Below are positions 1 through 64,000 of a DNA stretch of 64,000 bases, one piece after another. This stretch comes from Escherichia coli (GTDB lineage: Bacteria > Pseudomonadota > Gammaproteobacteria > Enterobacterales > Enterobacteriaceae). The notes below the pieces were generated by a model that ran no database searches, was not told where the DNA came from, and saw nothing but the letters and a program-made list of their open reading frames with translations. Location: the NCBI RefSeq assembly GCF_003991155.1, contig NZ_CP031294.1, one strand, 5' to 3'. How positions within the stretch are numbered: position 1 is the stretch's first letter; each line of letters opens with the position of its first letter. The translations under genes and the position numbers were made by a program.

Positions 1-170
1 GACCACTTGTGGCCCTGTTTATTGGTGATCTGGATGTGGTAACGGTCATAGGTTTTGATATTGCGCTTCATCCATGCTTTAAACCCAGGCTTGTTGGCCT
101 CAATTAAATCCAGAGCCTGTTTTGTATTGCGCACCTTTAGATGCCAGTGGCGGCCAAAATGTTTGGCCAT
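1..170 (-). CDS. partial ORF running off window start (hypothetical, tail-module position after K)
   Basis: Open frame from ATG at 168-170 reading MAKHFGRHWHLKVRNTKQALDLIEANKPGFKAWMKRNIKTYDRYHIQITNKQGHKW with no stop before position 1; not in ORF track because truncated. Confidence 0.3.
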   Translation of the reverse strand, partial: MAKHFGRHWHLKVRNTKQALDLIEANKPGFKAWMKRNIKTYDRYHIQITNKQGHKW

Positions 171-193
171 AGGGCCGCCAAGCTGCACATGAA

Positions 194-1018
194 CTAACTC
201 AGACACGTCTCATCTCCCTTGAGCAAGTCTCTGTGACGCAAGTGATGCGTCGTATGTTTCTGATACATTCCGCCGTAATAAGCACGACAACTAAGACGGT
301 CGATCTGGTGATGAAGAATCATTCCATCGCCGATATAAACCGCGCAGTGATCTGGCATTTTCCCGTATTGAATAAAGAAGACGTCCCCACGTTGAGGCTC
401 TGTTCCAGGTGCAAGCCGTACCAATCCCTCGTTTCGGTAGTTCTGGTCGAGAATGTCGTTATCGCCGGTGTACCACGATGGAATATGCAGGTGTGCGTTC
501 GGGTTAAGCTCGACGTTAAACTCACGCTTCAAATAGTCCCGACACAACATCCAGCAATCGAATACGCCAAATACATACGGTCTACCCAGGTATGGCATTT
601 CGAAACCATCAGGTGTGATCACATTCATCTCGCTAAAATGGAAAGGGGCATCTCCCTCAACATTCTTGCGAATAGCCAGAATCATCCACGGAACTTCCGT
701 CGCTTCACAGCCTGCACGATCGGCATCAGATGCTTCTGCTGATTCATCAGTATGTGAATGCCAGATTGCGATTACGTCACCTGCATCCTCTGCCGCCATA
801 ATGTCGTCAACGTGCATTACAAAAGTGTTCTGCGGGTTCTCCGAAACATTTCGCGCTTCCATAAAGCGATATTTGTCGCCATTAGTTCTCACCAGAAAGC
901 CACACGCTTCATTAGGGTAGCGATTTATGGCGCAGAGATAGATTTGCTGCATAACATCAGAGCCAAGCTCAGGGATTGCTTTATTACCCATATCGCGTAG
1001 CTCCAATAAACCCGCCAA
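194..1018 (-). CDS. tail assembly protein, lambda gpK-like (MPN/JAMM + NlpC/P60)
   Basis: JAMM-type motif WHSHTDESAEASDAD and C-terminal Cys/His NlpC-like region; sits directly downstream of L-like gene as in lambda. Start uncertain (overlaps L ORF). Confidence 0.7.
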   Translation of the reverse strand: MAGLLELRDMGNKAIPELGSDVMQQIYLCAINRYPNEACGFLVRTNGDKYRFMEARNVSENPQNTFVMHVDDIMAAEDAGDVIAIWHSHTDESAEASDADRAGCEATEVPWMILAIRKNVEGDAPFHFSEMNVITPDGFEMPYLGRPYVFGVFDCWMLCRDYLKREFNVELNPNAHLHIPSWYTGDNDILDQNYRNEGLVRLAPGTEPQRGDVFFIQYGKMPDHCAVYIGDGMILHHQIDRLSCRAYYGGMYQKHTTHHLRHRDLLKGDETCLS

Positions 1019-1715
1019 AATGGATCACTCCGTTGGCAAAATAATTCCGACGCGCATTACAGGCGTCATAACGTTTTGTGCAGTAATCAGCACCAGACAT
1101 AGACGTCTGCTGGTTATTTTTGTCGAAATATGGACCGGTATAGCCGCATTCTGGCCCTCGGTATTTCCACGGGCAGGTGTTTTTAATGATCTGACGATAC
1201 GGCAGTTGCACCCCCATCAAATCGAACACACTGGACAATTCAAACTCGACAACCTGATGAGTTTCGAGAGTTTTCTGTTCGATAAACCACATTTCATCCG
1301 GGAAATGTTGGTTTGGATCTGCTGTTGGGTTGCCGTCTTTAAAATTAACGGCATCGAGGAAGCGAGCCAGCGTCATCTTGCGAATAATGCGGCAGCCAAC
1401 AAGATCGTCGTTCGCCTGAACTTCCGCAGAGACGGTTCCGGCAAAGTTCGATACCTGAATTTTTGGACGTGGCAACGTTCCCTGGCCAGTTTTGTCAAAG
1501 CCTGATGCTTTGATTGGCCACGGCTCGTATGTCACTCCTTGCCAGACGACCGGTTGCATCAGTTCGTTTGTTCCGGCGTGGAAGAATAACTTCCCCCCTG
1601 AAGTTGTGTTCGACATATCCAGTACGAACAACTCAATGAGTGCAGAGGGAGATAAGCTCTGAATATCAGCTTTAATTCCCATTGTTTCATCCTTGAAATA
1701 AGTAGGCGCTAACAT
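984..1715 (-). CDS. minor tail protein, lambda gpL-like
   Basis: 243 aa; C-terminal motif NTCPWKYRGPECGY...C...C...FGGF matches lambda L Fe-S cysteine cluster pattern; position M-L-K. Confidence 0.8.
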   Translation of the reverse strand: MLAPTYFKDETMGIKADIQSLSPSALIELFVLDMSNTTSGGKLFFHAGTNELMQPVVWQGVTYEPWPIKASGFDKTGQGTLPRPKIQVSNFAGTVSAEVQANDDLVGCRIIRKMTLARFLDAVNFKDGNPTADPNQHFPDEMWFIEQKTLETHQVVEFELSSVFDLMGVQLPYRQIIKNTCPWKYRGPECGYTGPYFDKNNQQTSMSGADYCTKRYDACNARRNYFANGVIHFGGFIGATRYG

Positions 1716-1764
1716 CCTGTCAGCGCCACAATGATAGTAAATTAGTACTTACTTATCCAGATAC

Positions 1765-2100
1765 TTAAGCCTCAAATACTTGTCTGAATGTAGCAGTTAA
1801 GACACAGTACCCCTGATATCGCTTGACCGTATGACTGTCACATACAACTACAATCCGTTTTCCTCTTGGATTAACCCAATAGAACGACTCAACGCCTGCT
1901 CGCTCAGTCAGGAAGTCATCGATTGCATTAATTTCGTTGTATGATCTGGTAAAGGTTAACGACCATTCTTCTTTAATACGATTAAGACCTTGAGCCTGTC
2001 GCTGCTCGTAGTCATCACCAAAATTAAGTACCGTTACATTCGGTTTTACGCTTTTTTCAGATTCGTAATCTGGATACCAATTAAACGTTTGTCTTTCCAT
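1765..2100 (-). CDS. minor tail protein, lambda gpM-like
   Basis: 111 aa, FGDDYEQR...GLN pattern as in lambda M; immediately downstream of tape measure gene. Confidence 0.7.
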   Translation of the reverse strand: MERQTFNWYPDYESEKSVKPNVTVLNFGDDYEQRQAQGLNRIKEEWSLTFTRSYNEINAIDDFLTERAGVESFYWVNPRGKRIVVVCDSHTVKRYQGYCVLTATFRQVFEA

Positions 2101-2142
2101 CTCACATCCTTGTGAGACTGCCCCGGTCGGGGCAGTCGATAG

Positions 2143-5100
2143 TTAGTTACGTTGAGTGTTTGGGTTGAGTGATCCGCCAGGGCGTTTCTCTTGAGCGATA
2201 GTCTCAAGCGCGATTGCTTTCATCCGTTGAGCGGCATTGTTCCATATGCTTTCTGTATCGCCGGATTCAGTTGTGCTACCGTCACTATGGACGTTGATCT
2301 CAATTGATACAGGAGAAAGAACATTTCCTCCTCCACTCATACCATCGGTACTGAGCGTTACAGGGATTGTTCGACCATCAGGCAATGGAACATACGCCTC
2401 ATTCATATCGCCTTCCCCAAACAACGCCAATTGAGGTGAGTTGGCGATACCGCCTTTCTGGTATGCCCGGAGCGGGATCACGCCGTCTTTTCCGAATATG
2501 CCACCATTTGCAAACTTCGGAATTGCAGGAATACCATTCGTGCCATCGGCAGCAGAACTGGTCAGATTGTTGAACCCGGAAGTTGAGCCAGAAGAACCGG
2601 ACATCAATCCATCGAATCCACCACCAGCCCATACTGAAACCAAACCAGATGCAACTGTCGCGCCGAAATTCAACCACTTATTACCAGAGCCGGAAGCATT
2701 AGCTCCAAGCATTGCAAACGCGGCAGACAGAGCGCCGGTAACAGAGCTGAGGTTCTGCATCGAGAAGATGGAGTCCTTCACTGCTTTTGTCTCAGCATCT
2801 TTGGCTTCGGTGCTATTAAATAGCCCTGATACCCAGCTACCAATCGCATTTGTTGCTGTGCCAATTGCGCTGGTGGTCTGCTGTGTCGTTTGCCCCAATC
2901 CAGTTACCGAACTGGACGTCTCCTTCGTGGCTTCTCCTACCGACTTGTCGCCATTAACAGTGTTGCTTATGCGCACACCTTGATTGGCAACTGCGGAAGC
3001 AACCCCGGTGAGCAAATTACCACTCTGTGAACTACCAGCTGCGGTGGTTCCCATCCCCAACATGTTCATTAGAGGCAGCGTGATCTGCGACTTCACGACC
3101 ATATTGGTGATATCTTTCAAAATGGACTGAGATAGGCTGGAGAAGCTCATCTTCCCGTTAATAACGAAATCAGTCAGGACATCAGTTAAGCCACTAAACA
3201 AATCAGTCCAGGTGCTTTCGATCTGCTCTGCCAGATTTTCGTATTCCAGTGCCAACTTCTGCGTCGCAGTCCCCGTCTCTTTAATAAGCGCGGTATTGCC
3301 AGCAGCAATCAGTTGATTGATTTTCTTTGTATAAAGCGCCACAACTTTAGGATCAGACGCCTTATCACGAAGTTCTATCAACGCTTTGAGATTGCGGTTG
3401 TAGGTGTCTTCGAAATCAGCAACTTTCTCTTCGCGAGACGGCGTATAGCCAGCACTAATAATGGAATCCGCCTCCGGTGCCCAAGTGGAGATCATCTGCT
3501 CAACATTGCGGCGATTAAACATCTCACGATATTCAGGTGTCGCATTTTTGAGGTCTTCAAGACGTTTTTTCGCCTTGTCGATCATCTCTTGAGTGATGAA
3601 CTCGTTAGGAACCGCATTAGCCAAATCTGTCAGCGATTTCGTTGTATCGCGAAGAGACTGATCAAACGATACCGTAGCCTTAGAGCTTTCACCCATTTGC
3701 CCCATAAGCTGATCGGCTTTGTCCAGAGCCTTCTGGTATCCGGCTGCCAGTTTCTGTTGCGCTGCCTGTTCCTTCTTGGCCGCACGCTGCGAGGCGTTAG
3801 CTGATCGTTGGGCTGCTTTCTCGGCAGCTGCTGCATCCTGTTCACGAGCTTTAGTAAGTGCGGCAATGGCTGCGGCACGCTCTTCATCGCTCATTTTCTC
3901 CAGAGAGCTGGCACTGGATGCTTTCTGCAAATTAAGCTGCGTCTTGAGTTGTTTAGGCCCAATAATCGGCTTACCTTCGAAGTCCATCATCGGAGTGCCG
4001 TCAGGCAAAGTACGCTGATAAGTCGCAGAATCCATCTGGTTTCGCATATATTGCGCCAACGCCTTCTGAGCAGCTTTATCAGTTGTACCTAACCCAAGAA
4101 CAGTCCCCTGGTTTGACATTACGCCCTTACCAGTTTTGGCCGCGTTATCTCTCTCGAACTCTGCCTGAGTAAGTTCCTGAGCAACGGCTTCCAAATGCTC
4201 CTGATAACCACGAATACTGCCTTGCAGTTTCTGGATTTGCTCGGTATTGCCATCCTTTTTGGCTTTTTCAAGCTGATCATTAAGAGTCGCGATTTGCTTC
4301 TCGGTCGCATTCTTACGAGAAGAAAGTGAATCAACCAGTTTTTGCGCAGGCTCCAGATAGCTTTTGTTTACCGTTTCACGTAACGGTGCCAATAGCTTGT
4401 TCTTTTCGTCATCTGAAAGTGAACCGTCATCATTGATTTTCTGGATCTTATCCAGAGCCTCCTGCCGGGCTTTCACGAATGTTGCCGCGAAAATCTGGTT
4501 TTCCGCTCGAATTTTCTCAATCTGAGATTCGGCAGCCTCTTTAGCCAAACGCTTTGCTACAGCGCCGTCACCAAGAGCTATCGTGCCGGTTATCTTTTGA
4601 TACTCTTCCTGATTTTTTTTCAGGCGTGCTTCGATGTCAGCCTTCGACTCTTTGTGAGTAATAACACCGGCAGAGTTAGATACGTAATTAACACCCTCAC
4701 CAGTTTTTAATGCTCGTTGATCAGCAAGAATCTGCTTTTCGAGCTTTTCTGCGCGGTCGGCCATTTGTGCACGTTTGGCCGCCGTCATCGCCTCTGGTAT
4801 TTTCCTAATCTCGTCAACGACCTTTGAAGTTTCGCTGCGGAGCATGGTCATGTACGTGATTAGGCCAGCAACAGCTACAGTGGCAACTGTAAATGCTGCC
4901 CCTATAGGGTTTGCTGCAATGAACGCCGTTAATCCAGCAAAAGCGCCTTTAAGCCCCGTAATCGCCCCACGGATGGCGAAAATAAGAGAGGGGATCGGAG
5001 CCAGCCCCATACGTGCCGCACGATTGAATCGGGTTACTGCTGTAGCGCCGAGGTTAAATGGAGTCTGTATGGCGGTCGCCATCGTGGCAAAGGTGCTAAC

Positions 5101-6735
5101 CATCTGGCTGCCTGCGCCAACTACCCCCATGATCCCTGCTCGCATCAGTTTGAACGCAACCATCGCGGCCACGACCTTACCGAGATTAATTACCAGCTCT
5201 TGGTTCTTTGCTAACCATTGAGCAAGCTGACGCAACCCATCGATTGCCGTCGTTAACCCCGAGCCTAAAGAATTGGCAAACGAAATCCCTTCGGCGCTAT
5301 TCATGATTGAAGCCAGTTCTTTCATCCCCTTCGATAGAGAATCCAGATATCCGGCCTGACCAACCCGATCAGCAAATAACGTGAATGACGTCTGAAGTTG
5401 CGCCAGCGCACCTGTGTAGGTTTGCATCATGTCTTTCGCTGCGTTCTCATTCTCCGCACGCAGACCAACAAACATCAGAGACAACGCCTGTTTTGCCTCA
5501 ACCGTACCGCTGGCAACGGCTTTAGTCAGTTCCCCCATAGTGATGCCTGCGGCGTCTGCCATTGCCTGCATCGCGTTAGGAACGGCTTCACCTAATTGCT
5601 GACGTAGCTCTTCCATTGACACAACGCCCTTACCGGACATCTGCTGAACGGCCACAGCCGCACGTTTCAACAGCTCACTATCACCACCAAAACGAGCAAC
5701 GGAGTCCACCAGCGCCTTCAGAGAACCATCGGTTGGATCTAAGCCAGCAGAACGAAACTTCACGAAGGAATCTGTTAACGCCTGCATCGCGAACGGCGCA
5801 TTTTGCGCCATGTCTACGATGTACTTCATATCATCAGCGGCAGCCTGGCCCGGGTTGGACTTCTCCTTATTCAACCCTCGAAGCATCACCCGCATACGTT
5901 CCATTTCGGCCGCAGCTTCAACAATAGGCTTCTGCCACCCAAACATGATGTCAGTAACCGTTCTGGCTGCATCTCCGATCTCGCCAAGCAGGAAAATGTT
6001 GCCACGAAGGCCAGAGAACATACCTCCTTCGTTACTTTTACCGCTATGGCCAGAAGCGCCGCTACGCCGCCCGCTACCACCATCGCCACTTCCAGATGTA
6101 CGAACGCGTACCGGCTTGCTAATCAGTTGCTGACGTCCGATAACTTCGTCCATCTGCTCACGAACCTTTTTCAGTCCCTCGGCAGCCTGACTCGTTGTGA
6201 CACCCCAATTACTGAGTCGCTTCGTCGTGGTATTAAGGCGCGTATTCATGCCACTCACGGACGCAGAGGCTTCTTTGGCCTCCGTACCAAAGCGGCTTGC
6301 GCTTTTGCTTGCATAGGTCGCCCAATCAGAGAAATCATTTAGCTCTGATTGCACTTTACGTAATGACGCGGTGAGTTTATCTACTGAAGAAGTTGTCGTA
6401 TCGACGCGCTCAATCAGGGCTTTAAGACCAGAATTGAGGCTGGTGATGTTGCCACGCATTTTACGCGTAGCATCTGAAGCAAGCTCAAAACCGGCAGCTA
6501 CATCCTGTAGTTTATCTGCCGTAGAATCGAGCTTGCTTTCCAGAACGCCAATGATACGGGCGACCGAACCCAAAGAGCGTTCAAAGGTTTGGATTTTTTG
6601 AGCAGGCTTTGTTACCTGCTCACCAAATCGAGTAAGCAGTTTCCCCGCACGATCGATTGACGCTGTAAACTGTTTGTCTTCCAGCGACAGGATAAACTCT
6701 ACGTTTTGTGACATTCCCTTGTCATCCTCTGCCAA
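2143..6735 (-). CDS. tail tape measure protein
   Basis: 1530-aa ORF, long alpha-helical/coiled-coil Ala/Gln-rich regions, hydrophobic segments, located between G/GT chaperone and M/L/K genes. Confidence 0.85.
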   Translation of the reverse strand: MAEDDKGMSQNVEFILSLEDKQFTASIDRAGKLLTRFGEQVTKPAQKIQTFERSLGSVARIIGVLESKLDSTADKLQDVAAGFELASDATRKMRGNITSLNSGLKALIERVDTTTSSVDKLTASLRKVQSELNDFSDWATYASKSASRFGTEAKEASASVSGMNTRLNTTTKRLSNWGVTTSQAAEGLKKVREQMDEVIGRQQLISKPVRVRTSGSGDGGSGRRSGASGHSGKSNEGGMFSGLRGNIFLLGEIGDAARTVTDIMFGWQKPIVEAAAEMERMRVMLRGLNKEKSNPGQAAADDMKYIVDMAQNAPFAMQALTDSFVKFRSAGLDPTDGSLKALVDSVARFGGDSELLKRAAVAVQQMSGKGVVSMEELRQQLGEAVPNAMQAMADAAGITMGELTKAVASGTVEAKQALSLMFVGLRAENENAAKDMMQTYTGALAQLQTSFTLFADRVGQAGYLDSLSKGMKELASIMNSAEGISFANSLGSGLTTAIDGLRQLAQWLAKNQELVINLGKVVAAMVAFKLMRAGIMGVVGAGSQMVSTFATMATAIQTPFNLGATAVTRFNRAARMGLAPIPSLIFAIRGAITGLKGAFAGLTAFIAANPIGAAFTVATVAVAGLITYMTMLRSETSKVVDEIRKIPEAMTAAKRAQMADRAEKLEKQILADQRALKTGEGVNYVSNSAGVITHKESKADIEARLKKNQEEYQKITGTIALGDGAVAKRLAKEAAESQIEKIRAENQIFAATFVKARQEALDKIQKINDDGSLSDDEKNKLLAPLRETVNKSYLEPAQKLVDSLSSRKNATEKQIATLNDQLEKAKKDGNTEQIQKLQGSIRGYQEHLEAVAQELTQAEFERDNAAKTGKGVMSNQGTVLGLGTTDKAAQKALAQYMRNQMDSATYQRTLPDGTPMMDFEGKPIIGPKQLKTQLNLQKASSASSLEKMSDEERAAAIAALTKAREQDAAAAEKAAQRSANASQRAAKKEQAAQQKLAAGYQKALDKADQLMGQMGESSKATVSFDQSLRDTTKSLTDLANAVPNEFITQEMIDKAKKRLEDLKNATPEYREMFNRRNVEQMISTWAPEADSIISAGYTPSREEKVADFEDTYNRNLKALIELRDKASDPKVVALYTKKINQLIAAGNTALIKETGTATQKLALEYENLAEQIESTWTDLFSGLTDVLTDFVINGKMSFSSLSQSILKDITNMVVKSQITLPLMNMLGMGTTAAGSSQSGNLLTGVASAVANQGVRISNTVNGDKSVGEATKETSSSVTGLGQTTQQTTSAIGTATNAIGSWVSGLFNSTEAKDAETKAVKDSIFSMQNLSSVTGALSAAFAMLGANASGSGNKWLNFGATVASGLVSVWAGGGFDGLMSGSSGSTSGFNNLTSSAADGTNGIPAIPKFANGGIFGKDGVIPLRAYQKGGIANSPQLALFGEGDMNEAYVPLPDGRTIPVTLSTDGMSGGGNVLSPVSIEINVHSDGSTTESGDTESIWNNAAQRMKAIALETIAQEKRPGGSLNPNTQRN

Positions 6736-7108
6736 ATATTTGCATCAGTTGCTCTTTGGCGTCAGGGTCTGCCTTATCCTGGCTTGGATCGTAGACTTTA
6801 TCTGTTACGACTGGTCTTCCAATCCTGAGTTGCAAACCCTCCATGAACGCCTTCACAGCCTCGCCATCCGCCTGGGACGCACGAGCGACTTGTAAGTTGC
6901 GGACATCCTCTTCCGCACGCAGACGGTCTATATTGCGACTGAGCATCCAGAACATCGTGAGAGGAACGTTCAGTAGCTCTAATGGCGACACGGCGTAGTG
7001 AGCAACTACACGACTGAAATAGAATCCGAGATCTATTGAGACGGTCCTTGTCCCGGATTCATCGCGGGAAATTACTTTGCCCCTTCGCCAGCCGCTTTTT
7101 CGTTTTCT
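6722..7108 (-). CDS. tail assembly chaperone T-frame extension (putative -1 frameshift product GT)
   Basis: Frame is -1 relative to G ORF, open from 7108 down to stop at 6722, overlaps G 3' end and tape measure start; canonical arrangement upstream of tape measure. Confidence 0.5.
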   Translation of the reverse strand, partial: RKRKSGWRRGKVISRDESGTRTVSIDLGFYFSRVVAHYAVSPLELLNVPLTMFWMLSRNIDRLRAEEDVRNLQVARASQADGEAVKAFMEGLQLRIGRPVVTDKVYDPSQDKADPDAKEQLMQIFGRG

Positions 7109-7389
7109 TCATCAATCACTTCCATAGCGAAGGTGAAGATCTGCTGGAGTTGCGGAACAGTCAGTTTTTCAAGAACTTCGTCAGGTACTGAAGGGATAAC
7201 CTTACGAACCAGATCTGCATAAGCTGTCACTTGCTCAACAGGAGACATGTTCATGAGATCTTTGCCTTCCATCTGCTTGATGGAAACGAACAGACCTACC
7301 GTCATTTCAACGATGGGATATTCCTGACCGCCAAATTTGATGCTTTTCTTCGGAGGCAGAATGGAATCGAGATCGAGTAATTTGGTCAT
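7072..7389 (-). CDS. tail assembly chaperone (gpG-like)
   Basis: 105-aa acidic protein between major tail protein and tape measure genes; overlapped by -1 frame ORF. Confidence 0.6.
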   Translation of the reverse strand: MTKLLDLDSILPPKKSIKFGGQEYPIVEMTVGLFVSIKQMEGKDLMNMSPVEQVTAYADLVRKVIPSVPDEVLEKLTVPQLQQIFTFAMEVIDEENEKAAGEGAK

Positions 7390-7444
7390 TGGTTAAAATC
7401 CTTTTAAAAGAGAGGCCCATCCTGAGCCTCTGCTTAATTACTGA

Positions 7445-8191
7445 TTAATCTGCGGGGTTAATCGTTACTGACTTAGTTGCCTTCTTACCACCGCTATTGC
7501 TGGTGAAGGAGATATTTGTAGAACCCTGCGCCACACCACGTACCAGACCCGTTTGATCTACCGTGGCCTTTTCCTGGTCTTCGGATTCCCAAACACCGGT
7601 TTTGTCTGCGGCATCAGCTGGAGTGATTTCGGCTGTCAGTTGCACAGTTTCTCCAGCTTTTACGGTTGGAGATTCCGGTGAGATCGACACAGTTTTTACC
7701 GGTTTAGGACCGCTCATTTTGCCCAGAACGCCTTCATCATCCGGGTATGCGCTGAACTGAACAGAGAACACACGAACATCATCAGACTGGTAGGTCATAG
7801 TGAAGTTGCCCGCGGTTGCCGCTTTCGGGATGGTCAACACATAGTCGGTGGTGTCCTGCGGAGTCAGAACCAGCTCCTTCGCCACATCAATCAGGTTAAC
7901 GCCCTGTGCAGATGTGATCGTGACAGAGTTGTCATCTTCGCTCAGAGTAGAACCAGGCATCAGGTCAACCATGTTTTGGAGTACAGACTCAGCCAGAGGC
8001 GCGGTGATGGTAATGTTGCGCCCCTGAACTAATTCGGAAATTACGGTCTGCCCCAACTGATCGACGGTGACTTTCAGCGTTTCAGTGGCTACTTCAACCT
8101 GAACACCACCTTTGGTGTAACCCAAATCCACACCACCAAACGACACCTTACAGGCACCAAGTTTGATGTTTTTTACATGGGTATTAGACAT
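7445..8191 (-). CDS. major tail protein with C-terminal Ig-like (Big_2) domain
   Basis: C-terminal segment ...VKAGETVQLTAEITPADAADKTGVWESEDQEKATVDQTGLVRGVAQGSTNISFTS is a Big_2-type Ig fold as in lambda gpV; start set at ATG 8189-8191 which has AAGGAG RBS (ORF track start 8227 lacks RBS). Confidence 0.7.
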   Translation of the reverse strand: MSNTHVKNIKLGACKVSFGGVDLGYTKGGVQVEVATETLKVTVDQLGQTVISELVQGRNITITAPLAESVLQNMVDLMPGSTLSEDDNSVTITSAQGVNLIDVAKELVLTPQDTTDYVLTIPKAATAGNFTMTYQSDDVRVFSVQFSAYPDDEGVLGKMSGPKPVKTVSISPESPTVKAGETVQLTAEITPADAADKTGVWESEDQEKATVDQTGLVRGVAQGSTNISFTSNSGGKKATKSVTINPAD

Positions 8192-8265
8192 TGATGGAAA
8201 ACTCCTTTTTCCGTTAATTCTACGCATTCATTGCGCTAATAGTAAGTATATACTTACTAATTGAG

Positions 8266-8649
8266 TTAATTCAATAAATAGCCAGCAAATTCAACAGGAA
8301 TGCCTGCTTCTATTAATGCCCCATCATTTTTGGGATAAATGATTGGCATCGCCATCGGTCGTACAAGTCGAAAATAAACACCACCAGATTCCGTTTCCTC
8401 TACTGGAAACATCTCAATGATTTTATGGGCTTTCTCAACCGTCGTAGTAATTGACGAACCACGCACAATGATTGTGAATGATTCGTGATAAAAGCCCTGT
8501 AGCTCATGATCGATGCTGATGCCGGTATTTGGGTTAATAAGCAGGACGCCAGATTTCACATTGGCAGGCAAGTAGTGACAGAAAATGTCAGTCCCGACCG
8601 TGCCAATCTTTGCCTTCTGCATCAAACTTGCAAACGCTTCAATAAACAC
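8266..8649 (-). CDS. hypothetical head-tail/tail completion protein
   Basis: Position between head-tail genes and major tail gene; start placed at GTG 8647-8649 preceded by GAGAGG, avoiding overlap with upstream ORF. Confidence 0.4.
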   Translation of the reverse strand: MFIEAFASLMQKAKIGTVGTDIFCHYLPANVKSGVLLINPNTGISIDHELQGFYHESFTIIVRGSSITTTVEKAHKIIEMFPVEETESGGVYFRLVRPMAMPIIYPKNDGALIEAGIPVEFAGYLLN

Positions 8650-8650
8650 A

Positions 8651-9124
8651 TTAACCTCTCGTAAATCCGGCTTTTCTGGCAGCCTCAAGAATCGCTTCTG
8701 AGAACTGCTTCTCGCTAATTTCCACCGCTCTTTCCAGAAAGTGTGGCCCAACACGGGGTTTAACACCGGCAATTGGTGGGTTTGTCACGTTCTTCATTCG
8801 AGAAAGATAACCGAGTCGGTATTTACCCAGCTCCATGTACTTAGCATAGTCACCTACTTCTACGCCCGGATGCCCCTGACGTGGTTTTGCTCCAGACACA
8901 GAAAGCTCAATACGCAGCCCTGAATAACCTTCTTTAATCACCCTGGCAAAGATGGCTGTCTCCAGAGATCCGGTTTCCAGCGGGGCCATTGCACGGCTGA
9001 GACGCTCAACCAAACGCGCCAGCTTTTCCATGTCCCGGATAAGATATCGCTTAAATGCTTTCTGGCTGTTGTTGAGTCGATTCCCCGCACGTTTGAACTG
9101 ATGCGCATCGTATTTCAGACCCAT
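8651..9124 (-). CDS. hypothetical head-tail joining protein
   Basis: 157-aa ORF in structural operon, translationally coupled to neighbours. Confidence 0.4.
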   Translation of the reverse strand: MGLKYDAHQFKRAGNRLNNSQKAFKRYLIRDMEKLARLVERLSRAMAPLETGSLETAIFARVIKEGYSGLRIELSVSGAKPRQGHPGVEVGDYAKYMELGKYRLGYLSRMKNVTNPPIAGVKPRVGPHFLERAVEISEKQFSEAILEAARKAGFTRG

Positions 9125-9555
9125 ATATTCGCCCCTACTTCAAGATGCCCAGGTCTTCCTCGTAGCCCCCAGCGGCGATGAACACTGGACACCTTTAATT
9201 TTTGACCTTCAAGGATCAGCACATCATCAAGTTGTACAGCCGCTTCTAAAGGGACAACTAACACAGCATCAAACAGCTCCAGACTCGCCTTACCACGACT
9301 ACCAGAGCTATCAGCACGAACTGACGATTTCTCATTACTCTGTTCGAACTTAACCACGCCGACATTCGTCTTCCTGACGAATTGTAATTGCGCCTCGCCG
9401 TAAACGTTCTTTGCGCCAAAGCGGTAGATCGCAATTTCTGTTTGCCACGAAATATTCATGCTCTCTCTCTGTTGTTGTCGGTCGCTCTCATTACTGGCCA
9501 AAAACCCTTTCGACCAAAAGTAAATAATGCGACTGGCGTTACGCACGGCGAACAA
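9115..9555 (-). CDS. hypothetical head-tail joining protein
   Basis: 146-aa ORF, 10-bp overlap with downstream gene; structural operon context. Confidence 0.4.
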   Translation of the reverse strand: MFAVRNASRIIYFWSKGFLASNESDRQQQRESMNISWQTEIAIYRFGAKNVYGEAQLQFVRKTNVGVVKFEQSNEKSSVRADSSGSRGKASLELFDAVLVVPLEAAVQLDDVLILEGQKLKVSSVHRRWGLRGRPGHLEVGANIWV

Positions 9556-10372
9556 TCATACGGTTGTTGATGTAACTGACCAGCAAGCGCCAGGTACTGC
9601 GAGCCACATGAACGTTTGCAGCTTTACCGGTACGGTACATGTTGGTTGTTTCACCGATTGACTCTGACAAAATGCCATCCTCTCGTGCTGCGGCAACATC
9701 ATTGCCATTTGCGATCTCACACGCTTCGTTGACAACGGCAAGCATCAACGCTTCTTTGAAGTAGTCAGGGAACTCTTCAAACTTCTCCTGCGTCATCTTT
9801 TCCCAATCGACTAAATCATGCCGGTACGCTCCATCTGCTCCCCACGGAATGTCATACACATTCAGCATATTTTGAGGGCGATCGTATCGGTCAAAGTCGA
9901 TACGTAGAATTTTGCGGATTGAGAACGGTAAAGTTTTAATTCGTCTGGTAGCCTCAATGAGACGCTTGCGCATTAAGCCTTCACCATCCGACAGCAAAGT
10001 GTCCCCATTCAGCATATCGATCGCCTGCATTTGAGCATCAGCGACAGTTGCAAACGACTGTTCTGGTATCGACAGTTCAAAACTATTCAGCAGAACATAC
10101 ATTTGCCGCTCTTCATGCGTCAGACCCGATGCAACAGCCTTCACAATGACGTACCGCAGATCGCGTTCTTTCTCAGAGAGCTGGTTATATTCAGCCGACA
10201 CGACAACCGGAATCGACATTTGACCGCTGGTAATTTCTAGCGGCTCGCCATCAACGAGAATAGCCCCGGTGCTGTCCTTTACTGTGTAGGTAGCAGATTC
10301 GATATCCAGCACGTTGAAGGCAAATGAAAGGGAAACAGCTTCACCGCTACGATACGAGTCGATCTGCGCCAT
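9539..10372 (-). CDS. hypothetical structural protein
   Basis: 277-aa ORF between decoration-like gene and head-tail genes. Confidence 0.4.
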   Translation of the reverse strand: MAQIDSYRSGEAVSLSFAFNVLDIESATYTVKDSTGAILVDGEPLEITSGQMSIPVVVSAEYNQLSEKERDLRYVIVKAVASGLTHEERQMYVLLNSFELSIPEQSFATVADAQMQAIDMLNGDTLLSDGEGLMRKRLIEATRRIKTLPFSIRKILRIDFDRYDRPQNMLNVYDIPWGADGAYRHDLVDWEKMTQEKFEEFPDYFKEALMLAVVNEACEIANGNDVAAAREDGILSESIGETTNMYRTGKAANVHVARSTWRLLVSYINNRMIVRRA

Positions 10373-10806
10373 TACTCACCGCCTTGTGCTTTCAGGATGC
10401 CTTCAATCATCTCGACAATTCCTTTCGCTTTGACACCAACCTGATTACCAATCACACGTAGACCGGCAATGCCTTCATTGTCTGCAATTGACTCCAACTC
10501 TTCTCGTGTGAAAGTCTGGATCTGTTTGGCCGGTTCATCTGGTGTCCCACGTTTCATTGGCACAATGTCAGGTGCTGCTGGCTCGGTAATCAGGTCTGCG
10601 GTCAACTCGCCACGATCACTGTATGCGGCAGACGGAGAAACATTTTTGCCCTCGACTGTTGATGCTCGCATTGAGGCACAAATCCTTTGCTGATCGATAA
10701 AAGGCAACTCCGCTACGGACACCCCGTTCTCGAACTGAACGCCGCACAACATTCCCGAATAACCGGAAAATTGCGGTTCTAATAAAACAATTTTTGCTGG
10801 TTTCAT
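10372..10806 (-). CDS. hypothetical structural protein
   Basis: 144-aa ORF; 1-bp overlap (coupled) with downstream gene. Confidence 0.4.
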   Translation of the reverse strand: MKPAKIVLLEPQFSGYSGMLCGVQFENGVSVAELPFIDQQRICASMRASTVEGKNVSPSAAYSDRGELTADLITEPAAPDIVPMKRGTPDEPAKQIQTFTREELESIADNEGIAGLRVIGNQVGVKAKGIVEMIEGILKAQGGE

Positions 10807-10850
10807 AACGCATTCTCTCTACATGGGCGGCTTTCGCCGCCCAATATTGA

Positions 10851-11771
10851 TTATTCCTGTGCAGCAGTGACTTCTACGGTCGCTGTCGCTTTGTGGCTAC
10901 CATCTTGGGTAGTAACCTCGATTGTGGCAGTACCAGCCGCAACGCCAGTTACAACACCGGTTTCGCTATCCACCGTTGCAAACTCGGTATTTTTGGATTC
11001 CCAAGTAACGGTTTTATTTGTTGCTCCTGCCGGCTCGACATTTGCGGTCAGCTGAACAGTTTTGTTTGCCTCAACGGTTGTGCTATTTGGGTCGATTTCG
11101 ACGCCGGTAACAGCCACAACAGGCGCAGTTACTTCCACCGTTGCAGTTCCCTTTTTGCTGCCATCTTGGGAAACGATCTCAATCGTCGCAGTGCCAACTT
11201 CTACACCAGTAACGTTCCCGCTCTGGTCTACCGTTGCCTTGTCTTCATTTTTGGAAGACCAAGTAACTGCCTTATTCGTCGCATTTGACGGCTGAACATT
11301 CGCTTTCAGACTGACTGATTTCCCTTTCTCAACAGAGGTTGAGTCTGGCGTTACCGTTACGGATTGAACGGCTACCGGATTTACGGTGACTTCCACTGAC
11401 GCGGAAAGCTGGGTTTCCTGATCAGTTGCGGTAATTTTCACTTTGCCTGGTGCTACGCCAGTTACTAATCCAGTGCCGTTGACGGTTGCAATTTGATCAT
11501 TGGCTGACTTCCAGGTGAATGAACTGGCACTCTTACCCATAGTAATACCTGCACTAAGTTGAACAGTTTTCCCAACCAAAACTGACGGTGAAGCCGGGGT
11601 TATGTTTACGGATTGGGAGAAGGGAACCGCCTGCAAACAAGCAGATAGCTGACTTTGTTGTCGCTCGGTTAAAGGTTCATCGGAGATAGAATTGGTAAAT
11701 CCGGCACGGCACATATGCCCCGTAAAATCCGAAAATGCCTCTTCCGTAATCTTCATCTTTTGTTCTGGCAT
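10851..11771 (-). CDS. Ig-like (three Big_2 repeats) protein, capsid decoration candidate
   Basis: Three tandem ~80-aa repeats with TV...G.V.G...G.ATI..T.DG motif typical of Big_2 domains; directly downstream of capsid gene. Confidence 0.55.
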   Translation of the reverse strand: MPEQKMKITEEAFSDFTGHMCRAGFTNSISDEPLTERQQSQLSACLQAVPFSQSVNITPASPSVLVGKTVQLSAGITMGKSASSFTWKSANDQIATVNGTGLVTGVAPGKVKITATDQETQLSASVEVTVNPVAVQSVTVTPDSTSVEKGKSVSLKANVQPSNATNKAVTWSSKNEDKATVDQSGNVTGVEVGTATIEIVSQDGSKKGTATVEVTAPVVAVTGVEIDPNSTTVEANKTVQLTANVEPAGATNKTVTWESKNTEFATVDSETGVVTGVAAGTATIEVTTQDGSHKATATVEVTAAQE

Positions 11772-11844
11772 TTCTCGCTCCTACAAAAAGGGTGGGCGTA
11801 TAGCCCACCCTTTAACATAGATAATTACTTATCTACTTCACTGA

Positions 11845-12720
11845 TTAAATTTTTACATTGGTCAGTGCAGCGATAGCCTTATCGTGCTTATTCGCCAGAG
11901 AGCAGTACCACTTCACACGGGTACGTACTGCGTCTTTGTTCTGTACAGTACCAATGTTTTCAACAACGATACCTGCGTTGTCGCCGCCATACAGACCAGT
12001 AACGCCGTTCTCTTCTGACAGATGCAGGCAGTAGATGCTTGCTTTGCCAGAATCGGTCGGGATGAAGTCGTTGATGATGAACGGAACGCCGTTATGACAC
12101 AGCATCGGACGACCGAAGTTCTCCATCATGATTTCAGACGGACCTACGTTTACTGTACGCAGCAGCGCACGGTAAGCACGCAGGTGCTCTGAACGCATCA
12201 TGATGCAGTCAGCACCAAGATCTTTCACCGCATCGACCAGTTCGTCGAACATAGAGAAAGTCATAGATGCACCGGCGATATCGATCTTCTGATCTGCGTG
12301 CATCAGGCGTGGAATGCCGTCAAACGCCTTGTTGTTGGAGCTGGAGTCACCCAAAATCAGGTTGCGACGGAACGCACGAGCCAGACCTTTAACTTTCTGA
12401 CGAACCTGAATAGCCAACTGGTTGTTGGTGTCGGCCATAGTGGTCGCCAGGAATTTATCAACGTCTACGTCACCAGCCAGAATACGCAGTTTCGCAACGC
12501 ATTCTTCGAAGGTTGCTGCACCTTCAGGGATGGTGTCGTTAACGTCGATGAAGGTAGCTTCACTCAGCGTTTTTTCACGGTTGTACAGATATGCCTTTGA
12601 ATTAATTTTCATAAAAGGCAGGATGGCAAACAGGTCATCGCGATCGATGATAGTTTCGATCACACCCTGTTCAAGTTCGTTGTTAGACAGCTTTTCAGCT
12701 TCTTCACGCAGTAATGGCAT
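11845..12720 (-). CDS. major capsid protein (candidate)
   Basis: 291-aa ORF immediately after scaffold-like gene and portal; followed by a hairpin terminator at ~11786-11812. Confidence 0.55.
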   Translation of the reverse strand: MPLLREEAEKLSNNELEQGVIETIIDRDDLFAILPFMKINSKAYLYNREKTLSEATFIDVNDTIPEGAATFEECVAKLRILAGDVDVDKFLATTMADTNNQLAIQVRQKVKGLARAFRRNLILGDSSSNNKAFDGIPRLMHADQKIDIAGASMTFSMFDELVDAVKDLGADCIMMRSEHLRAYRALLRTVNVGPSEIMMENFGRPMLCHNGVPFIINDFIPTDSGKASIYCLHLSEENGVTGLYGGDNAGIVVENIGTVQNKDAVRTRVKWYCSLANKHDKAIAALTNVKI

Positions 12721-12745
12721 CTATCAATTCCCTTTGATTTAGATG

Positions 12746-13633
12746 TTACTTAAGTCCAATTTTCCCCAGACCGGAGGCCAACTTATCCATAGTCGACTTG
12801 TTCTTCGGTTGGGATATTGTGTAGGTCGATTTGGAATGTGAGCCTACACCCTGCTTGGCTTCGCTACGCATCAATGCGTCAGCTTCCGGATCTGCCCGCA
12901 CAATGCGTTCAATCGCGGATTCAAACGGCAACGGCTTACCTTCACCGTCAACCAGAACAGCTCGTTCTTTGTGACCTGCCGGTTTGTCATAACCCACTAC
13001 GCTACCGTCTTCACCCACTTCAAAATGAGAACCGTAGATCACGCGGGCTTTTGCCGGGGTCATCAGAACTTTGTCACGTAGGAAGAGAGAGTTACTGAAG
13101 GAAGCGCCCACGGTCATCTCGACTAATTGAGATTTCAGTGATGCGTTTTCACTTTCCAGTGCTGCATAACGTTCGTCACGCTGTGCCAGCTCTGCCTGGT
13201 GTGCTTCGATCATCTGTTTTTTAACAGCATCGAACTCACCACGACGCTCCAGTTCAGCTTGCTCCGCCTCACGACGTGCGTTTTCTGCGGCCTGTTCAGC
13301 TTCTAAAAGCTGGCGAGCACGAGCCGGATCGATATCACCGTACTGAGCAAGCTGATCGGCCAATGTGCGCTCTTTCTCTTTGCGCTTCATGTTCTCCTTC
13401 AGCAGTTCAGCACCAGCTTTCTTGGTTTTACGAAGTTCGGCCAGTAACTCTTCCTGAGTCATGCCAGCGTATTCGTCATCGCCCTTCGGCTGCTCTTTTT
13501 GTTCACCCTGTTTGTCAGGATCTTGTGTACTCTGCTCATTATCAGCAGCTACACCGCCAGCGCCTCCACGCTCATGCGCTTCAGCGACATCCATCAGACC
13601 ACGACGGGCCAAAAGCATTTGCCACAGATTCAT
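12746..13633 (-). CDS. scaffolding protein (candidate)
   Basis: 295 aa, highly charged coiled-coil (EAEQAAENARREAEQAELERR...), between portal and capsid genes. Confidence 0.55.
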   Translation of the reverse strand: MNLWQMLLARRGLMDVAEAHERGGAGGVAADNEQSTQDPDKQGEQKEQPKGDDEYAGMTQEELLAELRKTKKAGAELLKENMKRKEKERTLADQLAQYGDIDPARARQLLEAEQAAENARREAEQAELERRGEFDAVKKQMIEAHQAELAQRDERYAALESENASLKSQLVEMTVGASFSNSLFLRDKVLMTPAKARVIYGSHFEVGEDGSVVGYDKPAGHKERAVLVDGEGKPLPFESAIERIVRADPEADALMRSEAKQGVGSHSKSTYTISQPKNKSTMDKLASGLGKIGLK

Positions 13634-13654
13634 AAAAATTCCTTTTGTTACTTA

Positions 13655-15229
13655 TCACTCGTTCTCTTGAGTAGATGAGTCCCCATTCCCTCGGGGTTGA
13701 TCTTGCCCGCTTTCTTGGGCTGCACCACGATCATAAGTAAGTACTGACTTATTTTCAAGGGTATTTAGATCATTTTTTGGAGGAAAATTCAAGAGATCTT
13801 TATCAAATTCCTTTTTCATCGCCTCAGTAATGTTCGGGAAAATCTTCTCAATAAGCATTTCCATCTGGTGACGACGTACAGAGTCCGGTGCCTGAAGTAA
13901 TGACAGTTTCTCGGCAACAGAAAATTCATCAGTAAGGCCACGAATATCGAAACTTTCTGGATATGCAATTAAAGAGTGGTCTTCGTCCAGATCTACCCCC
14001 ATCCATTTCGCAACCAGTAGCATGATTTGGCGTTCAGCCCTTTCCAGACGCTCTGCTTTTGTGACAAGCAAGCTATTTACACGCTGGAAGTCATACATTT
14101 TTGCGGCACCAGATGAATTATCGATTCCCTGTGCGTTGTCCTGCTTCGTTCGCTCACCAGCTACACCAACTGAATGGTAGATTTCGTTAATCACCGTCTT
14201 AATCGTAGTGATGATCATCTGAGCTTGTTTCGGGTCTGGTGACAGATAAAACGGCTGGTTTCCACCTTCAGAATCGTAGGTGAAGACTCGCTTTGTGCCC
14301 ATTTCAAGCACTTTAGTGTGGTTTTCATCACCAGGTAAAAGCGACTGTACCGGTATAGCCAACTGGCTAAATGTCTGATCCTGAATAATGGCATCAAGGT
14401 TTGACAGATAGTTTGCAACCGCACGATCAAGATAAGCGATATCATCGATCAACGATGGGCTGAAATACGGTGATTCACTTTCTCCAATACAATCAACAGG
14501 AAACACAGGAACTACGCCGAGATTATGCTCACCGCTATCCTCTAAAATAACTTTTGCCTGACGGCGACCTGCTCCACCAGCGCCCTTCTTCACTTCCTCA
14601 CGGAACAGATACCACTCGTTTTGTGTCCACAGACGATAACGTTGGTATTCCTGACCTGTAGAAGTAAAAGGATCTGCGTCATCACGAGCGACTTCCACAA
14701 TTAACGCCCACAACATATTCCCGTCGTCGTCCCATGCCACATCCAGCATTTGCTGAGGTGAAATCCAGTAGGCGTAGGCGCGAGCATCTTTCTTTTTCTC
14801 GTCAGCTACTGACTCAACATCACCACTCATCGTGCTATCGACAACAACCCATATGCGACCGTAAATAGACGACTGCAAATCAATAGCGGCCATAAATGAG
14901 TCAATAGAGGCATTCTGGCGAGTCGCACGTTTCCAGAAATTGCGGATCTGCTCTGGTGCCTCTTCGATATTTCTATGAATGTCTTCTTTAAAGAGATATT
15001 TGTTGATGAGGTTTACCACCTCACGAGTGTGGTTGAAGCGATAAGCACGTTCAACTCGCTCCTTAAACTCCTGATCTCCCTCTTTAAAGTAACGAAAGAT
15101 ATTGTCTGTAAACCAACCACGCCCGCCAGCGTAAGTGCTGGCGAGGAAGTCCCAATGTTCTTTTTTCTTTTCGTATTCCGGGTGGCGTCGCGCCACCAGA
15201 TCCTTAATTTGTTTGTCGTTCAATTCCAT
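13655..15229 (-). CDS. portal protein
   Basis: 524-aa ORF directly downstream of large terminase; size and acidic C-terminus typical of portal proteins. Confidence 0.7.
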   Translation of the reverse strand: MELNDKQIKDLVARRHPEYEKKKEHWDFLASTYAGGRGWFTDNIFRYFKEGDQEFKERVERAYRFNHTREVVNLINKYLFKEDIHRNIEEAPEQIRNFWKRATRQNASIDSFMAAIDLQSSIYGRIWVVVDSTMSGDVESVADEKKKDARAYAYWISPQQMLDVAWDDDGNMLWALIVEVARDDADPFTSTGQEYQRYRLWTQNEWYLFREEVKKGAGGAGRRQAKVILEDSGEHNLGVVPVFPVDCIGESESPYFSPSLIDDIAYLDRAVANYLSNLDAIIQDQTFSQLAIPVQSLLPGDENHTKVLEMGTKRVFTYDSEGGNQPFYLSPDPKQAQMIITTIKTVINEIYHSVGVAGERTKQDNAQGIDNSSGAAKMYDFQRVNSLLVTKAERLERAERQIMLLVAKWMGVDLDEDHSLIAYPESFDIRGLTDEFSVAEKLSLLQAPDSVRRHQMEMLIEKIFPNITEAMKKEFDKDLLNFPPKNDLNTLENKSVLTYDRGAAQESGQDQPRGNGDSSTQENE

Positions 15230-15255
15230 TTGAATAACCTTAGATAATTACTTAC

Positions 15256-16512
15256 CTATCGAGAACCACCAAGAATAACACGGTTTTTGACTGGATACCT
15301 ACGATGTACTGGATAGCCCAATGCGTCTGCACTATGCTCAATGCCACCTGTCTTATCCATATCTCGTGTTCCAGGCTTGTAGATGACTTTTTCCAGTGAA
15401 TCAATCAAATGCTTGCACTTCGGATCGATATACAGCCGGATATCTCCAGATGCGGTCATCAGCATTCGGTTAACAGCATTAACACGATCCGCAATTGGCG
15501 GGTGCTTTTTCGAATAATCGACACGTAAGAATCCCTTCTCTTTGAATATGTCGACGTCAGACTCCCCGCGAGCATGTTGGCGATAAGCACCTGCCGGATC
15601 TGGAAATACCGTTATCTGTGATTTCCAGCGCCAGAAGCGTCTCTCAAGCTCATCACAAACCTCTGCCGTGTTAGAGGAAAAGAGCACCAATTCATCAATT
15701 GCCCATAGCTCACCATTTGGCTGAGGTTGCAAAATTACTGAAGACATCGGGTCAATGTTGAAGTCCTGCCCTACCCATATAGGCAACCGAGGGTTGAACT
15801 GAAGCGGTTTTACATGCACGTTACGATCGAACGGGTAGTAAACGCGCCCGGACATGTTCTCAAAGCTCGCCAGGTACTCCTGAGCGAACGATTTCGGGTC
15901 CATATCGTTCTTAGCAGCTTCAATTTCCGCCGTAGGTACAAACGGAGAATCGGCAGTTACAAACTGCCAGCTCTTCCACTGTCCCTTTCTTTGCAGCTCT
16001 ACGTTCTGGCCTATAGTCCACAGTTTGTGAAATTCCGAGAAGCCTTTTGGCGTACCAATGATCAGTGCACCGCCGCGTGTCGATGAAAGAGTAGGTCGTA
16101 ACACCTTGTACCAGGTGTCAGCCTTCATATCCTGAAATTCATCAAGCACTACAAAATGCAACGCTACGCCGCGCAGAGTGTCAGGCTTATCAGCACCTTT
16201 GAGGGCGATCTCCGAACCGTTCTTCAACACGATTGTCATCGTGGTGTCGTTCTTTTTCCTAACCCACTTACGAGGCAGAACTTCCTGTAGATCGTCCCAC
16301 AAAATCTGGCGAGCCATCTGGTAAGTAGGAGCGACATACCAGACTCTTTGCTTTTTTTCCTTTGCCGCCGCACGAATAATAGTGGAGATCGACAACCGGG
16401 ATTTTCCCCAGCGTCGACCAGCACAAACAACTTTAAATCGATGCGGAGACTGGAAGACTTTCATCTGTCCAGAATGCAGTTGCACAAGACTGAGCGAGGA
16501 CGGGATTGCCAT
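15256..16512 (-). CDS. terminase large subunit
   Basis: Walker A CAGRRWGKS, Walker B VVLDEF, C-terminal nuclease-like domain; 418 aa. Confidence 0.9.
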   Translation of the reverse strand: MAIPSSLSLVQLHSGQMKVFQSPHRFKVVCAGRRWGKSRLSISTIIRAAAKEKKQRVWYVAPTYQMARQILWDDLQEVLPRKWVRKKNDTTMTIVLKNGSEIALKGADKPDTLRGVALHFVVLDEFQDMKADTWYKVLRPTLSSTRGGALIIGTPKGFSEFHKLWTIGQNVELQRKGQWKSWQFVTADSPFVPTAEIEAAKNDMDPKSFAQEYLASFENMSGRVYYPFDRNVHVKPLQFNPRLPIWVGQDFNIDPMSSVILQPQPNGELWAIDELVLFSSNTAEVCDELERRFWRWKSQITVFPDPAGAYRQHARGESDVDIFKEKGFLRVDYSKKHPPIADRVNAVNRMLMTASGDIRLYIDPKCKHLIDSLEKVIYKPGTRDMDKTGGIEHSADALGYPVHRRYPVKNRVILGGSR

Positions 16513-17144
16513 TATTCGTCCTCCCCTTCACTTCCATCATCTGTCGCATCAAATTCGCTTAGAGCTTCTTCTTCCAACGTCTCAAGCAATTCGTCATCGA
16601 TGATTTCAGGCTCGTCGTCTTCCTGACGTAATTTCGCCACCTGGGAAGGCGTAAGCTCACCAAATACCAGGTTCGGAATTTCTTCCTCGTCATTTTCCGC
16701 ATGATCCATGCCCAATGCTTTGGACGAAACTTCAAAGCATTTTGCAAGGGTATTACTGGCTCTCTGTAAGCTCTTGAGAGAATCCTCAATCGCCCCTAAA
16801 GGCTTACCCTCACGTTTGGCCGTAGTGACTTCGACCATCACCATCTGCCCCAACGCATACGCCCAGCCGTCATAACGTGTACGACGTTCTTCTATCTTTT
16901 CCGCACGGGCTTTAGCGCGAAGCTCTGCGTCAGATTTAAGAGACTCACGAACCATCTTCCCAACAGAGTCCGCGCCTTTCTCTAATCCTCGCTTTTTGAA
17001 ATGTCTGGAGAGTGTTTCACGACGAATGCCGTACTCTTCCTCCAGCTTTGAGAGTGTATATTCGCCTGACGTCCATTTGGCTTCAGCTTCGGCCCACTCC
17101 GCTGGTGTCAGGCGAGTTTTTACCTCGTCTTTTTCGACCGTCAT
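16512..17144 (-). CDS. terminase small subunit (candidate)
   Basis: 210 aa, N-terminal HTH-like region, acidic C-terminus, 1-bp overlap with TerL start. Confidence 0.6.
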   Translation of the reverse strand: MTVEKDEVKTRLTPAEWAEAEAKWTSGEYTLSKLEEEYGIRRETLSRHFKKRGLEKGADSVGKMVRESLKSDAELRAKARAEKIEERRTRYDGWAYALGQMVMVEVTTAKREGKPLGAIEDSLKSLQRASNTLAKCFEVSSKALGMDHAENDEEEIPNLVFGELTPSQVAKLRQEDDEPEIIDDELLETLEEEALSEFDATDDGSEGEDE

Positions 17145-17256
17145 AGATCCCTCTAAAACACACAGAGCGCGTCCATGCGCTCTAAAACAACTTGTTTACT
17201 GCATCTGCTAACCAACTTGTTTTCTGGGGTGTTTAATTAGGTCTGGCATGTCTTAC

Positions 17257-17316
17257 GAAGCCTGCTTCCGTATATATTTAATAAGTTACTTATTATTTAT
17301 ATATACAGATGCAGGT
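17257..17316. promoter_or_regulatory. hairpin-flanked AT-rich intergenic element (copy 1) upstream of terminase operon
   Basis: Arms cctgcttccgtatatat / atatatacagatgcagg flank palindrome aataagttacttatt; near-identical copy at 47551-47610. Confidence 0.5.
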
Positions 17317-17339
17317 CTTTAAATAAGCTCCCAGACCGA

Positions 17340-17606
17340 TTACATCACCAGTAACTTCGCTTTGGCTCGACCTAAAGTGGTTAACCCAAGAGTCCGGCGG
17401 TGATAGCGATTGTCACTGCGTTGGCGCGTATGCCCTTTCTCCACCAGCCCCTTTTTTATCAGAGCGCGAATTGAGAACTGGATACTTTGCTTGGTTGTCT
17501 TGTACGGCAAAACTTCAAGCAATTCGTCCAGGTCAAGTAGATGACCTCGCTCATAACCGAGATTGAGCGTTTTGATGATGTCCTTTTGTTTGTCGGTTAA
17601 CGTCAT
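17340..17606 (-). CDS. small DNA-binding protein (winged-helix-like), hypothetical
   Basis: 88 aa, basic, helix-turn-helix-like segment; last gene of ParB/ATPase operon. Confidence 0.35.
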   Translation of the reverse strand: MTLTDKQKDIIKTLNLGYERGHLLDLDELLEVLPYKTTKQSIQFSIRALIKKGLVEKGHTRQRSDNRYHRRTLGLTTLGRAKAKLLVM

Positions 17607-17615
17607 GGCAAATCC

Positions 17616-18506
17616 TTATGCCGGTAAAGCAATTTCTAACGGTTTATCCAAAGGTTGTTTGTCGAATGCCAGCAGTGGCAGCGTGTCAGGCAGTCGACGG
17701 CCAAAGTCAGGGTTTCGGTACACACCATACAACGGAGACGTAAAGCTCAGGTTGTGAATGTCCTTGAGCAGCTTCACAATGCTGGCCTCGTCCACCAGAC
17801 TGTCGGCAATGTCCTGAATCGTCGTGCCACGATTCCGCCCAGCTTTTGCCAGGGAACTGTTCTTATGGTAGTCCGCCACCAAATCGCGCAGCGCACGGCG
17901 ACGACGAGACTCGCTCATAGCGAACAACTCTTTGACGATCGCCTCGTTATCACCCGGGTCGGAGCGGAAATGGCGCTGGAACACACGCAGTGCACTTTCA
18001 TAGCTCTTCGGTCGCTCAGGGCGGATGAACTTAAACCCTGCTTTCATGGCGAAGGGATTGTATTTGCTCATCGAGGACTGGATCTCAATGATTGGCCGGT
18101 CATGCATCCTGCTAACCAGGTTAATCATTCTATAAGAGACGCCTACGCCACGATACTGAGTATCCACAACTGAGCGACTGATCACCGCAAAGTTGTTATT
18201 CACGTACCGACCCCAGTACTGGTTAGCCACGGTGGTATTAGTGGTTGGTTTCAACTTAGGAAACATGCGGTGGCGAGGTGCCAACAGTAGTTTCGGGTAA
18301 GCCATAACCACGACGCCCACCAGACGGTCATCAAGTTCGCAGCGATAGTAAGTTGGCGCGAAAGGTTTGCCGTCTGTTTTGTAGTGAAGCGACTTAAGAG
18401 CGTGCCAGTCCTCTACAGTTCCCTTTGTAACAGTCATTCGCTCCAGAAAGTCCAGATGACGCGGAAACTCTTCAGGGCGGTAGCGTTTAATGATGATGTC
18501 CGTCAT
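17616..18506 (-). CDS. hypothetical protein with possible GNAT-like acyltransferase motif
   Basis: 296 aa; segment VVDTQYRGVGVSYRMINLV resembles GNAT motif A (Q/R-x-x-G-x-G/A); weak. Confidence 0.3.
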   Translation of the reverse strand: MTDIIIKRYRPEEFPRHLDFLERMTVTKGTVEDWHALKSLHYKTDGKPFAPTYYRCELDDRLVGVVVMAYPKLLLAPRHRMFPKLKPTTNTTVANQYWGRYVNNNFAVISRSVVDTQYRGVGVSYRMINLVSRMHDRPIIEIQSSMSKYNPFAMKAGFKFIRPERPKSYESALRVFQRHFRSDPGDNEAIVKELFAMSESRRRRALRDLVADYHKNSSLAKAGRNRGTTIQDIADSLVDEASIVKLLKDIHNLSFTSPLYGVYRNPDFGRRLPDTLPLLAFDKQPLDKPLEIALPA

Positions 18507-19168
18507 GAATGGACCTCATCATGACTACCATTGTGATATTCCACCTTCACGCGTTCTTTGTAGTGCTTGGTGATCTGCATATCAGGGCGCAGCGCGTTCT
18601 TCAGGTCTTCGTGAGTCGTCGCCACCATTACCGTCGCACCAACCTTTCGAGCGGCACGCTGGAGGTTAGACGCCACAACCTGAGCGGTTACACGGTCGAG
18701 AACAGCGCCGAACTCGTCAGCAGCCCATACTTTAGCGCCTGACTCAATCAGTTTGGCAATCTTGAGACGATATTTCTGGCCGTCTGACATTTCAGAAGGC
18801 TTGCGAACAAACAGATATGCATCGTTCAGACCAGCCATAGATAACAACCCAAGCGCATCACTGGTCGTTTTGCCCAACTGATCGATGACGTTAACCTCAT
18901 TATCGAAGGTAAAATCATCGATGGAGGCTACAGACAGCCCTTCATCCTTCATCTGTCGTTGCAACTCGCGCAGCACAACGGATTTGCCGGAACCGGATTG
19001 GCCGGTGATGTACACCACATCGCCCTGCTTCACTTCCAGCTCCAGATTGTCGTAAAGCGTCCACTCTTTTTCGTCCAGGCCAAGCCCGAACGACTCAGCG
19101 ATTTCCAACGTGCGCGTGGTTTTATTTACGCGTGTCTGAAACGATACGTTGATGATGTATTTGCTCAT
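18503..19168 (-). CDS. ABC-type ATPase (stand-alone nucleotide-binding domain)
   Basis: Walker A GQSGSGKS, signature-like SDGQKYRL, Walker B VWAADEF, H-loop ATTHE. Confidence 0.6.
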   Translation of the reverse strand: MSKYIINVSFQTRVNKTTRTLEIAESFGLGLDEKEWTLYDNLELEVKQGDVVYITGQSGSGKSVVLRELQRQMKDEGLSVASIDDFTFDNEVNVIDQLGKTTSDALGLLSMAGLNDAYLFVRKPSEMSDGQKYRLKIAKLIESGAKVWAADEFGAVLDRVTAQVVASNLQRAARKVGATVMVATTHEDLKNALRPDMQITKHYKERVKVEYHNGSHDEVHS

Positions 19169-19866
19169 GCAGCCATCTCCCCGGAAGAGATCTTCTCCGC
19201 ATATGCCACAAATGCGTCTACCCCGCTTTCTCCCGTCATTTCTTCCATATGGGCAAGCAAATCACCAACAACAATGGCAGAGCCAGCAGGGAGCGTTTTA
19301 AAGCCCAATACGTCGACAACACGTACTTCTTCCGCTGCAACTTCACGACTGATCTCGGTGTGTTCATCCTTCTGTCGTTTAGTTTCTTCGCCAAGATCGA
19401 TAACTAGCGAGTCGGTGTCCATTTCTTCTGTCATACTGCCAACGAGAACATTCAACTCACGCTCTTCAAAGCCGAAAACCTCGATATCGTCCAGAACAAG
19501 CGACTCAAGCTCTTTCTGTAGCTTAATTGCATCGTAATCAATGCTGGCAAGTCGGTTATCTTCAAGGCGCTTCGCACGAACCTCGTCATCACTGAGATCA
19601 TCGCGAACAATAACCGGTACGCGCTCAAGTCCAGCAAAAATTGCAGCCTCACGGCGGCCGTGGCCAGTAATAATTACGTCGTTCTTATCGACCGTAATTG
19701 GCTGGTCAAATCCGCGCTTTTTAATGGCTGCGGCTAGATCTCGGATCTGCTGTTCATCATGCTTTTTGGCATTCATCTCATAGGGAATAAGATCTGCCGG
19801 GTCGCGATATACGATTTCAAACTTTTTGGTCATTACATACGCTCCTTGTAGTAGTCGACCAGCCAC
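19165..19866 (-). CDS. ParB-like nuclease domain protein
   Basis: N-terminal ParB/Srx-type motif ITGHGRREAA; acidic C-terminus. Confidence 0.55.
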   Translation of the reverse strand: MAGRLLQGAYVMTKKFEIVYRDPADLIPYEMNAKKHDEQQIRDLAAAIKKRGFDQPITVDKNDVIITGHGRREAAIFAGLERVPVIVRDDLSDDEVRAKRLEDNRLASIDYDAIKLQKELESLVLDDIEVFGFEERELNVLVGSMTEEMDTDSLVIDLGEETKRQKDEHTEISREVAAEEVRVVDVLGFKTLPAGSAIVVGDLLAHMEEMTGESGVDAFVAYAEKISSGEMAA

Positions 19867-20531
19867 ACCAGAGCCTCACCAGCGTTCTCCATTTCATTAC
19901 CGGTGTTAATAGCCTGCTCTTTGATGATGTTTTTTATGGTTTCTGCAACACGATCTGACGCATCGAAAGTTACTTTGAAGCGCATGGTCTGATGTTCCGC
20001 ACCCACACGTTCGGTTTTCTCTCGTTTGTCGGTATCGACAGGCTCATCACTACCACGAGACAACGCCTCCAGTGCTTCAAGGTCGATTGCCGCCTCTTTT
20101 GCTAAAACCATCGAGATTTCGTCGTCATACGGAGCGATTTCAGACAGTTGATAGTCAAGTTCTGACTGAATTTCTTCAATGAAGCGTTGCAATGCGATTT
20201 GGTCGTCTTCACCGTATCGCTCGTTGTCCACCAGTGACATCTGTTTAGCTACGACATCGCTAATTTTGCCCACAGAAAGCACCGGAACCGTTGAAATTCC
20301 TTGCTCAATAGCAGCACGCCAGCGATGTTCGCCGCCGAGGATTTCAAAAAATCCATCTTCAAGTTCACGAGCCAAAATTGGCTTAAAAAAGCCCAATTTT
20401 TCGATAGAACCTTTCAGTTTTTCAAAATTCTGCGCACCAACCGAATTGGTGTTCCAGGTATTCGGGCGAAGGTTGGCAACATCAACCTGCAAAATCGTGA
20501 TTTTTACATCCATTTTATTGCTACAATCCAC
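19833..20531 (-). CDS. ParB-like nuclease domain protein
   Basis: N-terminal ParB-type motif LGGEHRWRAA. Confidence 0.55.
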   Translation of the reverse strand: MDCSNKMDVKITILQVDVANLRPNTWNTNSVGAQNFEKLKGSIEKLGFFKPILARELEDGFFEILGGEHRWRAAIEQGISTVPVLSVGKISDVVAKQMSLVDNERYGEDDQIALQRFIEEIQSELDYQLSEIAPYDDEISMVLAKEAAIDLEALEALSRGSDEPVDTDKREKTERVGAEHQTMRFKVTFDASDRVAETIKNIIKEQAINTGNEMENAGEALVWLVDYYKERM

Positions 20532-20595
20532 TAAGTAATCACTTACTTATTATAATAGCCAAATAACATACAAAAGGCACTAAGGAAAGAGGTTT

Positions 20596-22155
20596 ATGAC
20601 TGTTCGGATTGTATCTAACGCAGTAAATGCGCTTATTTCTGGCGCAGATGACAAGGTAAAGCAACTGGTGCAGCAAATGTTGAGCTACGAAGTCGAGACT
20701 GGCGACTGGAAGGGCACAAGCACGATGTTCAACTGGAGTAAAAACTCGTTCCCTGCTGGCTTTGCCAAGCCTGTAGCGGCGAACTTGAACAAGGCGGGCA
20801 TCAAATGTGTTCATATCCGCAAAGACAAAGCCCCGGCGCTTGGTAAACCAAATCCTGCGGTTAACCCATTCCCATACAATCCTGATTATGCGTATCAGGA
20901 TCAGACTGTGGAAACACTGGTTCGAGAGGGAATGATGATTGCGCAGATCGCTACTGGTGGCGGGAAATCTAACGTTGCCTGCAAAGCAGCTGCACGTATC
21001 GGTCGAATGACATTATTTTTAACAACCCGCTCTGTTCTGATGTTTCAAATGGCCGAAAACTTCCAGAGATCCATCGACTACCGCGCCGAAAATGGCGAAC
21101 CGTGGTTAAAAGACCAAAAGGTTGGAGTCATTGGCTCGGGTGAGTTCCAGGTATCACGACATATCAACGTCGCTACAGTTCAAACTCTTGCAAGTTTCCT
21201 CGAAGAACCACCACGCGATGCAACACCAGATAAGAAAAGCTACCACCTCAAACGTCGGGAGTTGGTGAAACGCTTCCTTTCAAGTGTCTCTCTTCTTATT
21301 CTGGAAGAGGCGCATGAGTCTTCAGGCTCAAATTTCTATGACATCGCCAGATTATGTGTGAACGCAGACTATCGTCTGGCGCTTACAGCCACGCCGTTCA
21401 TGAAGGATTCGACGGAAGCCAACATGCGCCTGATGGCGGTGGCCGGGCGAATTGAAATTAAAGTCACAGAAAAGTACCTGATTGATCGAGGCATTCTGGC
21501 AAAGCCGTACTTCCTTTATCATAAAGTTGCCTACAAGCCAGACGAGGCCAGAATCAAGGCCGAACTTGCCAACAAACACCTCAATTTTAGAGTTGGTATG
21601 AGCACCGCCTACCAAAAGGCTTATCAGTTGGGGATCGTGTATAATTTGGGACGTAACGAGGCCATAGTGCGCGAGGCATTGCTTTATAAGCAACATTCAC
21701 TCAACTGCATGACTCTGGTTCGTCTTAAACGCCACGGGCAAATCCTGATGGAGATGATGAAGGAGTCAGGTCTTAAAGTTGATTTCATCTATGGGGAATC
21801 TAACCAGACGACAAGGCAAGCAAAGCTGAATAGTTTAGCGTCTGGTGAAATAGATGTTTTAATAGGCTCGACTATTCTGGATGTTGGTGTTGATGTGCCA
21901 AGCGTTGGTGCGGTCATTCTTGCTGGTGGTGGGAAAGCAGAAGTTGAAATGAGACAGCGTGTCGGTCGTGGCTTACGAGCCAAAAAAAATCAGGCAAACG
22001 TGTGTTTTATCACCGATTTCATTGACATTAGCAACAAATACCTGTTGTCTCACTCTTATGAGCGAAAACACATCATCGACACCACACCTGGCTTTGCAGA
22101 AGGTGTATTGCCTATTGATGGAGCATTCGATTTTGGAGTTCTGAAACGAGATTAG
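20596..22155 (+). CDS. SF2 DNA/RNA helicase
   Basis: Walker A ATGGGKS, motif II LEEAH, motif III TATP, motif VI QRVGRGLR. Confidence 0.8.
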   Translation: MTVRIVSNAVNALISGADDKVKQLVQQMLSYEVETGDWKGTSTMFNWSKNSFPAGFAKPVAANLNKAGIKCVHIRKDKAPALGKPNPAVNPFPYNPDYAYQDQTVETLVREGMMIAQIATGGGKSNVACKAAARIGRMTLFLTTRSVLMFQMAENFQRSIDYRAENGEPWLKDQKVGVIGSGEFQVSRHINVATVQTLASFLEEPPRDATPDKKSYHLKRRELVKRFLSSVSLLILEEAHESSGSNFYDIARLCVNADYRLALTATPFMKDSTEANMRLMAVAGRIEIKVTEKYLIDRGILAKPYFLYHKVAYKPDEARIKAELANKHLNFRVGMSTAYQKAYQLGIVYNLGRNEAIVREALLYKQHSLNCMTLVRLKRHGQILMEMMKESGLKVDFIYGESNQTTRQAKLNSLASGEIDVLIGSTILDVGVDVPSVGAVILAGGGKAEVEMRQRVGRGLRAKKNQANVCFITDFIDISNKYLLSHSYERKHIIDTTPGFAEGVLPIDGAFDFGVLKRD

Positions 22156-22157
22156 TT

Positions 22158-22436
22158 ATGAGTGAAAAGAAAACAACTTACTGTCAGGTAGCATTGTCTG
22201 ATAAGGCCAATGACAAACTTGGAAAGTTTCAAGTGAAACTAAAAGAAAAAAATATCAAAATGTCTAAGGCTGAAGTCATAAATACCATTCTGGAACAATT
22301 GACAATGGCCGACTTTGACAAGGTTATATCTTCTGTCGGGGCTTCCGCTAAGACTCGTGAGAAAATCATGCGTATCTATGAGAACTCTAATATGACAAAG
22401 GAAGATCTCAAAACGCTATTAAGCAGATTAAAATAA
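22158..22436 (+). CDS. small hypothetical protein
   Basis: 92-aa lysine-rich ORF, 3 bp after helicase stop. Confidence 0.4.
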   Translation: MSEKKTTYCQVALSDKANDKLGKFQVKLKEKNIKMSKAEVINTILEQLTMADFDKVISSVGASAKTREKIMRIYENSNMTKEDLKTLLSRLK

Positions 22437-22462
22437 TCACGCTATCAATTAGGGAGACAAAG

Positions 22463-22927
22463 ATGAAGTCTCCCATACTGTTCACTTTCTGTTCTAAAAC
22501 TATCATGAAATACTCGCTTCTCCCTCTACTAACGTTACCAGTGTTGATGCTTGCCGCGTGCCAATCACACCCAATATCAATCCATGACGCCAAACCAGCA
22601 CCGCAGGCCAAAGTGTTCAAGTATCAAAGCGCAGCGCCAGCTACGTTGGTGGTAATGAGAGACACAGGTTTTGTAGGAGCTGGATGTGATGCTTCCATTT
22701 TCATCAACGGCGAAACTGTCGCAAAACTGGCTACAGGCGAAAAAGCGACTTTCCATTTAAATGCCGGAGAATTAATTGTGGGTGCATCTCTTGAAGGTGC
22801 AGGTTTATGTGCTCTAAACCCCGCTCGTCAAGAGCGAGAAACGACTCTGAAGAATGGAGACACAAAAGCGTTCAGGGTGTTTACCAGCAATTCTGGTGAC
22901 ATCGACATTCTGCCAACAACTCTGTGA
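22463..22927 (+). CDS. lipoprotein (predicted)
   Basis: GGGAGA RBS; signal peptide ending in lipobox LAAC; 154 aa. Confidence 0.55.
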   Translation: MKSPILFTFCSKTIMKYSLLPLLTLPVLMLAACQSHPISIHDAKPAPQAKVFKYQSAAPATLVVMRDTGFVGAGCDASIFINGETVAKLATGEKATFHLNAGELIVGASLEGAGLCALNPARQERETTLKNGDTKAFRVFTSNSGDIDILPTTL

Positions 22928-22931
22928 TGAC

Positions 22932-23456
22932 ATGACAACCAAAGATATTACCTACGGTATCCAAGCTGAACTCTGGCCGCGAGATTACACTAACGTTGAA
23001 AAACTACTGATGTTCTGGCGCAGAGAACAAATTCCTGTAAGGGTCACTCTCGAAGATGGCCAGGCGTTTTGCATGTACGTTTATGGCCTCATGCCATCTC
23101 GTAACAAAGTTGACCTTTGCCCAGCCCCTTTTGACAAAGAAAATCGTATAAGGCTCCCACTTGAACGCATTAGTACAATTGAATCAGGTGTGGTTGACAG
23201 TATCGCTCACGATTTCAAAGGTCGACTAACAGTTCACCCTGATTATGTCGATAATCGGCCATCACGCCGCGATTTTTTTGCAATTTGCAACCAAGCCTAC
23301 AAAGCAAACAAATCTATAAGGGTGTACATGGCGGATGGCCGTGAAATTGAGGGGGTGTCAGCAGGCGCAGATGCTTGTCAGGTTACACTACGTGTCGAGA
23401 ACGGTAGAAAAATAGTTGTTTTGTTCGATTGGGTTGAACGAATTTTGCCTTTTTGA
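22932..23456 (+). CDS. hypothetical protein
   Basis: Start placed at ATG 22932 (MTTKDITYG), same frame as ORF 22854..23456 but after lipoprotein stop. Confidence 0.4.
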   Translation: MTTKDITYGIQAELWPRDYTNVEKLLMFWRREQIPVRVTLEDGQAFCMYVYGLMPSRNKVDLCPAPFDKENRIRLPLERISTIESGVVDSIAHDFKGRLTVHPDYVDNRPSRRDFFAICNQAYKANKSIRVYMADGREIEGVSAGADACQVTLRVENGRKIVVLFDWVERILPF

Positions 23457-23459
23457 GTT

Positions 23460-23768
23460 ATGAAATCGATATTGTTACCACCATTATTTTTACTTTGCTC
23501 AGTTGCGGCAAATGCAATGGACTATAAGCCTGTCATTCAGTCGCTGATGAATGACGTGTGCTCAACGTCTCAGAATGTATCAGTTTGCATGTATCAATTT
23601 TCGGCAGCCGTAAAAGCAGGAAAAGCGATAGGCGAGAATGTGGAACTGTGTAAGAAAGTGGCAAATGAAGAACGGGCAATGTTGGATTGCGAATCTAGCG
23701 AGTCATCGGCACAGTTCGTTGATGCGCTATTTGACACCAATCGTAAGGCTGTAGAGTCTGTTCAATAA
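23460..23768 (+). CDS. secreted small protein (signal peptide)
   Basis: N-terminus MKSILLPPLFLLCSVAANA is a Sec signal; 102 aa. Confidence 0.5.
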   Translation: MKSILLPPLFLLCSVAANAMDYKPVIQSLMNDVCSTSQNVSVCMYQFSAAVKAGKAIGENVELCKKVANEERAMLDCESSESSAQFVDALFDTNRKAVESVQ

Positions 23769-23945
23769 ATCTATAAGGTTAATAACCGGCTAAGTCCGGT
23801 TATTATTTTTCACATCACTTCTTTATATCTACAAATCAAATAACCTAAATATATATAAGGTCTAAAGCCGCAATCAATTATTTATTTAGGGAACACCTTC
23901 GACGATCTCGCTTTTATTTCTAGGACTTTCATCCCTGCAAAAAAT

Positions 23946-23995
23946 TTAAAAAAAAACACTTGCAATCTTTTTTCGCATATCGATAATTGAACTCG
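23946..23995 (+). promoter_or_regulatory. strong sigma70-type promoter with A-tract UP element
   Basis: aaaaaatttaaaaaaaaacac TTGCAA-16 bp-GATAAT; ~55 bp upstream of ATG at 24053. Confidence 0.6.
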
Positions 23996-24052
23996 TCGAA
24001 AGCGAAGACGCTAACGACAATAAATTTTAAATTTACATAAGGAAAAATTATC

Positions 24053-24703
24053 ATGGCTAACATTATCATTTCTAAAAAATCCATCATTGAAGCTGCTTCC
24101 ATTGTATCCGATGAACTGCGCGAAAAAGCAGATCTGGCAACTCAAACATATAACGAACATTATAAAAATGGTACGCACACTAAAGCAGACAAAGCAAATA
24201 TGCAAGCTGCGACCACTAAACTTGCTTACTTCATCAACAACGTCGTAAACGCAGTAGAAGACGAAAAATTATGCTCTGTTTTCTACTATGCGATTAAAGC
24301 AAGCAAACAAGCGCCAGAAGTATTTTTCCGTGATGCAATGACTAATAGTTATTCTCTGGAAAAACTGGTTTATCTGGTTAAATCAATTAAATCTGGTAAA
24401 TGCGTTTATTCCATCGCTGATATGTCTGGATCTCGTGTATTCGCTTTAATCGATATGATTAACGACGAGATCGACACGTTCACTAATGGCGCTGTTTTCG
24501 ATTTAATGAATGAAGCTAAAAAAGCGTGTGAAATTAAATTGGACGCTGGTTATACTCAAGCCAACCAGTTGATCAATCTTTGCGAACGTCTTGGACTTGT
24601 TGAAAAAGTCAAAGGAGCTGGGAGCGCGAAAGCTGGTACTCAGCAATATCGCTTCATTAAAAATGATTTCTACAATTATTTAGCTGATGCTTTCAAAGCG
24701 TAA
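24053..24703 (+). CDS. hypothetical protein, probably highly expressed
   Basis: 216 aa, optimal-codon bias (ctg, cgc, ggt, gct, atc), strong promoter upstream, hairpin terminator just downstream. Confidence 0.55.
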   Translation: MANIIISKKSIIEAASIVSDELREKADLATQTYNEHYKNGTHTKADKANMQAATTKLAYFINNVVNAVEDEKLCSVFYYAIKASKQAPEVFFRDAMTNSYSLEKLVYLVKSIKSGKCVYSIADMSGSRVFALIDMINDEIDTFTNGAVFDLMNEAKKACEIKLDAGYTQANQLINLCERLGLVEKVKGAGSAKAGTQQYRFIKNDFYNYLADAFKA

Positions 24704-24751
24704 TTAATGGAATCAAGCGCCCACTATGGGCGCTTTAAAGGAGCTTTGAAA

Positions 24752-24955
24752 ATGGTCAGCTATGACAAGATCCGCGCGGAATATCGCGCAAAGTATCGCG
24801 CTTATAAACTAGAATTAATCGATGATTTAATCGCGCAACGCGACCAATTAAATTTTACGTTTTCTGATTTGCTTAACAGCAAGCGAGATTGCAAGCGCAA
24901 ACGTGAATACTTACGTTTAAGCGCATTAATCGGAAAACTTCAAAATTCTATTTAA
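24752..24955 (+). CDS. small basic hypothetical protein
   Basis: Start moved to ATG 24752 with AAGGAG RBS; ORF-track start 24707 overlaps a terminator hairpin. Confidence 0.4.
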   Translation: MVSYDKIRAEYRAKYRAYKLELIDDLIAQRDQLNFTFSDLLNSKRDCKRKREYLRLSALIGKLQNSI

Positions 24956-24975
24956 TTTTTTTAAGGAGCTTAATC

Positions 24976-25206
24976 ATGTTTGTTCTTATCGCTGGCGTTA
25001 ACGTCCATAACGAATATTATGTTAATCGCATCGCTGGGATCGCTGGTTACGCTGGGCGCGCAGTCGAGTTTATCGATGAAACAACGCGTAAAATTGATTT
25101 ATTGAGCGACCAGGAGCGAAAAAAAGCAGACGTGAACGACGCTGATATATTTTTAATGTTAAAAGCGTTTGTAGAAATGGGATTTAAAATCAGTTTACAC
25201 AAATAA
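24976..25206 (+). CDS. small hypothetical protein
   Basis: 76 aa, AAGGAG RBS. Confidence 0.45.
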   Translation: MFVLIAGVNVHNEYYVNRIAGIAGYAGRAVEFIDETTRKIDLLSDQERKKADVNDADIFLMLKAFVEMGFKISLHK

Positions 25207-25212
25207 AATCGA

Positions 25213-25240
25213 GCGCCCACTATGGGCGCTTTTTTCGTTT
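25213..25240 (+). terminator. rho-independent terminator
   Basis: gcgcccactatgggcgc hairpin followed by tttttt. Confidence 0.75.
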
Positions 25241-25257
25241 CCAATACTTCCACAATA

Positions 25258-25285
25258 ACGCGCCATTGATGGCGCGTTTTTTATT
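25258..25285 (+). terminator. rho-independent terminator (second of tandem pair)
   Basis: cgcgccattgatggcgcg hairpin followed by ttttttatt. Confidence 0.75.
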
Positions 25286-25823
25286 GTCTTTAACTCACTC
25301 CAACAACATAAAAATAAGCGCCAAAATAACGCCATAAACGCGCTTTTATATCCTTACCAGTACATACCCATTACTTAACACATTAACGCGCTTAAAACGC
25401 GTTATATTGCGCTATAGCGTATGGTTAATCATTGGCTTTTAGTCTTGCTATGTGATCCGCGTTTATTTGTCGGCGCGGATCGGCATTTTGTTTTGTTCCG
25501 TATCCGCTCGCGTATTATGTGCGCGTGATTTTTCACATAATCACACCACTTAATCACGTATGTGATTATGCTACGAAAGAAATCTGGATGTCTCAGGCGA
25601 CGAAAGTCATCATAATTTTCCCCGCTCGCCTGTCCGACAACCGCTGGTTGGATTCCACCAGCTTCCCGATGTTTTTTTCTACATAAAGGCGAATGCAGCC
25701 GTTTCCCGAAAAAATCCTGGCCGTTTCCCGTCGGCTCATGAATACGTTCCTCGCCGTTTCTGAAAATTTCCCTGCGGCAGCTGGTGGCTATAGAGAAAGG
25801 GCCGTTTCTGGCCCTCTTCTCAG

Positions 25824-26306
25824 TTACACGCCATCAAGGATGTGGATGCGGTTGCTTGCGTATACATTCAGCATAAAGTTAGCGCAAAACAGTTTCCATG
25901 TATCAACGCCAGCGGTATACGTAATGTTTTTGCATTTAATCGCATTGTTGGCGATCCGCATCCCCTGCGATACTGCTTCATCGTCGGAAAATTTGAACGA
26001 CGATTGAGTTTTAATCCAGACAGAAATCTGCGTAGCGAACTCAATCAGCTTGGACTGGCAGAATCGCCCGGAGCGCACCGGAAAGACGAACGTTCCGAAT
26101 CCAGAATTTACCACATATGCTTTCTCAAATACCCGCGAGTAACGACGATTGCCAATGATGTCGCGTGCAATAATGCATTTTTCTTGTGCTGACAGTTCTA
26201 CCGTCTCATTGTCGCGCCATGCACCAAGTACTCGTTTTTCAATGTCAGAGAACGTTACAGCGATATTGCCATGTGCGGGTGCGTTTACAGTAGCGATAAA
26301 ATTCAT
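25824..26306 (-). CDS. hypothetical early protein
   Basis: 160 aa; AGGA RBS; motif-A leader directly upstream (26326-26362). Confidence 0.5.
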   Translation of the reverse strand: MNFIATVNAPAHGNIAVTFSDIEKRVLGAWRDNETVELSAQEKCIIARDIIGNRRYSRVFEKAYVVNSGFGTFVFPVRSGRFCQSKLIEFATQISVWIKTQSSFKFSDDEAVSQGMRIANNAIKCKNITYTAGVDTWKLFCANFMLNVYASNRIHILDGV

Positions 26307-26510
26307 GATTAATTCCTTATCGTAAATAACAAATTGTTTTCTTGTTGGTGTTAATTATCGTTGTACGAATAAGGCGTCAAAGTGGAAAGTTGCGGTAGCC
26401 GGACGGGAACAGGTGGGTTTGTCGGTTGCCTGGAGGTAAGAGGTTGGTGTTTTTAGCCTGCGGGAAACAGGATGGTCATTTAAGGCCACCAGCATTGGTG
26501 GCCTTAATCT

Positions 26511-26791
26511 TTAGTGGAGCAGACCGATGTCGATGGTATCCCCTGAATCATCCACACGGATCATCAGCATGGCAAAGGCGTTTAGTGGATAGCTTGCGTG
26601 CCATTCAGGGAAGCGGTCATCTCGCATGAAGTCGGCAATGTCGTAAACGCATCCCTCAAAGTGGAAGAATCGCGTGCTTACCTGCTCGTCATAATCCACA
26701 TGATCCATTTCTTGCTGTTCTGTTTCCGGCAAGTCCAGCCATGATTCAAGAAATACATTTTGTGCTTTAGGGGTAATGGTGAAATCAGTCA
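26511..26791 (-). CDS. small highly acidic protein
   Basis: ~93 aa with ~19 Asp/Glu vs ~5 Lys/Arg; start at ATG 26789-26791 (ORF-track upstream extension runs through promoter motif). Confidence 0.5.
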
Positions 26792-27127
26792 TGAGCATAT
26801 CCTCACTGCGTAAACATGTTGTTTTCTTGTTGGTGTAATTATCGCAGTGTAGATAAGGCATAAAAGAAGTTAATACAGGCTGAATACACAAGAAAGGTTC
26901 TGGAAGTTGATAGCCAGGTTTCAAACTAACCTTCGGTTATTAAAAGTCATTTAAGACCACCAATGCTGGTGGCCTTAATAATTATCGCCCGATTACGCTA
27001 AGGATCTTTTCCTCAACTGATTTGTTGTTGCGACTAAACTGCCTTGCGTATCTGATGACAGAAGAGGCGTTTTGCTTTCTGACCATCTCGGCTCTTTCCT
27101 TCAGGCGTTTCTTGAAATCGCCCATAT

Positions 27128-27502
27128 TTACCACCAGGCGCAGAAGGTCAGTCTGTTATTGTGAAAGTCGTGGTTCTTAATCAGATCTTCCACAAGCTCT
27201 TTCAACTCCCCCACATCATGCCAGTAACCTTCATCGTACTCCTGACTGCCGAAGAAAAAACCTTCCCGGGTAGGCAAGTACTCTTCGCAATTACTTTCGT
27301 TTATGTGCATCAAATGAGCCTTCAGAAAACAAATGTCATTCATCGTTAATTCTAAAAGCTCACAATTTTCGACTTCACCTACGTTGCGCTCCATCCACCC
27401 AACGAGCGCATTGAACTTACGGAAGTAAGCAACCTGCTTTCTGGATGCCTCGTTATTCAGATCGTTTTTAGGCTGTGTCTCGATATAGATATCAAGTCCC
27501 AT
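27128..27502 (-). CDS. hypothetical early protein
   Basis: Start placed at ATG 27500-27502 (MGLDIYIETQ) with AAGGAA RBS. Confidence 0.45.
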   Translation of the reverse strand: MGLDIYIETQPKNDLNNEASRKQVAYFRKFNALVGWMERNVGEVENCELLELTMNDICFLKAHLMHINESNCEEYLPTREGFFFGSQEYDEGYWHDVGELKELVEDLIKNHDFHNNRLTFCAWW

Positions 27503-27619
27503 GATGGTTTCCTTATTAAGTTGCTTCAGTGAAATCATTTTCACAAATCAGATAAGGCAGAAAACAAATTGTTATCGGGCATAAGAAAATGGCGCGGTTT
27601 ACGCGCCATTCAAAGAGGA

Positions 27620-28015
27620 TTAAGCGAATACGCTTTCAGGGATTAAGGTGTCAGCAGGAATGCCGGAGGTAATGCGCAGGCCGTACTGACCAATCCAGGT
27701 AGTGTTGGTATTCAGGCTGGAGGCGAATACGGTGTTAACCATATTCATCATGGTTTCAAACACCTCTTCATCAACCTGGCGGAAGTAGTTCTCGATTTTC
27801 AGCAGCAGCGGGTCAGTTGCATCGAAAATAGACTGGTATTGAGTCGCGTACTCGCCGCCGGAGGCATCACCTTTACGCACGATCGTACTGGCCTGGACTT
27901 CGGCACCAGTTTCGGTGTTGTACGTAACAACGGTGATTTTTGCCACATTCTTACCTTCGGCGGTTTCAGAGGCATAGTAAACATCAACTGTCAGTTTTTC
28001 GCGTTTAACGGTCAT
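27620..28015 (-). CDS. hypothetical early protein
   Basis: Start placed at internal ATG (MTVKREKL) with GGAGAG RBS; terminator hairpin downstream at ~27572-27598. Confidence 0.45.
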   Translation of the reverse strand: MTVKREKLTVDVYYASETAEGKNVAKITVVTYNTETGAEVQASTIVRKGDASGGEYATQYQSIFDATDPLLLKIENYFRQVDEEVFETMMNMVNTVFASSLNTNTTWIGQYGLRITSGIPADTLIPESVFA

Positions 28016-28141
28016 TTCACTCTCCGTAGTGTTTTGGTTATTTTTATATTCTATGATCGTAAGTATGTACTTACAATACAAAAAAGCCCCGTAAGGATGG
28101 CGGGGCTGTCGTACTGTCGACTAATTACCACTTGCACATTA

Positions 28142-28453
28142 TCAGGCTATTGCCATCACTGATGCTCTCTGAATCTCTTGCTGGGCCACGCGGTTAACTT
28201 CCATCAAAGCCAGTTCGAGCTGATGTTCCGGCCACATTCTTTGAAATGCCACCCAGCCTTTTCCACGCTGGCGACGAACATTCATTACATAACGAGTAAA
28301 GGTGTATTTATCGAAAGACACCGCTGTTTCACGGAACAGACGAATAGAGGTTCCATTGGCAACGATGTCCAGCAAAGTTAATTGAGCAACCAGCGCAGGC
28401 TTCTCTTTTCTCTTCTGGTCTTTGTCCAGACCAAGAACCAATGATTTTTTCAT
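28142..28453 (-). CDS. hypothetical early protein
   Basis: Start at ATG 28451-28453 (MKKSLVLGL), GGAG RBS, motif-A leader at 28465-28490. Confidence 0.45.
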   Translation of the reverse strand: MKKSLVLGLDKDQKRKEKPALVAQLTLLDIVANGTSIRLFRETAVSFDKYTFTRYVMNVRRQRGKGWVAFQRMWPEHQLELALMEVNRVAQQEIQRASVMAIA

Positions 28454-28606
28454 CACAACTCCGTAAACAACTTGTTTTCTCAATGGCGTAAATAATACCA
28501 GTAAGAAAACGGCTACAAAGCATATTGATCAGGTGCATGAGCGATATGCAGGTTCTTCCCTGCGGCTATAGAGAAATTAAGCCAGCATTGCTGGCTTTGG
28601 TTAGGT

Positions 28607-28936
28607 TTACTCGAATACTTCAAGAAACTCCTGAACGTCCCAATGCTGGACAAGGTGAAGATAGACCTTAGAAATAACATCATTCTCGCTATCGCATGTG
28701 AAGTAGTACTTCTGGCTGCGGTTGTATGTGTCCACACAAAATTCGCTCATATCCATAAAGTCAGCATCTTCACCCATGTCGCAAATCATCAAAGCAGGTG
28801 CGTCATCACGAGTCATCAGCTCAAGCACCCACCGCGAATTGATCAGAGTGGAAGACCAACCTTCTAACTCATAAAACTGATCAAACTCTTTTTGAGTTAA
28901 TTTCTTGATTTGGTTGATGTCGATATTTGCAAACAT
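28607..28936 (-). CDS. hypothetical early protein
   Basis: Start at ATG 28934-28936 (MFANIDINQ), AGGA RBS, motif-A leader at 28948-28983. Confidence 0.45.
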   Translation of the reverse strand: MFANIDINQIKKLTQKEFDQFYELEGWSSTLINSRWVLELMTRDDAPALMICDMGEDADFMDMSEFCVDTYNRSQKYYFTCDSENDVISKVYLHLVQHWDVQEFLEVFE

Positions 28937-30490
28937 AAAGCAATCCTTAAACAACATGTTTTCTTGATGGTGTTATTATCGCAATAACGCACAGGTGAAA
29001 AAGGATTTTATTCCGGTGAATGTGGTTTTGGCAGTGAGTTTTCAGGTTCAGTACCGAGTACACTTTTTACATTATTCTGATTTAGTGGCCGAAGGTGGCT
29101 GGTGGGCAGAATAATCCTCTCCCCGAAAACCTACTGAAATCGATTGTGACCCGTTGGCTGTCTGGCACAATTACGCTGTAACTGGGCATTCAGAGGGAAT
29201 CCAGCGGTAAGTAAGTTCGCCTGCACGTGAGCGCCTCTCTTCTTCCCGCACATTACAGGTGGGTAGCCGCAACTCTCCCTCTCGCTATACCGGTACGCCG
29301 CCGTTCCTGAACCGGCATCGAGCCTTCTCCCGAAATCCACACAGGCAACTCGACCGTTTCCCTGAAAACCTCCAGCCGTTCCCCGAAGGCAACCCAGCCG
29401 TTTCTGTAGCGGGATGCAACCTTTTCCCTGTATGGACCGAAGGCTGACCGTAGGGGTGTTACGGGGGATAAAATCAGGAGTTGAATAAATACGAAAAAGG
29501 AGGCGACACCCCTCCTTCTCTCCCCACTTATACATACCTGGCTTCTTCGCTATACATGTTGTGTTTTATTCGTGTTTTATCTGTCTCAACCTCTCTATGG
29601 ACGTTAATACTCACTCCTTCCAGAACGTTCTATACGGCGACTAATTCTGTTGGTGAATTGGGTGTGTTGTTCTCTCTGTCGGTGTATGTGGTTTCGTTCG
29701 TTTTGCGGTGGTTCTTCTATGGGGTGTTCTCGTCGTTTTGGTGATTGTTCTTCTCCGTGTATGGAGTAATGGCAGGTGGGCGATTCCTTTCGTTATTGTG
29801 TTTGAGTTGTTTGTCTGGAGTGCGTGAAGGGCTTTTGTAGTTATTCGTGTGTTGGGTAATGGCGTTTCCCGTGATTGTTCTGTTTCGTGTCTTTTGGGAT
29901 TGAGAGAAACCTTGCGGTTACAGGCTTCGTTGGGGTTTCAGTGATTCTGGTGTTTCTTCGCTGTTTGGGTAATGGCGTGTCGTGGGTATCGCGCGTATGG
30001 AAGTTTCGAATTGCCTGTGAAAGTTAGGTTGGTTGTCCGGTAGCCTGAGAAGAAGAGGTGGGTCTTTTCGGTAGCCTGCCATAAAGAGGTTGGTTGTTTT
30101 TGGTAATGGCATATGTGTTATTTAGTTGTTTTGTTATGCCTGAAAATAAGTTGTTTATATGGTTATGTAACGCAACGGGAACGATTTTGAGCGTGTGTTT
30201 TTGTTGGTAGTGTGTTGGGTCGTCTGTGGTGAAAATTGGACGCTGTGGCGCTGTCTGCTGCGTAGAATTACGGGTATAAGCAGTGATGTGTGAAAACGTC
30301 AATTTTTTAGACCAAATCGGGTGAAAGCGTTGATGTTTCGTTGATCTGTTATTCAGTTGTTTTCTTATTGGTATAAACAACTGTAACCTATTGATATTTA
30401 AGGATGTGATTCCAGGCATGGAAGGGGAGTAGTGGCGATCAACGGATTCTTATAGAAAAGAATCAAATTGTGACCGCCATTATCAATGTT

Positions 30491-31225
30491 TTACTTAGTT
30501 TTGTTTAGCAGAGAGAGAATTTCATCACTAATTTCACTCGCCTGTTTGATAGCCAATGCAGTTACCTCTTCTATGGTTGGTGACTGTTGATGCTCATATT
30601 TGGTTTCGGTTATGACAATGTGTTCTTCACCAGAATTTGCGCATAGTGCCGCATTGACGATAAGGTTTGAGTAAGAATTTAGCAGAGCACTGTTGATGAA
30701 CGCTTTCACGGTATTACTGTCTGCACCAAATACATCTTTTCTGACCGCTTCAGCCTCACAGCGAACCCCTGCAGCAACATCGTGAAGAACATGTATGGCC
30801 TTGGAGCTTGTTTGTTCACAGTACTCAATCATTATTGTCGAATTGTTCTGTTCAACAAACGATCTGATGCCTGACGATTTACCCATAGCATCGAAGGCAG
30901 CGTGACCCGCACTAGTAGAGATATCTTCATAGAGTTCTTCATCGCTATCTTTTTCTTCAGGTGTCGAGGTGTCTTCATCGTCGTAATAGATATTGCCTTT
31001 AATCAGTGTCTTGGACACTTGATATAAACAATAAGAAACGAGATTTAAGCATTGGATTTTAGCTGTATTGTCCTTTGTCGCCTCGCTATTCAGTTCTTTC
31101 GCTTCTTCAGTAAGGCTGTTGATAAGACTTTGTATTTTTTCCAACGCGTTAGGTGCACACTCCGCGTTGTCCATAAAGAATTTATAACCAGTCCCAGGGA
31201 TTTCTAAACTTTTCAACTTTTTCAT
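30491..31225 (-). CDS. hypothetical protein (AT-rich gene)
   Basis: 244-aa ORF with ATG start; AT-rich composition distinct from neighbours. Confidence 0.45.
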   Translation of the reverse strand: MKKLKSLEIPGTGYKFFMDNAECAPNALEKIQSLINSLTEEAKELNSEATKDNTAKIQCLNLVSYCLYQVSKTLIKGNIYYDDEDTSTPEEKDSDEELYEDISTSAGHAAFDAMGKSSGIRSFVEQNNSTIMIEYCEQTSSKAIHVLHDVAAGVRCEAEAVRKDVFGADSNTVKAFINSALLNSYSNLIVNAALCANSGEEHIVITETKYEHQQSPTIEEVTALAIKQASEISDEILSLLNKTK

Positions 31226-31270
31226 TTCTTTGATAATCCTAAAAACAAACTACCAATGCTTTAATATCTG

Positions 31271-31570
31271 TTACCAGTTCCAGCACTCAAGCCCTTCAAC
31301 GACCGGCGCACCACAATCAAAATGTACAGAGTCAAAGCCTACATCAAGTACTTTCTGAATGTTAGCAATCGCGCCTTCGGATATACCATATCGACGCAAG
31401 TCCTCTTTCCAGACATCATCCTGTAACCCAGCGTGGACAATACAACCGCCGTCAATTTGTGAAACCCAATCCAGCTCATTGCTTGCGATCATGAATCGGC
31501 GAGCATCTTCCTCTGATGTATGAGATGAGCTGATCAATGCCACCTGGTAGGCTTGGGTAATGTTCAACAT
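31271..31570 (-). CDS. hypothetical early protein
   Basis: 99 aa, GGAG RBS, motif-A leader at 31583-31617. Confidence 0.45.
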   Translation of the reverse strand: MLNITQAYQVALISSSHTSEEDARRFMIASNELDWVSQIDGGCIVHAGLQDDVWKEDLRRYGISEGAIANIQKVLDVGFDSVHFDCGAPVVEGLECWNW

Positions 31571-31685
31571 TTCAACAACTCCGAAACAATTTGTTTTCTT
31601 ATGTGGCTTATTATCTCAATCAACAAAAGGTAGAAAACAAATTGTTTTAGGGTTTGTTAAAGTCAGAAGGGGTTGTGTCTATATG

Positions 31686-31716
31686 AAAATGCCCAGCGTG
31701 TTGCCGGGCATTGCGA
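31686..31716 (-). terminator. metG rho-independent terminator (candidate)
   Basis: On minus strand gcccggcaacacgctgggca hairpin followed by tttt, just after metG stop. Confidence 0.5.
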
Positions 31717-31731
31717 ACAGAGGTTGTTTAA

Positions 31732-33765
31732 TTACTTAACCTGGTGGCCTGGTTTAGCACCAGCATCCGGGCTTAACAGGAAGATATCTTTCCCGCCGGG
31801 GCCAGCAGCCATCACCATGCCTTCGGAGATACCGAAGCGCATTTTACGCGGAGCCAGGTTAGCCACCATAATGGTGTGACGACCAATCAGTGCCTGTGGG
31901 TCTGGATAAGCAGAACGGATGCCTGAGAAGACATTACGCTTTTCACCACCGAGATCCAGTGTCAGACGCAGCAGTTTGTCAGAACCTTCGACAAACTCCG
32001 CGTTTTCAATCAGCGCCACACGCAGGTCAACTTTGGCGAAGTCGTCAAAGGTGATGGTTTCCTGAATCGGGTCGTCAGCCAGTGGGCCAGTTACCGGTGC
32101 AGCTGTGGCTTTCACTTCTTCTTTGGATGCTTCCACCAGTGCTTCCACCTGTTTCATATCGATACGGTTATACAATGCCTTGAACGGATTCACTTTATGG
32201 CCCAGCAGCGGTTGCTGGATACCATCCCAGGTCAGTTCTGTATTCAGGAATGCTTCTGCACGTTCAGTCAGTTTCGGCAGTACCGGTTTCAAGTACGTCA
32301 TCAGCACGCGGAACAGGTTAATGCCCATAGAGCAAATCGCCTGCAGATCGGCATCGCGTCCTTCCTGCTTCGCCACCACCCACGGAGCCTGTTCATCGAC
32401 ATATCGGTTAGCCAGGTCAGCCAATGCCATGATTTCACGGATAGCTTTACCAAATTCGCGGCTTTCCCATGCTTCGCCAATCACTTCAGCGGCATCAGTA
32501 AAGGTTTTGTACAGTTGCGGGTCAGCCAGTTCGCTTGCCAGCACGCCGTCAAAACGCTTGTTGATAAAGCCTGCATTACGGGAGGCCAGGTTAACCACTT
32601 TGTTCACGATATCGGCATTCACGCGCTGAACGAAATCCTCCAGGTTGAGATCGATATCATCAATGCGCGAAGAGAGTTTCGCAGTGTAGTAGTAACGCAG
32701 GCTGTCGGCGTCAAAATGATTCAGCCAGGTGCTGGCTTTAATAAAGGTGCCGCGAGACTTGGACATCTTCGCGCCGTTCACCGTCACATAGCCGTGAACA
32801 AACAGGTTGGTCGGCTTGCGGAAGTTGCTGCCTTCCAGCATGGCAGGCCAGAACAGGCTGTGGAAGTAAACAATATCTTTACCGATGAAGTGGTACAGCT
32901 CGGCTGTGGAGTCTTTCTTCCAGTATTCATCGAAGCTGGTGGTATCGCCGCGCTTGTCGCACAGATTCTTGAAGGAACCCATGTAGCCAATCGGCGCGTC
33001 CAGCCAGACGTAGAAATATTTGCCCGGCGCGTTCGGAATTTCAAAACCGAAGTAAGGCGCATCGCGGGAGATATCCCACTGTTGCAGGCCGGATTCAAAC
33101 CACTCCTGCATTTTGTTCGCCACCTGCTCCTGCAACGCACCGCTGCGGGTCCATGCCTGCAACATTTCGCTGAAAGAGGGCAGATCAAAGAAGAAGTGTT
33201 CGGAATCACGCATTACCGGGGTAGCGCCAGAAACCACCGATTTCGGCTCGATCAATTCAGTCGGGCTATATGTTGCGCCGCAGACTTCACAGTTATCGCC
33301 GTATTGATCTGGCGCTTTACATTTCGGGCAGGTGCCTTTCACAAAACGATCCGGCAGGAACATGCCTTTTTCCGGGTCGTACAACTGAGAGATAGTGCGG
33401 TTTTTAATAAAACCGTTCTCTTTCAGGCGAGTATAGATAAGCTCAGACAGCTGGCGGTTCTCTTCGCTGTGCGTCGAGTGATAGTTGTCATAGCTGATGT
33501 TAAAGCCTGCGAAATCAGTCTGGTGTTCCTGACTCATTTCGCCAATCATCTGCTCCGGTGTGATACCAAGCTGCTGTGCTTTCAGCATGATCGGCGTACC
33601 GTGGGCATCGTCGGCACAGATGAAATTAACCTCGTGGCCGCGCATTCGCTGGTAACGAACCCAGACATCAGCCTGGATGTGCTCCAGCATATGGCCGAGG
33701 TGGATTGAGCCGTTAGCGTACGGCAGCGCGCACGTCACCAGAATTTTCTTCGCGACTTGGGTCAT
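31732..33765 (-). CDS. metG: methionyl-tRNA synthetase
   Basis: 677-aa product [29 protein letters not shown]... recalled as essentially E. coli MetG (HIGH motif, KMSKS, C-terminal tRNA-binding domain); start at ATG 33763-33765, ORF-track upstream extension rejected. Confidence 0.97.
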
Positions 33766-33922
33766 AGTAGGCATTACTTCTTTGTAGTGAAAAGGGGCTT
33801 GATAGTAACAAAATGGCCTTATGTCTGCCATGTGATAACAGCATTTCTCATAAATGATTAAATGTCGTAGCTGGAGTACACTACAAGGCGACAATTGCGC
33901 AAATTAAAATAAAGGAGACGGG

Positions 33923-35023
33923 ATGAGCGAGTCCAAATCGCCGGATGCCCTGAGAGCAATGGTAGCCGGTACGCTGGCTAATTTTCAGCACCCAACCCTG
34001 AAACACAACCTGACTACGCTTAAAGCGTTACACCATGTTGCGTTGATGGATGACACACTGCATGTCGAACTAATCATGCCTTTCGTGTGGAATAAGCCTT
34101 TTGAAGACCTGAAAGAGCAATGTAGTGGTGATCTGCTCCGTATCACTGGCGCAAAGGCTATTGACTGGAAGCTGTCGTACAACATTGCCACGCTTAAGCG
34201 CGTCAAAAACCAACCAGGCATTAATGGCGTTAAGAACATTATCGCCGTCAGCTCAGGCAAGGGCGGCGTGGGTAAATCCTCCACGGCGGTAAACCTGGCA
34301 CTGGCGTTGGCTGCTGAAGGTGCGAAAGTTGGTATTTTGGATGCCGATATCTATGGTCCATCAATTCCAACCATGCTGGGCGCGGAAAACCAACGTCCAA
34401 CCTCACCTGACGGTACTCACATGGCACCTATCATGTCTCATGGCCTGGCAACCAACTCTATTGGTTATCTGGTCACCGACGACAATGCAATGGTGTGGCG
34501 TGGACCGATGGCCAGCAAGGCGCTGATGCAGATGTTGCAGGAAACTCTATGGCCTGATCTGGACTATCTCGTTCTCGATATGCCGCCGGGCACTGGTGAT
34601 ATTCAGTTGACGCTGGCGCAGAACATTCCTGTAACTGGTGCGGTTGTGGTAACTACGCCGCAAGACATCGCGCTGATCGATGCGAAGAAAGGCATTGTGA
34701 TGTTCGAAAAAGTCGAAGTGCCGGTACTGGGTATCGTCGAAAACATGAGTGTGCATATTTGCAGTAACTGCGGTCATCACGAGCCAATTTTTGGCACCGG
34801 TGGCGCACAGAAACTGGCCGAGAAATACAACACGCAGTTGTTAGGCCAAATGCCACTTCATATCTCTCTTCGTGAAGATCTGGATAACGGAACACCAACC
34901 GTTATTAGTCGTCCAGATAGCGAATTTACGGCTATTTATCGTGACCTCGCAGATCGCGTTGCCGCCCAAATGTATTGGCAAGGTGAAGTAATACCTGGCG
35001 AAATCGCATTCCGCGCAGTGTGA
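33923..35023 (+). CDS. apbC: Fe-S cluster carrier ATPase ApbC/Mrp
   Basis: 366 aa; P-loop SSGKGGVGKSSTAVNLALALA; CxxC motif ICSNCGHHEP; divergent from metG as in Escherichia chromosome. Confidence 0.95.
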   Translation: MSESKSPDALRAMVAGTLANFQHPTLKHNLTTLKALHHVALMDDTLHVELIMPFVWNKPFEDLKEQCSGDLLRITGAKAIDWKLSYNIATLKRVKNQPGINGVKNIIAVSSGKGGVGKSSTAVNLALALAAEGAKVGILDADIYGPSIPTMLGAENQRPTSPDGTHMAPIMSHGLATNSIGYLVTDDNAMVWRGPMASKALMQMLQETLWPDLDYLVLDMPPGTGDIQLTLAQNIPVTGAVVVTTPQDIALIDAKKGIVMFEKVEVPVLGIVENMSVHICSNCGHHEPIFGTGGAQKLAEKYNTQLLGQMPLHISLREDLDNGTPTVISRPDSEFTAIYRDLADRVAAQMYWQGEVIPGEIAFRAV

Positions 35024-35059
35024 TAAAAGGCGGTGCATTGCACCGCCTAATCAGTTCTC

Positions 35060-35449
35060 CTACATCACGGGACAATCATCAAACTCGCCACTTCTTGCGT
35101 CGTTGATAATGTGAGTGATCACACCAAACACGGCATTGCTGCCCGTGCATCCATCGTCATCCTTTGGCAATGCTTCCTTCTTACCGGTTCTTAAATCCTC
35201 CAGATGCTGACGTGGGTACTTCCGGTATCTTTTTACGCGATATTCCCCATCCAGAGCGCATACAAGCAGAGAACCATCAACCGGGGTAAGTGAGGAATCG
35301 ACCACCAGCAATGCACCCTGTAATATTCCCTCACGATGATGACTATCAGCTGCCCTCATGAAGTAGGTCGCTGAAGGATGTCTAATTATCTGCTGATCAA
35401 GAGAAATACGGCTCTCAGCATAATCCGCCGCAGGAGAAGGGAAGCCCAT
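35060..35449 (-). CDS. UmuD/ImpA-like S24 peptidase (translesion synthesis accessory), orphan
   Basis: FPSPAADYAE...HPSATYFMRA...VDGEYRVKRY...AVFGVITHII aligns with UmuD; no umuC-like gene follows. Confidence 0.7.
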   Translation of the reverse strand: MGFPSPAADYAESRISLDQQIIRHPSATYFMRAADSHHREGILQGALLVVDSSLTPVDGSLLVCALDGEYRVKRYRKYPRQHLEDLRTGKKEALPKDDDGCTGSNAVFGVITHIINDARSGEFDDCPVM

Positions 35450-35467
35450 AGCGTTTTCACCTCAGAG

Positions 35468-35487
35468 TACTGTTTATCCATACAGTA
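35468..35487. promoter_or_regulatory. LexA (SOS) box
   Basis: tactgtttatccatacagta = CTGT-N8-ACAG palindrome, 19 bp upstream of umuD-like start. Confidence 0.7.
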
Positions 35488-35547
35488 TACATTAAAGATG
35501 CTTGAAGTGTGCAATAGCGCGATGCTTTGCGCTCGTCTGGTGGCGCG

Positions 35548-35799
35548 TTATTTTTTGGCTATATCTTCTTTCTGATATACCGGATCGTTTCCTTTTGGCA
35601 GCAGGAGGCTTAACTGCCGGTAGTGCCGTAGCCGTTCCATGAAATAGGTGCGCAGGTTCTCAGGTTGCTCACGGGCTACCTGTTCCGCTATGACGGGTAT
35701 GTTCAATCGCTCTTTGTAGGCAACCCCCCTGGCAGCCAGGTCAACGTTAACTTTATTCCTTTCTTCCTGGCTTTTGGCTGCTATGTTCCAGTTGCTCAT
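35548..35799 (-). CDS. small hypothetical protein upstream of umuD-like gene
   Basis: 83-aa ORF; no confident family assignment. Confidence 0.35.
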
Positions 35800-36151
35800 G
35801 TTTAAGGCTCACATTTCCAGATGGTATTCTGAACACCCGTACCAGGCGCAAGATGAGGGTTAGCGTTCGCGCTATGCAGATATACAGCTTTAGACTTTCC
35901 GTATTGCTGACAGGCTTTATCTGCGTTTTTTGGCAGGCTATCCAAGCCAATACCAGCCATCGAACTGGATGCTAACCTTTTCACCGTCATTGTATTGCAC
36001 CATCGCACACCCAGACATAGCTAAAATCGCACCGACAATACCGCTTTTCCAAAAAGCTCTAATTAGGTCATTCGTTACCTAATGTCCGAACTGCTAAAGC
36101 ATCCAAGTTGCTGTAGAATCACATCCAATTACTTAAACCTGAAATAAGTGG

Positions 36152-37710
36152 ATGAAAATGACAAGTATTCAACAACGTGCAGAGCTTCATCGCCAGATCT
36201 GGCAAATTGCTAACGATGTCAGGGGTTCAGTCGATGGATGGGATTTTAAGCAGTACGTTTTGGGCGCGCTTTTTTACCGTTTTATCAGCGAAAATTTTTC
36301 CAGTTATATTGAAGCCGGTGATGACAGTATCTGTTATGCGAAACTGGATGACAGCGTAATTACTGATGACATTAAAGACGATGCCATCAAAACTAAAGGC
36401 TACTTCATCTACCCCAGTCAGCTTTTCTGCAACGTAGCTGCGAAAGCAAATACTAATGACAGACTGAATGCAGATTTAAACAGCATCTTCGTTGCTATCG
36501 AAAGTTCTGCTTACGGTTATCCTTCAGAAGCTGACATCAAAGGTTTGTTTGCTGATTTCGATACCACCAGTAACCGCCTGGGTAACACCGTTAAAGATAA
36601 AAATGCCCGCTTGGCTGCGGTTCTGAAAGGGGTTGAAGGGCTAAAACTTGGTGACTTCCATGAACATCAGATTGACCTGTTCGGTGACGCCTATGAGTTC
36701 CTGATTTCTAACTATGCGGCGAATGCCGGTAAGTCCGGCGGCGAGTTCTTTACACCGCAGCACGTCTCTAAGCTGATTGCACAACTGGCTATGCACGGGC
36801 AGACCCACGTTAACAAAATCTACGACCCGGCAGCAGGCTCCGGTTCGCTGTTGTTGCAGGCGAAAAAACAGTTTGATGACCATATCATCGAAGAAGGTTT
36901 TTTTGGTCAGGAAATCAACCATACGACCTATAACCTGGCGCGTATGAACATGTTTTTGCACAACATCAACTACGACAAGTTTGATATCAAGCTGGGTAAT
37001 ACACTGACTGAGCCGCACTTCAGAGATGAAAAACCGTTTGATGCCATCGTTTCTAACCCGCCGTATTCGGTGAAATGGATTGGCAGCGATGACCCGACGC
37101 TGATTAACGATGAACGTTTTGCCCCGGCTGGCGTTCTGGCCCCCAAATCCAAAGCTGACTTTGCGTTTGTATTACATGCGCTGAACTATCTTTCGGCCAA
37201 AGGTCGCGCTGCGATTGTCTGCTTCCCAGGCATTTTTTACCGTGGCGGCGCGGAGCAGAAAATCCGTCAGTATCTGGTCGACAATAACTATGTCGAAACC
37301 GTGATTTCACTGGCACCGAATCTGTTCTTTGGCACCACTATTGCCGTCAATATTCTGGTGCTGTCTAAACATAAAACGGATACCAAAGTTCAGTTTATTG
37401 ATGCCAGCGAACTGTTCAAAAAAGAGACTAACAACAACATTCTGACCGATGCTCATATCGAACAGATTATGCAGGTATTTGCCAGCAAGGAAGATGTTGC
37501 TCATCTGGCGAAATCTGTTGCGTTTGAGACTGTTGTCGCGAATGACTATAACCTGTCGGTGAGCAGCTATGTGGAAGCGAAAGATACTCGCGAAATTATC
37601 GATATCGCTGAGCTGAATGCTGAGCTGAAAACCACGGTCAGCAAAATCGACCAGTTGCGTAAAGATATTGATGCGATTGTTGCTGAGATTGAAGGTAGCG
37701 AGGTACAGGC

Positions 37711-37714
<4 letters not shown>
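36152..37714 (+). CDS. hsdM: Type I restriction-modification methyltransferase subunit (Type IC, EcoR124 family)
   Basis: 520 aa; N-terminus [26 protein letters not shown] recalled as EcoR124-family HsdM; AdoMet motif [10 protein letters not shown]; NPPY catalytic motif. Confidence 0.95.
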
Positions 37715-38970
<1,256 letters not shown>

Positions 38971-39091
38971 TTGACCATTGCTACCGACCGGATCACCTTA
39001 ACATCCGGTCTATATAGAGACTATTTTTTACACGCCGGAAGTCGCCCTTAAAGCCCTTCCGGCCCTTGCCAGACGGCACAAAGGATGCGCT

Positions 39092-42000
39092 ATGACTCAT
39101 CAGACACACACCATTGCTGAATCCAATAACTTTATCGTTCTTGATAAGTACATCAAAGCCGAGCAAACAGGCGACAGCTACCAGAGCGAATCGGACCTGG
39201 AACGTGAACTGATTCAGGATCTGCGGAATCAGGGCTATGAATTTATTTCCGTAAAATCTCAGTCGGCGATGCTGGCCAACGTTCGGGAACAGCTTCAGAG
39301 CCTCAATGGTGTGATGTTTAATGACAGCGAGTGGCGGCGCTTCACGGAGCAGTATCTGGACAACCCCAGCGATGGTATTCTGGATAAAACCCGTAAAATC
39401 CATATCGACTATATCTGCGACTTTATTTTTGACGACGGGCGACTTGAGAACATCTATTTGATAGATAAAAAGAATCTCATGCGCAATAAGGTGCAGATTA
39501 TCCAGCAGTTTGAACAGACGGGTTCTCATGCTAACCGTTATGACGTCACGATCCTGGTTAATGGTTTACCGCTGGTGCAAATCGAACTAAAAAAACGCGG
39601 GGTGGCGATTCGTGAGGCTTTCAACCAGATACATCGTTACAGTAAAGAGAGTTTTAACAGCGAAAATTCCCTGTTTAAGTATCTGCAACTGTTTGTCATT
39701 TCTAACGGCACCGATACCCGTTATTTTGCCAACACGACAAAGCGCGATAAAAACAGTTTTGACTTCACCATGAATTGGGCGAAATCAGACAACACGCTGA
39801 TTAAAGACCTCAAAGACTTTACCGCTACCTTTTTCCAGAAACATACTCTGCTGAATGTTCTGGTGAACTACAGCGTTTTTGACAGTAGTCAGACGCTACT
39901 GGTGATGCGACCGTACCAGATTGCCGCCACCGAGCGCATTCTGTGGAAAATTAAGAGTTCCTTTACAGCGAAGAACTGGTCAAAACCGGAAAGCGGTGGG
40001 TATATCTGGCATACTACCGGTTCTGGTAAAACCCTCACCAGCTTTAAAGCCGCGCGTCTGGCAACAGAGCTGGACTTTATTGATAAAGTCTTCTTTGTGG
40101 TCGACAGGAAAGACCTCGATTACCAGACCATGAAGGAATATCAGCGTTTTTCGCCAGACAGCGTCAACGGCTCGGAAAATACCGCAGGCCTTAAACGAAA
40201 TCTGGATAAGGACGATAACAAAATTATCGTCACTACTATTCAGAAACTCAATAACCTGATGAAAGCAGAAAGCGACCTGCCTGTATATAATCAGCAAGTG
40301 GTGTTTATATTTGATGAATGCCACCGCAGCCAGTTTGGAGAAGCGCAGAAAAACCTGAAGAAGAAATTCAAACGCTATTATCAGTTTGGTTTTACCGGCA
40401 CCCCTATTTTCCCGGAAAACGCTTTAGGCTCAGAAACGACCGCCAGCGTATTTGGTCGTGAATTGCATTCGTATGTAATTACCGATGCGATTCGTGATGA
40501 AAAAGTGCTCAAATTCAAGGTGGACTACAACGATGTGCGGCCACAGTTTAAATCTTTAGAGACAGAAACCGACGAGAAAAAACTGAGTGCGGCTGAAAAT
40601 CAGCAGGCATTTCTTCATCCCATGCGTATACAGGAAATTACGCAATATATTCTGAATAACTTCCGCCAGAAGACCCACCGTACTTTCCCAGGTTCCAAAG
40701 GCTTTAATGCCATGCTGGCAGTGAGTAGCGTGGATGCCGCGAAAGCCTATTACGCGACGTTTAAACGGTTACAAGAGGAAGCAGCTAATAAATCGGCTAC
40801 CTATAAACCGCTGCGTGTTGCAACAATCTTCTCCTTTGCCGCCAATGAAGAACAAAATGCCATTGGTGAAATTTCCGATGAAACTTTTGATACCAGCGCA
40901 ATGGACAGCAGTGCTAAAGAGTTTCTTGACGCTGCAATTCGTGAGTATAACAGCTATTTTAAAACTAACTTCAGCACCGACAGTAACGGTTTTCAGAACT
41001 ACTATCGTGATTTAGCCCAACGGGTTAAAAATCAGGATATCGATCTGTTAATTGTCGTTGGGATGTTTTTAACCGGCTTCGACGCTCCAACATTGAACAC
41101 GCTATTCGTCGATAAAAACTTGCGTTTTCACGGCCTGATGCAGGCATTCTCCCGTACCAACCGCATTTATGACGCTACTAAAACCTTCGGTAACATCGTC
41201 ACTTTTCGGGATCTGGAACGCTCAACCATTGATGCCATAACGCTGTTTGGTGATAAAAATACTAAAAATGTGGTGTTAGAAAAGAGTTATGCTGAGTATA
41301 TGGAAGGCTTTACAGATGCTGCCACTGGTGAAGCTAAACGCGGCTTTATGGCAGTAGTTTCAGAACTGGAACAACGGTTCCCTGACCCTGCCAGTATTGA
41401 AAGTGAAAAACAGAAGAAAGACTTCGTAAAACTGTTTGGTGAATACCTGCGTGCCGAGAACATCCTGCAAAACTATGATGAATTTGCCACGCTGAAAGCC
41501 CTGCAACAAATCGATCTTAGCGATCCTGTTGCGGTAGAAAAATTCAAAGCAGAACATTATGTGGATGATGAAAAGTTCGCTGAATTGCAAACAATTCGTC
41601 TCCCTGCTGAACGCAAGATTCAGGATTATCGTTCTGCCTATAACGATATTCGCGACTGGCAGCGCCGTGAGAAAGAAGCTGAGAAAAAAGAGAAATCAAC
41701 CACTGACTGGGATGACGTAGTTTTTGAGGTCGATTTGCTGAAGTCTCAGGAAATAAACCTGGATTATATCCTTGGACTGATTTTCGAACACAACAGACAA
41801 AATAAAGGCAAGGGCGAAATGATCGAAGAGGTCAAACGCTTAATTCGTTCAAGCCTGGGGAACCGGGCGAAAGAGGGCCTGGTGGTCGATTTTATTCAGC
41901 AAACGAACCTGGATGATTTACCAGACAAAGCCAGTATCATTGAGGCATTCTTTACGTTTGCTCAACGCGAACAGCAACGTGAAGCAGAAGCATTGATAAA

Positions 42001-42208
42001 AGAAGAAAATCTCAATGAAGAGGCGGCGAAACGCTATATTCGCACGTCTTTAAAACGCGAATACGCCACCGAAAATGGCACAGAATTAAACGAGACATTA
42101 CCAAAACTTAGTCCGTTAAACCCGCAATATAAAACGAAAAAACAGACCGTTTTCCAGAAAATCGTCACGTTTATTGAAAAGTTCAAAGGAGTAGGTGGGC
42201 AGATATAG
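39092..42208 (+). CDS. hsdR: Type I R-M restriction endonuclease/translocase subunit
   Basis: 1038 aa, same length as EcoR124I HsdR; SF2 helicase motifs (GSGKT, FDECH), N-terminal nuclease region. Confidence 0.95.
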
Positions 42209-42266
42209 TGTATTAATCTGAACCAGATCTGGCAGACATCTGTGCAAATTGCAGATAGCTGTCAGA

Positions 42267-42677
42267 TCAAACCATCGTAGGGATGTTTGTATCCACTTTG
42301 AACTCAGGTACACCAACGAACTCTTTAACCTTCATCTGGTAGCCGGTTCTGTCAGTTTTGATGACTTCCTGTTTGCCCTCTATAAACTGCTCACGCCACT
42401 CGTCGCGACGGGAAGCTGGCATGATCAGCAAAACGTTAGTCATATCCGTGACCTTCCTCCAGTACTCGGCCCAAATATTCTGTTTCACCCATTCCAGATC
42501 GACTTTATCCAGCCAAGCTCGATTCAAACGTGAGCGTTCTTCATCTGGTCGATGGTTTAGTCTCAGCAGGCGATTAATCATGTTGTGGCGTTCGTCGCCA
42601 TAAACGAAGTCGTGTACCTGATACATGAAGGCGATCTCTTTCTCGCACTCGGCCACGATTTCGTGGATGACATTCAT
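42267..42677 (-). CDS. hypothetical protein convergent with hsdR
   Basis: 136-aa ORF with AGGA RBS; no family recognised. Confidence 0.4.
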   Translation of the reverse strand: MNVIHEIVAECEKEIAFMYQVHDFVYGDERHNMINRLLRLNHRPDEERSRLNRAWLDKVDLEWVKQNIWAEYWRKVTDMTNVLLIMPASRRDEWREQFIEGKQEVIKTDRTGYQMKVKEFVGVPEFKVDTNIPTMV

Positions 42678-42681
42678 TTCC

Positions 42682-42712
42682 TGCCGATAGTCGATAGTCG
42701 ATAGTCGATAGC
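42682..42712. repeat. 7-bp tandem repeat (gatagtc/ctatcga x4) immediately upstream of RBS of 42267..42677
   Basis: ccgatagtcgatagtcgatagtcgatagc read directly. Confidence 0.85.
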
Positions 42713-42860
42713 AGCGTTTGAGTTGGGATCGTCGATGATGGAAAGGGCTGTATTCATAATAGCACCATTAAGAAGTGATTTGTTTAATGGTGCTATTATT
42801 TCAAAAATGAAAAGGTACTAAATAGAAATAAACAGGCAATCCTTCAAATAAAGGCATTGG

Positions 42861-43532
42861 CTAATCATACTTGGAGGTATTTATCACCAGAATTTTGTTT
42901 GTATAAATCTTCTTAATATCCCATGTGACATTACCGGAATACCATTGACCGTTATATACTTGGTTTCCAGTTGCACCTGTCATTGTTACATAGACAGGTC
43001 TGTCGTAATCGGTTCGTCTATAGTTATATACTCCAACCATAGCAGGCATTACCGCACATGGATACCCCATATCTATTGTAAATTGAGGGTCAGAAATAGT
43101 GATAAGTTTCGCATCAAGGGGCATCATCTCACCGTGATACACCATTGCGCCTGCGCTGTTATACATGGCAATGCCATAGCCAGAATGTGGTAACACCATA
43201 TCAGAAAAAGCATAAACTGTTATTGTTCCGGGGCTACCATTTACCTGATGCAATCTGAGAGCATTGTATCCGTTACTATGTTCATGAATAAACATCATGT
43301 TCGCCTTATTACTGCTTTTTATGAAAAAAAAACATGATTTGTTTGATGGGATTGATGTTTGAAAAACAGAACCTTTAGATGTAGACATTGTCCCTTTATT
43401 AATCAGATTTTGCGGAGTAAATTCAGGACTCATCCACAAACTTCCATCTGATTGAGTAATTGACATCCCGAACATAATTATCCCCAGTATGTGTATATGT
43501 AAGAACCAAGCCCCGTATATAAATTTGACCAA
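42861..43532 (-). CDS. Tyr/Asn/Gly-rich hypothetical protein (TTG start; possibly 3' part of a frameshifted gene)
   Basis: 223-aa ORF with TTG start, AT-rich; overlaps upstream 93-aa ORF in a different frame. Confidence 0.3.
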   Translation of the reverse strand: MVKFIYGAWFLHIHILGIIMFGMSITQSDGSLWMSPEFTPQNLINKGTMSTSKGSVFQTSIPSNKSCFFFIKSSNKANMMFIHEHSNGYNALRLHQVNGSPGTITVYAFSDMVLPHSGYGIAMYNSAGAMVYHGEMMPLDAKLITISDPQFTIDMGYPCAVMPAMVGVYNYRRTDYDRPVYVTMTGATGNQVYNGQWYSGNVTWDIKKIYTNKILVINTSKYD

Positions 43533-43759
43533 CTAACCGTATTTCCATTAATAGTAACATTTGGAACAGGTAAATTGATGTAGTTGTCGTTGTTAAGAGG
43601 CATTAATGACCACACGGCATGTAGTGATTTACCCGGTGGCGGATTAGAGTACGTCTTAGAGCCTGATGACGCCGTAAATCGATCAAGAAAAAAAATAGGT
43701 GTAAGGAAGCCAGTAACGTTAATTCCTTTATTGTTGTAAATCCCTGTACCGTATGCCAT
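43478..43759 (-). CDS. Tyr/Asn-rich hypothetical protein (possibly 5' part of same gene)
   Basis: 93 aa, ATG start with AAGGGTG RBS; similar composition to downstream ORF. Confidence 0.35.
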   Translation of the reverse strand: MAYGTGIYNNKGINVTGFLTPIFFLDRFTASSGSKTYSNPPPGKSLHAVWSLMPLNNDNYINLPVPNVTINGNTVSWSNLYTGLGSYIYTYWG

Positions 43760-43774
43760 TTTTCACCCTTGTTT

Positions 43775-43798
43775 TTATCAACACAATATGGCCGATCA
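43775..43798. terminator. hairpin (atatggccg-atcatg-cggccatat) at boundary of cargo block and phage early genes
   Basis: Perfect 9-bp inverted repeat; no clear T-tract, so terminator function uncertain. Confidence 0.4.
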
Positions 43799-43813
43799 TG
43801 CGGCCATATCAGA

Positions 43814-44383
43814 TCAATTAGAGCTTTGAAAGACTTTGTGTGGTTGTGTTGCGAGGTTATGTCGATGGCTTAACTCACGCATCATGTCTTCAAGGCGACT
43901 CTTTGTGTCGTCGAGTTGGTCGGCCATTGCTCCCAAAAGCTGACGAACGGCCATAGGATCATCGCTGTTTAGTGATGGCATTTTATAACCCGCCTGAGAA
44001 GACATAAGATTGAACGCAGACATCAACATCGTTAGAGAGGATTTAAGCCCAGCAATTTCACGATCTTTGCTGGCAATAATCGTCTCACTCTTGTTAGTGT
44101 CATCAGTTCGTTGAGTCTCGCTCACCATATCCAAAGTCGCCTGCAACTTATCAGCGCGCTCTTTTTCAGCAAGATAATGAACACCGAAATGATGTGCTAA
44201 AGCTACAACCTGAGTTGGCTCTTCAAAGGTGGACTCAAAATTAAGTGCTGTAACCACTCTCTCAAATATGGAAACGTCTTCTATTCCTCGAAGAATGGCT
44301 AACATTTTGACCAGTTCATTAGCATCCATTTCTTCGAATAAGGCGTTTTGTTCATCAGCTATCGCTTTGCATTTCTTGCACAT
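43814..44383 (-). CDS. hypothetical early protein
   Basis: 189 aa; conserved RBS context AGGAAAAACACATG; motif-A leader at 44401-44435. Confidence 0.5.
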   Translation of the reverse strand: MCKKCKAIADEQNALFEEMDANELVKMLAILRGIEDVSIFERVVTALNFESTFEEPTQVVALAHHFGVHYLAEKERADKLQATLDMVSETQRTDDTNKSETIIASKDREIAGLKSSLTMLMSAFNLMSSQAGYKMPSLNSDDPMAVRQLLGAMADQLDDTKSRLEDMMRELSHRHNLATQPHKVFQSSN

Positions 44384-44680
44384 GTGTTTTTCCTAATTCT
44401 TAAACAAGTTGTTTTCTTATTGGCTTTATTGTGATGTGGCATAAAAGGGGAGCAAGCTAAACGTAAAGGTGCAAACTCTCTATTTCGGTCAACGAAACAC
44501 AAGGGCCATTTGGCCCTTGTTATTAACACGTTGCTTTACGGACTAGCGGATAAGCGAAGTAGATCGCCAGACCAATGAGGACGCCATCAGAAATGACAGA
44601 CATCATCTTTCCCGTAAAATCCACCAACACCGCCATCACCAGAAGAGCAATGACGATCACAAGCCGGAATCTCTCAAGCA

Positions 44681-45106
44681 TTAGAGATAAGCATCCAGTG
44701 ACAACTGAAGCGCCTGGGCGATCTTTTTCAGTGCCTGCTCTTCTTGTTCACCAATGCCATCCTGATCGGCAATATCAAGGCACAGACACAGAACATCGAC
44801 CGCCTCTGGAGTACCCGCAATATCAGACAGCTCACGAATAGCCTGTGCATTAGCAGAACGAGGGGACGCTTCGTAACGAGCACGGATATTGGCGCTCATT
44901 TGGGCAATTTCACCAGCAAACGGAGAAAACGCAGGCAGAGCTGCAATTGTCTTCTCAAGAATGGCAATTTCTTTTGCGTCACATGTGCCGTCGGCATAGG
45001 AGATCATGTACGCGCCCCACACGGTGGCCTCAACCGCATCACGGTTCTCCATTTTTTTGACTTCGATAACTGCTTTACGAGTTTTCTTTTTGAAGAAACC
45101 TAACAT
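44681..45106 (-). CDS. hypothetical early protein (possible TerB-like fold)
   Basis: 141 aa; conserved RBS context; motif-A leader at 45128-45160; TerB assignment is weak pattern recognition only. Confidence 0.4.
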   Translation of the reverse strand: MLGFFKKKTRKAVIEVKKMENRDAVEATVWGAYMISYADGTCDAKEIAILEKTIAALPAFSPFAGEIAQMSANIRARYEASPRSANAQAIRELSDIAGTPEAVDVLCLCLDIADQDGIGEQEEQALKKIAQALQLSLDAYL

Positions 45107-45199
45107 GTGTTTTCCTTTTGTTATTTGTCAAAACAAGTTGTTTTATAGTTTCATAAATTGCTTACGCAAAGATGGTCAATGCATATGCACTAACAGCCG

Positions 45200-45388
45200 T
45201 CAGAAATAACCAAGTACCGAACCGACTGGAAAAACAAAAATCCCAACTACACGAGCCAAGGTCATGCCAGCCTGAAACTGGAGATCGCCAGAGCAAACAA
45301 GTTTTATAATGTTCGATACCCAACCGGCGGCCATGAGGGCAAGAATTGCCAGCCAAATTTTTCCAAAGTGATTTGAAAACCAGTTCAT
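45200..45388 (-). CDS. small membrane protein (two predicted TM helices)
   Basis: 62 aa, hydrophobic stretches IWLAILALMAAGWV and VVGIFVFPVGSVLGYF. Confidence 0.4.
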   Translation of the reverse strand: MNWFSNHFGKIWLAILALMAAGWVSNIIKLVCSGDLQFQAGMTLARVVGIFVFPVGSVLGYF

Positions 45389-45636
45389 ACAACCGCCTTA
45401 GTCACAGCATGATCCTGAGTAACCGGATGAACTTGAGGTATCGCATCCACCGTCATCCCATCCAGAGTGACAGGACGCTCTACTGGAGTGGTGGTAATTG
45501 TCGTCGACGGAGGTGTGGTGATGGATGAACCCGGCATCAAAAGGCTCTGGCCGGCTGGAACGGCTACCGTCGCCAGTGAAACTATAATGAGAACGTAGGC
45601 CATTGGTTTCAGCCTCTTTCTTTGAAAATTTTCCAT
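45385..45636 (-). CDS. small secreted protein candidate
   Basis: Signal-like MAYVLIIVSLATVAVPAG; 4-bp overlap with downstream gene; fully embedded in another frame of ORF 45398..45892. Confidence 0.3.
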   Translation of the reverse strand: MENFQRKRLKPMAYVLIIVSLATVAVPAGQSLLMPGSSITTPPSTTITTTPVERPVTLDGMTVDAIPQVHPVTQDHAVTKAVV

Positions 45637-45892
45637 TCGAACTGTCCTTGTTGTTTTTCTCCTTCACTAAAGGCCGTGTACTTTTCGCTTCGCGTGAAGA
45701 ACCAGAGGCAACAATCGCCCCCACGTTCGCAACAACTGACGCTTGATTATCTAAACGTTCATTCAGCAACCGAACGGTAGTCTCTAGTTCATCAAGACGT
45801 GACATAACACGACCGCTAAACAATTCGGCCAAAATTTGACGTAAAGAACGAGGACGTTTAGTTGCAGAAGTGAAATAGGTTTGACGTGCCAT
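45398..45892 (-). CDS. hypothetical protein (N-terminal part plausible, C-terminal low complexity)
   Basis: 164-aa ORF; C-terminal third Ser/Gly/His-rich; overlaps 45385..45636. Confidence 0.3.
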   Translation of the reverse strand: MARQTYFTSATKRPRSLRQILAELFSGRVMSRLDELETTVRLLNERLDNQASVVANVGAIVASGSSREAKSTRPLVKEKNNKDSSNGKFSKKEAETNGLRSHYSFTGDGSRSSRPEPFDAGFIHHHTSVDDNYHHSSRASCHSGWDDGGCDTSSSSGYSGSCCD

Positions 45893-46037
45893 GTGGACTC
45901 CATCCAGTGTCAGAAAGAGTTGCGGCTGGCGATTGCCAGCCGCCTTTCTCGTTCCATCCTGGAACTGTGTCTTACCGACACATTGTCATCCTGACGCTGA
46001 TAAGATACATGATTTAAAATGATAGGTAAACACTTAC

Positions 46038-46682
46038 TTACCACTTGTTATAAACAAAACCAATATCTTTCTTGTGAGGCATATCTGCTGCTGAAAAAGC
46101 TGCGATCTTCGCGAGTCGATCACATATTTCATTTTCACGATGCCCGGCGTGACCTTTAACCCACTTCCAGCGAACATTATGTCGACTTGCGGCCTCATCC
46201 AGACGTTTCCACAGATCAACATTCTTTACCGGTTTTTTATCAGAAGTCATCCATCCATTACGTTTCCACCATTTCATCCACTGTGTCATGCCGTTTTTCA
46301 GATACTGGCTATCAGAGTACAAAATAACGTTGCATGGATATTTCAAACGCTCCAGCCCGATAAGTGCGCCCATCATCTCCATGCGGTTATTGGTGGTGCT
46401 ATGAAAACCATCTGAGAACTCGCGTTCCTCACCACGATACTGGAGAACGATACCGTAACCGCCCGGGCCACCCGGATTTTTAAGGCAAGAGCCATCACTA
46501 AAGATTTTCACGGTTTTGAGCTGGGGATTGAACTCTACGACAGGCGTTGTGGGATTGGTGCGGGGAGAATTTTTGTTTTTGGCTTTTTTGCGAGTTTTTG
46601 CTTGCGATCGGGCTGGTGTCTTCGTCGTCATATAAACTCCTGAATCAAGCGCCGCGCCGATTTTTTCCTCGCGCGTGCGCAC
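46038..46682 (-). CDS. rnhA: ribonuclease H (RNase HI family)
   Basis: C-terminal region [12 protein letters not shown]...[16 protein letters not shown]...[26 protein letters not shown]...[16 protein letters not shown] matches RNase HI; basic N-terminal extension. Confidence 0.85.
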
Positions 46683-47214
46683 ACGCGTGCGTGTTAATAA
46701 TTATTAAAATAAACAAATTACTTCCCAGAACAGGTTTTTTATAAACCTGAACTGAACGAACGAAGTGAGTGAAGTTCACCTCGAACGAAGTGAGAGGTTG
46801 TCTTTTCAGGTAATACTCTCCCAGGGAGGTGAGTATAAAATTCCTCACCAACCTGGTCGTTTCATAACCTGAAAAGCTATGGTCTAAGTCTACTGCCAGC
46901 TTAGACTTGGGAAGTTATGGATGACAGCACCCCAGAACCGAGATCTTCCCACACTTTATGAAGGGGAGTACTGGATTCAACCTCTCGAAACACCCCAGAC
47001 TCGACAATCATAAAGTGACCCTTGTCTCTGCTCACTTTGGTTCCCCCTTCCCCGACACCTAAACGGCACCGGTTCTACGCTGGTAGTGAGCTTTTTTAAA
47101 CCTGACGCCAGTGACGCTTACCCCCACCCATCAGGTCGAGTCTCCAGTCTACGACTGGAAACTATCAGATCTTAGCACTTACAATTCACTTTATGAATAG
47201 TTTGTACTTATCTA

Positions 47215-47469
47215 TCATTTCGATTGATTATTTTTTCGACCATGTAGTTGAACATTCAAGGCAAACACCTCGTTGATCAACTCACCTAAAAGCTGTTCAA
47301 CAAGTTCGCGATGCTCCCCAAGATGCAAGCACTTAATTGCCCATTCGTACAAGTTGAAAGCCTGCTCACGATCTTTCATCATTTCACGAGCCTGGGCCAG
47401 AAAATCGCTCTCTACGAGCGCAACGACATTAGTCGGATATGACATGTTGGTTTCCTTAAAGTGGTTCAT
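47215..47469 (-). CDS. small hypothetical protein
   Basis: 84-aa ORF downstream of hairpin element copy 2. Confidence 0.4.
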   Translation of the reverse strand: MNHFKETNMSYPTNVVALVESDFLAQAREMMKDREQAFNLYEWAIKCLHLGEHRELVEQLLGELINEVFALNVQLHGRKNNQSK

Positions 47470-47550
47470 AAAATCGATTTTAAAGCGTCTGGGAAGGGGT
47501 TCTAGTGGATTCTGTAGTGGTGTTCAGGTCTGGGAGTCTCTGATATAAAA

Positions 47551-47610
47551 CAGCCTGCTTCCGTATATTAATAATTAATATGTAGTTATTTATATATACA
47601 GAAGCAGGCT
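47551..47610. promoter_or_regulatory. hairpin-flanked AT-rich intergenic element (copy 2)
   Basis: agcctgcttccgtatat ... atatatacagaagcaggct; near-identical to 17257-17316. Confidence 0.5.
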
Positions 47611-47631
47611 AATTACAGACGCCAGAACAAA

Positions 47632-48225
47632 CTAAGCAGCCTTCTTTGATGGTCTTTTTTTCCTGATCACATTCGCAGGATCATACCCTCCCAGACTTTT
47701 CATGACGTCCAAAGGGATCTTGCTTATAGAGTGCCCAGCGTCCTGACAGAATCCTCGAAAAACAACGAGCATACTGCCACCGGGGTTGATGTTTACTTCT
47801 ACCTGACCCAAATTGACGTCAGGCTCGACAAACGCTACGCGGCCACCAGACAGAATAATCGTCTCATTCGCACACTCTGTTGCACGCTCATACCACTTTG
47901 TATCGAGGGATTGAGGAATTAGCATCACTGTTGTAACTCCGCGAGCCTGCTCACGTATAGCCGCATCAATCCAGGGGGAGATTTTGGAGTAGGGTGGATT
48001 GAGGAAGGCAATTGTACCTGGCTGTCCCCATTCAGATTTCAAAGCATCACGCTCAACGCCTATGAAATTAGGCAGCTTCGCATTGTCCTTGTTGCAGGCA
48101 ACGTCAACATCAAATGTCACTCCAAGATAACGTTGAATGGCAGAAAACAGCCAGTCAGGTGTTCTCCAGAGGTCACGAAGAGAGTTGTCGCGCTTTCGCT
48201 GTTTGATTTTTTCGGCTGCAATCAT
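47632..48225 (-). CDS. DNA N6-adenine methyltransferase (phage Dam-like, orphan)
   Basis: NPPY catalytic motif (AFLNPPYSKISPWIDAA); 197 aa; no adjacent restriction gene. Confidence 0.7.
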   Translation of the reverse strand: MIAAEKIKQRKRDNSLRDLWRTPDWLFSAIQRYLGVTFDVDVACNKDNAKLPNFIGVERDALKSEWGQPGTIAFLNPPYSKISPWIDAAIREQARGVTTVMLIPQSLDTKWYERATECANETIILSGGRVAFVEPDVNLGQVEVNINPGGSMLVVFRGFCQDAGHSISKIPLDVMKSLGGYDPANVIRKKRPSKKAA

Positions 48226-48408
48226 CTTCTTTCTCGATAGGTAAGTGATTACCTATTTTTGCATTTGATTTTATGTCTGACAATCAAATAAAACGCGCCA
48301 GAAATGCAAACGAGAAGCTCTCTGGCGCGTTTTTGTGGTGCTGGATATGTGATTGGCTTACCCAGCACTATAAAGCTCTCTATGGGCTTTATTTTCAGTA
48401 GGGGGACG

Positions 48409-49218
48409 TCATCCAATAGTGTACTCCGCTACAAACTTCTTAACGATCGGTGATTCTTCGTTCAATGTTAGATTTCCACCGTCTCTAACGGCAATTCCTG
48501 TCGCTGGAAATACAGCCATCATTTGCCCAGCCTGAGTTGACGCAGTGTTAAGCGGATACGGTTTTTCTGGATTGCTCATTAAAGCAATCTTAATACTATT
48601 ACTTGTAGCCTTCTTTTCTGTGAGAAGGTGTCTCATGGAAATTACCGTGTAAACACTAATATCTGGACCTCCGCTAAACCAATTAAGAAGGTTTAATATC
48701 TTATCCTTTGCTTTGACAGGCGCGTTTTCGTAAGCGTCTAAGAAAATATCTGTTTCTAAGCCTGCTTTATTGAAAAACGAATCATCTTTATCACTTAAAG
48801 TAAAACGAGGACCTCTTGCAGTACGCGCTTTTTTATTTGTGTTGCTATCATTTGACTGTTGAACTTTTAATTCATCATTAACATCAACACACTCTTCAAC
48901 CTCAATCAATCCCAATTGTTCTGGCTCGTTTTCGGCAGATTCAACACTTTCAGCGTTAATTACGTTTATAGGCTCATGCGCTAACTCCAACTCATTTAAA
49001 GCAGAGCTGAAATCACCTGCTTTTTCTTCATTGAACAGTTCTTCGGCAACATCATCAGAACTCATGGCTACGCCAGCATCGAGGCCGAGCAGCAGATCGT
49101 CAATATCATCAGTATTTTCAACCTGTGCGGCTTTTTTTACTGGCTCATCAAGTGATTGCAACATGGCTGTCAGCTCGTCCAGATCATCATTTGCCATTAC
49201 ATTTTCAACCGAACTCAT
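48409..49218 (-). CDS. hypothetical protein with highly acidic N-terminal half
   Basis: 269-aa ORF; Asp/Glu-rich first ~110 residues. Confidence 0.4.
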   Translation of the reverse strand: MSSVENVMANDDLDELTAMLQSLDEPVKKAAQVENTDDIDDLLLGLDAGVAMSSDDVAEELFNEEKAGDFSSALNELELAHEPINVINAESVESAENEPEQLGLIEVEECVDVNDELKVQQSNDSNTNKKARTARGPRFTLSDKDDSFFNKAGLETDIFLDAYENAPVKAKDKILNLLNWFSGGPDISVYTVISMRHLLTEKKATSNSIKIALMSNPEKPYPLNTASTQAGQMMAVFPATGIAVRDGGNLTLNEESPIVKKFVAEYTIG

Positions 49219-49378
49219 GTAAGTCTCCTTCTGCTTGGTTACATTTGCGTTTCGATAGCTACATTTTGACTAAACCTATCAGGCGGAAAAGTATTAAATA
49301 CAGGCAGGAAATGATTGAAAGGCGGCTGTTCTTTAAAAGAAAGCCTGCTTTAAACTCTCTTTAAAGCAGGCTTTTGTT

Positions 49379-49933
49379 TTACACAATTTCAGAGGGTAAT
49401 TTAAAAAGTCCGTACTTATTACGTGCCTTAAAGAAGCATTGCATCATTAAGTTTGTGTCATATAAGGCACTATGTGCTTTAGTATGATCGTACATAAAGC
49501 CAAGAGAGAAGGCCAACTCTTCAAGGCGGGGACGTTTACCGTCTTCTGTGGCCCACAGGGAAAATAGAGTGTCAATCAATGGGATGTCTGGAAGCGAAAA
49601 ACCGTAACTTTTCAGCTCATGCCTAATAAACGGAATATCGAACGCTTCGCCGTTGTGGGCTATCCAAATATCGGAAGAAGAGAGATACGAAGCGACAGAT
49701 GAAGCGTGATCGGCTAGTAACGGCTCGGCGGCTAAATCTTCAAGACTGATGCCGTGTACCGCTTGCGCTTTCGGATCGATACTGCGACGCGGGTTGAACC
49801 GCATTACAAAACTATCAACCATTGTCTGTGTCTCCAGTTCATAGCGGGTAATTGCGATTTCAATAATTTTATGACCAGCAAGGAAATCCAGTCCCGTAGA
49901 CTCGATATCGATGCCTGCAACAATCGTTGTCAT
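49379..49933 (-). CDS. DnaQ-like 3'-5' exonuclease (DEDD family)
   Basis: Exo I GIDIESTG, Exo II AHNGEAFD, Exo III HSALYD. Confidence 0.8.
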   Translation of the reverse strand: MTTIVAGIDIESTGLDFLAGHKIIEIAITRYELETQTMVDSFVMRFNPRRSIDPKAQAVHGISLEDLAAEPLLADHASSVASYLSSSDIWIAHNGEAFDIPFIRHELKSYGFSLPDIPLIDTLFSLWATEDGKRPRLEELAFSLGFMYDHTKAHSALYDTNLMMQCFFKARNKYGLFKLPSEIV

Positions 49934-49942
49934 CAGAACTCC

Positions 49943-50362
49943 TTACAACTTCTTAGCGCCCTTAAGTAGTGCGCTACGTACAAATTGAGCCGCTTTTTTC
50001 AAAGTTTCTTCACTGGTTTCACAGACAATCGGATCTTTCCACTTACCTGACGCAGTGTTGAGAATATTGATTTGGTTGCTATCCAGACAAACAGAGATAT
50101 AAAGCACCGTGCCACCAGCCAGCATCAAATGCATAGGAAACAGAGGCTTTTTACTGTCTTCACTGAACTGAGACATGGCGATGTTAATGGCTTCACCTAC
50201 TTGTGCGCCAACAAGCCCCTGCGCAGTTTCGAATATGGCACGAATAGCCAGACGAGCCTCTCGATCGGTCATAAGCGACCGGGAATGTTCGTCCGCTACA
50301 CGAATCAAAGCCTCTGTTGTTTTCCGATCCAGTTCATCTTCAAGCAACATTTCACTAAACAT
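49943..50362 (-). CDS. hypothetical protein
   Basis: 139-aa ORF in replication/nucleotide-metabolism operon. Confidence 0.4.
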   Translation of the reverse strand: MFSEMLLEDELDRKTTEALIRVADEHSRSLMTDREARLAIRAIFETAQGLVGAQVGEAINIAMSQFSEDSKKPLFPMHLMLAGGTVLYISVCLDSNQINILNTASGKWKDPIVCETSEETLKKAAQFVRSALLKGAKKL

Positions 50363-50423
50363 TTTTTATCCTTAACCCATTTTGAGAGTTTTATTGTCGC
50401 AATGTCGAAGAGGCGAACAATTT

Positions 50424-51068
50424 CTAATGAACGGTCACTCGGCCACAGAACCGGTTTTCTATCTTTTCTACAGCGTTATCTAGCATTCTCATCACTGATC
50501 TGGCTCTTGCTTCAACCGTGCGATATCGGTTGGAAACGACGAAGGTTTGCAGATCTCCCCTTTGCGGATGCAGGTGAATTTTTGTCAGTTCCCCGCACAT
50601 CAACGCATCAATACGAGCGACATACAGACGGTCTAATGATGCTCGTTGTGATCGCAAGTAATCTCGCTCTGAGAGAGCGACTCCCGGGCGTAAGCCAGCA
50701 ATGGCGTTAAAGTTTGAAATAGCAGTTTTGTGGCAAAACTTTTCGATATCGAGGGCTAACTCAATACACCGATCTTCATTTGTATGGCCGACCAAATCCA
50801 ACGTGTAGGCCATAACATCAGCAGGTGTGCGATCGATAACAAAGCCTTCAACACCACGCGTAAGTAGCTCTATATGCTTTGCTATTTCCATTTGAATCTG
50901 AAGCCGCTCATATAGAGGCATAGACTCACCTACTCGAACACCGAGGCGGCTCATCAAACTTCCGACACCAGCATCCACGTAAGGGATTCCGTAATGTTTG
51001 TCGATATATTTAGCCAGGGTTGTTTTCCCACTGCCCTGAGCACCAGTGATCCCAATCCGGTAATCCAT
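50424..51068 (-). CDS. deoxynucleoside monophosphate kinase (P-loop)
   Basis: Walker A GAQGSGKTT; FVIDRTP motif; coupled to DHFR gene. Confidence 0.65.
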   Translation of the reverse strand: MDYRIGITGAQGSGKTTLAKYIDKHYGIPYVDAGVGSLMSRLGVRVGESMPLYERLQIQMEIAKHIELLTRGVEGFVIDRTPADVMAYTLDLVGHTNEDRCIELALDIEKFCHKTAISNFNAIAGLRPGVALSERDYLRSQRASLDRLYVARIDALMCGELTKIHLHPQRGDLQTFVVSNRYRTVEARARSVMRMLDNAVEKIENRFCGRVTVH

Positions 51069-51544
51069 TACGACCTTCTGTATACGATCTGCGAAAAGCC
51101 AGGCTCTTCCTCGCTGGCTCGTTGGGTATAAGCTGTTTCAACAGGCACAAAGCCTAAGTTACGCATCATGCTTGCCGGGAAGAATGCATCGGCGTTTGGT
51201 ACATCAACGCCGATGTGGGAGAGCCAAATCTCTTCAACATGCGGCATGAATAGCGAGTAAATTTGTTCCCCGCCAATCACCCACACAGGCTCTGGTAATC
51301 GCAACACATCATCCACACCAGCAGGGTAGAATCCATTTGGTACAAAGCCATGAGAGCGCGTCAAAACGAGGTTATGACGCTCTGGAAGAGGGCGTTTGAG
51401 ACTTTCCATCGTTTTACGCCCCATAACGACAGTGGCGTTTTTGGTGAGTCTCTTAAATAGCTTCAGATCGGTAGAACAACGCCAGGGGAGTTCATTCGCT
51501 ATGCCGATCTCATAGTTACGGCCAACAGCAGCGATCATCTTCAT
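51068..51544 (-). CDS. dihydrofolate reductase
   Basis: 158 aa; MIAAVGRNYEIGIANELPW, VVMGRKT motifs characteristic of DHFR. Confidence 0.85.
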   Translation of the reverse strand: MKMIAAVGRNYEIGIANELPWRCSTDLKLFKRLTKNATVVMGRKTMESLKRPLPERHNLVLTRSHGFVPNGFYPAGVDDVLRLPEPVWVIGGEQIYSLFMPHVEEIWLSHIGVDVPNADAFFPASMMRNLGFVPVETAYTQRASEEEPGFSQIVYRRS

Positions 51545-51954
51545 TTGCTCACCTCATAGATGACCGGTCGATGGTGAGAGTCGGCTAAAGCGGCACGGAG
51601 TCGAGGATCGTGCACCAGCGCAGCGATAAGCAGATCGCCTTTATGCTCCGCTAATGTGCGCTTAATATGCTTCTCATAACTGGTGCCATTCGGTACGAGA
51701 TGAAGCCAGTCATAATCAACGCCAAAATCTTTCAGCCATCGTTTAGTTGGCGCTTCAAGAGTTTCAGAGCGGCTACTGATAAGCACCACTTCAGCCCCTG
51801 AGCGAGCAAAACCACGCAACATACGGCTGGTGGGGAAAATGAGTTCATCACCGGCAATGAGCTGGCCTGCATCCGCGTCAGATACTGATTTACGATGGCT
51901 GGCATTTGCCAGCACACCTTCAATTTCGCATAAGACATACATACCTCTTGCCAT
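51541..51954 (-). CDS. hypothetical protein between thyA and DHFR genes
   Basis: Start moved to internal ATG (MARGMYVL) to avoid overlap with thyA. Confidence 0.35.
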   Translation of the reverse strand: MARGMYVLCEIEGVLANASHRKSVSDADAGQLIAGDELIFPTSRMLRGFARSGAEVVLISSRSETLEAPTKRWLKDFGVDYDWLHLVPNGTSYEKHIKRTLAEHKGDLLIAALVHDPRLRAALADSHHRPVIYEVSK

Positions 51955-51955
51955 A

Positions 51956-53059
51956 TCACACCGCCACTGGAACCTTGATCCACGGTAGAGGGTCATAGCC
52001 AAGAATTAAAACCTCGTCCCATTTGAAATCATCCAACTCTGACCATTCATGAGGGAAAATAACGACCGGATCTGAATGCTCTGGAGCCTGTCGTTTCATT
52101 AGCTCACACACACCTTCCATGTGGTTGTTGTACAAATGCACGTCAAAGCCAAAATGCACAAATGCACCGGCCATGTGACCCGTAATCTTCGCGAGAAAAT
52201 GAGTGAGAATGCCATAGCCAGCAATATTGAATGGCATACCAACAAAAGTGTCTACGCTACGCTGTACGAGGCAGGAGTTGAGGATGCGTTTGGGGATTCC
52301 AAGTTCATCCAGTTCAGCTTCAGTAACACTGCCGTCCATATCCAGATCGTATAGCATCTTGGTGTAGATAGACTCGTAACCGAGGCGACTGTGTTGAAGA
52401 CCAATGTCAGTTGCCATCGTTAAACGGGTTTCAAAATCCAGCTCACGACTCCACAAAGAGAAGACAAAGTGGCAAGGTGGCAGTTTCATATCCTCAAGCT
52501 CGCCTACGTTCCATGCGTTAAGCATGATGCGACGATCGGTAGGGTTCGTGCGCAGTGTATCGACAATACGCTGTAGCTGATCGATTTCACGGGACAGCAC
52601 TACGCGATCTTCACTGATACCCAGGTATCCCTCGACTTTGTACCCGCGTTCACGGAAAGTAGCGATCTTGCTCAGATATTCACTATGGCTCACGATGCGG
52701 GTATCTTCCCATCGACGCCACTGCTTACCGTAAACCGGCCCCAAATCGCCATTCTCATCGGCCCATGCATCCCAAATCTTAACGCCGTTATCCTTGAGAA
52801 ATTGGATGTTGCCCGTGCCTTTCAGATACCACTCAAGTTCGACAAGTAGTGGCTTAAGATTTACCGCCTTTCCAGAAATAAGCGGCACAGTCCCACCAGT
52901 AAGCATGTAGTAAGAGGGAACGTAGCAGGTGCTTAAAGTACCAGTGCCTGTGCGATCATCAGCCTGCACGCCGCTTTTAAGCACCGTCTCAATAACTTTT
53001 GCATACGATGCGTTTGTTACCTGACCGTTCGTATGCTCTCGATTCAAAAGGAGTGACAC
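51956..53059 (-). CDS. thyA: thymidylate synthase (ThyA family) with two insertions
   Basis: DRTGTGT, IWDAWADENGDLGPVYGKQWR, catalytic PPCH, PFNIAGY motifs; GTG start; 367 aa vs ~264 aa for E. coli ThyA. Confidence 0.9.
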   Translation of the reverse strand: MSLLLNREHTNGQVTNASYAKVIETVLKSGVQADDRTGTGTLSTCYVPSYYMLTGGTVPLISGKAVNLKPLLVELEWYLKGTGNIQFLKDNGVKIWDAWADENGDLGPVYGKQWRRWEDTRIVSHSEYLSKIATFRERGYKVEGYLGISEDRVVLSREIDQLQRIVDTLRTNPTDRRIMLNAWNVGELEDMKLPPCHFVFSLWSRELDFETRLTMATDIGLQHSRLGYESIYTKMLYDLDMDGSVTEAELDELGIPKRILNSCLVQRSVDTFVGMPFNIAGYGILTHFLAKITGHMAGAFVHFGFDVHLYNNHMEGVCELMKRQAPEHSDPVVIFPHEWSELDDFKWDEVLILGYDPLPWIKVPVAV

Positions 53060-53229
53060 AAAAACCTCACAAAGATAAGTAATTACTTATTCATCGTGTG
53101 AGTTTACATTCATTGAGAGAACAAGACCAGACAGATAAAAAAATGGTGGCCATAGGCCACCAAAACGAATAGTCATTCCAGAGTTTTATTACGCATGTTA
53201 AATATACACAGATAGATAACTACCTACAA

Positions 53230-54099
53230 TTATTTTTTGATCATTCCGTACATTGCTGAGGCTTTAGCTTGCTCAACAAAGGAGGATAAATCGACATCAC
53301 TATAGGTTGGAGACTTCAGAATCTTTCCATCGGAAATTCGAAAACCGATCATCTTATCGGTGCCATCAGCATGGCGGAATCCCAGATCTGAAGAGTCGTA
53401 TTTGCAGTTGGCCACAGCCTGGCGACGTTCCTCAACATCAGCAGGCCATAATTTTGTCATGTTAGACCGATGAATTTCGCCAACCAGCTCGACGACATTG
53501 ATACCGAGGAAATCAGCCAGTCGATAAGTCATCATGCACGCCACATAGATTTTGTTCATTACACGGCGCAGTTCCTGAATCAGCTCAGAATCCTTAACAG
53601 TCTTCTTCTCAAGTTTATCTGCCAGCTCTTCGAGCATACATGACGCCTCACGAGCTTCCTGAAATGGCATTGCCATATCATCGAAAACAGTGTTACCGGG
53701 CACAAAAATTGTCTGCATAAAGCGATCAATGCTCTGTTCCTGCGTGTAATAGGTCATGCCGGTAGAAATACCACCTTTGATGGCGACCATCGTACCAACA
53801 CCAACGTATAAAAAGTCGGCCATTGCATCCAGCAGTTGCTCAATATCCCCATTCATTGCGGCTGGAATACCTTCCACTACAGCTTCTTCATGAATCAGGC
53901 TTGCACGGAGACGAAGCAGCTCTGGTGTCGGCATAACGCGTCTCGGATGCTGGAAGAGTTCATGAAACTGATCGACCATCTTGTAAATACTTTCAGTGGC
54001 TACACCATGGCCTTCATGCAACTCATATGGTTCTGGCTTAAATCCAATGAGTCGATCGGTGGCAAGTTTCAGGTGGTCAGTCAGTTTGGTAAAGTTCAT
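53230..54099 (-). CDS. MazG-like nucleotide pyrophosphohydrolase domain protein (candidate)
   Basis: EExxE...DxxD pattern (LIHEEAVVEG...DIEQLLDAMAD); start moved to ATG 54097-54099 with AAGGA RBS. Confidence 0.4.
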   Translation of the reverse strand: MNFTKLTDHLKLATDRLIGFKPEPYELHEGHGVATESIYKMVDQFHELFQHPRRVMPTPELLRLRASLIHEEAVVEGIPAAMNGDIEQLLDAMADFLYVGVGTMVAIKGGISTGMTYYTQEQSIDRFMQTIFVPGNTVFDDMAMPFQEAREASCMLEELADKLEKKTVKDSELIQELRRVMNKIYVACMMTYRLADFLGINVVELVGEIHRSNMTKLWPADVEERRQAVANCKYDSSDLGFRHADGTDKMIGFRISDGKILKSPTYSDVDLSSFVEQAKASAMYGMIKK

Positions 54100-54176
54100 G
54101 CTAGTTTTGTTCCTTCTTAATTCTTGTGATCCATTGTGGCCCAGCGTTGCCAGGCCACATAATGCTTTGTATCGGT

Positions 54177-55319
54177 TTACAGGTCTGCAAACTGGCTTAG
54201 AGAAGCCTTGTCCACGGTAGAATCGATCTGACCTACCAGATATGTGCTTTGCTCTGCCTCTTGTGGTGCAATTTGCAGTGTGTCGGTTAACAACCACTTG
54301 TTCATCCAGACCAGCGGATCAGTGGTAACTTCTGGAAATAAAGCCTTCAGGCCAAGACGATTCATAGCCAGATTGGTTCGGTATTTTACATAGGTCTTCA
54401 GAATATCCGCGTTTAAACCAATCATCGAACCGTCTTTGAAGAGATAGTCTGCCCAGTTCATTTCTTGTTCGGCGACTGATTTCATGGTGTCGTAAATGAC
54501 GTTTTCTTCATCAGCAGCAATCTCTTTCCACAATAAACCTTCGCGACCGGTACGCATGAAGCGGATCATGCGTTCAGTTCCTTCGCAATGCAGAGCTTCA
54601 TCACGGGCAATAAAGCGCATAATTTTGGTGTTACCCTCAAGCAACTTCCGTTCGCCAAAGGCAAACGTACATGCAAAACTTACATAGAAACGGATCGCCT
54701 CAAGCGCATTAATGGACACTAACGTGCGGAAAAGCTGACGGTGCAAAGGATATGGCTCCCAGCCATATTCATTTACGTACAGACGCTCAAATTCCTTCTC
54801 GCCTAACGACTGGCGATCGCAGGTCATCCCATAAAGCCTGTCATATTCAGCAGAGATACTGATGGCTCGGTTGATGATTTCTTCATCCGTAACAATACCG
54901 TCAAAAACAATACTCGGATCGTCCACCATGCCACGAATAATGTGGGTGTAGCTGCGGCTATGGATAGTCTCAGAGAAAGACCACGTTTCAACCCACGTTT
55001 CCAGTTCAGGAATAGAGATAAGCGGCAGCAGAGTTGCGTTTGGGCTACGTCCCTGAACTGAATCGAGCAACGTTTGATAACGGAGATTACTCAGGAAAAT
55101 GTGGCGTTCGTGGTCCCGCAGCTTCGTATTGAAGTCGATGCGATCGCTCGAAATATCAACTTCTTCCGGCCGCCAGAAGAAAGACAATTGACGTTCAATC
55201 AACTTTTCAAAATCACGGTATTTTTGTTGATCGTAACGAGCCACGTTGACAGATTGTCCGAGGAACATAGGCTCTTTGGTTGCATCATTAGCACCCAAAC
55301 GGAACGTTGAATATGACAT
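54177..55319 (-). CDS. nrdB: ribonucleotide reductase class Ia beta subunit
   Basis: 380 aa, strongly similar to E. coli NrdB ([20 protein letters not shown]..., C-terminal YLVGQIDS). Confidence 0.95.
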
Positions 55320-55425
55320 GTGTTTTTCCTTTTTCTTTTTTGGTGCGTTTAAACAGGTTGTTATCTTATGTGTTTAAACAAGGCTTACAAATCAAAGAGA
55401 AGGTGGGGATATCCCCCACCATATG

Positions 55426-57741
55426 TCAGATTTTGCAGGCTCCGTCGCACTCATCTTCTGGCTCGACGGCTACAGCTTGCGTCAGTGGATTCTGCGGTTC
55501 GTCGTCATCACGCTTTCCTGCCCCATCTCTGGTGTTGTGGTAGTAAAGCGTTTTAACTCCCATCTTGTAGGCGAGAAGCAAATCTGACAGTAGCGTCATC
55601 ATTGGGACTTTATCGCCTTCAAAGCGAGAAGGGTCATAGTTGGTATTGGCTGAAATAGCCTGGTCAAAGAACTTCTGGATGATCGCCACCTTTGTCAGAT
55701 AGCCGCGGTTGTCCGGCATATCCCACAGGTATTCATACTGTTCCTTCAGTTTTTCAAACTCAGGCACGACCATCTTAACGATGCCGTCCTTAGAAGATTT
55801 CACCGACACCGGTCCACGAGGCGGTTCGATGCCGTTGGTGGAATTAGTGATCTGGCTGGAAGTCTCGCATGGCATTTGTGCCGTCAGTGTGGAGTTGCGA
55901 AGGCCGTATTTTGCAATACGTTCACGCAGTTCTTCCCACGGCATCTTTAACTCAAAGTTGGTTTCGCCACTTTCGTCTAATGAAGAACGGTAATGGTCGA
56001 TCGGCAACTGACCAATTGCGTACTTGGTCTGCTCAAACCAGTCACACTCACCTTTTGCTTCAGCAAGTCGGCAGCTGGCATCAAGAAGGTAATACTGGAT
56101 AGCTTCGAACGTTTCATGCACCAGTTTATTGCCAGCGGTATCAGAATAACGAACGCCATTCTTTGCCAGGTAATAAGCAAAGTTGGTTACACCAATTCCC
56201 AAGCTACGACGAGCTTTGGCAGGCACTTCGGCTGCCTCCATCGGATAGTCTTGATAATCCAGTAACGAATCCAGTGCAGCAACGGCATAGAACGCCACCT
56301 CTTTAAGAGACTCCAGTGAACGGATGGCTCCGAGGTTAAAAGCGGATAAAGTGCATAGCGCGATCTCACCGTTCGGGTCGTCGGTAAATGCCAGTGGACG
56401 AGTGGGTAGAGTGATCTCCATGCACAGGTTTGACTGGCGAACAGGTGCAAGAGCAGGAATGAAAGCGCCATGCTCGTTAATATGATCGACGTTCGCAATA
56501 TAAATTCGGCCCGTGGACGCTCGTTCCTGCATCAGAGATGAGAACAGCTCAATGGCAGGTACTGACTTCTTGCGAATTGAATCATCGGCTTCGTATTTAT
56601 GGTACAGCTTTTCAAACAGATCCTGGTCTGTGAAGAAGGCTTCGTACATATCAGGCACATCATGCGGGCTGAACAGAGTGATGTTCTCGCTTCTGACGAG
56701 TCGACGGTACATTAGACGGTTACTCATGACGCCGTAATCAAGATGGCGAACGCGGTTTTCATCAATACCACGGTTATTTTTCACCACCAGCAGACTTTCA
56801 ACTTCAAGATGCCAGATCGGGTAAAACGCTGTTGCTGCGCCACCACGAACACCACCTTGCGAGCAAGATTTAACAGCAGTCTGGAAATGCTTCAGGAATG
56901 GAATAACTCCGGTATGGGTGGCTTCACCATTGCGGATCTCACTGCCCAGCGCACGGATACGGCCAAAACCAATACCAATTCCAGCACGACGTGAAACGTA
57001 GTCGATAATTGCGGCTGAAGCTGCACTAATCCCTTTCAGACTATCGCCAGACTCAATCAGCACACAACTGGAGAACTGACGGGTTGGAGTACGGACGCCG
57101 GCCATGATTGGTGTGGGCAGAGACAGTTTGAACGTACTTGTAACGTCATAGAAACCTTTGACCATCTCCATACGTGTTTTGCCCGCGCAGTCGTCTTCCC
57201 AATTCTGGAACAGACACATGCCCACCAGCATATAGATATGTTGCGGGCCTTCGTGAATCTCACCAGTAACACGGTTTTGAACGAGGTATTTGCTTTGCAA
57301 CTGCACCGTAGCTGCATAGCCAAAAAGATCGTCACGTTTAGGCTTAATGTAATTGCCGAGTTCTTCGATCTCTTCAAATGAATAATGTGTCAGCAAATCC
57401 TTGTCATAAACGCCCTTGTTAACGTTCTTGACAATGTGTTGGTAGAAGTTCGGATAGTCGTAACGACCGAAGGCATCTTTGCGGATTTTAAAAATGTTCA
57501 GGCGGGCAGCCACCTGCGAGTAATTTGGTGCATCTGGTGAGATCAAATCAGCGGCAGATTTAACCAAAGCCTCATGCAACTGGCTGGTGGTAATCCCATC
57601 AAAAATGCTGGCCGCAGCTCCCATTGCTACAGCGGATGCGCTTACACCTCGAATGCCTTCTACGCCATACATTACGACGCGGTTGTATTTTTCTTCGGAT
57701 AACGGCTCTGTTTGGCCGTTACGTTTTACGATGCTTATCAT
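55426..57741 (-). CDS. nrdA: ribonucleotide reductase class Ia alpha subunit
   Basis: 771 aa, ATP-cone N-terminus, SLPTPIMAGVRTPTRQFSSCVLIE, NLCMEI, C-terminal CxxxxC tail. Confidence 0.95.
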   Translation of the reverse strand: MISIVKRNGQTEPLSEEKYNRVVMYGVEGIRGVSASAVAMGAAASIFDGITTSQLHEALVKSAADLISPDAPNYSQVAARLNIFKIRKDAFGRYDYPNFYQHIVKNVNKGVYDKDLLTHYSFEEIEELGNYIKPKRDDLFGYAATVQLQSKYLVQNRVTGEIHEGPQHIYMLVGMCLFQNWEDDCAGKTRMEMVKGFYDVTSTFKLSLPTPIMAGVRTPTRQFSSCVLIESGDSLKGISAASAAIIDYVSRRAGIGIGFGRIRALGSEIRNGEATHTGVIPFLKHFQTAVKSCSQGGVRGGAATAFYPIWHLEVESLLVVKNNRGIDENRVRHLDYGVMSNRLMYRRLVRSENITLFSPHDVPDMYEAFFTDQDLFEKLYHKYEADDSIRKKSVPAIELFSSLMQERASTGRIYIANVDHINEHGAFIPALAPVRQSNLCMEITLPTRPLAFTDDPNGEIALCTLSAFNLGAIRSLESLKEVAFYAVAALDSLLDYQDYPMEAAEVPAKARRSLGIGVTNFAYYLAKNGVRYSDTAGNKLVHETFEAIQYYLLDASCRLAEAKGECDWFEQTKYAIGQLPIDHYRSSLDESGETNFELKMPWEELRERIAKYGLRNSTLTAQMPCETSSQITNSTNGIEPPRGPVSVKSSKDGIVKMVVPEFEKLKEQYEYLWDMPDNRGYLTKVAIIQKFFDQAISANTNYDPSRFEGDKVPMMTLLSDLLLAYKMGVKTLYYHNTRDGAGKRDDDEPQNPLTQAVAVEPEDECDGACKI

Positions 57742-57756
57742 GTATCACCAAATAAA

Positions 57757-57782
57757 GAGGGCCACTATATTTAGTGGCCCAT
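57757..57782 (-). terminator. hairpin terminator candidate between resolvase-like gene and nrdA
   Basis: gggccacta-aatat-agtggccc followed by T-rich run on minus strand. Confidence 0.45.
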
Positions 57783-57814
57783 GTTAATAGATAAGCACTT
57801 ACCTATCAATGAGA

Positions 57815-58384
57815 TCAAATGAGAGACTTGAGAACATCGCGCACCTGGCGAAACTGATCTGTTTGCATACCGGTATGGATGGCAGCCACCGCATCAGCCA
57901 AATGTTCGTTTTTGTTCACGAGAACATCCTGTCCAGATTGCTTACGACGCAGCCACGGTGCTTTAGGGTGTTTTTTCGTAGCCCACTGGATAATCTCTTC
58001 TTTCGATGTAGTAAGTTTATTGCCAACAAAATGCTTGATTTCGTTTGGAGTGACCTGGATCAATGGCTTATCCACACACGCAAGTACACCGATACAAATA
58101 CCGTAAGACGTCTGCGAACGAGAGTTTTGGCTTCCAACCGGTAGTTCACAAAAAACCATATTCGCCTTATCAATGATTGGCTTCGCAACACGCCATATTT
58201 CACTGGCACGGCGCAGATCGTCACTGTTCACACGAACGGTCTTTTTGTTACTCCCCGCTTTAGTCTCAACAAGAGTAAGGCCGTGAATCTCAAGTTCGTC
58301 CGTTTCAAGGTCTAAAGTGCCCACAGCAAGCCCAAAGTTGCTCATAGAGGGATCAACACCAACTACGCTGATTTTTTTACTCAT
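57815..58384 (-). CDS. RuvC-like Holliday junction resolvase (candidate)
   Basis: N-terminal VVGVDPS and downstream acidic residues in RuvC-like spacing; 189 aa. Confidence 0.5.
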   Translation of the reverse strand: MSKKISVVGVDPSMSNFGLAVGTLDLETDELEIHGLTLVETKAGSNKKTVRVNSDDLRRASEIWRVAKPIIDKANMVFCELPVGSQNSRSQTSYGICIGVLACVDKPLIQVTPNEIKHFVGNKLTTSKEEIIQWATKKHPKAPWLRRKQSGQDVLVNKNEHLADAVAAIHTGMQTDQFRQVRDVLKSLI

Positions 58385-58393
58385 ATAGTCTCC

Positions 58394-59137
58394 TTACCAT
58401 GTTCCCCATAGAGGGTTTTCCAATAATCTCGCCTCCAACGAATTGGTTACTATTGCCGTTTGCAACGTTGGTTGGGGATAGTTTGCAAAGTCTGAATACT
58501 CATTTTCCTGCGTGACACGTTTATCTACGGCATGTTTAACGCCACTTGCTATGAAATGACGCATGATGCCCAACAGCCTCCGACTGTCTGCACTATCGTT
58601 TGCTAAAACATGAGGGAGCTGAAGTTCGATTTCTACCATTTCTCCATACTTACCAACAAACTGTAGTTTGTCCGCACTGTACTTTTTATCCCTCCTTTGG
58701 ATAAGGAAACCAGTAAAAGCATCACCTGGCGATGCCAAACTATCCACCCGCTTATTGGCAAGTCGAATAAGGTTCGTGAAAGCCATACAGTGATGCGCAC
58801 CCATTCCCCCAAAGAACCCTTCGCTATTAATGTTAAGATCTTCAGTTTCATGGGATGCAATAAATCCAGGCCCGACGTTGGGAAGATATCCCCCCTCAAC
58901 AAAAGGATTAATCAGGATCGGCGCAATACATCCAGGTGGTAGTGATTTCAAACTTTGCATCAATGGTGTCTCGGATATTAGACCAAGCAACGCGGCGAAT
59001 TGTACTCCGTCAATATTGTTGCTGCCCCACAGAATACGTGGAGCCGAACCATTGGAAGTATGCCCATTGATCAGTTTTATCGACTGCATCACTGCAAATA
59101 CCTGCAAAAACTGCGAGCGGCTTAATTTAAACGACAT
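58394..59137 (-). CDS. hypothetical protein
   Basis: 247-aa ORF overlapping SbcC-like gene start by 11 bp. Confidence 0.4.
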   Translation of the reverse strand: MSFKLSRSQFLQVFAVMQSIKLINGHTSNGSAPRILWGSNNIDGVQFAALLGLISETPLMQSLKSLPPGCIAPILINPFVEGGYLPNVGPGFIASHETEDLNINSEGFFGGMGAHHCMAFTNLIRLANKRVDSLASPGDAFTGFLIQRRDKKYSADKLQFVGKYGEMVEIELQLPHVLANDSADSRRLLGIMRHFIASGVKHAVDKRVTQENEYSDFANYPQPTLQTAIVTNSLEARLLENPLWGTW

Positions 59138-61043
59138 AGCTGCGCCCCTCTTTAACTTCCAGCGTAATAGTTTCCCGGAACCATGACTTCATCTCTTTAT
59201 GGGAGATAATCAGCACAGTACCTCGCTCGCGAGCTTTGGACTCCAGAATACCCATGAGGCGTTCAAGACCGGCTGTATCGAGTGCATCGTCAATTTCGTC
59301 GCCGATAAACAAATCGATGTTTTTACTCGCCCGGTTACTAACCAGATCCTGCAATGCCAAAGAACACGCAATGCGAACCTTCCGCTTCTCACCACCAGAG
59401 AGGGTTTGGAACGACTTACTTGAACCTTTCTTCTGCACACTAATGTTGAATATGTCGCGATACTCACCTTTTTTAGTGGTATCCATCGTCGACCACTCAG
59501 CAGTAATATTCCCGTCAGACAACGTATTGAGATACTCGGCAGTGCGTGTATTCAGGAAAGGCGTAACAGACGTCAAAATATGAGAACGCACCCCGGCAGG
59601 AGAGTAGACCTGACGAGCTTTTTCCAATAGCAACGTTTGTTCCTGAATAGCCTTCAACTCATCTTTTAAGGACTTGAAGGTAGACTTACTGGATACCAGG
59701 TTATCTTCGTGTCTGGCGATAAGAGCAATAAACGGATTAATCTCTTTTGATATACGATCGACCTCAGTACGAGCACGAGTCACAAGAGACTCAATAGCAA
59801 CAACCTCCTTCTCACGATGACGCAAAGATGAGAGTTGTTTCGTAAGCTCTTCAATCCGGGCAATGATAGCCGTTACATCAGGTGTCGTTTTAACAAGGGC
59901 AGACTCAATGCTTAACGCTTTCTCAAGATTCGTTTTGTGTTTAGCCATTGCCTCTGCAAGTGTCTTCGCCTGACCAATTTCCTGACGTGCTTGTTCAATG
60001 AAATTCTCCTTCACCGTTGATAGATCTTCTTCGCAGTAGGCTTTGCCACAAGTAGGGCATGGTGATCCCACTTTAGTACCAACCTCTTCTGCTTTGGTCT
60101 TAAAATTACGCGCGCGGTTCATTGCATCAGCCTGACTATTTTCTGTAGCTTTGATGCTTGCCCGAATATCAGTTATCGCACCACGAACTTTGAGCAACTT
60201 GGCGTCATGTTCTTCTTTTGAGGCTAACTTTTTGCGCTCACTTTCGATTGCCTTCTCGGTATCACGTATCTGTTCGGGAAGAGTGCGGATCTCAAGTTCA
60301 ACTTCCGTTAACTCAACTTCGGCACTGGCCAGCCCAGCCAGGGCATCGTCATAACGTTTAGAACGCTCTTGCTCCCATGATTCAGAGGAGGCTTTCGCTG
60401 ACTCAATTTCTGACTGTGTTGCCTCAATGGTCGAGATTGTCGACTCCAATTTGGTTTTAACCACATCCATACGTGCGGCAGCTGCATTAGCTCGCTCACG
60501 AGCAATAGCGTAGGCGCGTGTCAGTCTGTCAACGCCAGCGGCTTCTTCTACGATGGTTTTGAGGTTTTTGTCGGACATTCCAGGTAAATCTGGCATAGCT
60601 TCTTGGCTCGCATAGATGGAAGCCATGAAAACCTCTTTAGATGCACCGATCAGACGCTCGACGAACTCCTGCGTCAGCGCATCTTTGCCTTTCGTCATAT
60701 CGCCATCTTCACCACGAACGATAAGACGATTTTTGAACTCTTTGTGTTTACGGTGACGAATGATTGCGTATCTCTTGCCTTCATCCTCGATGGTTACTGC
60801 AACACGACAGTTCTTTTCATGGTCGGTAGACAACACATCGTCACCCTTCACACCATGAGCTGTTTCGCCATAAAGACACCACATCAGGCTATTCATTAGA
60901 GTTGACTTTCCAGAGCCATTACTTGATGCGGAACTATCATCACTATTAACACCCTGAATGAGCACTAAACCACGCTGATCTAACTCGACCTCCGCGCTGG
61001 CGATAGCCATAAAATTCTCAACCTGGAGCTTTAAAAACTTCAT
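59127..61043 (-). CDS. SbcC/Rad50-like recombination ATPase
   Basis: N-terminal Walker A GVNSDDSSASSNGSGKST, central coiled coil with CPTCGK zinc hook, C-terminal signature/Walker B region. Confidence 0.8.
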   Translation of the reverse strand: MKFLKLQVENFMAIASAEVELDQRGLVLIQGVNSDDSSASSNGSGKSTLMNSLMWCLYGETAHGVKGDDVLSTDHEKNCRVAVTIEDEGKRYAIIRHRKHKEFKNRLIVRGEDGDMTKGKDALTQEFVERLIGASKEVFMASIYASQEAMPDLPGMSDKNLKTIVEEAAGVDRLTRAYAIARERANAAAARMDVVKTKLESTISTIEATQSEIESAKASSESWEQERSKRYDDALAGLASAEVELTEVELEIRTLPEQIRDTEKAIESERKKLASKEEHDAKLLKVRGAITDIRASIKATENSQADAMNRARNFKTKAEEVGTKVGSPCPTCGKAYCEEDLSTVKENFIEQARQEIGQAKTLAEAMAKHKTNLEKALSIESALVKTTPDVTAIIARIEELTKQLSSLRHREKEVVAIESLVTRARTEVDRISKEINPFIALIARHEDNLVSSKSTFKSLKDELKAIQEQTLLLEKARQVYSPAGVRSHILTSVTPFLNTRTAEYLNTLSDGNITAEWSTMDTTKKGEYRDIFNISVQKKGSSKSFQTLSGGEKRKVRIACSLALQDLVSNRASKNIDLFIGDEIDDALDTAGLERLMGILESKARERGTVLIISHKEMKSWFRETITLEVKEGRSYVV

Positions 61044-61272
61044 ATAACACCTCTGATACCGTGTGTTAGCTTTTGGCCTTCTTTCAATCTGAACTCCGTA
61101 TGCGCCGGGAAGGATCTGCGCCTCAATACGCCTTTTCTTGTTAACCTTCCAAGATAAAACGCTACGGGATTTCCTTGTGGCGGGTAGGGCTTGTGAAACA
61201 TCACCGTCTGGCCTCGTTCAAGTCTTTTCATCGTGATGGCAAAGTCTCGAAAGCTCCCATAACGACTTTGCT

Positions 61273-62358
61273 TCACACAGCCTCCGAACTCTCCGCTTCG
61301 GTGAGGATTTCCTGACACAAAATATCCAACTTGCTCAGATCAAATCCGCCGTCAGTATCGTGGACAATCTTGCAATAAGCAGATACCGACTCTCCCAAGC
61401 TATCGATTTTGCTGGTTTCCGTTGTGCTTGCTGTCCCTTCCATCATTGATGACTTACGGATGAAGTTGCACACGACACCTTTTGCGCCCATTGTTTTGAG
61501 GATATTCTGGTACTTAATGCCTTCTTCATCGTTCTCAATTACGGCGCGGAAACGCACGTAGTTGCCGCGAATTTGGTCATCGGCAACATAATCTTCCAGG
61601 TTAATGAATTTAGGCGCACTGGTTTCGTAGTGACTGAAACTGCCGTCCGGGTTTACGATCATGTAACCAGCCAGAGATCCAACATCTCCCCAATTTTGAT
61701 GGGTCAGTGCACCGACACTGATAACTCCAGGAATGACCTCTTTGTGGTTGTGGTAATGCCCACTAAGCACGAGACGAAAGCCGATATCCTTTAACTCCTG
61801 CGCATCGATACCGACGTCAGGCATTGTTGGAATGGCTTTGTTAATGGATGTATGGATAACAACGTCATGATTATCACCTTCTACGCTCTTACGTAATGCT
61901 TTCAGATCGCTGATAAGCTCCGCATGATTGTTACGCCAGCTAATCAGGTGGACAGTCACATCACCAATTTTTATTGAGTGTGGGCGCTTGCCACATACGA
62001 TTACCACGCCGATAGAACTCAGCGATGCTGCTGCGTTGGCGCTATATACTGAATCGTTGGTTTCAAGATCGTGATTACCGGCCAGCATTACTACTGTCAG
62101 ATCAAGCTCGTTGATAATCCACTTGTACGTTTCAGTTACGTAATGCAAAACAGAAGGGGACACAGTTCCTCGGACGTGAAATGTATCACCGGCAACCAAC
62201 ATGTACTTACAACCGGCCTTCTTCATGGCGATGGCTGCTTCTTTCGTTGCTTCCAACTGTATTTCAAGTCTGGAGTTAAGCCCCTCAGCGTTCGTCGTGG
62301 AGAACGCATCCCATTTGTGGTAGTGGCAGTCAGAAATGACGCCGTATGGCAAAGTCAT
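61273..62358 (-). CDS. SbcD/Mre11-like nuclease
   Basis: Calcineurin-like phosphoesterase motifs (SDCHYH, AGDTFH, GNHD). Confidence 0.8.
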   Translation of the reverse strand: MTLPYGVISDCHYHKWDAFSTTNAEGLNSRLEIQLEATKEAAIAMKKAGCKYMLVAGDTFHVRGTVSPSVLHYVTETYKWIINELDLTVVMLAGNHDLETNDSVYSANAAASLSSIGVVIVCGKRPHSIKIGDVTVHLISWRNNHAELISDLKALRKSVEGDNHDVVIHTSINKAIPTMPDVGIDAQELKDIGFRLVLSGHYHNHKEVIPGVISVGALTHQNWGDVGSLAGYMIVNPDGSFSHYETSAPKFINLEDYVADDQIRGNYVRFRAVIENDEEGIKYQNILKTMGAKGVVCNFIRKSSMMEGTASTTETSKIDSLGESVSAYCKIVHDTDGGFDLSKLDILCQEILTEAESSEAV

Positions 62359-62612
62359 GTGTTTTTCCTTTGTGGTTATTTTGATACAAATTCTAAGAGC
62401 AATGAGGAGGTAAACAACTATGCATAACGGTATGTTAGGAATGAAACGAGCGCCTTAATATACAAAATATATAAGTAAGTATATACCTATTTATCGTGGC
62501 GCAACTTTGCTTGTCTGTATGACTAAAAATAAGACAGGATCACTGTAGAACGCTATGAGAGCTATTTTGAGGGGGCGTAGATTCTATCTACGCCAATATA
62601 CGATCTGGAGGG

Positions 62613-63257
62613 TTACAGCGCGTCAGTGGGCTTTTTACGCGCTGCATTTATGCTTATGACGCCAGCTTTAGGACGTGGATCGACAAGGTTCAGTTCTTCT
62701 TCGCTATGGTATTCAAGGTCGAACTCACGTTTTACATGTCTGATGTAGATTGCAGTGAGCAGGCTATCTTTGGTCAGGAAGTGTCCGTAGGATTTGCGGA
62801 TCACTTCTTCAACCTTCTCGATTTTCTCACCACCCATGCAGAGGTGATTAAACCAGCTGTGTTTCCGCAACATCTCGTCAACTGGGCCTGAGTAAACCTT
62901 GTCTACTTTCCCAAAACGAATGATTTTTCCTGTATCTGCGGATACAAGGCAAATCAGTTTGTCTGGTGATAAACGATCTCGCCACGTTACTCCTGAACGG
63001 AGTGTGTTGAAGTAGGGCGCATCCAATCCGATGATCGGTTTACGAAATGCGAGCAATGGAACGTACCTGATACAACTATTCAAATGAAAGTTCACACCAG
63101 CCTTATCAAGTTTAATTCTGGTTTCGTAGATCGGGCACTTCGCCGCTATACCGCAGATATCACAAAGTAACTTCTGCTTATTCAGGTTGGAATTTGATTC
63201 GATAGTGTAGGAGCCGTCCTCAAGACGACGAACCCAGCGCGTGCGTTTTAGATCCAT
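62613..63257 (-). CDS. hypothetical protein adjacent to iteron origin (Cys-rich N-terminus)
   Basis: 214-aa ORF; CDICG...C motif; start 50-200 bp from iteron array 1. Confidence 0.4.
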   Translation of the reverse strand: MDLKRTRWVRRLEDGSYTIESNSNLNKQKLLCDICGIAAKCPIYETRIKLDKAGVNFHLNSCIRYVPLLAFRKPIIGLDAPYFNTLRSGVTWRDRLSPDKLICLVSADTGKIIRFGKVDKVYSGPVDEMLRKHSWFNHLCMGGEKIEKVEEVIRKSYGHFLTKDSLLTAIYIRHVKREFDLEYHSEEELNLVDPRPKAGVISINAARKKPTDAL

Positions 63258-63354
63258 AATCGTTTTTTCAGTAGTTATTGGCCGATGCTACGATAACTCA
63301 TTAGGCATACCTTAATCTGCATTTGCCTGTTTTACTTATCCCAGTTATCCACTG

Positions 63355-63430
63355 GATAGATCCAAATAAGAGATCCCAAGTAAGATCAAATAGAAGATCC
63401 AAAGAGATCCCCGATCGCCTCTAGCCGTTG
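63355..63430. promoter_or_regulatory. DnaA-box-like site plus cluster of six GATC sites
   Basis: ttatccact followed by agatcc/agatccc/agatca/agatcc/agatcccc/cgatcg within ~65 bp. Confidence 0.6.
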
Positions 63431-63454
63431 CGGTTACTGGTCTGAAAGGGTGTT

Positions 63455-63568
63455 GCCATCCACTATGGAGAGCAAAGAAACCTCTGTAGAGAGCTGAATA
63501 ACCGCTATGAAGAGTAAAACAACCACTCTGGAGAGCTGTATATATCCACTGTAGAGAGTAGAGCACAT
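63455..63568. repeat. iteron array 1 (five ~22-bp direct repeats, core CCACTNTAGAGAG)
   Basis: atccactatggagag, cctctgtagagag, ccgctatgaagag, ccactctggagag, ccactgtagagag at ~22-bp spacing. Confidence 0.8.
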
Positions 63569-63716
63569 TGTCTTTTATGGATAACTTAATGACTTAATTC
63601 TTCATTAACATACTGATATACATAGATATATTTTAAACTCTACTCTTAGTCATGATTCTTATGTCCTTAAATATCCACAGAAGAGTAGAGTTACCTGTTC
63701 TTGAAATCCTCTGATT

Positions 63717-63725
63717 TTTATCCAC
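63717..63725. promoter_or_regulatory. consensus DnaA box TTATCCACA
   Basis: Exact 9-mer read in sequence, preceding GATC-containing repeats and iteron array 2. Confidence 0.6.
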
Positions 63726-63837
63726 AGGCCCGATCCAGTAATTCAGATCACAAAGAGAACCAAAGAGACCCATAAAGACCCAATAAGATCCCCGCCCACC
63801 TCAAACCGTTGTGCCATCTGCCTTCAGACATGATCGA

Positions 63838-63960
63838 TATCCACTATAGAGAGCGAATAATCCACTATAGGGAGCAAAGCAACCACTATAGAGAGGAGAA
63901 AAACCACTATAGACGGTAGGATAACCGCTGTGATGAGTGCTACTATCCACTGTAATCAGC
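63838..63960. repeat. iteron array 2 (six ~21-bp direct repeats, core CCACTATAGAGAG)
   Basis: ccactatagagag, ccactatagggag, ccactatagagag, ccactatagacgg, ccgctgtgatgag, ccactgtaatcag. Confidence 0.8.
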
Positions 63961-64000
63961 AAAGGCCACCAAAGCCGTCGAATAACAAGAGACATTTGGA

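What the first reader, a model, noticed from the sequence alone, without database searches (positions are those of the whole stretch)
26326..55380. Conserved palindromic leader motif (AAACAA-N-TTGTTTTCTT...) shared by at least ten early genes
Copies at about 26326-26362, 26811-26846, 27556-27585 (variant), 28465-28490, 28948-28983, 30353-30385, 31583-31617 (plus partial 31632-31648), 44401-44435, 45128-45160 and 55347-55379 (nrdB). On the coding strand it lies ~20-40 nt upstream of the start codon, next to a conserved RBS context (AGGAAAAACACATG in three genes). This implies a common operator or mRNA hairpin regulon.
Basis: seen in the sequence. Interest (0 to 1): 0.55.

Follow-up and report, generated by a model that had tools for sequence, protein, structure and literature searches.

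The report
Dispersed palindromic operator of a phage-plasmid
A 13-bp palindrome (AAACAA-N-TTGTTT) sits at the start of about twenty promoters of an SSU5-type phage-plasmid and is most likely the binding site of a still-unidentified repressor, giving a first handle on how this clinically common family of plasmid-prophages keeps its genes silent.

Summary
The pattern is far above chance (14 hits against 1.2 expected).

The window is an SSU5-type phage-plasmid, 98% identical to Escherichia phage Cyrano. The unit is AGA-AAACAA-N-TTGTTT. It lies either about 9-10 nt downstream of a GATAAT-like, often TG-extended, -10 hexamer (centre near +14), or inverted over the -35 region (centre near -38). Paired copies are always exactly 51 or 25 bp apart.

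About 20 copies per genome recur at orthologous promoters in Cyrano and SSU5 (terS, parA, dnaB, cobT, nrdB, small-gene cassettes); Klebsiella relatives keep them at the two promoters examined (parA, dnaB). Flanks and the centre base vary.

The arms show no compensatory variation, the RNA hairpin is worth 0 to -0.7 kcal/mol in most copies, and some copies lie outside the transcript. It therefore behaves as a protein-binding DNA operator, not an mRNA hairpin. In published Cyrano lysogen RNA-seq the motif-headed genes are silent, except the moderately expressed parA operon.

The binder is unidentified; the ParA-adjacent protein CYRAN_29 is the best guess. Closest analogues are the P1 C1 operator network, KorB/OB and the N15 dispersed centromeres. 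A second dispersed palindrome (ATAAGTAAGTACTTACTTAT) marks other promoters.

The parts
17207..17226 (-). Class I site, terS leader op1 (CAGAAAACAAGTTGGTTAGC). The right arm is weak in all relatives.
   Evidence: It is conserved in the terS leaders of 71 related loci while the 9-nt spacer to op2 varies. Its centre is exactly 25 bp from the op2 centre.
17182..17201 (-). Class I site, terS leader op2 (CAGTAAACAAGTTGTTTTAG).
   Evidence: The arms are invariant in 23 of 23 distinct relatives.
17164..17183 (-). GC hairpin AGAGCGCATGGACGCGCTCT followed by GTGTGTTTT, lying between the operators and the terS ATG (17144). It looks like a leader terminator or attenuator.
   Evidence: Cells are 98.6% paired, one pair changes on both sides (GC to AU in 2 sequences), and two pairs show wobble changes. 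The leader has z = -1.9 to -2.4.
26324..26343 (-). Class I site (AAGAAAACAATTTGTTATTT) downstream of GATAAT (26354-26359), 21 nt before the ATG of gene 25824-26306 (CYRAN_111 homolog).
26809..26828 (-). Class I site (AAGAAAACAACATGTTTACG) downstream of TGcGATAAT (26838-26846). The gene is 26511-26792 (CYRAN_110 homolog).
   Evidence: In some relatives the same promoter also has the upstream inverted copy 51 bp away.
27558..27577 (+). Class I site in inverted orientation, centred about 38 bp upstream of the start predicted from GAAAAT (27537-27542, - strand). The gene is 27128-27502 (CYRAN_108 homolog).
   Evidence: It has the same N16 spacing to the -10 hexamer as the upstream copy at 31631-31650.
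28462..28481 (-). Class I site (GAGAAAACAAGTTGTTTACG) downstream of TGgTATTAT (28492-28500). The gene is 28142-28453 (CYRAN_106 homolog).
28946..28965 (-). Class I site (AAGAAAACATGTTGTTTAAG) downstream of TGcGATAAT (28975-28983). The gene is 28607-28936 (CYRAN_105 homolog).
   Evidence: The PHROG match starts at residue 8 of the longer ORF, so the true start is the ATG at 28936.
30140..30159 (+). Class I site with one arm mismatch (CTGAAAATAAGTTGTTTATA) at the head of a non-coding region.
   Evidence: The orthologous SSU5 site is a perfect GAAAACAACTTGTTT.
30347..30366 (-). Half-site only (AAGAAAACAACTGAATAACA), within the inverted repeat CAGTTGTTT(30355-30363)-N12-AAACAACTG(30376-30384).
31581..31600 (-). 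Class I site (AAGAAAACAAATTGTTTCGG) downstream of TGaGATAAT (31610-31618). The gene is 31271-31570 (CYRAN_101 homolog).
31631..31650 (+). Second, inverted class I site of the same promoter, centre exactly 51 bp from the first, over the -35 region.
   Evidence: The 51-bp pairing recurs in Cyrano, at two SSU5 promoters and in other relatives.
44399..44418 (-). Class I site (AAGAAAACAACTTGTTTAAG), 19 nt before the ATG of gene 43814-44383 (CYRAN_87 homolog).
45128..45147 (-). Class I site (TATAAAACAACTTGTTTTGA) upstream of the tciA-like gene 44681-45106.
55348..55367 (-). Class I site, variant AAGATAACAACCTGTTTAAA, upstream of nrdB (54177-55319).
   Evidence: SSU5 keeps the same GATAACA variant at nrdB, with a different centre and different flanks.

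Best explanation
The motif is a DNA operator. It is an asymmetric 16-17-bp site, AGA-AAACAA-N-TTGTTT-(a), bound by a sequence-specific, probably dimeric, DNA-binding protein encoded by the phage-plasmid. About twenty copies sit on sigma-70-type promoters, many of the extended -10 type.

Most copies lie 9-10 nt downstream of the -10 hexamer, so the palindrome covers about +8 to +20 (centre near +14, a geometry like lac O1). Others lie inverted over the -35 region (centre near -38). Some promoters have both, 51 bp apart, with the extended arms facing inward. A protein bound there would block RNA polymerase binding or promoter escape, and paired sites would allow cooperative binding or looping.

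The regulon covers the accessory small-gene cassettes, nrdB, tciA, dnaB, cobT, the terS leader and parA. It is kept off in the plasmid-prophage state.

Shown: the sites, their statistics, geometry and spacing, their conservation, the lack of RNA-type variation, and the silence of the target genes in a lysogen.

Inferred: the transcription starts, that binding represses, and who binds.
For: Enrichment: 14 hits against 1.2 expected. Intergenic bias: P about 1e-9.

Conservation: about 20 sites each in Cyrano and SSU5 at orthologous promoters despite 81% identity over 65% coverage (PMC9928086). The same site is at parA and dnaB in two Klebsiella-type lineages.

Logo from 153 unique sites: arms 84-99% conserved, centre base free, and the AGA extension not mirrored.

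Spacing: distances between neighbouring sites are only 25 bp (19 variants) or 51 bp (7 variants at two different promoters).

Promoter placement: a -10-like hexamer peaks 14-15 nt upstream of the core in 42 of 130 oriented variants, 28 of them with a TGn extension.

terS leader footprint: both sites are conserved, the spacer is free, and one lineage has the two sites fused into one.

Against RNA: compensated arm changes are at chance level, 19 of 464 against about 3.7% expected. The hairpin is worth 0 to -0.7 kcal/mol in most copies, -1.9 at most. There is no Rfam family.

Expression: in the lysogen RNA-seq, motif-headed genes score 5.7-25.5 against a median background of 9.8 (PMC9928086 S1 table).
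Against: No transcription start has been mapped, so the +14 and -38 positions rest on predicted -10 hexamers. The simple TTGACA/TATAAT scanner does not call these promoters. At parA, dnaB, cobT and nrdB the -10 assignment is uncertain.

No binder has been identified. Pfam, NCBIfam, PDB sequence search, AlphaFold and Foldseek gave nothing decisive for the candidates.

Genes without the motif are equally silent in the lysogen, so silence does not prove that this site is responsible. The parA operon carries the site yet is expressed 5-9 fold above background in the lysogen, which is odd for a pure lytic-gene repressor.
Confidence: 0.65

Rival explanations
1. The sites are primarily dispersed centromere or partition sites. 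They would be bound by the small protein encoded next to the type Ib ParA (CYRAN_29 family), as with the four scattered IR sites of N15 or the KorB/OB sites of RK2. Promoter repression would then be a secondary or coupled effect.
For: The parA promoter carries one copy, and no repeat array is found near the par operon.

The parA operon is the only motif-headed unit that is on in the lysogen (50-89 against 9.8), which looks like autoregulation.

The CYRAN_29 family keeps an invariant KSRTMS-EDE...RFTRSDVIRAAI core down to 47-52% identity. Elements encoding such diverged homologues, and one still more distant (P0049), keep the palindrome at parA. The one relative with a changed core (KGRMVS) lacks the palindrome at parA.

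The N15 precedent of single dispersed IR centromere sites comes from PMC7205306.
Against: A ribbon-helix-helix or any other DNA-binding fold for CYRAN_29 is not confirmed. There is no Pfam hit, no PDB hit, and a low-confidence model.

A different composite inverted repeat (GACCTGCWTCTGTATATA...) lies directly after the par operon and is an equally good centromere candidate.

The covariation evidence is a single short contig. The sites are tied to promoter geometry, which a pure centromere does not need.
Confidence: 0.15
2. The binder is a lytic-cycle regulator rather than the lysogeny repressor. It would be a Cro-like early shut-off or timing factor made after induction, for example the wHTH-like CYRAN_123 encoded just upstream of the terS sites. 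The promoters would be silent in lysogens for another reason.
For: CYRAN_123 is present in all 45 full-length relatives at 83-100% identity and sits next to the tandem terS sites. It gives weak Sta1/Lrs14-type HTH hits. The regulon mixes accessory, replication and packaging promoters.
Against: Promoters with good TG-extended -10 elements should fire in the lysogen unless something represses them there. CYRAN_123 is at background in the lysogen (7.8). There are no time-course data.
Confidence: 0.1
3. The motif acts in the mRNA leader as the target of an RNA-binding translational repressor. The conserved FljA-family protein (window 22854-23456; CYRAN_114 / SSU5_121) is the obvious candidate, because FljA proteins prevent translation of fliC mRNA.
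For: The protein is a full-length PF03614 match at E = 1e-80 and is present in all 45 full-length relatives. Most copies lie between the predicted start and the SD, in a fixed orientation. FljA-type proteins are reported to act on fliC mRNA translation (PMC2652032).
Against: The E. coli fliC 5' region shows no AAACA-N3-TGTTT. Inverted copies at about -38 lie outside the transcript. The exact 51-bp and 25-bp spacing points to DNA geometry. terS op1 and op2 differ in their arms in a way that suits half-site strength, not an RNA motif.
Confidence: 0.06
4. A self-folding mRNA hairpin in the leader controls stability or translation.
For: Its palindromic nature and its position just upstream of the SD.
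Against: The stem is worth 0 to -0.7 kcal/mol in most copies, -1.9 at most, and leader z-scores are not significant. Conservation extends the symmetry to a 1-nt centre. There are no compensatory changes. One op1 position is unpaired in 22 of 22 relatives. There is no Rfam match.
Confidence: 0.02
5. There is no trans-factor. The similarity is only common descent of a duplicated promoter-leader cassette.
For: Several cassette promoters share extra homology outside the palindrome (GCCTTAT-N9-GATAAT, ACACCAAC) and similar terminators.
Against: The same 13-bp core occurs at unrelated promoters (parA, dnaB, cobT, nrdB, terS). It is kept across genera while flanks and the centre diverge, in both orientations.
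Confidence: 0.02

Closest known systems
Bacteriophage P1 C1 repressor and its dispersed operators (my own knowledge of P1 biology; the P1 genome paper is cited in PMC11652158)
   Same: Both are plasmid-prophages with one short operator sequence scattered over the genome at many separate promoters. This places unlinked lytic and accessory operons under one regulator.
   Different: The P1 operator is a 17-bp asymmetric sequence, ATTGCTCTAATAAATTT. It is absent here, with 0 hits at up to 3 mismatches. No C1 homologue is annotated in Cyrano or SSU5. This site is palindromic, and it also sits on the partition operon and on the packaging-gene leader.
IncP/RK2 global regulons: KorB with OB (13-bp palindrome TTTAGCSGCTAAA) and KorA with OA (PMC4889941 abstract; details from my own knowledge)
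   Same: A 13-bp palindrome repeated a dozen or more times on one replicon, at varied positions relative to promoters, co-regulating replication, partition and other functions.
   Different: The OB sequence is absent. The ParB homologues here (CYRAN_119 and 120) are silent in the lysogen. The host element is a phage-plasmid, not a conjugative plasmid.
N15 SopB and its four dispersed IR centromere sites (PMC7205306)
   Same: Both are phage-plasmids with single palindromes scattered through the genome rather than a tandem centromere array.
   Different: N15 has four sites with a different, GC-rich sequence, a type Ia SopA/SopB system, and a demonstrated partition role. Here there are about 20 sites, a type Ib ParA, and no demonstrated role.
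lac O1 type 'operator at the start site' repression (textbook knowledge)
   Same: The operator is centred 11-14 bp downstream of the predicted start, with an auxiliary operator at a helically phased distance.
   Different: The protein family is unknown. The auxiliary site is only 51 bp away and covers the -35 region.

Membership tests
Dispersed prophage-repressor operator network (P1 C1 type) | Many copies of one operator at separate promoters across the genome | tested here: met
   About 20 intergenic sites each in Cyrano and SSU5 and 13 in the window.
Dispersed prophage-repressor operator network (P1 C1 type) | Operator overlaps the RNA polymerase binding site or start site | tested here: inconclusive
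   A -10-like hexamer peaks 14-15 nt upstream of the core in 42 of 130 variants, 28 with TGn. No transcription start is mapped, and the generic scanner does not call these promoters.
Dispersed prophage-repressor operator network (P1 C1 type) | Target genes off in the lysogen | tested here: met
   Motif genes score 5.7-25.5 against a background of 9.8; parA is the exception at 50 (PMC9928086).
Dispersed prophage-repressor operator network (P1 C1 type) | C1 consensus ATTGCTCTAATAAATTT | tested here: not met
   0 hits at up to 3 mismatches.
Dispersed prophage-repressor operator network (P1 C1 type) | C1-family repressor gene present | not tested
   None is annotated in Cyrano or SSU5. No C1 sequence was compared.
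KorB/OB global regulon | OB palindrome TTTAGCSGCTAAA | tested here: not met
   1 hit at 2 mismatches against 1.35 expected.
KorB/OB global regulon | ParB-family regulator expressed in the plasmid state | tested here: not met
   CYRAN_119 and 120 score 5.0 and 9.5, which is background.
Ribbon-helix-helix centromere-binding global regulators (omega, ParG type) | Small type Ib ParA followed by a small partner gene | tested here: met
   ParA is 221-229 aa with CbiA/MipZ/ParA hits, followed by a 115-146-aa gene.
Ribbon-helix-helix centromere-binding global regulators (omega, ParG type) | Partner has a ribbon-helix-helix fold | tested here: inconclusive
   No Pfam or PDB hit. The AF2 model has pLDDT 63 with residues 1-47 disordered followed by helices, and Foldseek finds nothing. 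The only support is a by-eye signature (SRTMS strand, TRSDVIRAAI helix).
Ribbon-helix-helix centromere-binding global regulators (omega, ParG type) | Binding sites are arrays of short repeats at the par promoter | tested here: not met
   There is a single palindrome at parA and no array.
cis-regulatory RNA hairpin or leader | Stable structure with compensatory variation | tested here: not met
   The stem is worth 0 to -0.7 kcal/mol in most copies, -1.9 at most. Compensated changes are at chance level. The arms never covary and op1 is permanently mismatched. There is no Rfam hit.
FljA / fliC-leader translational repression | FljA-family protein encoded | tested here: met
   PF03614 at E = 1e-80; window homologue at 22938-23453.
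FljA / fliC-leader translational repression | Target resembles the fliC 5'-UTR and lies within the mRNA | tested here: not met
   The fliC leader lacks the motif. Copies at about -38 are outside the predicted transcript.
LexA/SOS box | CTGT-N8-ACAG consensus | tested here: not met
   The motif differs. The only LexA-like box in the window is at 35468-35487, upstream of humD.

The most novel reading that the evidence does not exclude
The small protein encoded next to ParA (the CYRAN_29 family, an orphan family found only in SSU5-type elements) binds the palindrome. It would serve both as the partition adaptor and as the global silencer of about 20 phage promoters, so that plasmid segregation and maintenance of the prophage state are run by one protein through dispersed sites. 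A second, independent palindrome (class II) would define a second regulon.
Probability: 0.15. Interest if true: 0.75.

Novelty: new member of a known kind. Interest (0 to 1): 0.5.

Why it matters
SSU5/pHCM2/pKpn-type phage-plasmids are common in clinical E. coli, Salmonella and Klebsiella and often carry resistance genes. In the papers I could search, no regulator of their lysis-lysogeny decision is described, and the motif string appears in no paper.

A defined operator with about 20 copies and two fixed geometries gives a direct experimental handle. The repressor could be found by DNA pull-down. Promoters that respond to the element's state are available for reporters. It also allows a test of whether partition and immunity are coupled.

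The principle itself, a dispersed operator regulon on a plasmid-prophage, is already known from P1 and RK2.

Tried and rejected
1. RNA hairpin: rejected by energies, absence of covariation and no Rfam family.

2. FljA link: I recalled a fliC leader that resembled the motif. The real fliC 5' region shows my recollection was wrong, and there is no similarity.

3. CYRAN_98, annotated 'LexA-like peptidase', as repressor: it is HumD/UmuD-like, with its own LexA box.

4. CYRAN_45, annotated 'putative repressor': it was not found in the first 100 kb of SSU5's 103-kb genome although SSU5 has the motif, and it appears to belong to an integrase island next to tRNA genes.

5. CYRAN_117 (lysogen-expressed, looks RHH-like by eye): its putative DNA-facing strand residues vary (Y/H/S/N/K and A/Q/K/P) while the motif is invariant. 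There is no Pfam or PDB hit and the AF2 model has pLDDT 51.

6. P1 C1 and KorB operator consensus sequences: absent.

7. Exact-pattern scan of viral contigs: swamped by single chance matches and not informative.

8. Covariation between the CYRAN_29 family and the motif: both are invariant in all well-sampled lineages. The only hint is one 3.8-kb contig with a changed protein core and no palindrome.

9. Generic sigma-70 scanner: it does not detect the promoters, because their -35 elements are weak.

Full report
CONTEXT. The window is not a T5-like or other virulent phage. It belongs to an SSU5-type phage-plasmid. Window 26000-32000 is 98% identical to Escherichia phage Cyrano (pLF82 of E. coli LF82) and more distantly related to Salmonella phage SSU5 and to Klebsiella phage-plasmids. 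Genes between 26 and 57 kb run on the - strand, so the motif has to be read as its reverse complement.

OBSERVATION. AAGAAAACAANNTGTT with up to 2 mismatches gives 14 hits against 1.22 expected, and 0 of 100 shuffles reach that number. AAACAANTTGTTT with up to 2 mismatches gives 18 against 7.0. The 30353-30385 copy is only a half-site embedded in another inverted repeat. The 27556 and 31632 copies are complete sites in the opposite orientation. In the complete Cyrano genome, 17 of 25 hits with up to 1 arm mismatch lie in the 13.9% that is intergenic (P about 1e-9). Two of the 'genic' hits lie inside the 5' ends of annotated CDSs, upstream of the start codons I infer from SD spacing.

ANATOMY. 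I built a logo from 153 unique sites collected from the window, Cyrano, SSU5 and 71 TerS-anchored relatives.
- The logo reads A(-3) G(-2) A(-1) | AAACAA n TTGTTT | a.
- The arms are 84-99% conserved and the centre base is free.
- The AGA extension has no mirror image, so each site is intrinsically asymmetric.

Two geometries recur.
- (a) A GATAAT or TATTAT hexamer, often preceded by TGn, then 9-10 nt, then AAGAAAACAAnTTGTTTA, then 12-32 nt containing the SD, then ATG.
- (b) The inverted site, AACAAnTTGTTTTCT, then 16 nt, then GAWAAT.

With a start 7 nt after the hexamer, geometry (a) puts the palindrome at about +8 to +20 (centre +14) and geometry (b) puts the centre at about -38. A strictly defined -10-like hexamer ends 14-15 nt before the core in 42 of 130 oriented variants, 28 of them with a TG extension, and this is the highest peak in the positional profile. 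Where two sites are neighbours, the centre-to-centre distance is always exactly 51 bp (7 sequence variants at two non-orthologous promoters) or exactly 25 bp (terS leader, 19 variants). No other distance below 120 bp occurs. In the 51-bp pairs the AGA-extended arms face each other across the promoter.

CONSERVATION. Cyrano and SSU5, which share 81% identity over 65% coverage (PMC9928086), each have about 20 sites at corresponding places. These are two before terS, then parA, dnaB, cobT, nrdB, tciA or neighbouring genes, and the array of single-gene cassettes. At nrdB both genomes keep the unusual GATAACA left arm, while the centre and the downstream leader differ. In 23 distinct terS leaders the two sites are conserved and the 9-nt spacer between them is free. 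One lineage has the two sites fused into one. Two Klebsiella-type lineages keep the site at parA and dnaB. The same core therefore occurs at promoters that share no other similarity, which excludes mere cassette duplication.

DNA OR RNA?
- The conserved symmetry leaves a 1-nt centre, so a hairpin could use only 5 A-U-rich pairs. The computed energy is 0 to -0.7 kcal/mol in most copies, -1.9 at most. Whole leaders are no more structured than shuffles, except the terS leader, which owes its structure to a separate GC hairpin.
- Double arm changes that preserve complementarity are at the chance rate: 19 of 464, or 4.1%, against about 3.7% expected.
- In the terS alignment, op2 never varies and op1 carries a position that is unpaired in 22 of 22 sequences. 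The neighbouring GC hairpin shows a both-sides change and wobble changes, which makes it an internal positive control.
- The copies at -38 lie outside the predicted transcript.
- Rfam finds nothing.

The element therefore behaves as a protein-binding DNA site.

EXPRESSION. The published LF82 transcriptome (PMC9928086, S1 table) gives a Cyrano median background of 9.8 for an overnight LB culture. First genes behind a class I site score as follows: terS 7.1, dnaB 21, cobT 7.8, CYRAN_58 5.7, nrdB 12.9, tciA 7.0, CYRAN_87 7.1, CYRAN_93 6.3, CYRAN_101 7.5, 105 12.8, 106 12.2, 108 5.7, 110 6.7 and 111 25.5. The only exception is the parA operon (50, 89, 55). Promoters with good extended -10 elements that are nevertheless silent fit repression, but genes without the motif are silent too. 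Cyrano is induced 39-fold by ciprofloxacin (same paper).

WHO BINDS? This is not resolved.
- Excluded or unlikely: HumD and CYRAN_45, which was not found in the 100 kb of SSU5 searched.
- The annotated 'transcriptional repressor' (CYRAN_114 / SSU5_121; window 22938-23453) is a full-length FljA-family protein (PF03614, E = 1e-80). FljA proteins prevent fliC mRNA translation (PMC2652032), which revived an RNA-level reading. However, the real fliC leader has no such motif (my first recollection of that leader was wrong), and the DNA-type evidence above argues against it.
- CYRAN_123 (88 aa, weak wHTH hits) is highly conserved but not expressed in the lysogen.
- CYRAN_117 is lysogen-expressed, but its putative DNA-reading residues vary.
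- CYRAN_29 is the best circumstantial candidate. It is the 119-aa gene overlapping the end of a 222-aa type Ib ParA. Its operon is the one motif-headed unit that is on, which looks like autoregulation. Its family occurs only in these elements: 18 proteins in 1.8 billion representatives. A KSRTMS-EDE...RFTRSDVIRAAI core is invariant down to 47-52% identity, and elements encoding diverged homologues keep the palindrome at parA. The one relative with a changed core lacks the palindrome.
- Against CYRAN_29: no DNA-binding fold could be confirmed. A different composite inverted repeat lies just after the par operon and could equally be its target.

COMPARISON. Functionally this looks like the P1 C1 operator network, the KorA/KorB regulons of RK2, or the dispersed SopB sites of N15 (PMC7205306). 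The sequences of those systems are absent. The start-site position resembles lac O1. I found no description of this motif or of any SSU5-family regulator in the searchable literature. It is therefore a new member of a known kind.

SECOND MOTIF. A k-mer census of intergenic DNA revealed another dispersed palindrome, about ATAAGTAAGTACTTACTTAT.
- TARGTA-N2-TACYTA gives 15 hits against 0.13 expected, and the N6 version gives 11 against 0.2.
- The looser scan finds 26 sites in Cyrano, 23 in SSU5 and 18 in the window, many at corresponding gene junctions.
- It marks other units: junctions inside the structural operon, nrdA, thyX, a methyltransferase, CYRAN_107 (where it sits between TTGTAA and TAGAAT), and the ParB/UvsW divergent region.

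LIMITS. Transcription starts, binding and repression are inferred, not shown. The lysogen data come from the 98%-identical Cyrano, not from the window's own element. The candidate-binder argument is circumstantial.

Noticed in passing
window 1742, 8243, 11818, 13734, 15241, 20532, 28060, 46023, 48238, 53076, 53213, 57788, 62472 (start positions): A second dispersed palindrome family, about ATAAGTAAGTACTTACTTAT (TARGTA-N2/N6-TACYTA). It gives 15 hits against 0.13 expected and is also abundant in Cyrano (26 sites) and SSU5 (23 sites). It marks promoters or junctions that lack the class I motif: the structural operon, nrdA, thyX, a methyltransferase and CYRAN_107. It may be a second regulon or a second promoter class.
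   Followed up: partly
window 17164-17183 (- strand): A GC hairpin plus T-run lies between the terS operators and the terS start codon, with compensatory and wobble changes across relatives. It is probably a leader terminator or attenuator, which would imply antitermination control of the packaging/structural operon.
   Followed up: partly
window 22854-23456 (+): A conserved full-length FljA-family protein (Pfam PF03614, 'repressor of phase-1 flagellin') is encoded by this phage-plasmid family. It might silence host flagellin as a lysogenic-conversion function.
   Followed up: partly
window about 17250-17310 and 47550-47610; Cyrano 31157-31213, 78.1 kb and 108.35 kb: A composite inverted repeat, GACCTGCWTCTGTATATA-[class II-like core]-TATATACRGAAGCAGGYC, occurs three times. 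One copy is just after the par operon and one is just upstream of terS. It is a candidate centromere or packaging-related site.
   Followed up: no
window 29494-30130 (- strand): A non-coding stretch of about 600 nt, CA-rich on the - strand. It has four GCCATTAC repeats (GGTAATGGC/AGTAATGGC on the + strand) spaced about 90-135 nt apart and ends at a strong terminator (29494-29520). Class I sites or half-sites lie at its head. There is no Rfam match. It could be a non-coding RNA or an origin-like region.
   Followed up: partly
window 26480-26507, 26951-26978, 28579-28597: Near-identical terminator hairpins (TTAAGGCCACCAGCATTGGTGGCCTTAA and variants) follow the small genes. Each small gene is therefore its own promoter-operator-gene-terminator cassette.
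   Followed up: no
window 36152-42208 (+): A type I restriction-modification island (hsdM, an hsdS-like gene, hsdR) replaces the Ea22/Eae-like genes found at this position in Cyrano.
   Followed up: yes
window 31732-33894 (-) and 33923-35023 (+): Full-length metG (methionyl-tRNA synthetase) and apbC/mrp are arranged divergently. From memory, the E. coli chromosome has the same arrangement, which would suggest a captured host locus.
   Followed up: partly
window 35468-35487: A strong LexA-box-like sequence, TACTGTTTATCCATACAGTA, lies immediately upstream of the humD (UmuD-like) gene 35060-35449. It is the only such box in the window.
   Followed up: partly
window 44381-44394, 55317-55330, 62356-62369 (- strand); near-variant at 45104-45115: An identical translation-initiation context, AGGAAAAACACATG, occurs at three gene starts, with similar versions at many others in Cyrano and SSU5. 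It is independent of which palindrome class heads the gene.
   Followed up: partly
Cyrano 60.2-62.4 kb (beyond or at the window's right end): Clusters of TATCCACTGTAG / TATCCACTATAG repeats flank repA. They are probably RepA iterons.
   Followed up: no

Follow-up and report, generated by a model that had tools for sequence, protein, structure and literature searches.

The closest described analogue of the present locus is the promoter-early stem-loop (PeSL) cassette of T4-like phages. Recombination between PeSL copies deletes, inserts or replaces genes of unknown function; where RB49 has a gene between two PeSLs, phi1 has one chimeric PeSL in its place (Arbiol et al. 2010, PMC2839356; Comeau et al. 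2014, PMC4122927). Both the terminator activity of PeSLs and the formation of mini-circles have been demonstrated experimentally (PMC2839356, PMC4122927). The 'linkers' of Botstein and Campbell and the 'morons' described by Hendrix in lambdoid phages are further points of comparison, as are the attC sites of integrons.

The locus described here lies in a 64-kb stretch of Escherichia coli DNA (the window, meaning the whole stretch that was analysed). By its gene content the window is an SSU5/pHCM2-type phage-plasmid, since phage structural genes (portal, terminase and tail proteins) are coded on the same record as RepA, ParB and the element's own replication genes. Over positions 25500-29500 the window matches the E. 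coli plasmid NZ_OW849379.1 (110.7 kb, IncFIB, non-mobilizable) with 100% identity and phage Cyrano (pLF82) with 98.7%. PLSDB contains over 700 related plasmids, from Klebsiella, Escherichia, Enterobacter, Yersinia and Salmonella. We think it probable, at roughly three chances in four, that a family-specific 39-bp unit occurring twice in the window combines a transcript-end hairpin of the minus strand with a recombination joint for cassettes. The exact loss or replacement of the inter-hairpin unit in relatives is what points to this double role.

By analogy, the hairpin is a counterpart of the T4-type PeSL linkers without sequence homology to them. Both systems have a stem-loop and a sigma-70-like promoter repeated between the small functionally uncharacterised genes of a hyperplastic region, though here the two repeat independently of each other. 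In both, the repeats delimit the indels and replacements that distinguish close relatives, a chimeric single copy is left at the junction, and each cassette comes with transcription signals of its own. The usual PeSL stem is GGGG...CCCC, whereas here it is GGCCACCA/TGGTGGCC. A PeSL is one composite of ~100 bp, whereas here hairpin and promoter are separate repeats ~100-130 nt apart, each of them a joint. There are two hairpin copies (and ~6 promoter copies) per genome against ~50 PeSLs, and the host is a temperate siphovirus-type phage-plasmid rather than a virulent myovirus. With the linkers and morons the locus shares a conserved intergenic sequence as the point of module exchange and single-gene units with their own promoter and terminator; one of the genes, g11 (CYRAN_109), is itself counted among the morons, with expression in the plasmid (lysogenic) state of Cyrano (Misson et al. 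2023, PMC9928086). The original moron formulation does not envisage movement via regulatory sequences, whereas here regulatory repeats are the junctions. The integron resemblance is that every cassette ends, on its 3' side, in an imperfect palindrome, and that the cassettes hold one gene each in an array whose content varies. Identity with an integron was rejected: the array has no adjacent IntI, attI or Pc, its cassettes have their own promoters, R'/R'' core sites are missing, and there are joints beyond the hairpin. Our search of the literature on SSU5-type elements found no earlier description.

The first-pass annotation had reported a terminator hairpin duplicated between early gene cassettes. 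Both sequences are present, and the palindromes could be refined to the intervals given as HP1 and HP2 in Table 1. As given, HP1 reads TTAAGGCCACCA-GCAT-TGGTGGCCTTAA and HP2 reads TTAAGACCACCA-ATGC-TGGTGGCCTTAA. That there are two copies stands, with corrections: the loops are flipped, the repeated unit is larger, at 39 nt, and the genes served lie on the minus strand. As direct repeats the 39-nt units are 82% identical, with the stop codon at one side and GTCAT at the other. Their 28-nt cores are 96% complementary as an inverted repeat, because the loop reads GCAT in one copy and, as its reverse complement, ATGC in the other; the HP2 core thus fits HP1 best on the opposite strand, with one mismatch, while the flanks are direct repeats.

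Table 1. Positions of the hairpins, repeats and genes of the cassette array, numbered from the first letter of the window
Feature	Positions	Strand	Description
HP1	26480-26507	minus	12-bp stem, 4-nt loop (AUGC on minus strand); 3 nt past g1 stop codon
HP2	26951-26978	minus	stem as HP1, flipped loop (GCAU on minus strand), one G·U pair; 3 nt past g11 stop codon
39-nt repeat unit, copy 1	26475-26513		stop codon, 3 nt, hairpin, ATGAC
39-nt repeat unit, copy 2	26946-26984		same layout as copy 1
Interior of deletable 471-bp cassette	26509-26945	minus	spacer, promoter/5'UTR repeat, g1
g1	26511-26795	minus	94 aa, PHROG 1845; cassette gene
g11	26982-27134	minus	50-aa ORF upstream of HP2; CYRAN_109 in Cyrano, most abundant RNA of the array
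g8	27128-27502	minus	124 aa, PHROG 7971; one unit with g11, lost in some relatives
g7	25824-26306	minus	160 aa, PHROG 1641; conserved, downstream of HP1, anchor for relatives
Promoter/5'UTR repeat before g7	26328-26387	minus	TTGACG...GATAAT, then ACACCAACAAGAAAACA-N3-TGTT
Promoter/5'UTR repeat before g1	26812-26871	minus	recurrent indel endpoint (26871, 26819)
Partial promoter repeat before g8	27537-27588	minus	inverted copy of AACAAATTGTT element; indel endpoint 27548/27550
Promoter/5'UTR repeat before g3	28466-28520	minus	indel endpoint 28481
Promoter/5'UTR repeat before g9	28950-29008	minus	site of extra 370-bp cassette in 17 relatives
Hairpin after g9	28579-28597	minus	AAGCCAGC-AAU-GCUGGCUU, distantly like HP1/HP2
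Canonical terminator after g3	28085-28107	minus	GC stem and UUUUUU
Canonical terminator after g4	27587-27611	minus	GGCGCG stem and UUUUCUU
Terminator-like hairpin after g7	25793-25821	minus	
Spacer just downstream of HP1	26431-26471	minus	CCTGTTTCCCGCAGGCTAAAAACACCAACCTCTTACC..., also given as CCTGTTTCCCGCAGGCTAAAAACACCAACCTCTTACCTCC

The hairpin is specific to this family of elements. A 20-nt core (up to three mismatches) occurs twice in the 64-kb window and in none of 100 dinucleotide-preserving shuffles. When IMG/VR was scanned for the exact pattern, the hits were 16 contigs of the SSU5-type phage-plasmid family and one unrelated chance match. The hairpin region is present in 223 of 5,426 complete E. 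coli genomes, at 230 places (one or two per genome), every one of them plasmid-borne. With zero copies in the chromosomes of these 5,426 genomes and two in the window, a dispersed palindrome of the REP/BIME type was rejected. A known Rfam family was rejected too, as no match in the window reaches the gathering score; sub-threshold hits fall only on the double terminator at 25210-25290. Relatives keep the hairpin ~198 nt upstream of g7 even where protein identity falls to 67%.

A hairpin stands behind every one of the array genes g9, g3, g4, g8-g11, g1 and g7, and a promoter/5'UTR element precedes most of them. The consensus of this element is ...GCCTTAT...GATAAT-ACACCAAnAAGAAAACA-N3-TGTTT, and the window contains five matches to it where 0.05 would be expected, each of them on the minus strand. 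The repeating terminator-promoter-gene structure proposed in the first-pass annotation is therefore real. The cassette proteins have no Pfam or PADLOC match and fall only in PHROGs of unknown function. Apparent g1 paralogues, or 'tandem g1 copies', in an ORF-family clustering of 80 loci were discarded as artefacts; unrelated genes had been merged into a 'family 1' because ORF extensions share the translated promoter/5'UTR repeat (…CDNYTNKKTTCL…). A 46-aa ORF starting in the HP1 loop (26355-26495) was likewise rejected as a gene, since it is conserved only as DNA and loop flips remove its ATG.

The exact inter-hairpin unit is missing in 17 of 39 close relatives, and a single hairpin is left at the junction. 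Both flanking segments are kept in the window and 31 relatives whose g7 is at least 90% identical; twelve of these (the window and 11 relatives) have the full arrangement, 17 are deleted and three have other content in the slot. BLAST alignments to phages CMS-2020a and PhiR41_1 break off at 26508 and start again at 26946/7; in the subject the two pieces share 33 nt, the equivalent of one hairpin. The junction hairpins are chimeric; that of one relative (L017) consists of the whole of HP2, G·U position included, followed by the right flank of HP1. Two relatives carry a 310-aa gene, g69, in the orders g11-HP-g69-HP-g7 (L019) and g1-HP-g69-HP-g7 (L051), so that the g69 cassette sits between hairpins in two different left contexts; these are the only loci in IMG/VR at which it was found. 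The slot is thus seen empty, with g1, with g69 or with both, and in a neighbour-joining tree of the g11-g8 flank the deleted state turns up in four or more clusters apart from one another.

The same variation is visible in larger collections. PLSDB holds the full arrangement in 88 records, and in many of its E. coli and Shigella records the span is 1,250 bp exactly (1,721 less 471). The 223 complete E. coli genomes that carry the hairpin region divide into ~114 with g1 and ~109 without. The numerous plasmids in the deleted state may go back to a single event or a few that recombination then spread, which makes event counts uncertain. In the comparison of cassette number and order among relatives that had been proposed, cassette content is accordingly not fixed, and variable content together with chimeric junction hairpins supports the earlier suggestion that accessory genes may be gained and lost in modular fashion by recombination.

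Other cassettes of the array end in the promoter/5'UTR repeats. In relatives g9 is lost between 28944 and 28481, and g8 with g11 between 27550 and 26871, in each case with a 21-nt overlap; the extra 370-bp cassette, which holds a 72-aa gene and is found at 28957/64, also has its ends in this repeat. The hairpin and promoter repeats make up 13.5% of the region, and of the 18 distinct indel endpoints 13 are no more than 5 nt away from them (p = 2e-8). Against a null restricted to intergenic positions the same enrichment is weak (p = 0.035). Selection for intact units accounts for part of the endpoint pattern.

The stretch 22000-31500 is rich in indels throughout. A second duplicated terminator, on the plus strand at 24706-24736 and 25202-25232, consists of AGCGCCCACTATGGGCGCT followed by a T-run; its copies are 90% identical and 496 bp apart. 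They follow genes of the neighbouring divergent array, and the second copy is followed by a strong terminator at 25257-25278. This pair was rejected as a joint, since the common 213-bp indel nearby uses a repeat of the ribosome-binding site (RBS) instead. That indel (24746-24959) removes a 204-nt plus-strand gene (24752-24955), which is missing in at least 8 of 33 close relatives; 14 relatives share both endpoints, and the 13 with 24959/24746 mix junction-overlap and 258-bp-replacement forms. The deletion junction lies in the repeated RBS motif TTAAAGGAGCTT / TTAAGGAGCTT, with an overlap of 12-13 nt.

Judged from aligned variants, the hairpin is an RNA element of the minus-strand transcript under selection. 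Both HP1 and HP2 are stable GC-rich stem-loops just 3' of a gene on the transcribed strand. HP1 folds on the minus strand with -20.1 kcal/mol (z -5.65), and HP2 with -17.4 kcal/mol on the minus strand against -12.9 on the plus strand; its sole stem difference is a G·U pair in minus-strand RNA and an A·C mismatch in plus-strand RNA. With g7 as anchor, 76 related loci from IMG/VR gave 40 distinct hairpin variants. Across these, 87.3% of stem cells are paired, against 24-52% when the partner columns are slid; compensatory changes on both sides occur at 6 of the 12 stem pairs, and the observed covariation score was reached by none of 500 shuffles. Non-Watson-Crick cells in the 10-bp core comprise 45 G·U pairs and 24 mismatches when read as minus strand, and 4 G·U pairs and 65 mismatches when read as plus strand. 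Maintained pairing and covariation, with G·U pairs on the minus strand only, point to the minus-strand RNA as the object of selection.

The tail makes canonical intrinsic termination doubtful. Both copies are followed on the minus strand by UUAAAUGAC, a poor U-tract, and distant relatives have no U-run 3' of the hairpin. In a consensus terminator scan of the minus strand HP1 (followed by UUAAAUGACC) is not called, and HP2 passes solely through a distal UUUU. With canonical terminators behind neighbouring genes for comparison, we therefore label the hairpin a terminator/attenuator and/or 3'-protective hairpin, not a proven terminator; from its sequence it may act as a terminator, an attenuator or a protector of the 3' end.

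Published LF82 transcriptomes (Misson et al. 2023, PMC9928086, S1 Table) give normalised counts, which are per-gene FPKM on very short genes, of 5.7 for CYRAN_108/g8, 57.9 for CYRAN_109/g11, 6.7 for CYRAN_110/g1 and 25.5 for CYRAN_111/g7, and g11 lies above both its neighbours in 10 of 10 samples. RNA abundance thus falls 8.6-fold across HP2 in Cyrano, where the region is 98.7% identical, which fits the RNA reading, if indirectly. The rise of ~10-fold from g8 to g11 is a point against it, and no promoter-like site was found just upstream of g11. The g11 transcript, whose ORF has 47-50 aa, could be a short stable RNA that ends at HP2.

We propose that the unit closes small minus-strand genes in the hyperplastic array of SSU5/pHCM2-type phage-plasmids. 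At the RNA level the 12-bp stem and 4-nt loop would set or protect the 3' end of the upstream message and would partly insulate the next promoter-gene unit, as an attenuator/terminator, a 3' stabiliser or both. At the DNA level, comparison of relatives shows a joint: homology-dependent or slippage-type recombination between the direct repeats, 471 bp apart, removes the spacer, the promoter, g1 and one hairpin and leaves one chimeric hairpin. The hairpin joint also admits other cassettes into the slot, such as that of g69, and the promoter/5'UTR element is a second repeat serving as joint for the neighbouring cassettes. We grade the case for the joint role, which draws on natural variation, as good and that for the RNA role as moderate.

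A history of the duplication can be outlined. Relatives of the Klebsiella type have the stop codon of g8 directly against the start of g1 (TAAATATGACTGATTTCACC), and g11 of the window begins with the same ATATG-GGC-GATTTCA as that g1 start; in other relatives g1 stands directly behind g4, after a promoter repeat. From these arrangements g8-g11-HP2 looks like a cassette bounded by promoter repeats. It looks as though its arrival made the second hairpin copy and the loss of g1 then became possible, an order of events that we infer from the arrangements.

The palindrome itself is dynamic at the DNA level, since its loop has flipped repeatedly. At one site among close relatives the loop is ATGC or GCAT, and among deletion junctions it is CTGC or GCAG; CCACCG-ATGC-TGGTGG and CCACCA-GCAT-CGGTGG also occur at one site, the flip there replacing a G·U pair by an A·C mismatch. 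Precedents are Ripley-type template-switch mutagenesis at quasipalindromes and the small hairpin-associated inversions of chloroplast DNA. In these, as in three independent cases here, the loop becomes its reverse complement and the flanks stay. The loop flips are inversions bounded by the arms, and by this analogy hairpin template switching or arm-to-arm recombination is their likely origin.

It could be argued that the hairpins are ordinary terminators only, that the copies are alike by descent of neighbouring cassettes, and that indels end there via selection for whole units. All endpoints are intergenic, their enrichment over intergenic DNA is modest (p = 0.035), and the neighbouring plus-strand 213-bp indel uses the RBS repeat, not the duplicated terminator. 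We nevertheless consider this account unlikely: junction overlaps of 21-33 nt exactly within the repeats, together with chimeric hairpins, are a signature of homology-guided exchange, and one slot holds nothing, g1, g69 or g1 with g69, with the deleted state scattered over the flank tree. Decidedly improbable, in our estimate, is that the hairpin, as a cruciform or single-strand hairpin, is a structure-specific hotspot of recombination and inversion that drives cassette capture, loss and loop flipping, although it would agree with a GGCCACC core that hardly varies across genera, with loop flips in three independent cases and with the abundance of the short g11-HP2 RNA. A putative element-encoded protein might possibly recognise the hairpin under such a scheme, which if true would amount to an integron-like, recombinase-light cassette system special to phage-plasmids. 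We give very little credence to a dedicated site-specific recombination site, attC-like, folded in single-stranded DNA and cut and joined by a recombinase of the element. In its favour, the core GGCCACC...GGTGGCC is nearly invariant across genera, beyond structural need, loops flip repeatedly, cassettes lie between hairpins and a site-specific integrase is annotated elsewhere on the plasmid. That integrase, however, lies ~55 kb from the array and is the only one annotated in the plasmid parts read; none was found in the 12 kb to the left or right of the array, nor any other in plasmid positions 1-50000 (50-60 and 88-111 kb lay outside the parts read). The cassettes moreover own promoter repeats, other indels of the array use unrelated repeats (promoter/5'UTR, RBS), crossover points vary within the repeat, the sequence has no GTTRRRY core sites, and the G·U asymmetry indicates selection on RNA.

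The same asymmetry bears on two further accounts. One takes the palindrome as a double-stranded DNA operator for a dimeric regulator of the g7 promoter ~130 nt downstream, which would agree with a perfect 12+12 palindrome, strong sequence conservation and an adjacent spacer that is conserved even more. G·U cells, however, break the DNA palindrome yet keep RNA pairing on one strand, and compensatory changes keep pairing, not sequence; the position is fixed 3 nt past the stop codons of different genes, and HP2 lies upstream of a different spacer. An operator is accordingly very doubtful. The other would have the hairpin terminate an antisense transcript of the plus strand, where the tails (UUAAUCUUU, UUAAUAAUU) are more U-rich and where alone the scan calls HP1 terminator-like. 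Plus-strand genes stop at 25206, however, behind two strong terminators, the stem of HP2 contains an A·C mismatch when read as plus strand, a plus-strand U-tail is missing in distant relatives, and G·U pairs favour the minus strand by 45 to 4. We rejected the plus-strand reading on this asymmetry and the missing conservation, and give it next to no weight.

Elements of the SSU5/pHCM2 type are common in clinical Enterobacteriaceae, and their gain and loss of accessory genes are poorly described. If the 39-bp unit is both transcript end and joint, the locus is a sequence-level example of short regulatory repeats that act as joints for single-gene cassettes, in a population divided about half and half for one cassette. 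The PeSL/linker model of modular phage evolution would then apply to a temperate phage-plasmid as well as to virulent T4-like phages, which specialists may find useful rather than surprising. The slot is also a natural place where new genes, possibly of defence or anti-defence, are likely to appear.

The promoter/5'UTR family contains a near-palindrome, AAACA-N3-TGTTT, ~10-25 nt past the -10 box. It occurs on the minus strand at 26351, 26836, 28489, 28973, 30374 and 44426, with an inverted partial copy at 27559-27578, and is conserved at 0.9-0.96 across genera; on this pattern it is a candidate operator. The spacer downstream of HP1 (26431-26471) is conserved across genera beyond the hairpin or the genes, being 0.88-0.98 identical among relatives whose flanking proteins are only 67-82% identical.

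Two gene-free stretches, 28937-30490 (~1.5 kb) and 25232-25823 (~0.6 kb), flank the cassette array and are unannotated by PGAP; no tRNA, tandem array or Rfam match was found in them. GRAAACGGC recurs in them on the minus strand (25699-25735, 29354-29412), and there are CA-rich repeats with GCCATTACCC at 29751-29981. Beside the array (~31732-33765 in the window and, downstream, 78418-88882 in NZ_OW849379.1) the phage-plasmid codes for metG (methionyl-tRNA synthetase), an apbC/MinD-like ATPase, an S24 peptidase, a homologue of DNA polymerase III theta and a type I restriction-modification system that is complete (hsdM, hsdS, hsdR). In two distant relatives a paralogous hairpin, AAGGCCACTA-TATT-TAGTGGCCTT, lies behind a different gene, at -1315 (L073) and -2025 (L074) relative to g7; it has a compensatory stem change and a true TTTTTT tail.

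Follow-up and report, generated by a model that had tools for sequence, protein, structure and literature searches.

The gene-free gap at positions 28937-30490 of our window (the whole 64-kb stretch of DNA that was analyzed, which is an SSU5/pHCM2-like phage-plasmid) was found to be a non-coding and conserved element, most likely a boundary module between variable cargo and the early phage operons. It is about 1.5 kb in length and is the plasmid's largest non-coding interval. The element has two modules of opposite strand polarity, which is conserved, and its hairpins are minus-strand-specific; furthermore, RNA is nearly absent from it in lysogens. As the best of several explanations, and still a tentative one, we suggest that it is mainly a two-sided transcription stop zone with embedded operators and protein-binding arrays.

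The gap is bounded on the left by a gene that starts at 28936 in the NCBI PGAP annotation, or at 28957 in the ORF list, and on the right by a gene that stops at 30491. Among the plasmid records searched, 832 from at least six genera contain the element, as do 244 of the 5426 complete E. coli genomes, and the hosts of the element-bearing phage-plasmids are E. coli, Salmonella, Klebsiella, and relatives. Clinical E. coli, Klebsiella, Salmonella, and Enterobacter often harbor phage-plasmids of the SSU5/pHCM2 type, which carry resistance genes. The flanks of the element are constant, with an early gene cluster on one side and variable cargo on the other. The right-hand neighbor was a minus-strand gene in 12 of the 12 annotated homologous loci, but its identity varied (at least six different genes), whereas the left-hand early genes are conserved; the cargo genes beside the element all point leftward into it. 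The element also has an alternative left segment (29010-29230), which in SSU5, pHCM2, Enterobacter Eh27, and Citrobacter is replaced by a small plus-strand ORF (SSU5_110) matched by phrog_23830. Comparison of the neighboring proteins with PHROG gave no functional clue, as every match was to a function-unassigned family. A search for distant relatives, using a flanking protein and a DNA scan of a genome collection, recovered close relatives alone, and a homologous piece on 200-kb Klebsiella plasmids was set aside as uninformative because it is an IS-flanked 769-bp remnant.

A preliminary description of this DNA had proposed that the gap is gene-free and functional, and both proposals were supported. 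Across 12 diverse homologs of the locus, PGAP annotates nothing in the gap or only isolated 'hypothetical' genes, and the plus-strand ORFs of the window's gap are interrupted by stops or frameshifts in other lineages. Substitutions in the gap showed no 3-base periodicity: the max-phase fraction (the share of substitutions on whichever of the three codon phases has the most) was 0.34-0.43 with an inconsistent phase, compared to 0.46-0.53 with a constant phase in a neighboring gene used as a control. Therefore, neither the conserved frame nor the third-position substitutions of a protein-coding gene were found in comparisons of the gap with its homologs. The divergence of the element was 0.25-0.36, relative to 0.46 in the neighboring gene; conservation peaks in the block 29747-29776, with 92% identity, and the block at 28967-28996 is 81% identical across 13 loci. 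A functional element is thus indicated by its persistence across genera, a divergence below that of its coding neighbor, and the retention of strand polarity.

The strong G+T skew that had been attributed to the gap as a whole was confirmed for about 29600-30390, where G+T rises to 0.79 in 100-nt stretches, at the 99.9th percentile for the window, but the left part proved to be C-rich instead. The GC skew exceeds 0.25 over ~670 nt, a run 3-4 times longer than any other in the 64 kb, whereas over the left third (29200-29600) the GC skew is of the opposite sign, at -0.2 to -0.38, with the sign flipping at a hairpin that we call H1. A C-rich repeat module within this left third (29301-29440) has a GC skew of -0.17 to -0.29 in all lineages, and both skew polarities persist in nine lineages despite ~33% divergence. 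A minus-strand transcript of the 29600-30390 module would be unstructured, with a content of about 40% A, 30% C, and 14% G; for each 100 nt across 29700-30299, its C/G ratio lies between 2.1 and 3.25. GATC is depleted in the region (1.2 per kb vs. 4.4 per kb). A Chi octamer, GCTGGTGG, is present on the plus strand at 29098-29105, inside the alternative left segment; a Chi array was rejected as the source of the G+T skew, as the gap has one exact Chi and two one-mismatch matches.

The recurring GGGTAATGGC-type units of the preliminary description were located at 29764, 29854, 29967, and 30101 in the G+T-skewed module, all on the plus strand; as GTAATGGC units they span 29764-29773, 29854-29863, 29967-29976, and 30101-30110 and are without helical phasing. 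There are seven GGGTAATGGC-type copies in the window compared to 2.7 expected, a number reached in 0 of 100 shuffles. The second repeat, CGGTAGCCTG, likewise occurs twice as described, at 30038 and 30069, and forms two 31-nt tandem units (CGGTAGCCTG-N4-AAGAGGTGGGT-CTTTT, 30038-30099, plus strand) that are present in one to three copies in other lineages. The second CGGTAGCCTG copy is invariant among lineages and resembles positions 3-12 of the RfaH ops element, which is GGCGGTAGNNTG, the plus-strand CGGTAGCCTG copies being without the first two Gs. Three ops-like matches were found in the window relative to 1.1 expected, a post-hoc count that 11 of 100 shuffles equaled or surpassed, and there is no plus-strand operon downstream of the ops-like CGGTAGCCTG copies. 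Sequence reading and alignments revealed an additional family that was absent from the earlier list, namely six degenerate direct repeats of ~22 nt, (A/G)CCGTTYCCCYGAA, on the plus strand at 29301-29440. These C-rich units (CCGTTYCCC) are spaced 21-31 nt apart, with a GG periodicity of 10.75 nt in the module, and the natural deletions in L036 and L044 fall between them. Every repeat family is unidirectional, and copy number is lineage-specific.

Three known classes of RNA repeat were rejected for these motifs. The element resembles the CsrB/RsmZ sponges in having short motifs that recur along an extended non-coding sequence, and several copies of CAGGGAAAMGG are found on the left module's minus strand. 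However, a CsrA sponge was rejected because GGA is not enriched beyond the dinucleotide expectation (6 vs. 6.5 expected in the right module, and 9 vs. 6.9 expected, p = 0.19, in the left module), and the motifs are not in conserved hairpin loops. A GcvB-type sponge was rejected because the CA-rich runs of the module are poorly conserved between lineages, and type III toxin-antitoxin repeats because the 31-nt tandem has few copies and no adjacent co-oriented gene.

Two local structures are supported in the region, both on the minus strand. Hairpin H1 (29491-29520, or 29484-29520 with its U-rich tail) lies at the skew flip, and hairpin H2 (30433-30479) lies directly after the stop codon of the upstream cargo gene, at the right boundary of the module. 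H1 forms 121 of 126 pairs as minus-strand RNA vs. 79 of 126 as plus-strand RNA, with a consensus fold energy of -5.5 vs. 0; the corresponding values for H2 are 104 of 108 vs. 91 of 108 pairs and -10.0 vs. -5.9, and the sequence that forms its inner stem differs from lineage to lineage. This better pairing as minus-strand RNA indicates that transcripts entering the region leftward are of biological relevance. A terminator scan detected H1 in the window and in Klebsiella but not in SSU5. The hairpin plus U-tract of an intrinsic terminator is therefore present for H1 in these two cases, and it is absent from H1 of the SSU5-type genomes, which has no U-tract, and from H2, which has a 9-bp stem and no U-tract. 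Beyond these two hairpins, the region does not resemble a structured non-coding RNA: single-sequence folds compared to shuffles gave z = -0.45, +2.08, +1.13, and +0.65, with no signal on either strand, and the covariation terms of the consensus folds were only about -3 kcal/mol. A search of the whole window with the Rfam 15 covariance models gave no matches at the gathering threshold, and the best match at a permissive threshold scored 19.8 bits vs. a gathering score of 40.2. No tRNA or tmRNA was found.

Alignment of motif copies identified a canonical early promoter and leader at the left boundary (28937-28985, minus strand), with the -10 sequence GATAAT at 28980-28975, the leader CCATCAAGAAAACA at 28970-28957, and an operator palindrome (AAACA-N3-TGTTT) at 28949-28962. 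This promoter drives the downstream 109-aa gene. The leader motif has seven minus-strand copies, and on both strands there are nine matches vs. 1.5 expected. One of these is the copy from which, in the preliminary description, a transcript might start, and it is indeed present as CCAATAAGAAAACA at 30358-30371 on the minus strand. However, this copy (30358-30385 in full) is degenerate and is without a usable -10, a second operator half-site, or a ribosome-binding site with an ATG. Two conserved sigma-70-like sites lie within the element. The first (TTGTGA-16-CACAAT, 29144-29171, plus strand) points rightward into the C-rich repeats and has the best conserved promoter-like score of the region (8.4-10.9, >99.9th percentile of the window); it reads TTGAGA-16-CAGAAT in other lineages, the hexamers being kept while the spacer varies, and it is missing from SSU5-type genomes, which have a gene there instead. 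The second (TTGACG-18-TATACC, 30273-30302, minus strand) points leftward into the skewed module, with both hexamers invariant, a variable spacer, and a score of 7.0 in all four lineage groups (~99.5th percentile). An internal operator palindrome, AAA(C/T)A-N3-TGTTT, is present at 30143-30156 with a half-site at 30123-30134, and the interval that contains them (30123-30158) is among the two spots of lowest duplex stability in the region. Across the whole window, the operator motif was found at ~13 places (26 strand hits vs. 2.9 expected), two of which are at or inside the region.

Published RNA-seq data for LF82/Cyrano lysogens, with strandedness unstated, include pseudo-ORFs within the element (PMC9928086 S1 Table). 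CYRAN_103 (30025-30381) had 0 FPKM in LB and at most ~14 FPKM in the non-LB, macrophage conditions, and CYRAN_104 (29131-29535) had ~1-20 FPKM, compared to 50-590 FPKM for CYRAN_102 upstream of the element and up to ~220 FPKM for CYRAN_105 downstream of it. The canonical leader promoter adjoining the element gave ~200 FPKM when CYRAN_103 was this low. The drop in RNA between CYRAN_102 and CYRAN_103 coincides with H2.

A two-sided stop zone would act as follows. Polymerase coming from the cargo side would first meet H2 and then make RNA for ~750 nt that is neither translated nor structured, is rich in C and A but poor in G, and is of a kind onto which Rho loads, before meeting H1. Rightward transcripts would begin at the 29144-29171 site, or at the small plus-strand gene in SSU5-type genomes, as C-rich RNA from the 22-nt repeat module, and would end in the same central zone. 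The putative repressor operators at 28949 and 30143 and the half-sites at 30123 and 30358 would be embedded in the module, and together with the unidirectional arrays (GTAATGGC, CGGTAGCCTG, and CCGTTYCCC) they could serve as a platform for phage DNA- or RNA-binding proteins. We infer Rho dependence, an insulating role, and such proteins as the binders of the repeats.

C-rich, G-poor, untranslated RNA is the substrate favored by Rho termination, and the minus-strand RNA of the element is C-rich, G-poor, unstructured, and untranslated over more than the ~80 nt that are characteristic of a Rho terminator. In this it resembles rut and λ tR1, where such RNA is followed by a hairpin or pause site. 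The absence of RNA downstream of an expressed gene is also a feature of the Rho silencing of horizontally acquired DNA in E. coli, and the element likewise lies inside a prophage that needs silence. In contrast to a usual rut site, the skewed tract is ~10 times longer; the element alone adds conserved ordered repeats, operators, and an internal promoter-like site; and a second module of opposite polarity is fused to the first back to back, the role of Rho here being predicted. Several of these points count against the stop zone. A Rho loading site needs ~80-100 nt and not 750, and as RNA already drops at H2, the long module may be unneeded for termination. H1 and H2 are weak terminators, given where the U-tract is absent. 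Blocks of up to 92% identity, an invariant 10-mer, and ordered repeats are unexplained by composition alone, and a pure terminator would have little use for the conserved promoter-like site that points leftward within the module (30302-30273).

A possible, although rather unlikely, alternative is that the element is a cis-acting DNA element, either a lytic replication origin or another protein-binding array. Its six 22-bp repeats, its GTAATGGC and TGTTCT units, or both would be the binding sites of a phage initiator, and the flanking convergent promoter-like sites, kept off by prophage repressor at the embedded operators, would activate the element on induction. A lytic origin must exist somewhere because the phage-plasmid has genes for a DnaE, a DnaB-like helicase, a primase, a ligase, and an RNase H of its own, and the plasmid's largest non-coding interval, silent in lysogens and with operators and promoter-like sites embedded in it, would be a suitable location. 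The oriλ layout is iterons, an AT-rich stretch, and then a palindrome; the layout of the element is similar, with direct repeats ~two helical turns apart beside a modestly A+T-rich stretch and a hairpin. The spacing and GG period of the six units at 29301-29440 are those of an iteron array, and one-directional families with a copy number varying by lineage also fit. More generally, the element shares with oriλ and P4 ori/crr short direct repeats on one strand, an adjoining A+T-richer stretch with a dyad, and a repressor-controlled, transcription-flanked non-coding region. A plasmid search found no homolog in Yersinia plasmids, which is consistent with a lytic function: if the pMT1-type relatives are truly without the element, it is dispensable for plasmid maintenance.

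However, the other parts of an iteron origin were not found. There is no exact DnaA box (four hits have one mismatch each), and DnaA boxes, IHF sites, GATC clusters, and phased bending gave nothing distinctive in the region. The stretch beside the repeats (29459-29498) is only at the ~95th percentile for duplex instability, well short of a strong unwinding element, and the weakest spots are at the operators. No initiator gene is adjacent or overlapping, the replication genes being ~45 kb away, and the whole-plasmid cumulative GC skew turns at repA alone. The GTAATGGC units lack the helical phasing expected of such an array, and an origin would leave unexplained the minus-strand-specific hairpins and the 750-bp keto skew, which is a feature of the element and not of oriλ or P4 ori/crr. 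Two other replication or transfer functions were rejected: the origin/incompatibility iterons of RepA (IncFIB) are ATCCACTATAGAGAGC, flank repA 34 kb away, and are unlike CCGTTYCCC, and an oriT is not indicated because element-bearing plasmids are typed as non-mobilizable. Published surveys found no oriTs in phage-plasmids.

The main proposal of the preliminary description, a long non-coding RNA launched leftward from ~30350, was weakened by these results, and we consider it doubtful. In its revised form, a minus-strand RNA of ~0.77 kb would be made only in lytic growth, starting at either the 30302-30273 site or the degenerate leader (30385) and ending at H1, with its single-stranded repeats GCCAUUAC and CAGGCUACCG as binding sites for a factor from the host or the phage. 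Such an RNA would account for the invariant hexamers and variable spacer of the 30302-30273 site, for the G·U pairs and U-tail of H1 at the expected 3' end, and for the presence of all motifs on one strand. However, the promoter at 30385 is degenerate, and expression of CYRAN_103 was zero in LB and slight in macrophage conditions with the neighboring early promoter on. The structure and covariance analysis that had been suggested as a check gave no fold beyond composition (the predicted leftward RNA has z = -0.45 and -0.15 kcal/nt, no better than shuffles), little covariation, and no Rfam match. Furthermore, Rho should terminate such a C-rich untranslated RNA, the lack of GGA enrichment argues against a CsrB-like sponge, and the CA-rich runs are poorly conserved.

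A functional plus-strand transcript from near 29178 appears very unlikely. It would be a G/U-rich anti-leader RNA that silences early mRNAs in trans, the segments 30123-30134 and 30357-30371 being complementary to the 5' leader common to all early mRNAs, with the ops-like CGGTAGCCTG of the non-template strand as a potential recruitment site for RfaH. Plus-strand RNA is C-poor and so would be Rho-resistant, although the first 340 nt would be C-rich. The region's best conserved promoter-like site is on the plus strand, but it is missing in SSU5-type genomes. The anti-leader segments and the second CGGTAGCCTG copy are conserved, but the ops match is incomplete, post-hoc, and equaled by some shuffles, with no operon downstream. 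Plus-strand consensus folds over 29800-30300 were lower than column shuffles (z = -4.3 and -5.4), but the single-sequence plus-strand fold was less stable than its shuffles (z = +2.08), covariation contributes little, and no plus-strand terminator was found in the search for one. As in the P4 CI RNA (seqA/seqC) and the P1/P7 c4 RNA, sequences complementary to a shared early leader lie in a non-coding stretch of a plasmid-prophage, but no small structured RNA, processing site, or terminator can be defined in the element, and the c4 family is in Rfam whereas the element, whose RNA is predicted, has no match. A combined scheme, in which lysogens make a Rho-resistant G/U-rich anti-leader RNA from DNA that acts as a Rho trap in the opposite direction, strikes us as similarly improbable. 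If true, the anti-leader RNA would provide one-to-many antisense immunity for the whole phage-plasmid family.

Finally, a decayed or unrecognized coding sequence (small hydrophobic peptides from the G+T-rich strand, or a pseudogene) can be set aside as extremely improbable: hydrophobic peptides are what G+T-rich frames encode, the frame at 29708-29800 is open in E. coli, Salmonella, Enterobacter, and Citrobacter lineages, and some annotations call ORFs here (SSU5_108-110 and CYRAN_103/104), but Klebsiella has a frameshift and a stop in this frame and Buttiauxella has lost it to a deletion, the ORFs of the gap are without a ribosome-binding site and are omitted by PGAP in most genomes, hidden small hydrophobic ORFs are not conserved between lineages, and the gap is better conserved than a real neighboring gene and has no codon periodicity.

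The element is unannotated and in no RNA family, and full-text literature searches found no study of this region. Although the cargo region of these phage-plasmids varies greatly, phage silence must be maintained, and a conserved module at the junction of cargo and early genes is a candidate means to tolerate arbitrary insertions without lysis. Alternatively, the element may be the lytic origin of the family. Either answer would explain a basic trait of the family and would give a handle for curing or inducing phage-plasmids.

The window has no gene between the left gene start at 28936/28957 and the right gene stop at 30491, as the preliminary description had claimed, and the homologous 1.4-2.0 kb was empty or nearly so in the NCBI PGAP annotation of 12 diverse loci. 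In a 13-sequence alignment, codon periodicity of substitutions was absent from this element: the largest share of substitutions on any one codon phase (max-phase fraction) was 0.34-0.43, with a shifting phase, compared to 0.46-0.53 with a constant phase in a neighbouring control gene. The ORFs that the window has in the gap are broken by stops or frameshifts in other lineages. A coding sequence was rejected on these two grounds, and the non-coding claim held when homologues were checked for a conserved protein-coding frame.

The region 28900-30500 was 99.9% identical to 110-kb E. coli plasmids such as pEC17CM6_2, 97% identical to Cyrano (pLF82), the phage-plasmid of strain LF82, and 68-74% identical to SSU5 and Klebsiella phage-plasmids. 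It was matched in 244 of 5426 complete E. coli genomes, plasmid-borne in every case, and in 832 records of a plasmid collection (Klebsiella, Escherichia, Enterobacter, Salmonella, Citrobacter, Cronobacter, Shigella, Buttiauxella and Raoultella). Because of these matches, the window is assigned by sequence to an SSU5/pHCM2-type phage-plasmid. On the plasmid's own numbering, repA with its iterons is at 0 kb, the replication genes (recA, dnaE, ligase, primase and DnaB-like helicase) occupy 4-30 kb, and the element falls at 75.6-77.2 kb. Chi (GCTGGTGG) was about 11-fold over-represented in the window, with 18 exact copies (8 plus and 10 minus; for example at 2621, 2869, 5706, 14574, 17441, 21922, 25655, 25780, 26486, 26965 and 29098) against 1.6 expected, a count reached by 0 of 100 shuffles. 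The phage-plasmid encodes its own RecA and 5'-3' exonuclease, which together with the Chi excess hints at recombination-dependent growth or RecBCD protection.

The G+T skew first described for the whole 1.5 kb was found only at about 29600-30390 (the right module), whereas the GC skew is opposite at 29200-29600. G+T reached 0.79 per 100 nt in the right module, where GC skew exceeded 0.25 for about 670 nt, 3-4 times any other such run in the window. Both polarities were present in all nine lineages examined, with G+T of 0.65-0.71 and GC skew of +0.26 to +0.39 in the right module, and GC skew of -0.17 to -0.29 in the C-rich left module. Divergence between deep lineages was 0.25-0.36 per site in the element versus 0.46 in the neighbouring gene, and block 29747-29776 was 92% identical. 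The left part occurs in two versions. The window, Klebsiella, Buttiauxella and some Salmonella and Enterobacter have a non-coding version, in which a plus-strand promoter-like site is accompanied by a conserved Chi; in the other, present in SSU5, pHCM2, Enterobacter Eh27 and a Citrobacter plasmid, a small plus-strand gene (SSU5_110, L004 2630-2872; 80 aa, phrog_23830, function unknown) takes the place of 29010-29230.

The repeats reported earlier are real, and six C-rich units at 29301-29440, each about 22 nt long, make up an additional family. All families lie on the plus strand only in every lineage, with variable copy number: 3-6 copies of GTAATGGC, 1-3 copies of the 31-nt tandem unit that contains CGGTAGCCTG, and 3-5 CCGTTYCCC-type units by pattern count (six by eye in the window). 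Natural deletions fall between repeats. The invariant CGGTAGCCTG looks like the RfaH ops element over ops positions 3-12, but this match was made post hoc and its meaning is uncertain.

The early leader motif also exists in the window, where CCAAYAAGAAAACA occurs in seven copies, all on the minus strand; six have a GATAAT-like -10 before them and an AAACA-N3-TGTTT palindrome, a ribosome-binding site and an ATG after. A canonical copy (28937-28985, minus) marks the left boundary of the element, but the copy at 30358-30385 (minus), from which a transcript had been proposed, is degenerate, with no usable -10, second half-site or gene behind it. The 13-bp palindrome was found at about 13 places, at least 12 (17184, 17210, 26326, 26811, 27561, 28464, 28948, 30143, 31583, 31634, 44401 and 45130), giving 26 strand hits against 2.9 expected; most copies lie just 3' of a GATAAT-type -10 and 5' of small minus-strand genes. 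The set resembles the operators of a master repressor such as P1 C1, or alternatively dispersed centromere sites of the N15 kind. One full putative operator (30143-30156) is inside the element and conserved in all lineages. A position-weight scan requiring presence in all lineage groups gave two good sigma-70-like sites, one pointing rightward (29144-29171, plus) and one leftward (30302-30273, minus), with conserved hexamers and variable spacers.

Two hairpins favour the minus strand. H1 (29491-29520), where the skew flips, had 121 of 126 pairs as minus-strand RNA versus 79 as plus-strand RNA, and H2 (30433-30479), at the right boundary, had 104 of 108 versus 91; consensus folding gave -5.5 versus 0 and -10.0 versus -5.9, respectively. 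In the window and Klebsiella, H1 is called as a terminator; in SSU5 it lacks a U-tract. H2 comes right after the stop codon of the upstream cargo gene, whichever that is, and the conserved module ends there. The adjoining cargo at 31732-35023 includes metG (methionine-tRNA ligase) and, in divergent orientation, apbC/mrp; the E. coli chromosome has this pair in the same arrangement, which suggests a captured chromosomal segment. On Klebsiella IncFIB/IncHI1B plasmids of about 200 kb (L002 5717-6484; L003 5717-6469), a 769-bp piece was found that begins midway through the G+T-rich module, ends exactly at the right boundary after H2 and is 93-95% identical to the Klebsiella phage-plasmid lineage. 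In several records this piece lies on large non-phage plasmids, between IS elements; it is probably left over from recombination and could serve as a decoy for element-binding factors.

Expression values, as log2(FPKM+5), were taken from PMC9928086 S1 Table for LF82, where the re-annotated Cyrano genome has two minus-strand pseudo-ORFs in the gap. CYRAN_103 (window 30025-30381) was at 2.32, or 0 FPKM, in both LB replicates and at most 4.27 elsewhere, and CYRAN_104 (29131-29535) was at 2.6-4.7 (about 1-20 FPKM); the upstream cargo gene CYRAN_102 was at 5.6-9.2 (50-590 FPKM), and the downstream early gene CYRAN_105 reached 7.8 (about 220 FPKM) in macrophages. The libraries are strand-resolved, and the paper leaves the strand-awareness of counting unstated; with either kind of counting, leftward RNA does not accumulate over the right module even with the neighbouring canonical early promoter active. 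By far the highest-expressed Cyrano gene was the hypothetical CYRAN_43 (OV696614.1 40268-40822), between glutaredoxin and integrase genes, about 700-fold over the element's background.

The best-supported role, proposed tentatively, is a transcription boundary and regulatory platform. The element would be a two-sided, largely Rho-type stop zone insulating the early lytic operons from cargo transcription, the opposite polarity of its modules making a transcript from either side C-rich and G-poor. We infer this model, including the involvement of Rho, because it best fits four facts: the element sits where conserved early genes meet variable cargo that reads leftward, the polarity of its modules is conserved and opposite, its hairpins are minus-strand-specific, and RNA is nearly absent over it.

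The main rival, a lytic origin, is a somewhat less likely reading; repeats, repressor control and silence in lysogeny favour it, but there are no DnaA boxes, no clear unwinding element beside the repeats and no initiator gene nearby, and whole-plasmid skew turns at repA only. The expression data and the degenerate promoter both weaken the case for an early-lytic minus-strand long non-coding RNA, which is an unlikely reading. The minus-strand transcript of the right module (about 40% A, 30% C and 14% G) is predicted to be essentially unstructured, and single-sequence folds were no better than dinucleotide shuffles for 29490-30270 (z = -0.45 minus, +2.08 plus) or the left half (z = +1.13 and +0.65). 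Consensus folding gave weak structures to which covariation contributed about -3 kcal/mol, and column-shuffle z-scores, from a control that inflates scores, favoured the plus strand over 29800-30300. Rfam gave no match at gathering or permissive thresholds. Membership of an Rfam family was rejected, as were a CsrB-type sponge and the RepA origin. A plus-strand G/U-rich anti-leader RNA is improbable.

In its working, the proposed stop zone is closest to a Rho-dependent terminator region that also carries phage operator sites, although known Rho-dependent regions are far shorter and less ordered; iteron origins share the repeat layout, but their other hallmarks are missing. The element's length and motif-level conservation exceed the needs of termination, and its putative operators, internal promoter-like sites and ordered repeat arrays show a module that would also be a protein-binding and regulatory platform. 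This unannotated non-coding element is real and conserved in a clinically widespread phage-plasmid family.

Follow-up and report, generated by a model that had tools for sequence, protein, structure and literature searches.

Homology points to a composite accessory-gene zone with a metG-apbC pair in an SSU5-supergroup phage-plasmid of Escherichia coli

Introduction

Phage-plasmid-borne metG is reported already (Tam et al. 2024, medRxiv 10.1101/2024.10.27.24316207, as cited in PMC12452169). According to the same citation, survival of antimicrobials is reported to be promoted by the extra metG of related Shigella elements. Further, metG is described on SSU5-group elements of Shigella sonnei and E. 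coli, with pWPMR2 as an example (PMC12452169; bioRxiv 10.1101/2025.09.12.675607), and restriction-modification systems occur in E. coli SSU5-group phage-plasmids (bioRxiv 10.1101/2025.09.12.675607). PMC12452169 and the bioRxiv paper hold no mention of apbC, of apbC divergence or of metG mosaicism.

Three described elements are compared below: Cyrano (pLF82, OV696614), PhiR41_1 (PV340561) and SSU5 (JQ965645). Cyrano has a copy number of 5.5, and its paper concluded from TEM that virions are formed, the virome read coverage by itself being inconclusive. Its apbC homologue, CYRAN_99, is transcribed in lysogeny at a level 9-fold above the prophage background (PMC9928086). The window analysed here is a 64-kb stretch of E. 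coli DNA, in which an earlier note had described a 12-kb block of host and plasmid-type genes at 31650-43775.

Results

The window belongs to a phage-plasmid

The whole 64 kb is colinear, at >99.9% identity, with the independently assembled complete circular E. coli plasmid NZ_OW849379.1. This plasmid is typed as IncFIB and non-mobilizable and also encodes tail, capsid, portal and terminase proteins together with nrdAB, thyA and dam. Homology of the window extends to SSU5 and Klebsiella SSU5-like phages, and the backbone is shared with Cyrano (98% identity) and PhiR41_1 (94-95%). By homology, the window is genuine phage-plasmid DNA of the SSU5 supergroup in E. coli, and its type is pSLy3/pECOH89/pLF82. 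The earlier suggestion of a phage-plasmid with captured host and plasmid-type cargo is right.

As judged via citing papers rather than by sequence, pWPMR2-type elements resemble the window in being SSU5-supergroup phage-plasmids of Escherichia/Shigella clades with a full-length methionine-tRNA ligase additional to the chromosomal copy. The window carries a type I restriction-modification system, whereas the pWPMR2-like clade K is reported to be without defence systems in the cited survey (bioRxiv 10.1101/2025.09.12.675607); placement of the element in the pSLy3-like clade J is therefore more likely.

Across 5,426 complete E. coli genomes, plasmid-borne metG-apbC was found at 225 places and a backbone segment at 231, two separate counts set side by side with no per-plasmid matching. 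The chromosomal metG-apbC copy was present in 5,425 of them. The accessory zone, 31650-43775, sits among short, individually promoted early genes, with structural genes on one side and nucleotide-metabolism genes on the other.

The metG-apbC pair

31653..31730, minus strand, phage-plasmid-specific spacer downstream of metG
31732..33765, minus strand, metG, full-length methionine-tRNA ligase, 677 aa (NF001100, 1020 bits against a cut-off of 587)
33766..33922, divergent metG/apbC promoter region, 157 bp here against 131 bp in E. coli
33923..35023, plus strand, apbC (mrp), iron-sulfur cluster carrier ATPase, 366 aa (NF008669, 759 bits against a cut-off of 348)

The metG gene is an extra copy besides the chromosomal one, and its product retains intact catalytic motifs, with HLGH, KMSKS and two CxxC motifs present. 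Chromosomal homology runs from 31731 to 35019, that is, from stop codon to stop codon. The spacer is bordered by the end of chromosomal homology at 31731 and the end of SSU5 homology at 31652. Within it, a hairpin at 31688-31712 has a 10-bp stem followed by UUUUCAUAU (fold -20.1 kcal/mol, z = -3.8). A consensus terminator scan did not flag this hairpin; it resembles a terminator, which would shield the early promoter from transcripts reading through metG. The divergent promoter region is chromosome-like over only ~50 bp adjoining metG and is 99-100% identical among phage-plasmids, against 62-73% identity to chromosomes.

Both genes had been called Escherichia-type. The description fits metG, which has 93.9% nucleotide and 99.1% amino-acid identity to E. 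coli metG (Ks 0.32, Ka/Ks 0.015). It does not fit apbC, which lies outside Escherichia at 82-83% nucleotide and 94% amino-acid identity to the genus (Ks 1.44, Ka/Ks 0.023 against E. coli), the yardstick being that Escherichia species are mutually 89-93% identical at the nucleotide level. A donor of the pair with ApbC above 95% amino-acid identity was not found among species representatives. Phage-plasmid copies differ by 112 synonymous and 3 non-synonymous changes in metG, and by 25 and 0 in apbC. Substitution patterns show that metG and apbC on the phage-plasmid are under strong purifying selection.

A recent capture of the pair from the chromosome of the current E. coli host, through aberrant recombination or transduction for instance, would agree with a gene order and divergent arrangement identical to those of the E. 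coli chromosome and with the grouping of metG with Escherichia at 93-94%. Such an event is very unlikely, given that identity to E. coli chromosomes over the segment peaks at ~90%, apbC and the intergenic region fall outside Escherichia, phage-plasmid copies differ mutually by up to 4-6%, and almost every E. coli member of the group has the genes. The order metG-apbC-humD is common to nearly all elements of the E. coli lineage, which also tells against a recent event as the source of the block. Rate heterogeneity could explain part of the discordance between metG and apbC: metG is the more conserved gene in all enterobacterial comparisons, and among the matches listed no metG patch is 100% identical to typical E. 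coli chromosomes (best 97-98.7%). That the difference reflects unequal substitution rates following a single capture from an unsampled lineage related to Escherichia, and not gene conversion of metG by host chromosomes, is however rather unlikely. Phage-plasmid metG alleles are mutually 94.3% identical, as distant as they are from chromosomal alleles, whereas the apbC and intergenic parts of those phage-plasmids are 97.7-99.4% alike, and near 33700, where metG starts, identity shifts abruptly. In metG, triplet site patterns are star-like with spatial clustering (max-chi-square p < 0.001), while apbC gives a tree-like pattern (173 sites against 8 and 13); the recombination analysis of metG covers three phage-plasmid alleles and a handful of chromosomes. 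Judged by identity and site patterns, metG is a mosaic with Escherichia chromosomal alleles and apbC stands outside Escherichia.

The humD-hot pair

35060..35449, minus strand, humD, P1-type UmuD' homologue (NF051876, 220 bits against a cut-off of 120; phrog_811)
35468..35487, before humD, LexA (SOS) box TACTGTTTATCCATACAGTA
35548..35799, minus strand, hot, DNA polymerase III theta homologue of P1/D6 type (NF008207 and phrog_1105)

The gene noted earlier as an orphan umuD/impA-like gene is indeed S24/UmuD-like and has no umuC partner; it is a P1-type humD, with ~87% nucleotide identity to P1 humD, and is identical to the Cyrano gene. The LexA box, evident from the sequence itself, shares positions with a -10-like hexamer that lies upstream of humD in a promoter-like match at 35513-35484, and a similar box is present in Cyrano. 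The hot gene, missed in the first reading, is absent from Cyrano and PhiR41_1. Positions 35546-36061 have 89% identity to P1/D6-like plasmids ordered doc-phd-humD-hot. The genes of the P1/D6 region are thus homologous to those of the window (87-89% nucleotide identity), in the same relative order and orientation. P1 differs in having lxr between humD and hot, where the window has none, and in the window the pair lies in an SSU5-type backbone adjoining metG-apbC.

The type IC restriction-modification cassette

36053..42208, plus strand, type IC (EcoR124-family) restriction-modification cassette (TIGR00497, TIGR00348, PADLOC type I models)
36152-37714, plus strand, hsdM, product of 520 aa
37711-38970, plus strand, hsdS
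38266..38301, plus strand, three 12-bp repeats (TAEL x3; repeat D1) in the central conserved region of hsdS
39092-42208, plus strand, hsdR

HsdR aligns over 1038/1038 residues with EcoR124I HsdR (2W00; 2274 bits) and HsdS has the type IC TAEL repeats; the earlier call of a full type IC hsdMSR system is therefore confirmed. EcoR124I and EcoR124II of plasmid R124 (PDB 2W00, 7BST) resemble the window in the conserved HsdS regions and the TAEL repeat. Their HsdS target-recognition domains are unlike those in the window, so the recognition sequence would be different, and the cassette in the window, unlike the R124 system, resides on a phage-plasmid. In NZ_OW849379.1, the 99.9%-identical plasmid, hsdS contains two repeats against three here; the 2-versus-3 polymorphism, known as the specificity switch between EcoR124I and EcoR124II, is also seen in this hsdS lineage. 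The cassette is 96-97% identical to that of the P1-like phage vB_EcoM-673R5, the homology ending exactly at the hsdR stop codon, and it also circulates among P1-like phage-plasmids and across many E. coli plasmids.

A truncated backbone gene and two small membrane-protein genes

42267..42815, minus strand, 5' remnant of a DUF4942/methylase-like gene (phrog_16000 match, residues 23-158)
42861..43759, minus strand, two small AT-rich genes of 204-223 aa and 93 aa (phrog_425, phrog_557), annotated as membrane proteins

In correction of the first reading, ORF 42267-42677 is the 5' remnant of a DUF4942 methylase-like gene, whose decayed promoter module at 42767-42807 scores only 19.7. Cyrano homology resumes at 42270; the intact Cyrano gene is 1686 bp long and SSU5_095 is its homologue. 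From this alignment, the DUF4942 gene is truncated where the hsd block arrived. The two membrane-protein genes had no Pfam, NCBIfam or PADLOC match. They have ~79% nucleotide identity to JenP1/JenP2/BRET phages, are present in Cyrano as CYRAN_89 and CYRAN_88, and are absent from SSU5.

Promoter-operator modules on the flanks

31582..31649, minus strand, promoter-operator module of the backbone, before the early gene 31271-31570
44400..44440, minus strand, promoter-operator module of the backbone, before the gene 43814-44383 (phrog_5508), score 42.6

The leader motif seen earlier on both sides of the block (31583-31617 and 44401-44435) is real, but it marks about ten promoters and not a boundary. 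Twelve matches with at most 3 mismatches occur in the window, against 0.38 expected by chance. By sequence conservation, the two flanking motifs are 2 of about ten copies of a promoter-operator module conserved across SSU5-like phages. The module at 31582..31649 (position-weight score 41.7) contains a GATAAT -10 box, after which comes the dyad AAACAAaTTGTTT; the dyad recurs in inverted orientation 44 bp upstream, at 31629-31646 (inverted repeat I1). It is conserved in SSU5 (L003 6942-7019) at 87% identity. Around the module at 44400..44440, SSU5 homology spans 44366-44469.

One block or several modules

Profile matches and coordinates agree with the gene content given in the earlier note, with hot added, the DUF4942 remnant identified and the origin of apbC corrected. 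Cyrano and PhiR41_1 have metG-apbC-humD at the same location, flanked by the same promoter modules, and share the two membrane-protein genes. Their homology breaks off at 35497/35501 and is regained at 42270. In the stretch from humD to the membrane-protein genes they hold Ea22/Eaa-like genes and the intact 1686-bp DUF4942 gene, where the window has hot, hsdMSR and the truncated DUF4942 gene. SSU5 shares homologous promoter-operator modules, adjacent backbone genes and a DUF4942 gene at the same relative position. It differs in being without metG, apbC, humD, hot, hsd and the two membrane-protein genes, its slot being filled by unrelated small genes that include a RelA/SpoT-like and a ydfZ-like gene. 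In a Klebsiella phage the slot holds HEC-05 and a diverged type IC hsd.

Chromosomal-type genes amid phage genes, with borders that lack mobility genes, give the surface appearance of chromosomal and plasmid contigs misjoined into a phage contig, the chimera considered in the earlier note. This is excluded, as identical junctions are found in the independent circular plasmid NZ_OW849379.1 and in 39 PLSDB plasmids containing at least 80% of positions 29000-47000 (an 18-kb query) in one piece; the pair is carried by ~225 plasmids in complete E. coli genomes and by the phage records of Cyrano and PhiR41_1. The phage-plasmid copy is moreover 6-18% off every E. coli chromosomal copy and is therefore not mis-joined host DNA. 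The accessory zone is thus real, not an assembly error, and is largely described already. The block is contiguous and its composition is unlike parts of the backbone (GC 0.50-0.52 in metG-apbC, 0.36-0.46 elsewhere), as would be expected of a single 12-kb island that a mobile element (transposon, integrative element or integron-like cassette array) had inserted between two phage promoters in one step. This is highly improbable. In agreement with the earlier note, gene content and profile searches of the window found no integrase, transposase or IS. The block junctions showed no repeats, terminal inverted repeats or target duplication. Relatives share sub-parts only: Cyrano and PhiR41_1 have metG-apbC-humD without hot-hsd, P1-like phages have the hsd cassette alone, and SSU5 has none of these modules, yet its DUF4942 gene is intact. 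Identity of the modules to their nearest relatives also varies widely, from 82% to 97%. By these comparisons the block, taken in the earlier note as one unit set between two phage early promoters, consists of at least four separately acquired modules that differ in origin and age: metG-apbC, humD-hot, hsdMSR and the two small membrane-protein genes.

Discussion

An SSU5-supergroup phage-plasmid with a stepwise-built accessory-gene zone holding a long-captured metG-apbC pair is, with high probability, the best explanation of these observations. From the anatomy, homologies, breakpoints, prevalence and selection signatures we infer the order of events, recombination mechanism and phenotypes that follow. 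The zone would have been assembled over several steps, by illegitimate or short-homology recombination rather than by an element-mediated mechanism. An ancestor of the E. coli/Shigella lineage would have captured chromosomal metG-apbC long ago, as a divergently transcribed pair trimmed exactly to both stop codons; neither apbC nor the intergenic region matches any of the genera sampled. The metG gene has probably been patched since then, by homologous recombination with alleles from Escherichia chromosomes. Beside metG-apbC sits a humD-hot pair of P1/D6 type, in which a LexA box precedes humD. In this sub-lineage the EcoR124-family hsdMSR cassette, probably together with hot, appears to have replaced ~5.9 kb of other cargo, and its arrival would have cut the backbone DUF4942 gene.

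The cassette would restrict incoming DNA and may switch specificity via gain or loss of a 12-bp hsdS repeat. With metG and apbC both kept intact by strong purifying selection, the host would gain a second, multicopy dose of MetRS and ApbC.

Identity of the element

All 64 kb of the window are colinear with positions 46687-110667 of NZ_OW849379.1, a complete circular E. coli plasmid (110,667 bp, IncFIB, non-mobilizable), with about 8 mismatches and 2 gaps, and window 29000-47000 matches this twin plasmid at 99.9% over its whole length. The possibility raised in the earlier note that the contig is chimeric is thus contradicted. Tail, tape-measure, capsid, portal and terminase genes lie upstream of the block at 31650-43775 on the same molecule, and rnhA, dam, exonuclease, DHFR, thyA, nrdAB and SbcCD-like genes lie downstream. 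Matches to the window in the phage database were Cyrano (98%), CMS-2020a, PhiR41_1 (94-95%), Klebsiella SSU5-like phages and SSU5. Nucleotide homology to SSU5 is in islands; the structural and DNA-metabolism genes are homologous to, and colinear with, those of the SSU5 group. The plasmid replicon was judged by proxy from the IncFIB, non-mobilizable typing of the twin plasmid, the rep gene being outside the window; ParB-like genes are present within it.

The twin-plasmid match, the phage gene sets and the phage-database matches identify the element as an SSU5-supergroup phage-plasmid of the E. coli pSLy3/pECOH89/pLF82 type, a group that is well described (PMC7969092; PMC3999498; bioRxiv 10.1101/2025.09.12.675607). 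Cyrano is pLF82 of strain LF82, is present at about 5.5 copies per cell, and was concluded by its authors to form virions in LF82 cultures (PMC9928086). PhiR41_1 was deposited as a phage with a K-12 host. No Rfam family reached the gathering score in window 25-47 kb, and ARAGORN found neither tRNA nor tmRNA anywhere in the window. The block is the accessory-gene region of a phage-plasmid lineage that is common in E. coli, occurring in about 4% of complete genomes of this species, and represents neither a chimera nor a new kind of element.

Gene content of the accessory zone

Genes of the zone (window coordinates, strand where given)
31732-33765, minus: metG, 677 aa; equivalog model 1020 bits (cut-off 587); HLGH, KMSKS and two CxxC motifs
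33923-35023, plus: apbC, 759 bits (cut-off 348)
35060-35449, minus: humD, P1-type HumD; NF051876 219.8 bits (cut-off 120), residues 1-129 of 129
35548-35799: hot, homologue of Pol III theta
36152-37714, plus: hsdM, type I M subunit model TIGR00497, 651 bits (cut-off 243)
37711-38970, plus: hsdS, type IC conserved regions and TAEL repeats
39092-42208, plus: hsdR, all 1038 residues align with EcoR124I HsdR
42267-42677: DUF4942 stump, 5′ end of a DUF4942/methylase-like backbone gene
42861-43759: two small genes, phrog_425 and phrog_557

The metG, apbC, umuD-like and hsdMSR genes listed in the earlier note were all recovered intact. The gene it called an orphan umuD/impA-like gene is P1-type humD, and the neighbouring hot had been overlooked. 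Its AT-rich unknown genes are the two small phrog_425/phrog_557 genes; ORF 42267-42677 is instead the stump of a cut backbone gene. Its full Type IC system was borne out by EcoR124-homologous HsdR, HsdM and HsdS, the gene order hsdM-hsdS-hsdR and the TAEL repeats. Pfam, NCBIfam and PADLOC gave no match for either of these two small membrane-protein genes or for the DUF4942 remnant.

The number of TAEL repeats, three or two, is the polymorphism that separates EcoR124I from EcoR124II. Three 12-bp TAEL repeats are present in hsdS here (window 38266-38301) and two in the twin plasmid (L001 11712-12959, local coordinates). By analogy, this change predicts a one-base difference in the spacer of the recognition site between near-clonal plasmids. 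The target-recognition domains of HsdS differ from those of EcoR124.

The zone is a mosaic of modules with separate relatives

Module borders were taken from pairwise BLAST against relatives. Cyrano and PhiR41_1 follow the window colinearly as far as 35497/35501, shortly past humD with its LexA box, and rejoin it at 42270; the stretch in between holds Ea22/Eaa-type genes and a DUF4942 gene of 1686 bp that is intact. SSU5 shares with the window only the promoter islands 31576-31652 and 44366-44469, the 5′ end of DUF4942 together with the promoter of that gene (42273-42815) and a portion of gene 43814-44383; unrelated small genes occupy the corresponding slot. The hsd cassette (36053-42208) is 96-97% identical to that of the P1-like phage vB_EcoM-673R5, except that the hsdS target-recognition parts differ, and the homology stops precisely at the hsdR stop codon. 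P1/D6-like plasmids carrying doc-phd-humD-hot match the segment of hot plus flank (35546-36061) at 89% identity, and humD is about 87% identical to P1 humD. The 5′ end of hsdM is found in many hundreds of E. coli plasmids (1,021 matching records in the whole search, conjugative ones among them). What the earlier note took for one embedded 12-kb block is therefore several modules, related separately to Cyrano/PhiR41_1, to vB_EcoM-673R5 and to P1/D6-like plasmids.

In the Klebsiella SSU5-like phage vB_KpnS_p4727 (L088 6920-15219), the same slot holds a HEC-05 defence-candidate gene (625 aa) and a diverged type IC hsdMSR (81-83%), followed by a shorter DUF4942 stump that retains a strong promoter module. 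Since relatives hold different modules at the same position, the slot is a recurrent site of cargo and defence genes, across genera. A recent single acquisition of hsd unique to this plasmid was considered and rejected, given the humD-hot-hsdM junction shared by 66 plasmids and the diverged type IC system in the slot of the Klebsiella relative.

In vB_EcoM-673R5 (L004 5989-12133) phd/doc and pmgS flank the type IC cassette, a position close to that of humD-hot in P1/D6-like elements. Both hsdM and hsdR are fragmented in the annotation of this phage, suggestive of frameshifts or sequencing errors. Elsewhere in the window, a coiled-coil gene at 30491-31225 (244 aa, phrog_20845; slot 30492-31271) is absent from PhiR41_1 (L089 3403-3420), and its position forms a second small variable slot between promoter modules. 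The Cyrano homologue, CYRAN_102, has expression 6-fold above background in LF82.

No integrase or transposase is present in or beside the block, since all ORFs of 60 aa or more between 31.6 and 43.8 kb belong to other families or are small unknowns. A search for direct and inverted repeats over 31.4-44.6 kb found none at any module border, and neither terminal inverted repeats nor a target-site duplication were seen at the block borders. ORF assignment and repeat search thus agree with the earlier reading that integrase, transposase, IS end and target duplication are lacking. The sole repeat joining both sides of the block is the backbone promoter module, and the modules appear to have been joined at their borders by illegitimate or short-homology recombination.

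A conserved, putative promoter-operator module precedes about ten early genes

A leader motif at both flanks had been reported; it is real, and it is not peculiar to the flanks. The consensus GCGATAATnAnACCAnnAAGAAAACAAnnTGTTTAA stands ahead of about 10 early genes. With up to 3 mismatches, AACAANTTGTTTTCTTAT occurs 12 times in the window against 0.38 expected. On the transcribed strand the order is a -10 hexamer GATAAT, about 8 nt, AAGAAAAC and the dyad AACAAnTTGTT, with the start codon 10-23 nt later. A position-weight matrix was built on nine sites and applied to the window, to relatives and to control loci.

Strong matrix sites
Window: 10
SSU5, 20 kb: ~9
Klebsiella SSU5-like phage, 19 kb: 6
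P1-like and chromosomal control loci: 0

Promoter-operator module sites (those of the window all on the minus strand)
Window: 17208-17248, 26325-26365, 26810-26850, 28463-28503, 28947-28987
Window, continued: 30348-30388, 31582-31622, 44400-44440, 45129-45169, 55349-55389
Relatives (local coordinates): SSU5, L003 794-13614; Klebsiella phage, L088 3036-15985

From its layout, the module would be a backbone promoter whose operator covers the transcription start, as in a repressor-controlled early-gene regulon. The module is conserved in SSU5-like phages of E. coli, Salmonella and Klebsiella and probably marks the regulon of an uncharacterised repressor. The left flank has a second dyad, in inverted orientation, 44 bp upstream of its first one, an arrangement also seen in SSU5 and Cyrano. 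The flanking motifs were also considered as attachment or recombination sites; this was rejected, the motif being found at about 10 promoters and equally where no cargo is present. A generic sigma-70/terminator scan gave no excess over shuffled sequences and missed the conserved module; the scan is of little use because the -35 of the module is weak. No relevant description of an SSU5 operator was found in the literature searched.

The cargo genes are without the module and presumably use their own signals. The sole copy within the block is a decayed one before the DUF4942 stump. This decayed promoter region contains, at 42756-42799, an inverted repeat of 16 nt that is perfect (ATAATAGCACCATTAA / TTAATGGTGCTATTAT); SSU5 has a standard operator module there. 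One module copy has an inverted partner; it stands before the gene that lies upstream of the terminase gene.

metG and apbC are retained under purifying selection

Homology to the E. coli chromosome extends over 31731-35019, beginning exactly at the stop codon of metG and ending 4 bp short of that of apbC, and the divergent chromosomal arrangement of the two genes is kept on the phage-plasmid. A phage-plasmid-specific 78-bp spacer between the metG stop and the backbone promoter holds a strong hairpin and, after it, a U-run (-20.1 kcal/mol, z = -3.8). Among 5,426 complete E. coli genomes, metG-apbC is found on plasmids at 225 places and a backbone segment at 231, and 5,425 of the genomes have the chromosomal copy. 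The pair is thus near-fixed in the lineage, its hosts are merodiploid, and the intact phage-plasmid metG is additional to the chromosomal gene, a feature of phage-plasmid-borne metG of the pWPMR2 type.

Divergence of the phage-plasmid genes from E. coli
metG: 93.9% nt, 99.1% aa, Ks 0.32, Ka/Ks 0.015
apbC: 82.4% nt, 94% aa, Ks 1.44, Ka/Ks 0.023

Between the window and PhiR41_1, metG differs at 112 synonymous and 3 non-synonymous sites and apbC at 25 and 0, respectively. So few non-synonymous differences indicate strong purifying selection on both genes on the element, and apbC is therefore unlikely to be a mere passenger. In LF82, transcription of CYRAN_99, the apbC homologue, reaches 9-fold over the prophage background; metG does not appear among the genes listed there (PMC9928086).

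metG and apbC are discordant in their relation to Escherichia

Both genes had been taken as Escherichia-type. This holds for metG, which is 92.6-94.1% identical to Escherichia species that are themselves 92.4-94.7% identical to one another. It does not hold for apbC, where identity to Escherichia is 82-83%, compared with 89-93% among members of the genus; the intergenic region also falls outside Escherichia, and identity changes sharply near the metG start (~33700). ApbC was scanned against GTDB species representatives, one genome per species, and no donor of metG-apbC was found among them; the best matches (95% aa, 83% nt) are about equal for Escherichia, Citrobacter and Salmonella. Phage-plasmid alleles of metG are 94.3% alike, as far from one another as from chromosomal alleles, and those of apbC are 97.7% and of the intergenic region 99.4% alike.

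Triplet site patterns are star-like for metG (45/62/55) and tree-like for apbC (8/13/173). Rate heterogeneity alone could be invoked for this discordance; we regard it as unlikely, and as weaker than gene conversion. The metG patterns are spatially clustered (max-chi-square p < 0.001). A 311-bp patch of metG (32480-32790) is 95-97.4% identical to E. coli chromosomes among the matches listed, and 97-99% identical to one E. coli chromosome in 300-bp windows, against which the 3′ third of metG is only at 88-91%. These alignments would be best explained by an old capture of the pair from a lineage outside the present sampling, with later gene conversion of metG by alleles of the host chromosomes. 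The metG half may have been overwritten repeatedly by recombination with the chromosomal metG of its hosts, and the apbC half may evolve as a private, strongly constrained phage-plasmid gene. Our most far-reaching proposal, held tentatively and at a little under even confidence, is that an ancient capture from an unsampled enterobacterial lineage left metG overwritten and apbC private, on an element whose early genes form a GCGATAATnAnACCAnnAAGAAAACAAnnTGTTTAA repressor regulon from which the cargo is exempt.

Proposed function of the zone

Before humD, at 35468-35487, stands a consensus LexA box, TACTGTTTATCCATACAGTA, that overlaps a -10-like hexamer; Cyrano has such a box as well (L002 ~9468-9490). 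This suggests SOS control of the UmuD'-like gene humD from a putative promoter. The zone as a whole would be a group of cargo genes that are expressed autonomously and escape the early-gene operator. Judged by family membership, metG and apbC would supply a second, multicopy dose of MetRS and ApbC, humD and hot would act as P1-type modulators of SOS mutagenesis and Pol III, and hsdMSR would restrict incoming DNA and may aid plasmid retention. The metG of a Shigella sonnei phage-plasmid has been tied to antimicrobial survival (Tam et al. 2024, as cited in PMC12452169) and, according to the latter source, to a subpopulation predisposed to acquire cephalosporin resistance.

Relation to earlier work and significance

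SSU5-type phage-plasmids, their plastic accessory regions, phage-plasmid-borne metG and restriction-modification systems in E. coli clades have already been reported, as has gene flow between phage-plasmids and plasmids (PMC10879196), and the sequence itself is already in databases at 99.9% identity. A direct search of the literature on SSU5 together with methionyl-tRNA synthetase found nothing, and neither metG nor restriction genes come up in the genome announcement for pECOH89. Three side observations may be new: a mosaic metG next to an apbC private to the phage-plasmids, a regulon marked by the conserved promoter-operator module, and a recurrent slot at which P1-like and SSU5-like elements exchange the type IC cassette.

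The clinical weight of these elements comes from relatives that carry blaCTX-M-15 and from the extra metG of related elements, which has been associated with the antimicrobial survival of epidemic Shigella. On the element described here, metG appears to swap sequence with chromosomal alleles; if so, the element would keep a copy of an essential gene in genetic exchange with the chromosome. The neighbouring slot swaps defence cargo (type IC restriction-modification, HEC-05, Ea22-type genes) among SSU5-like and P1-like phage-plasmids. These observations offer leads on how phage-plasmids trade cargo and on why a second MetRS is kept.
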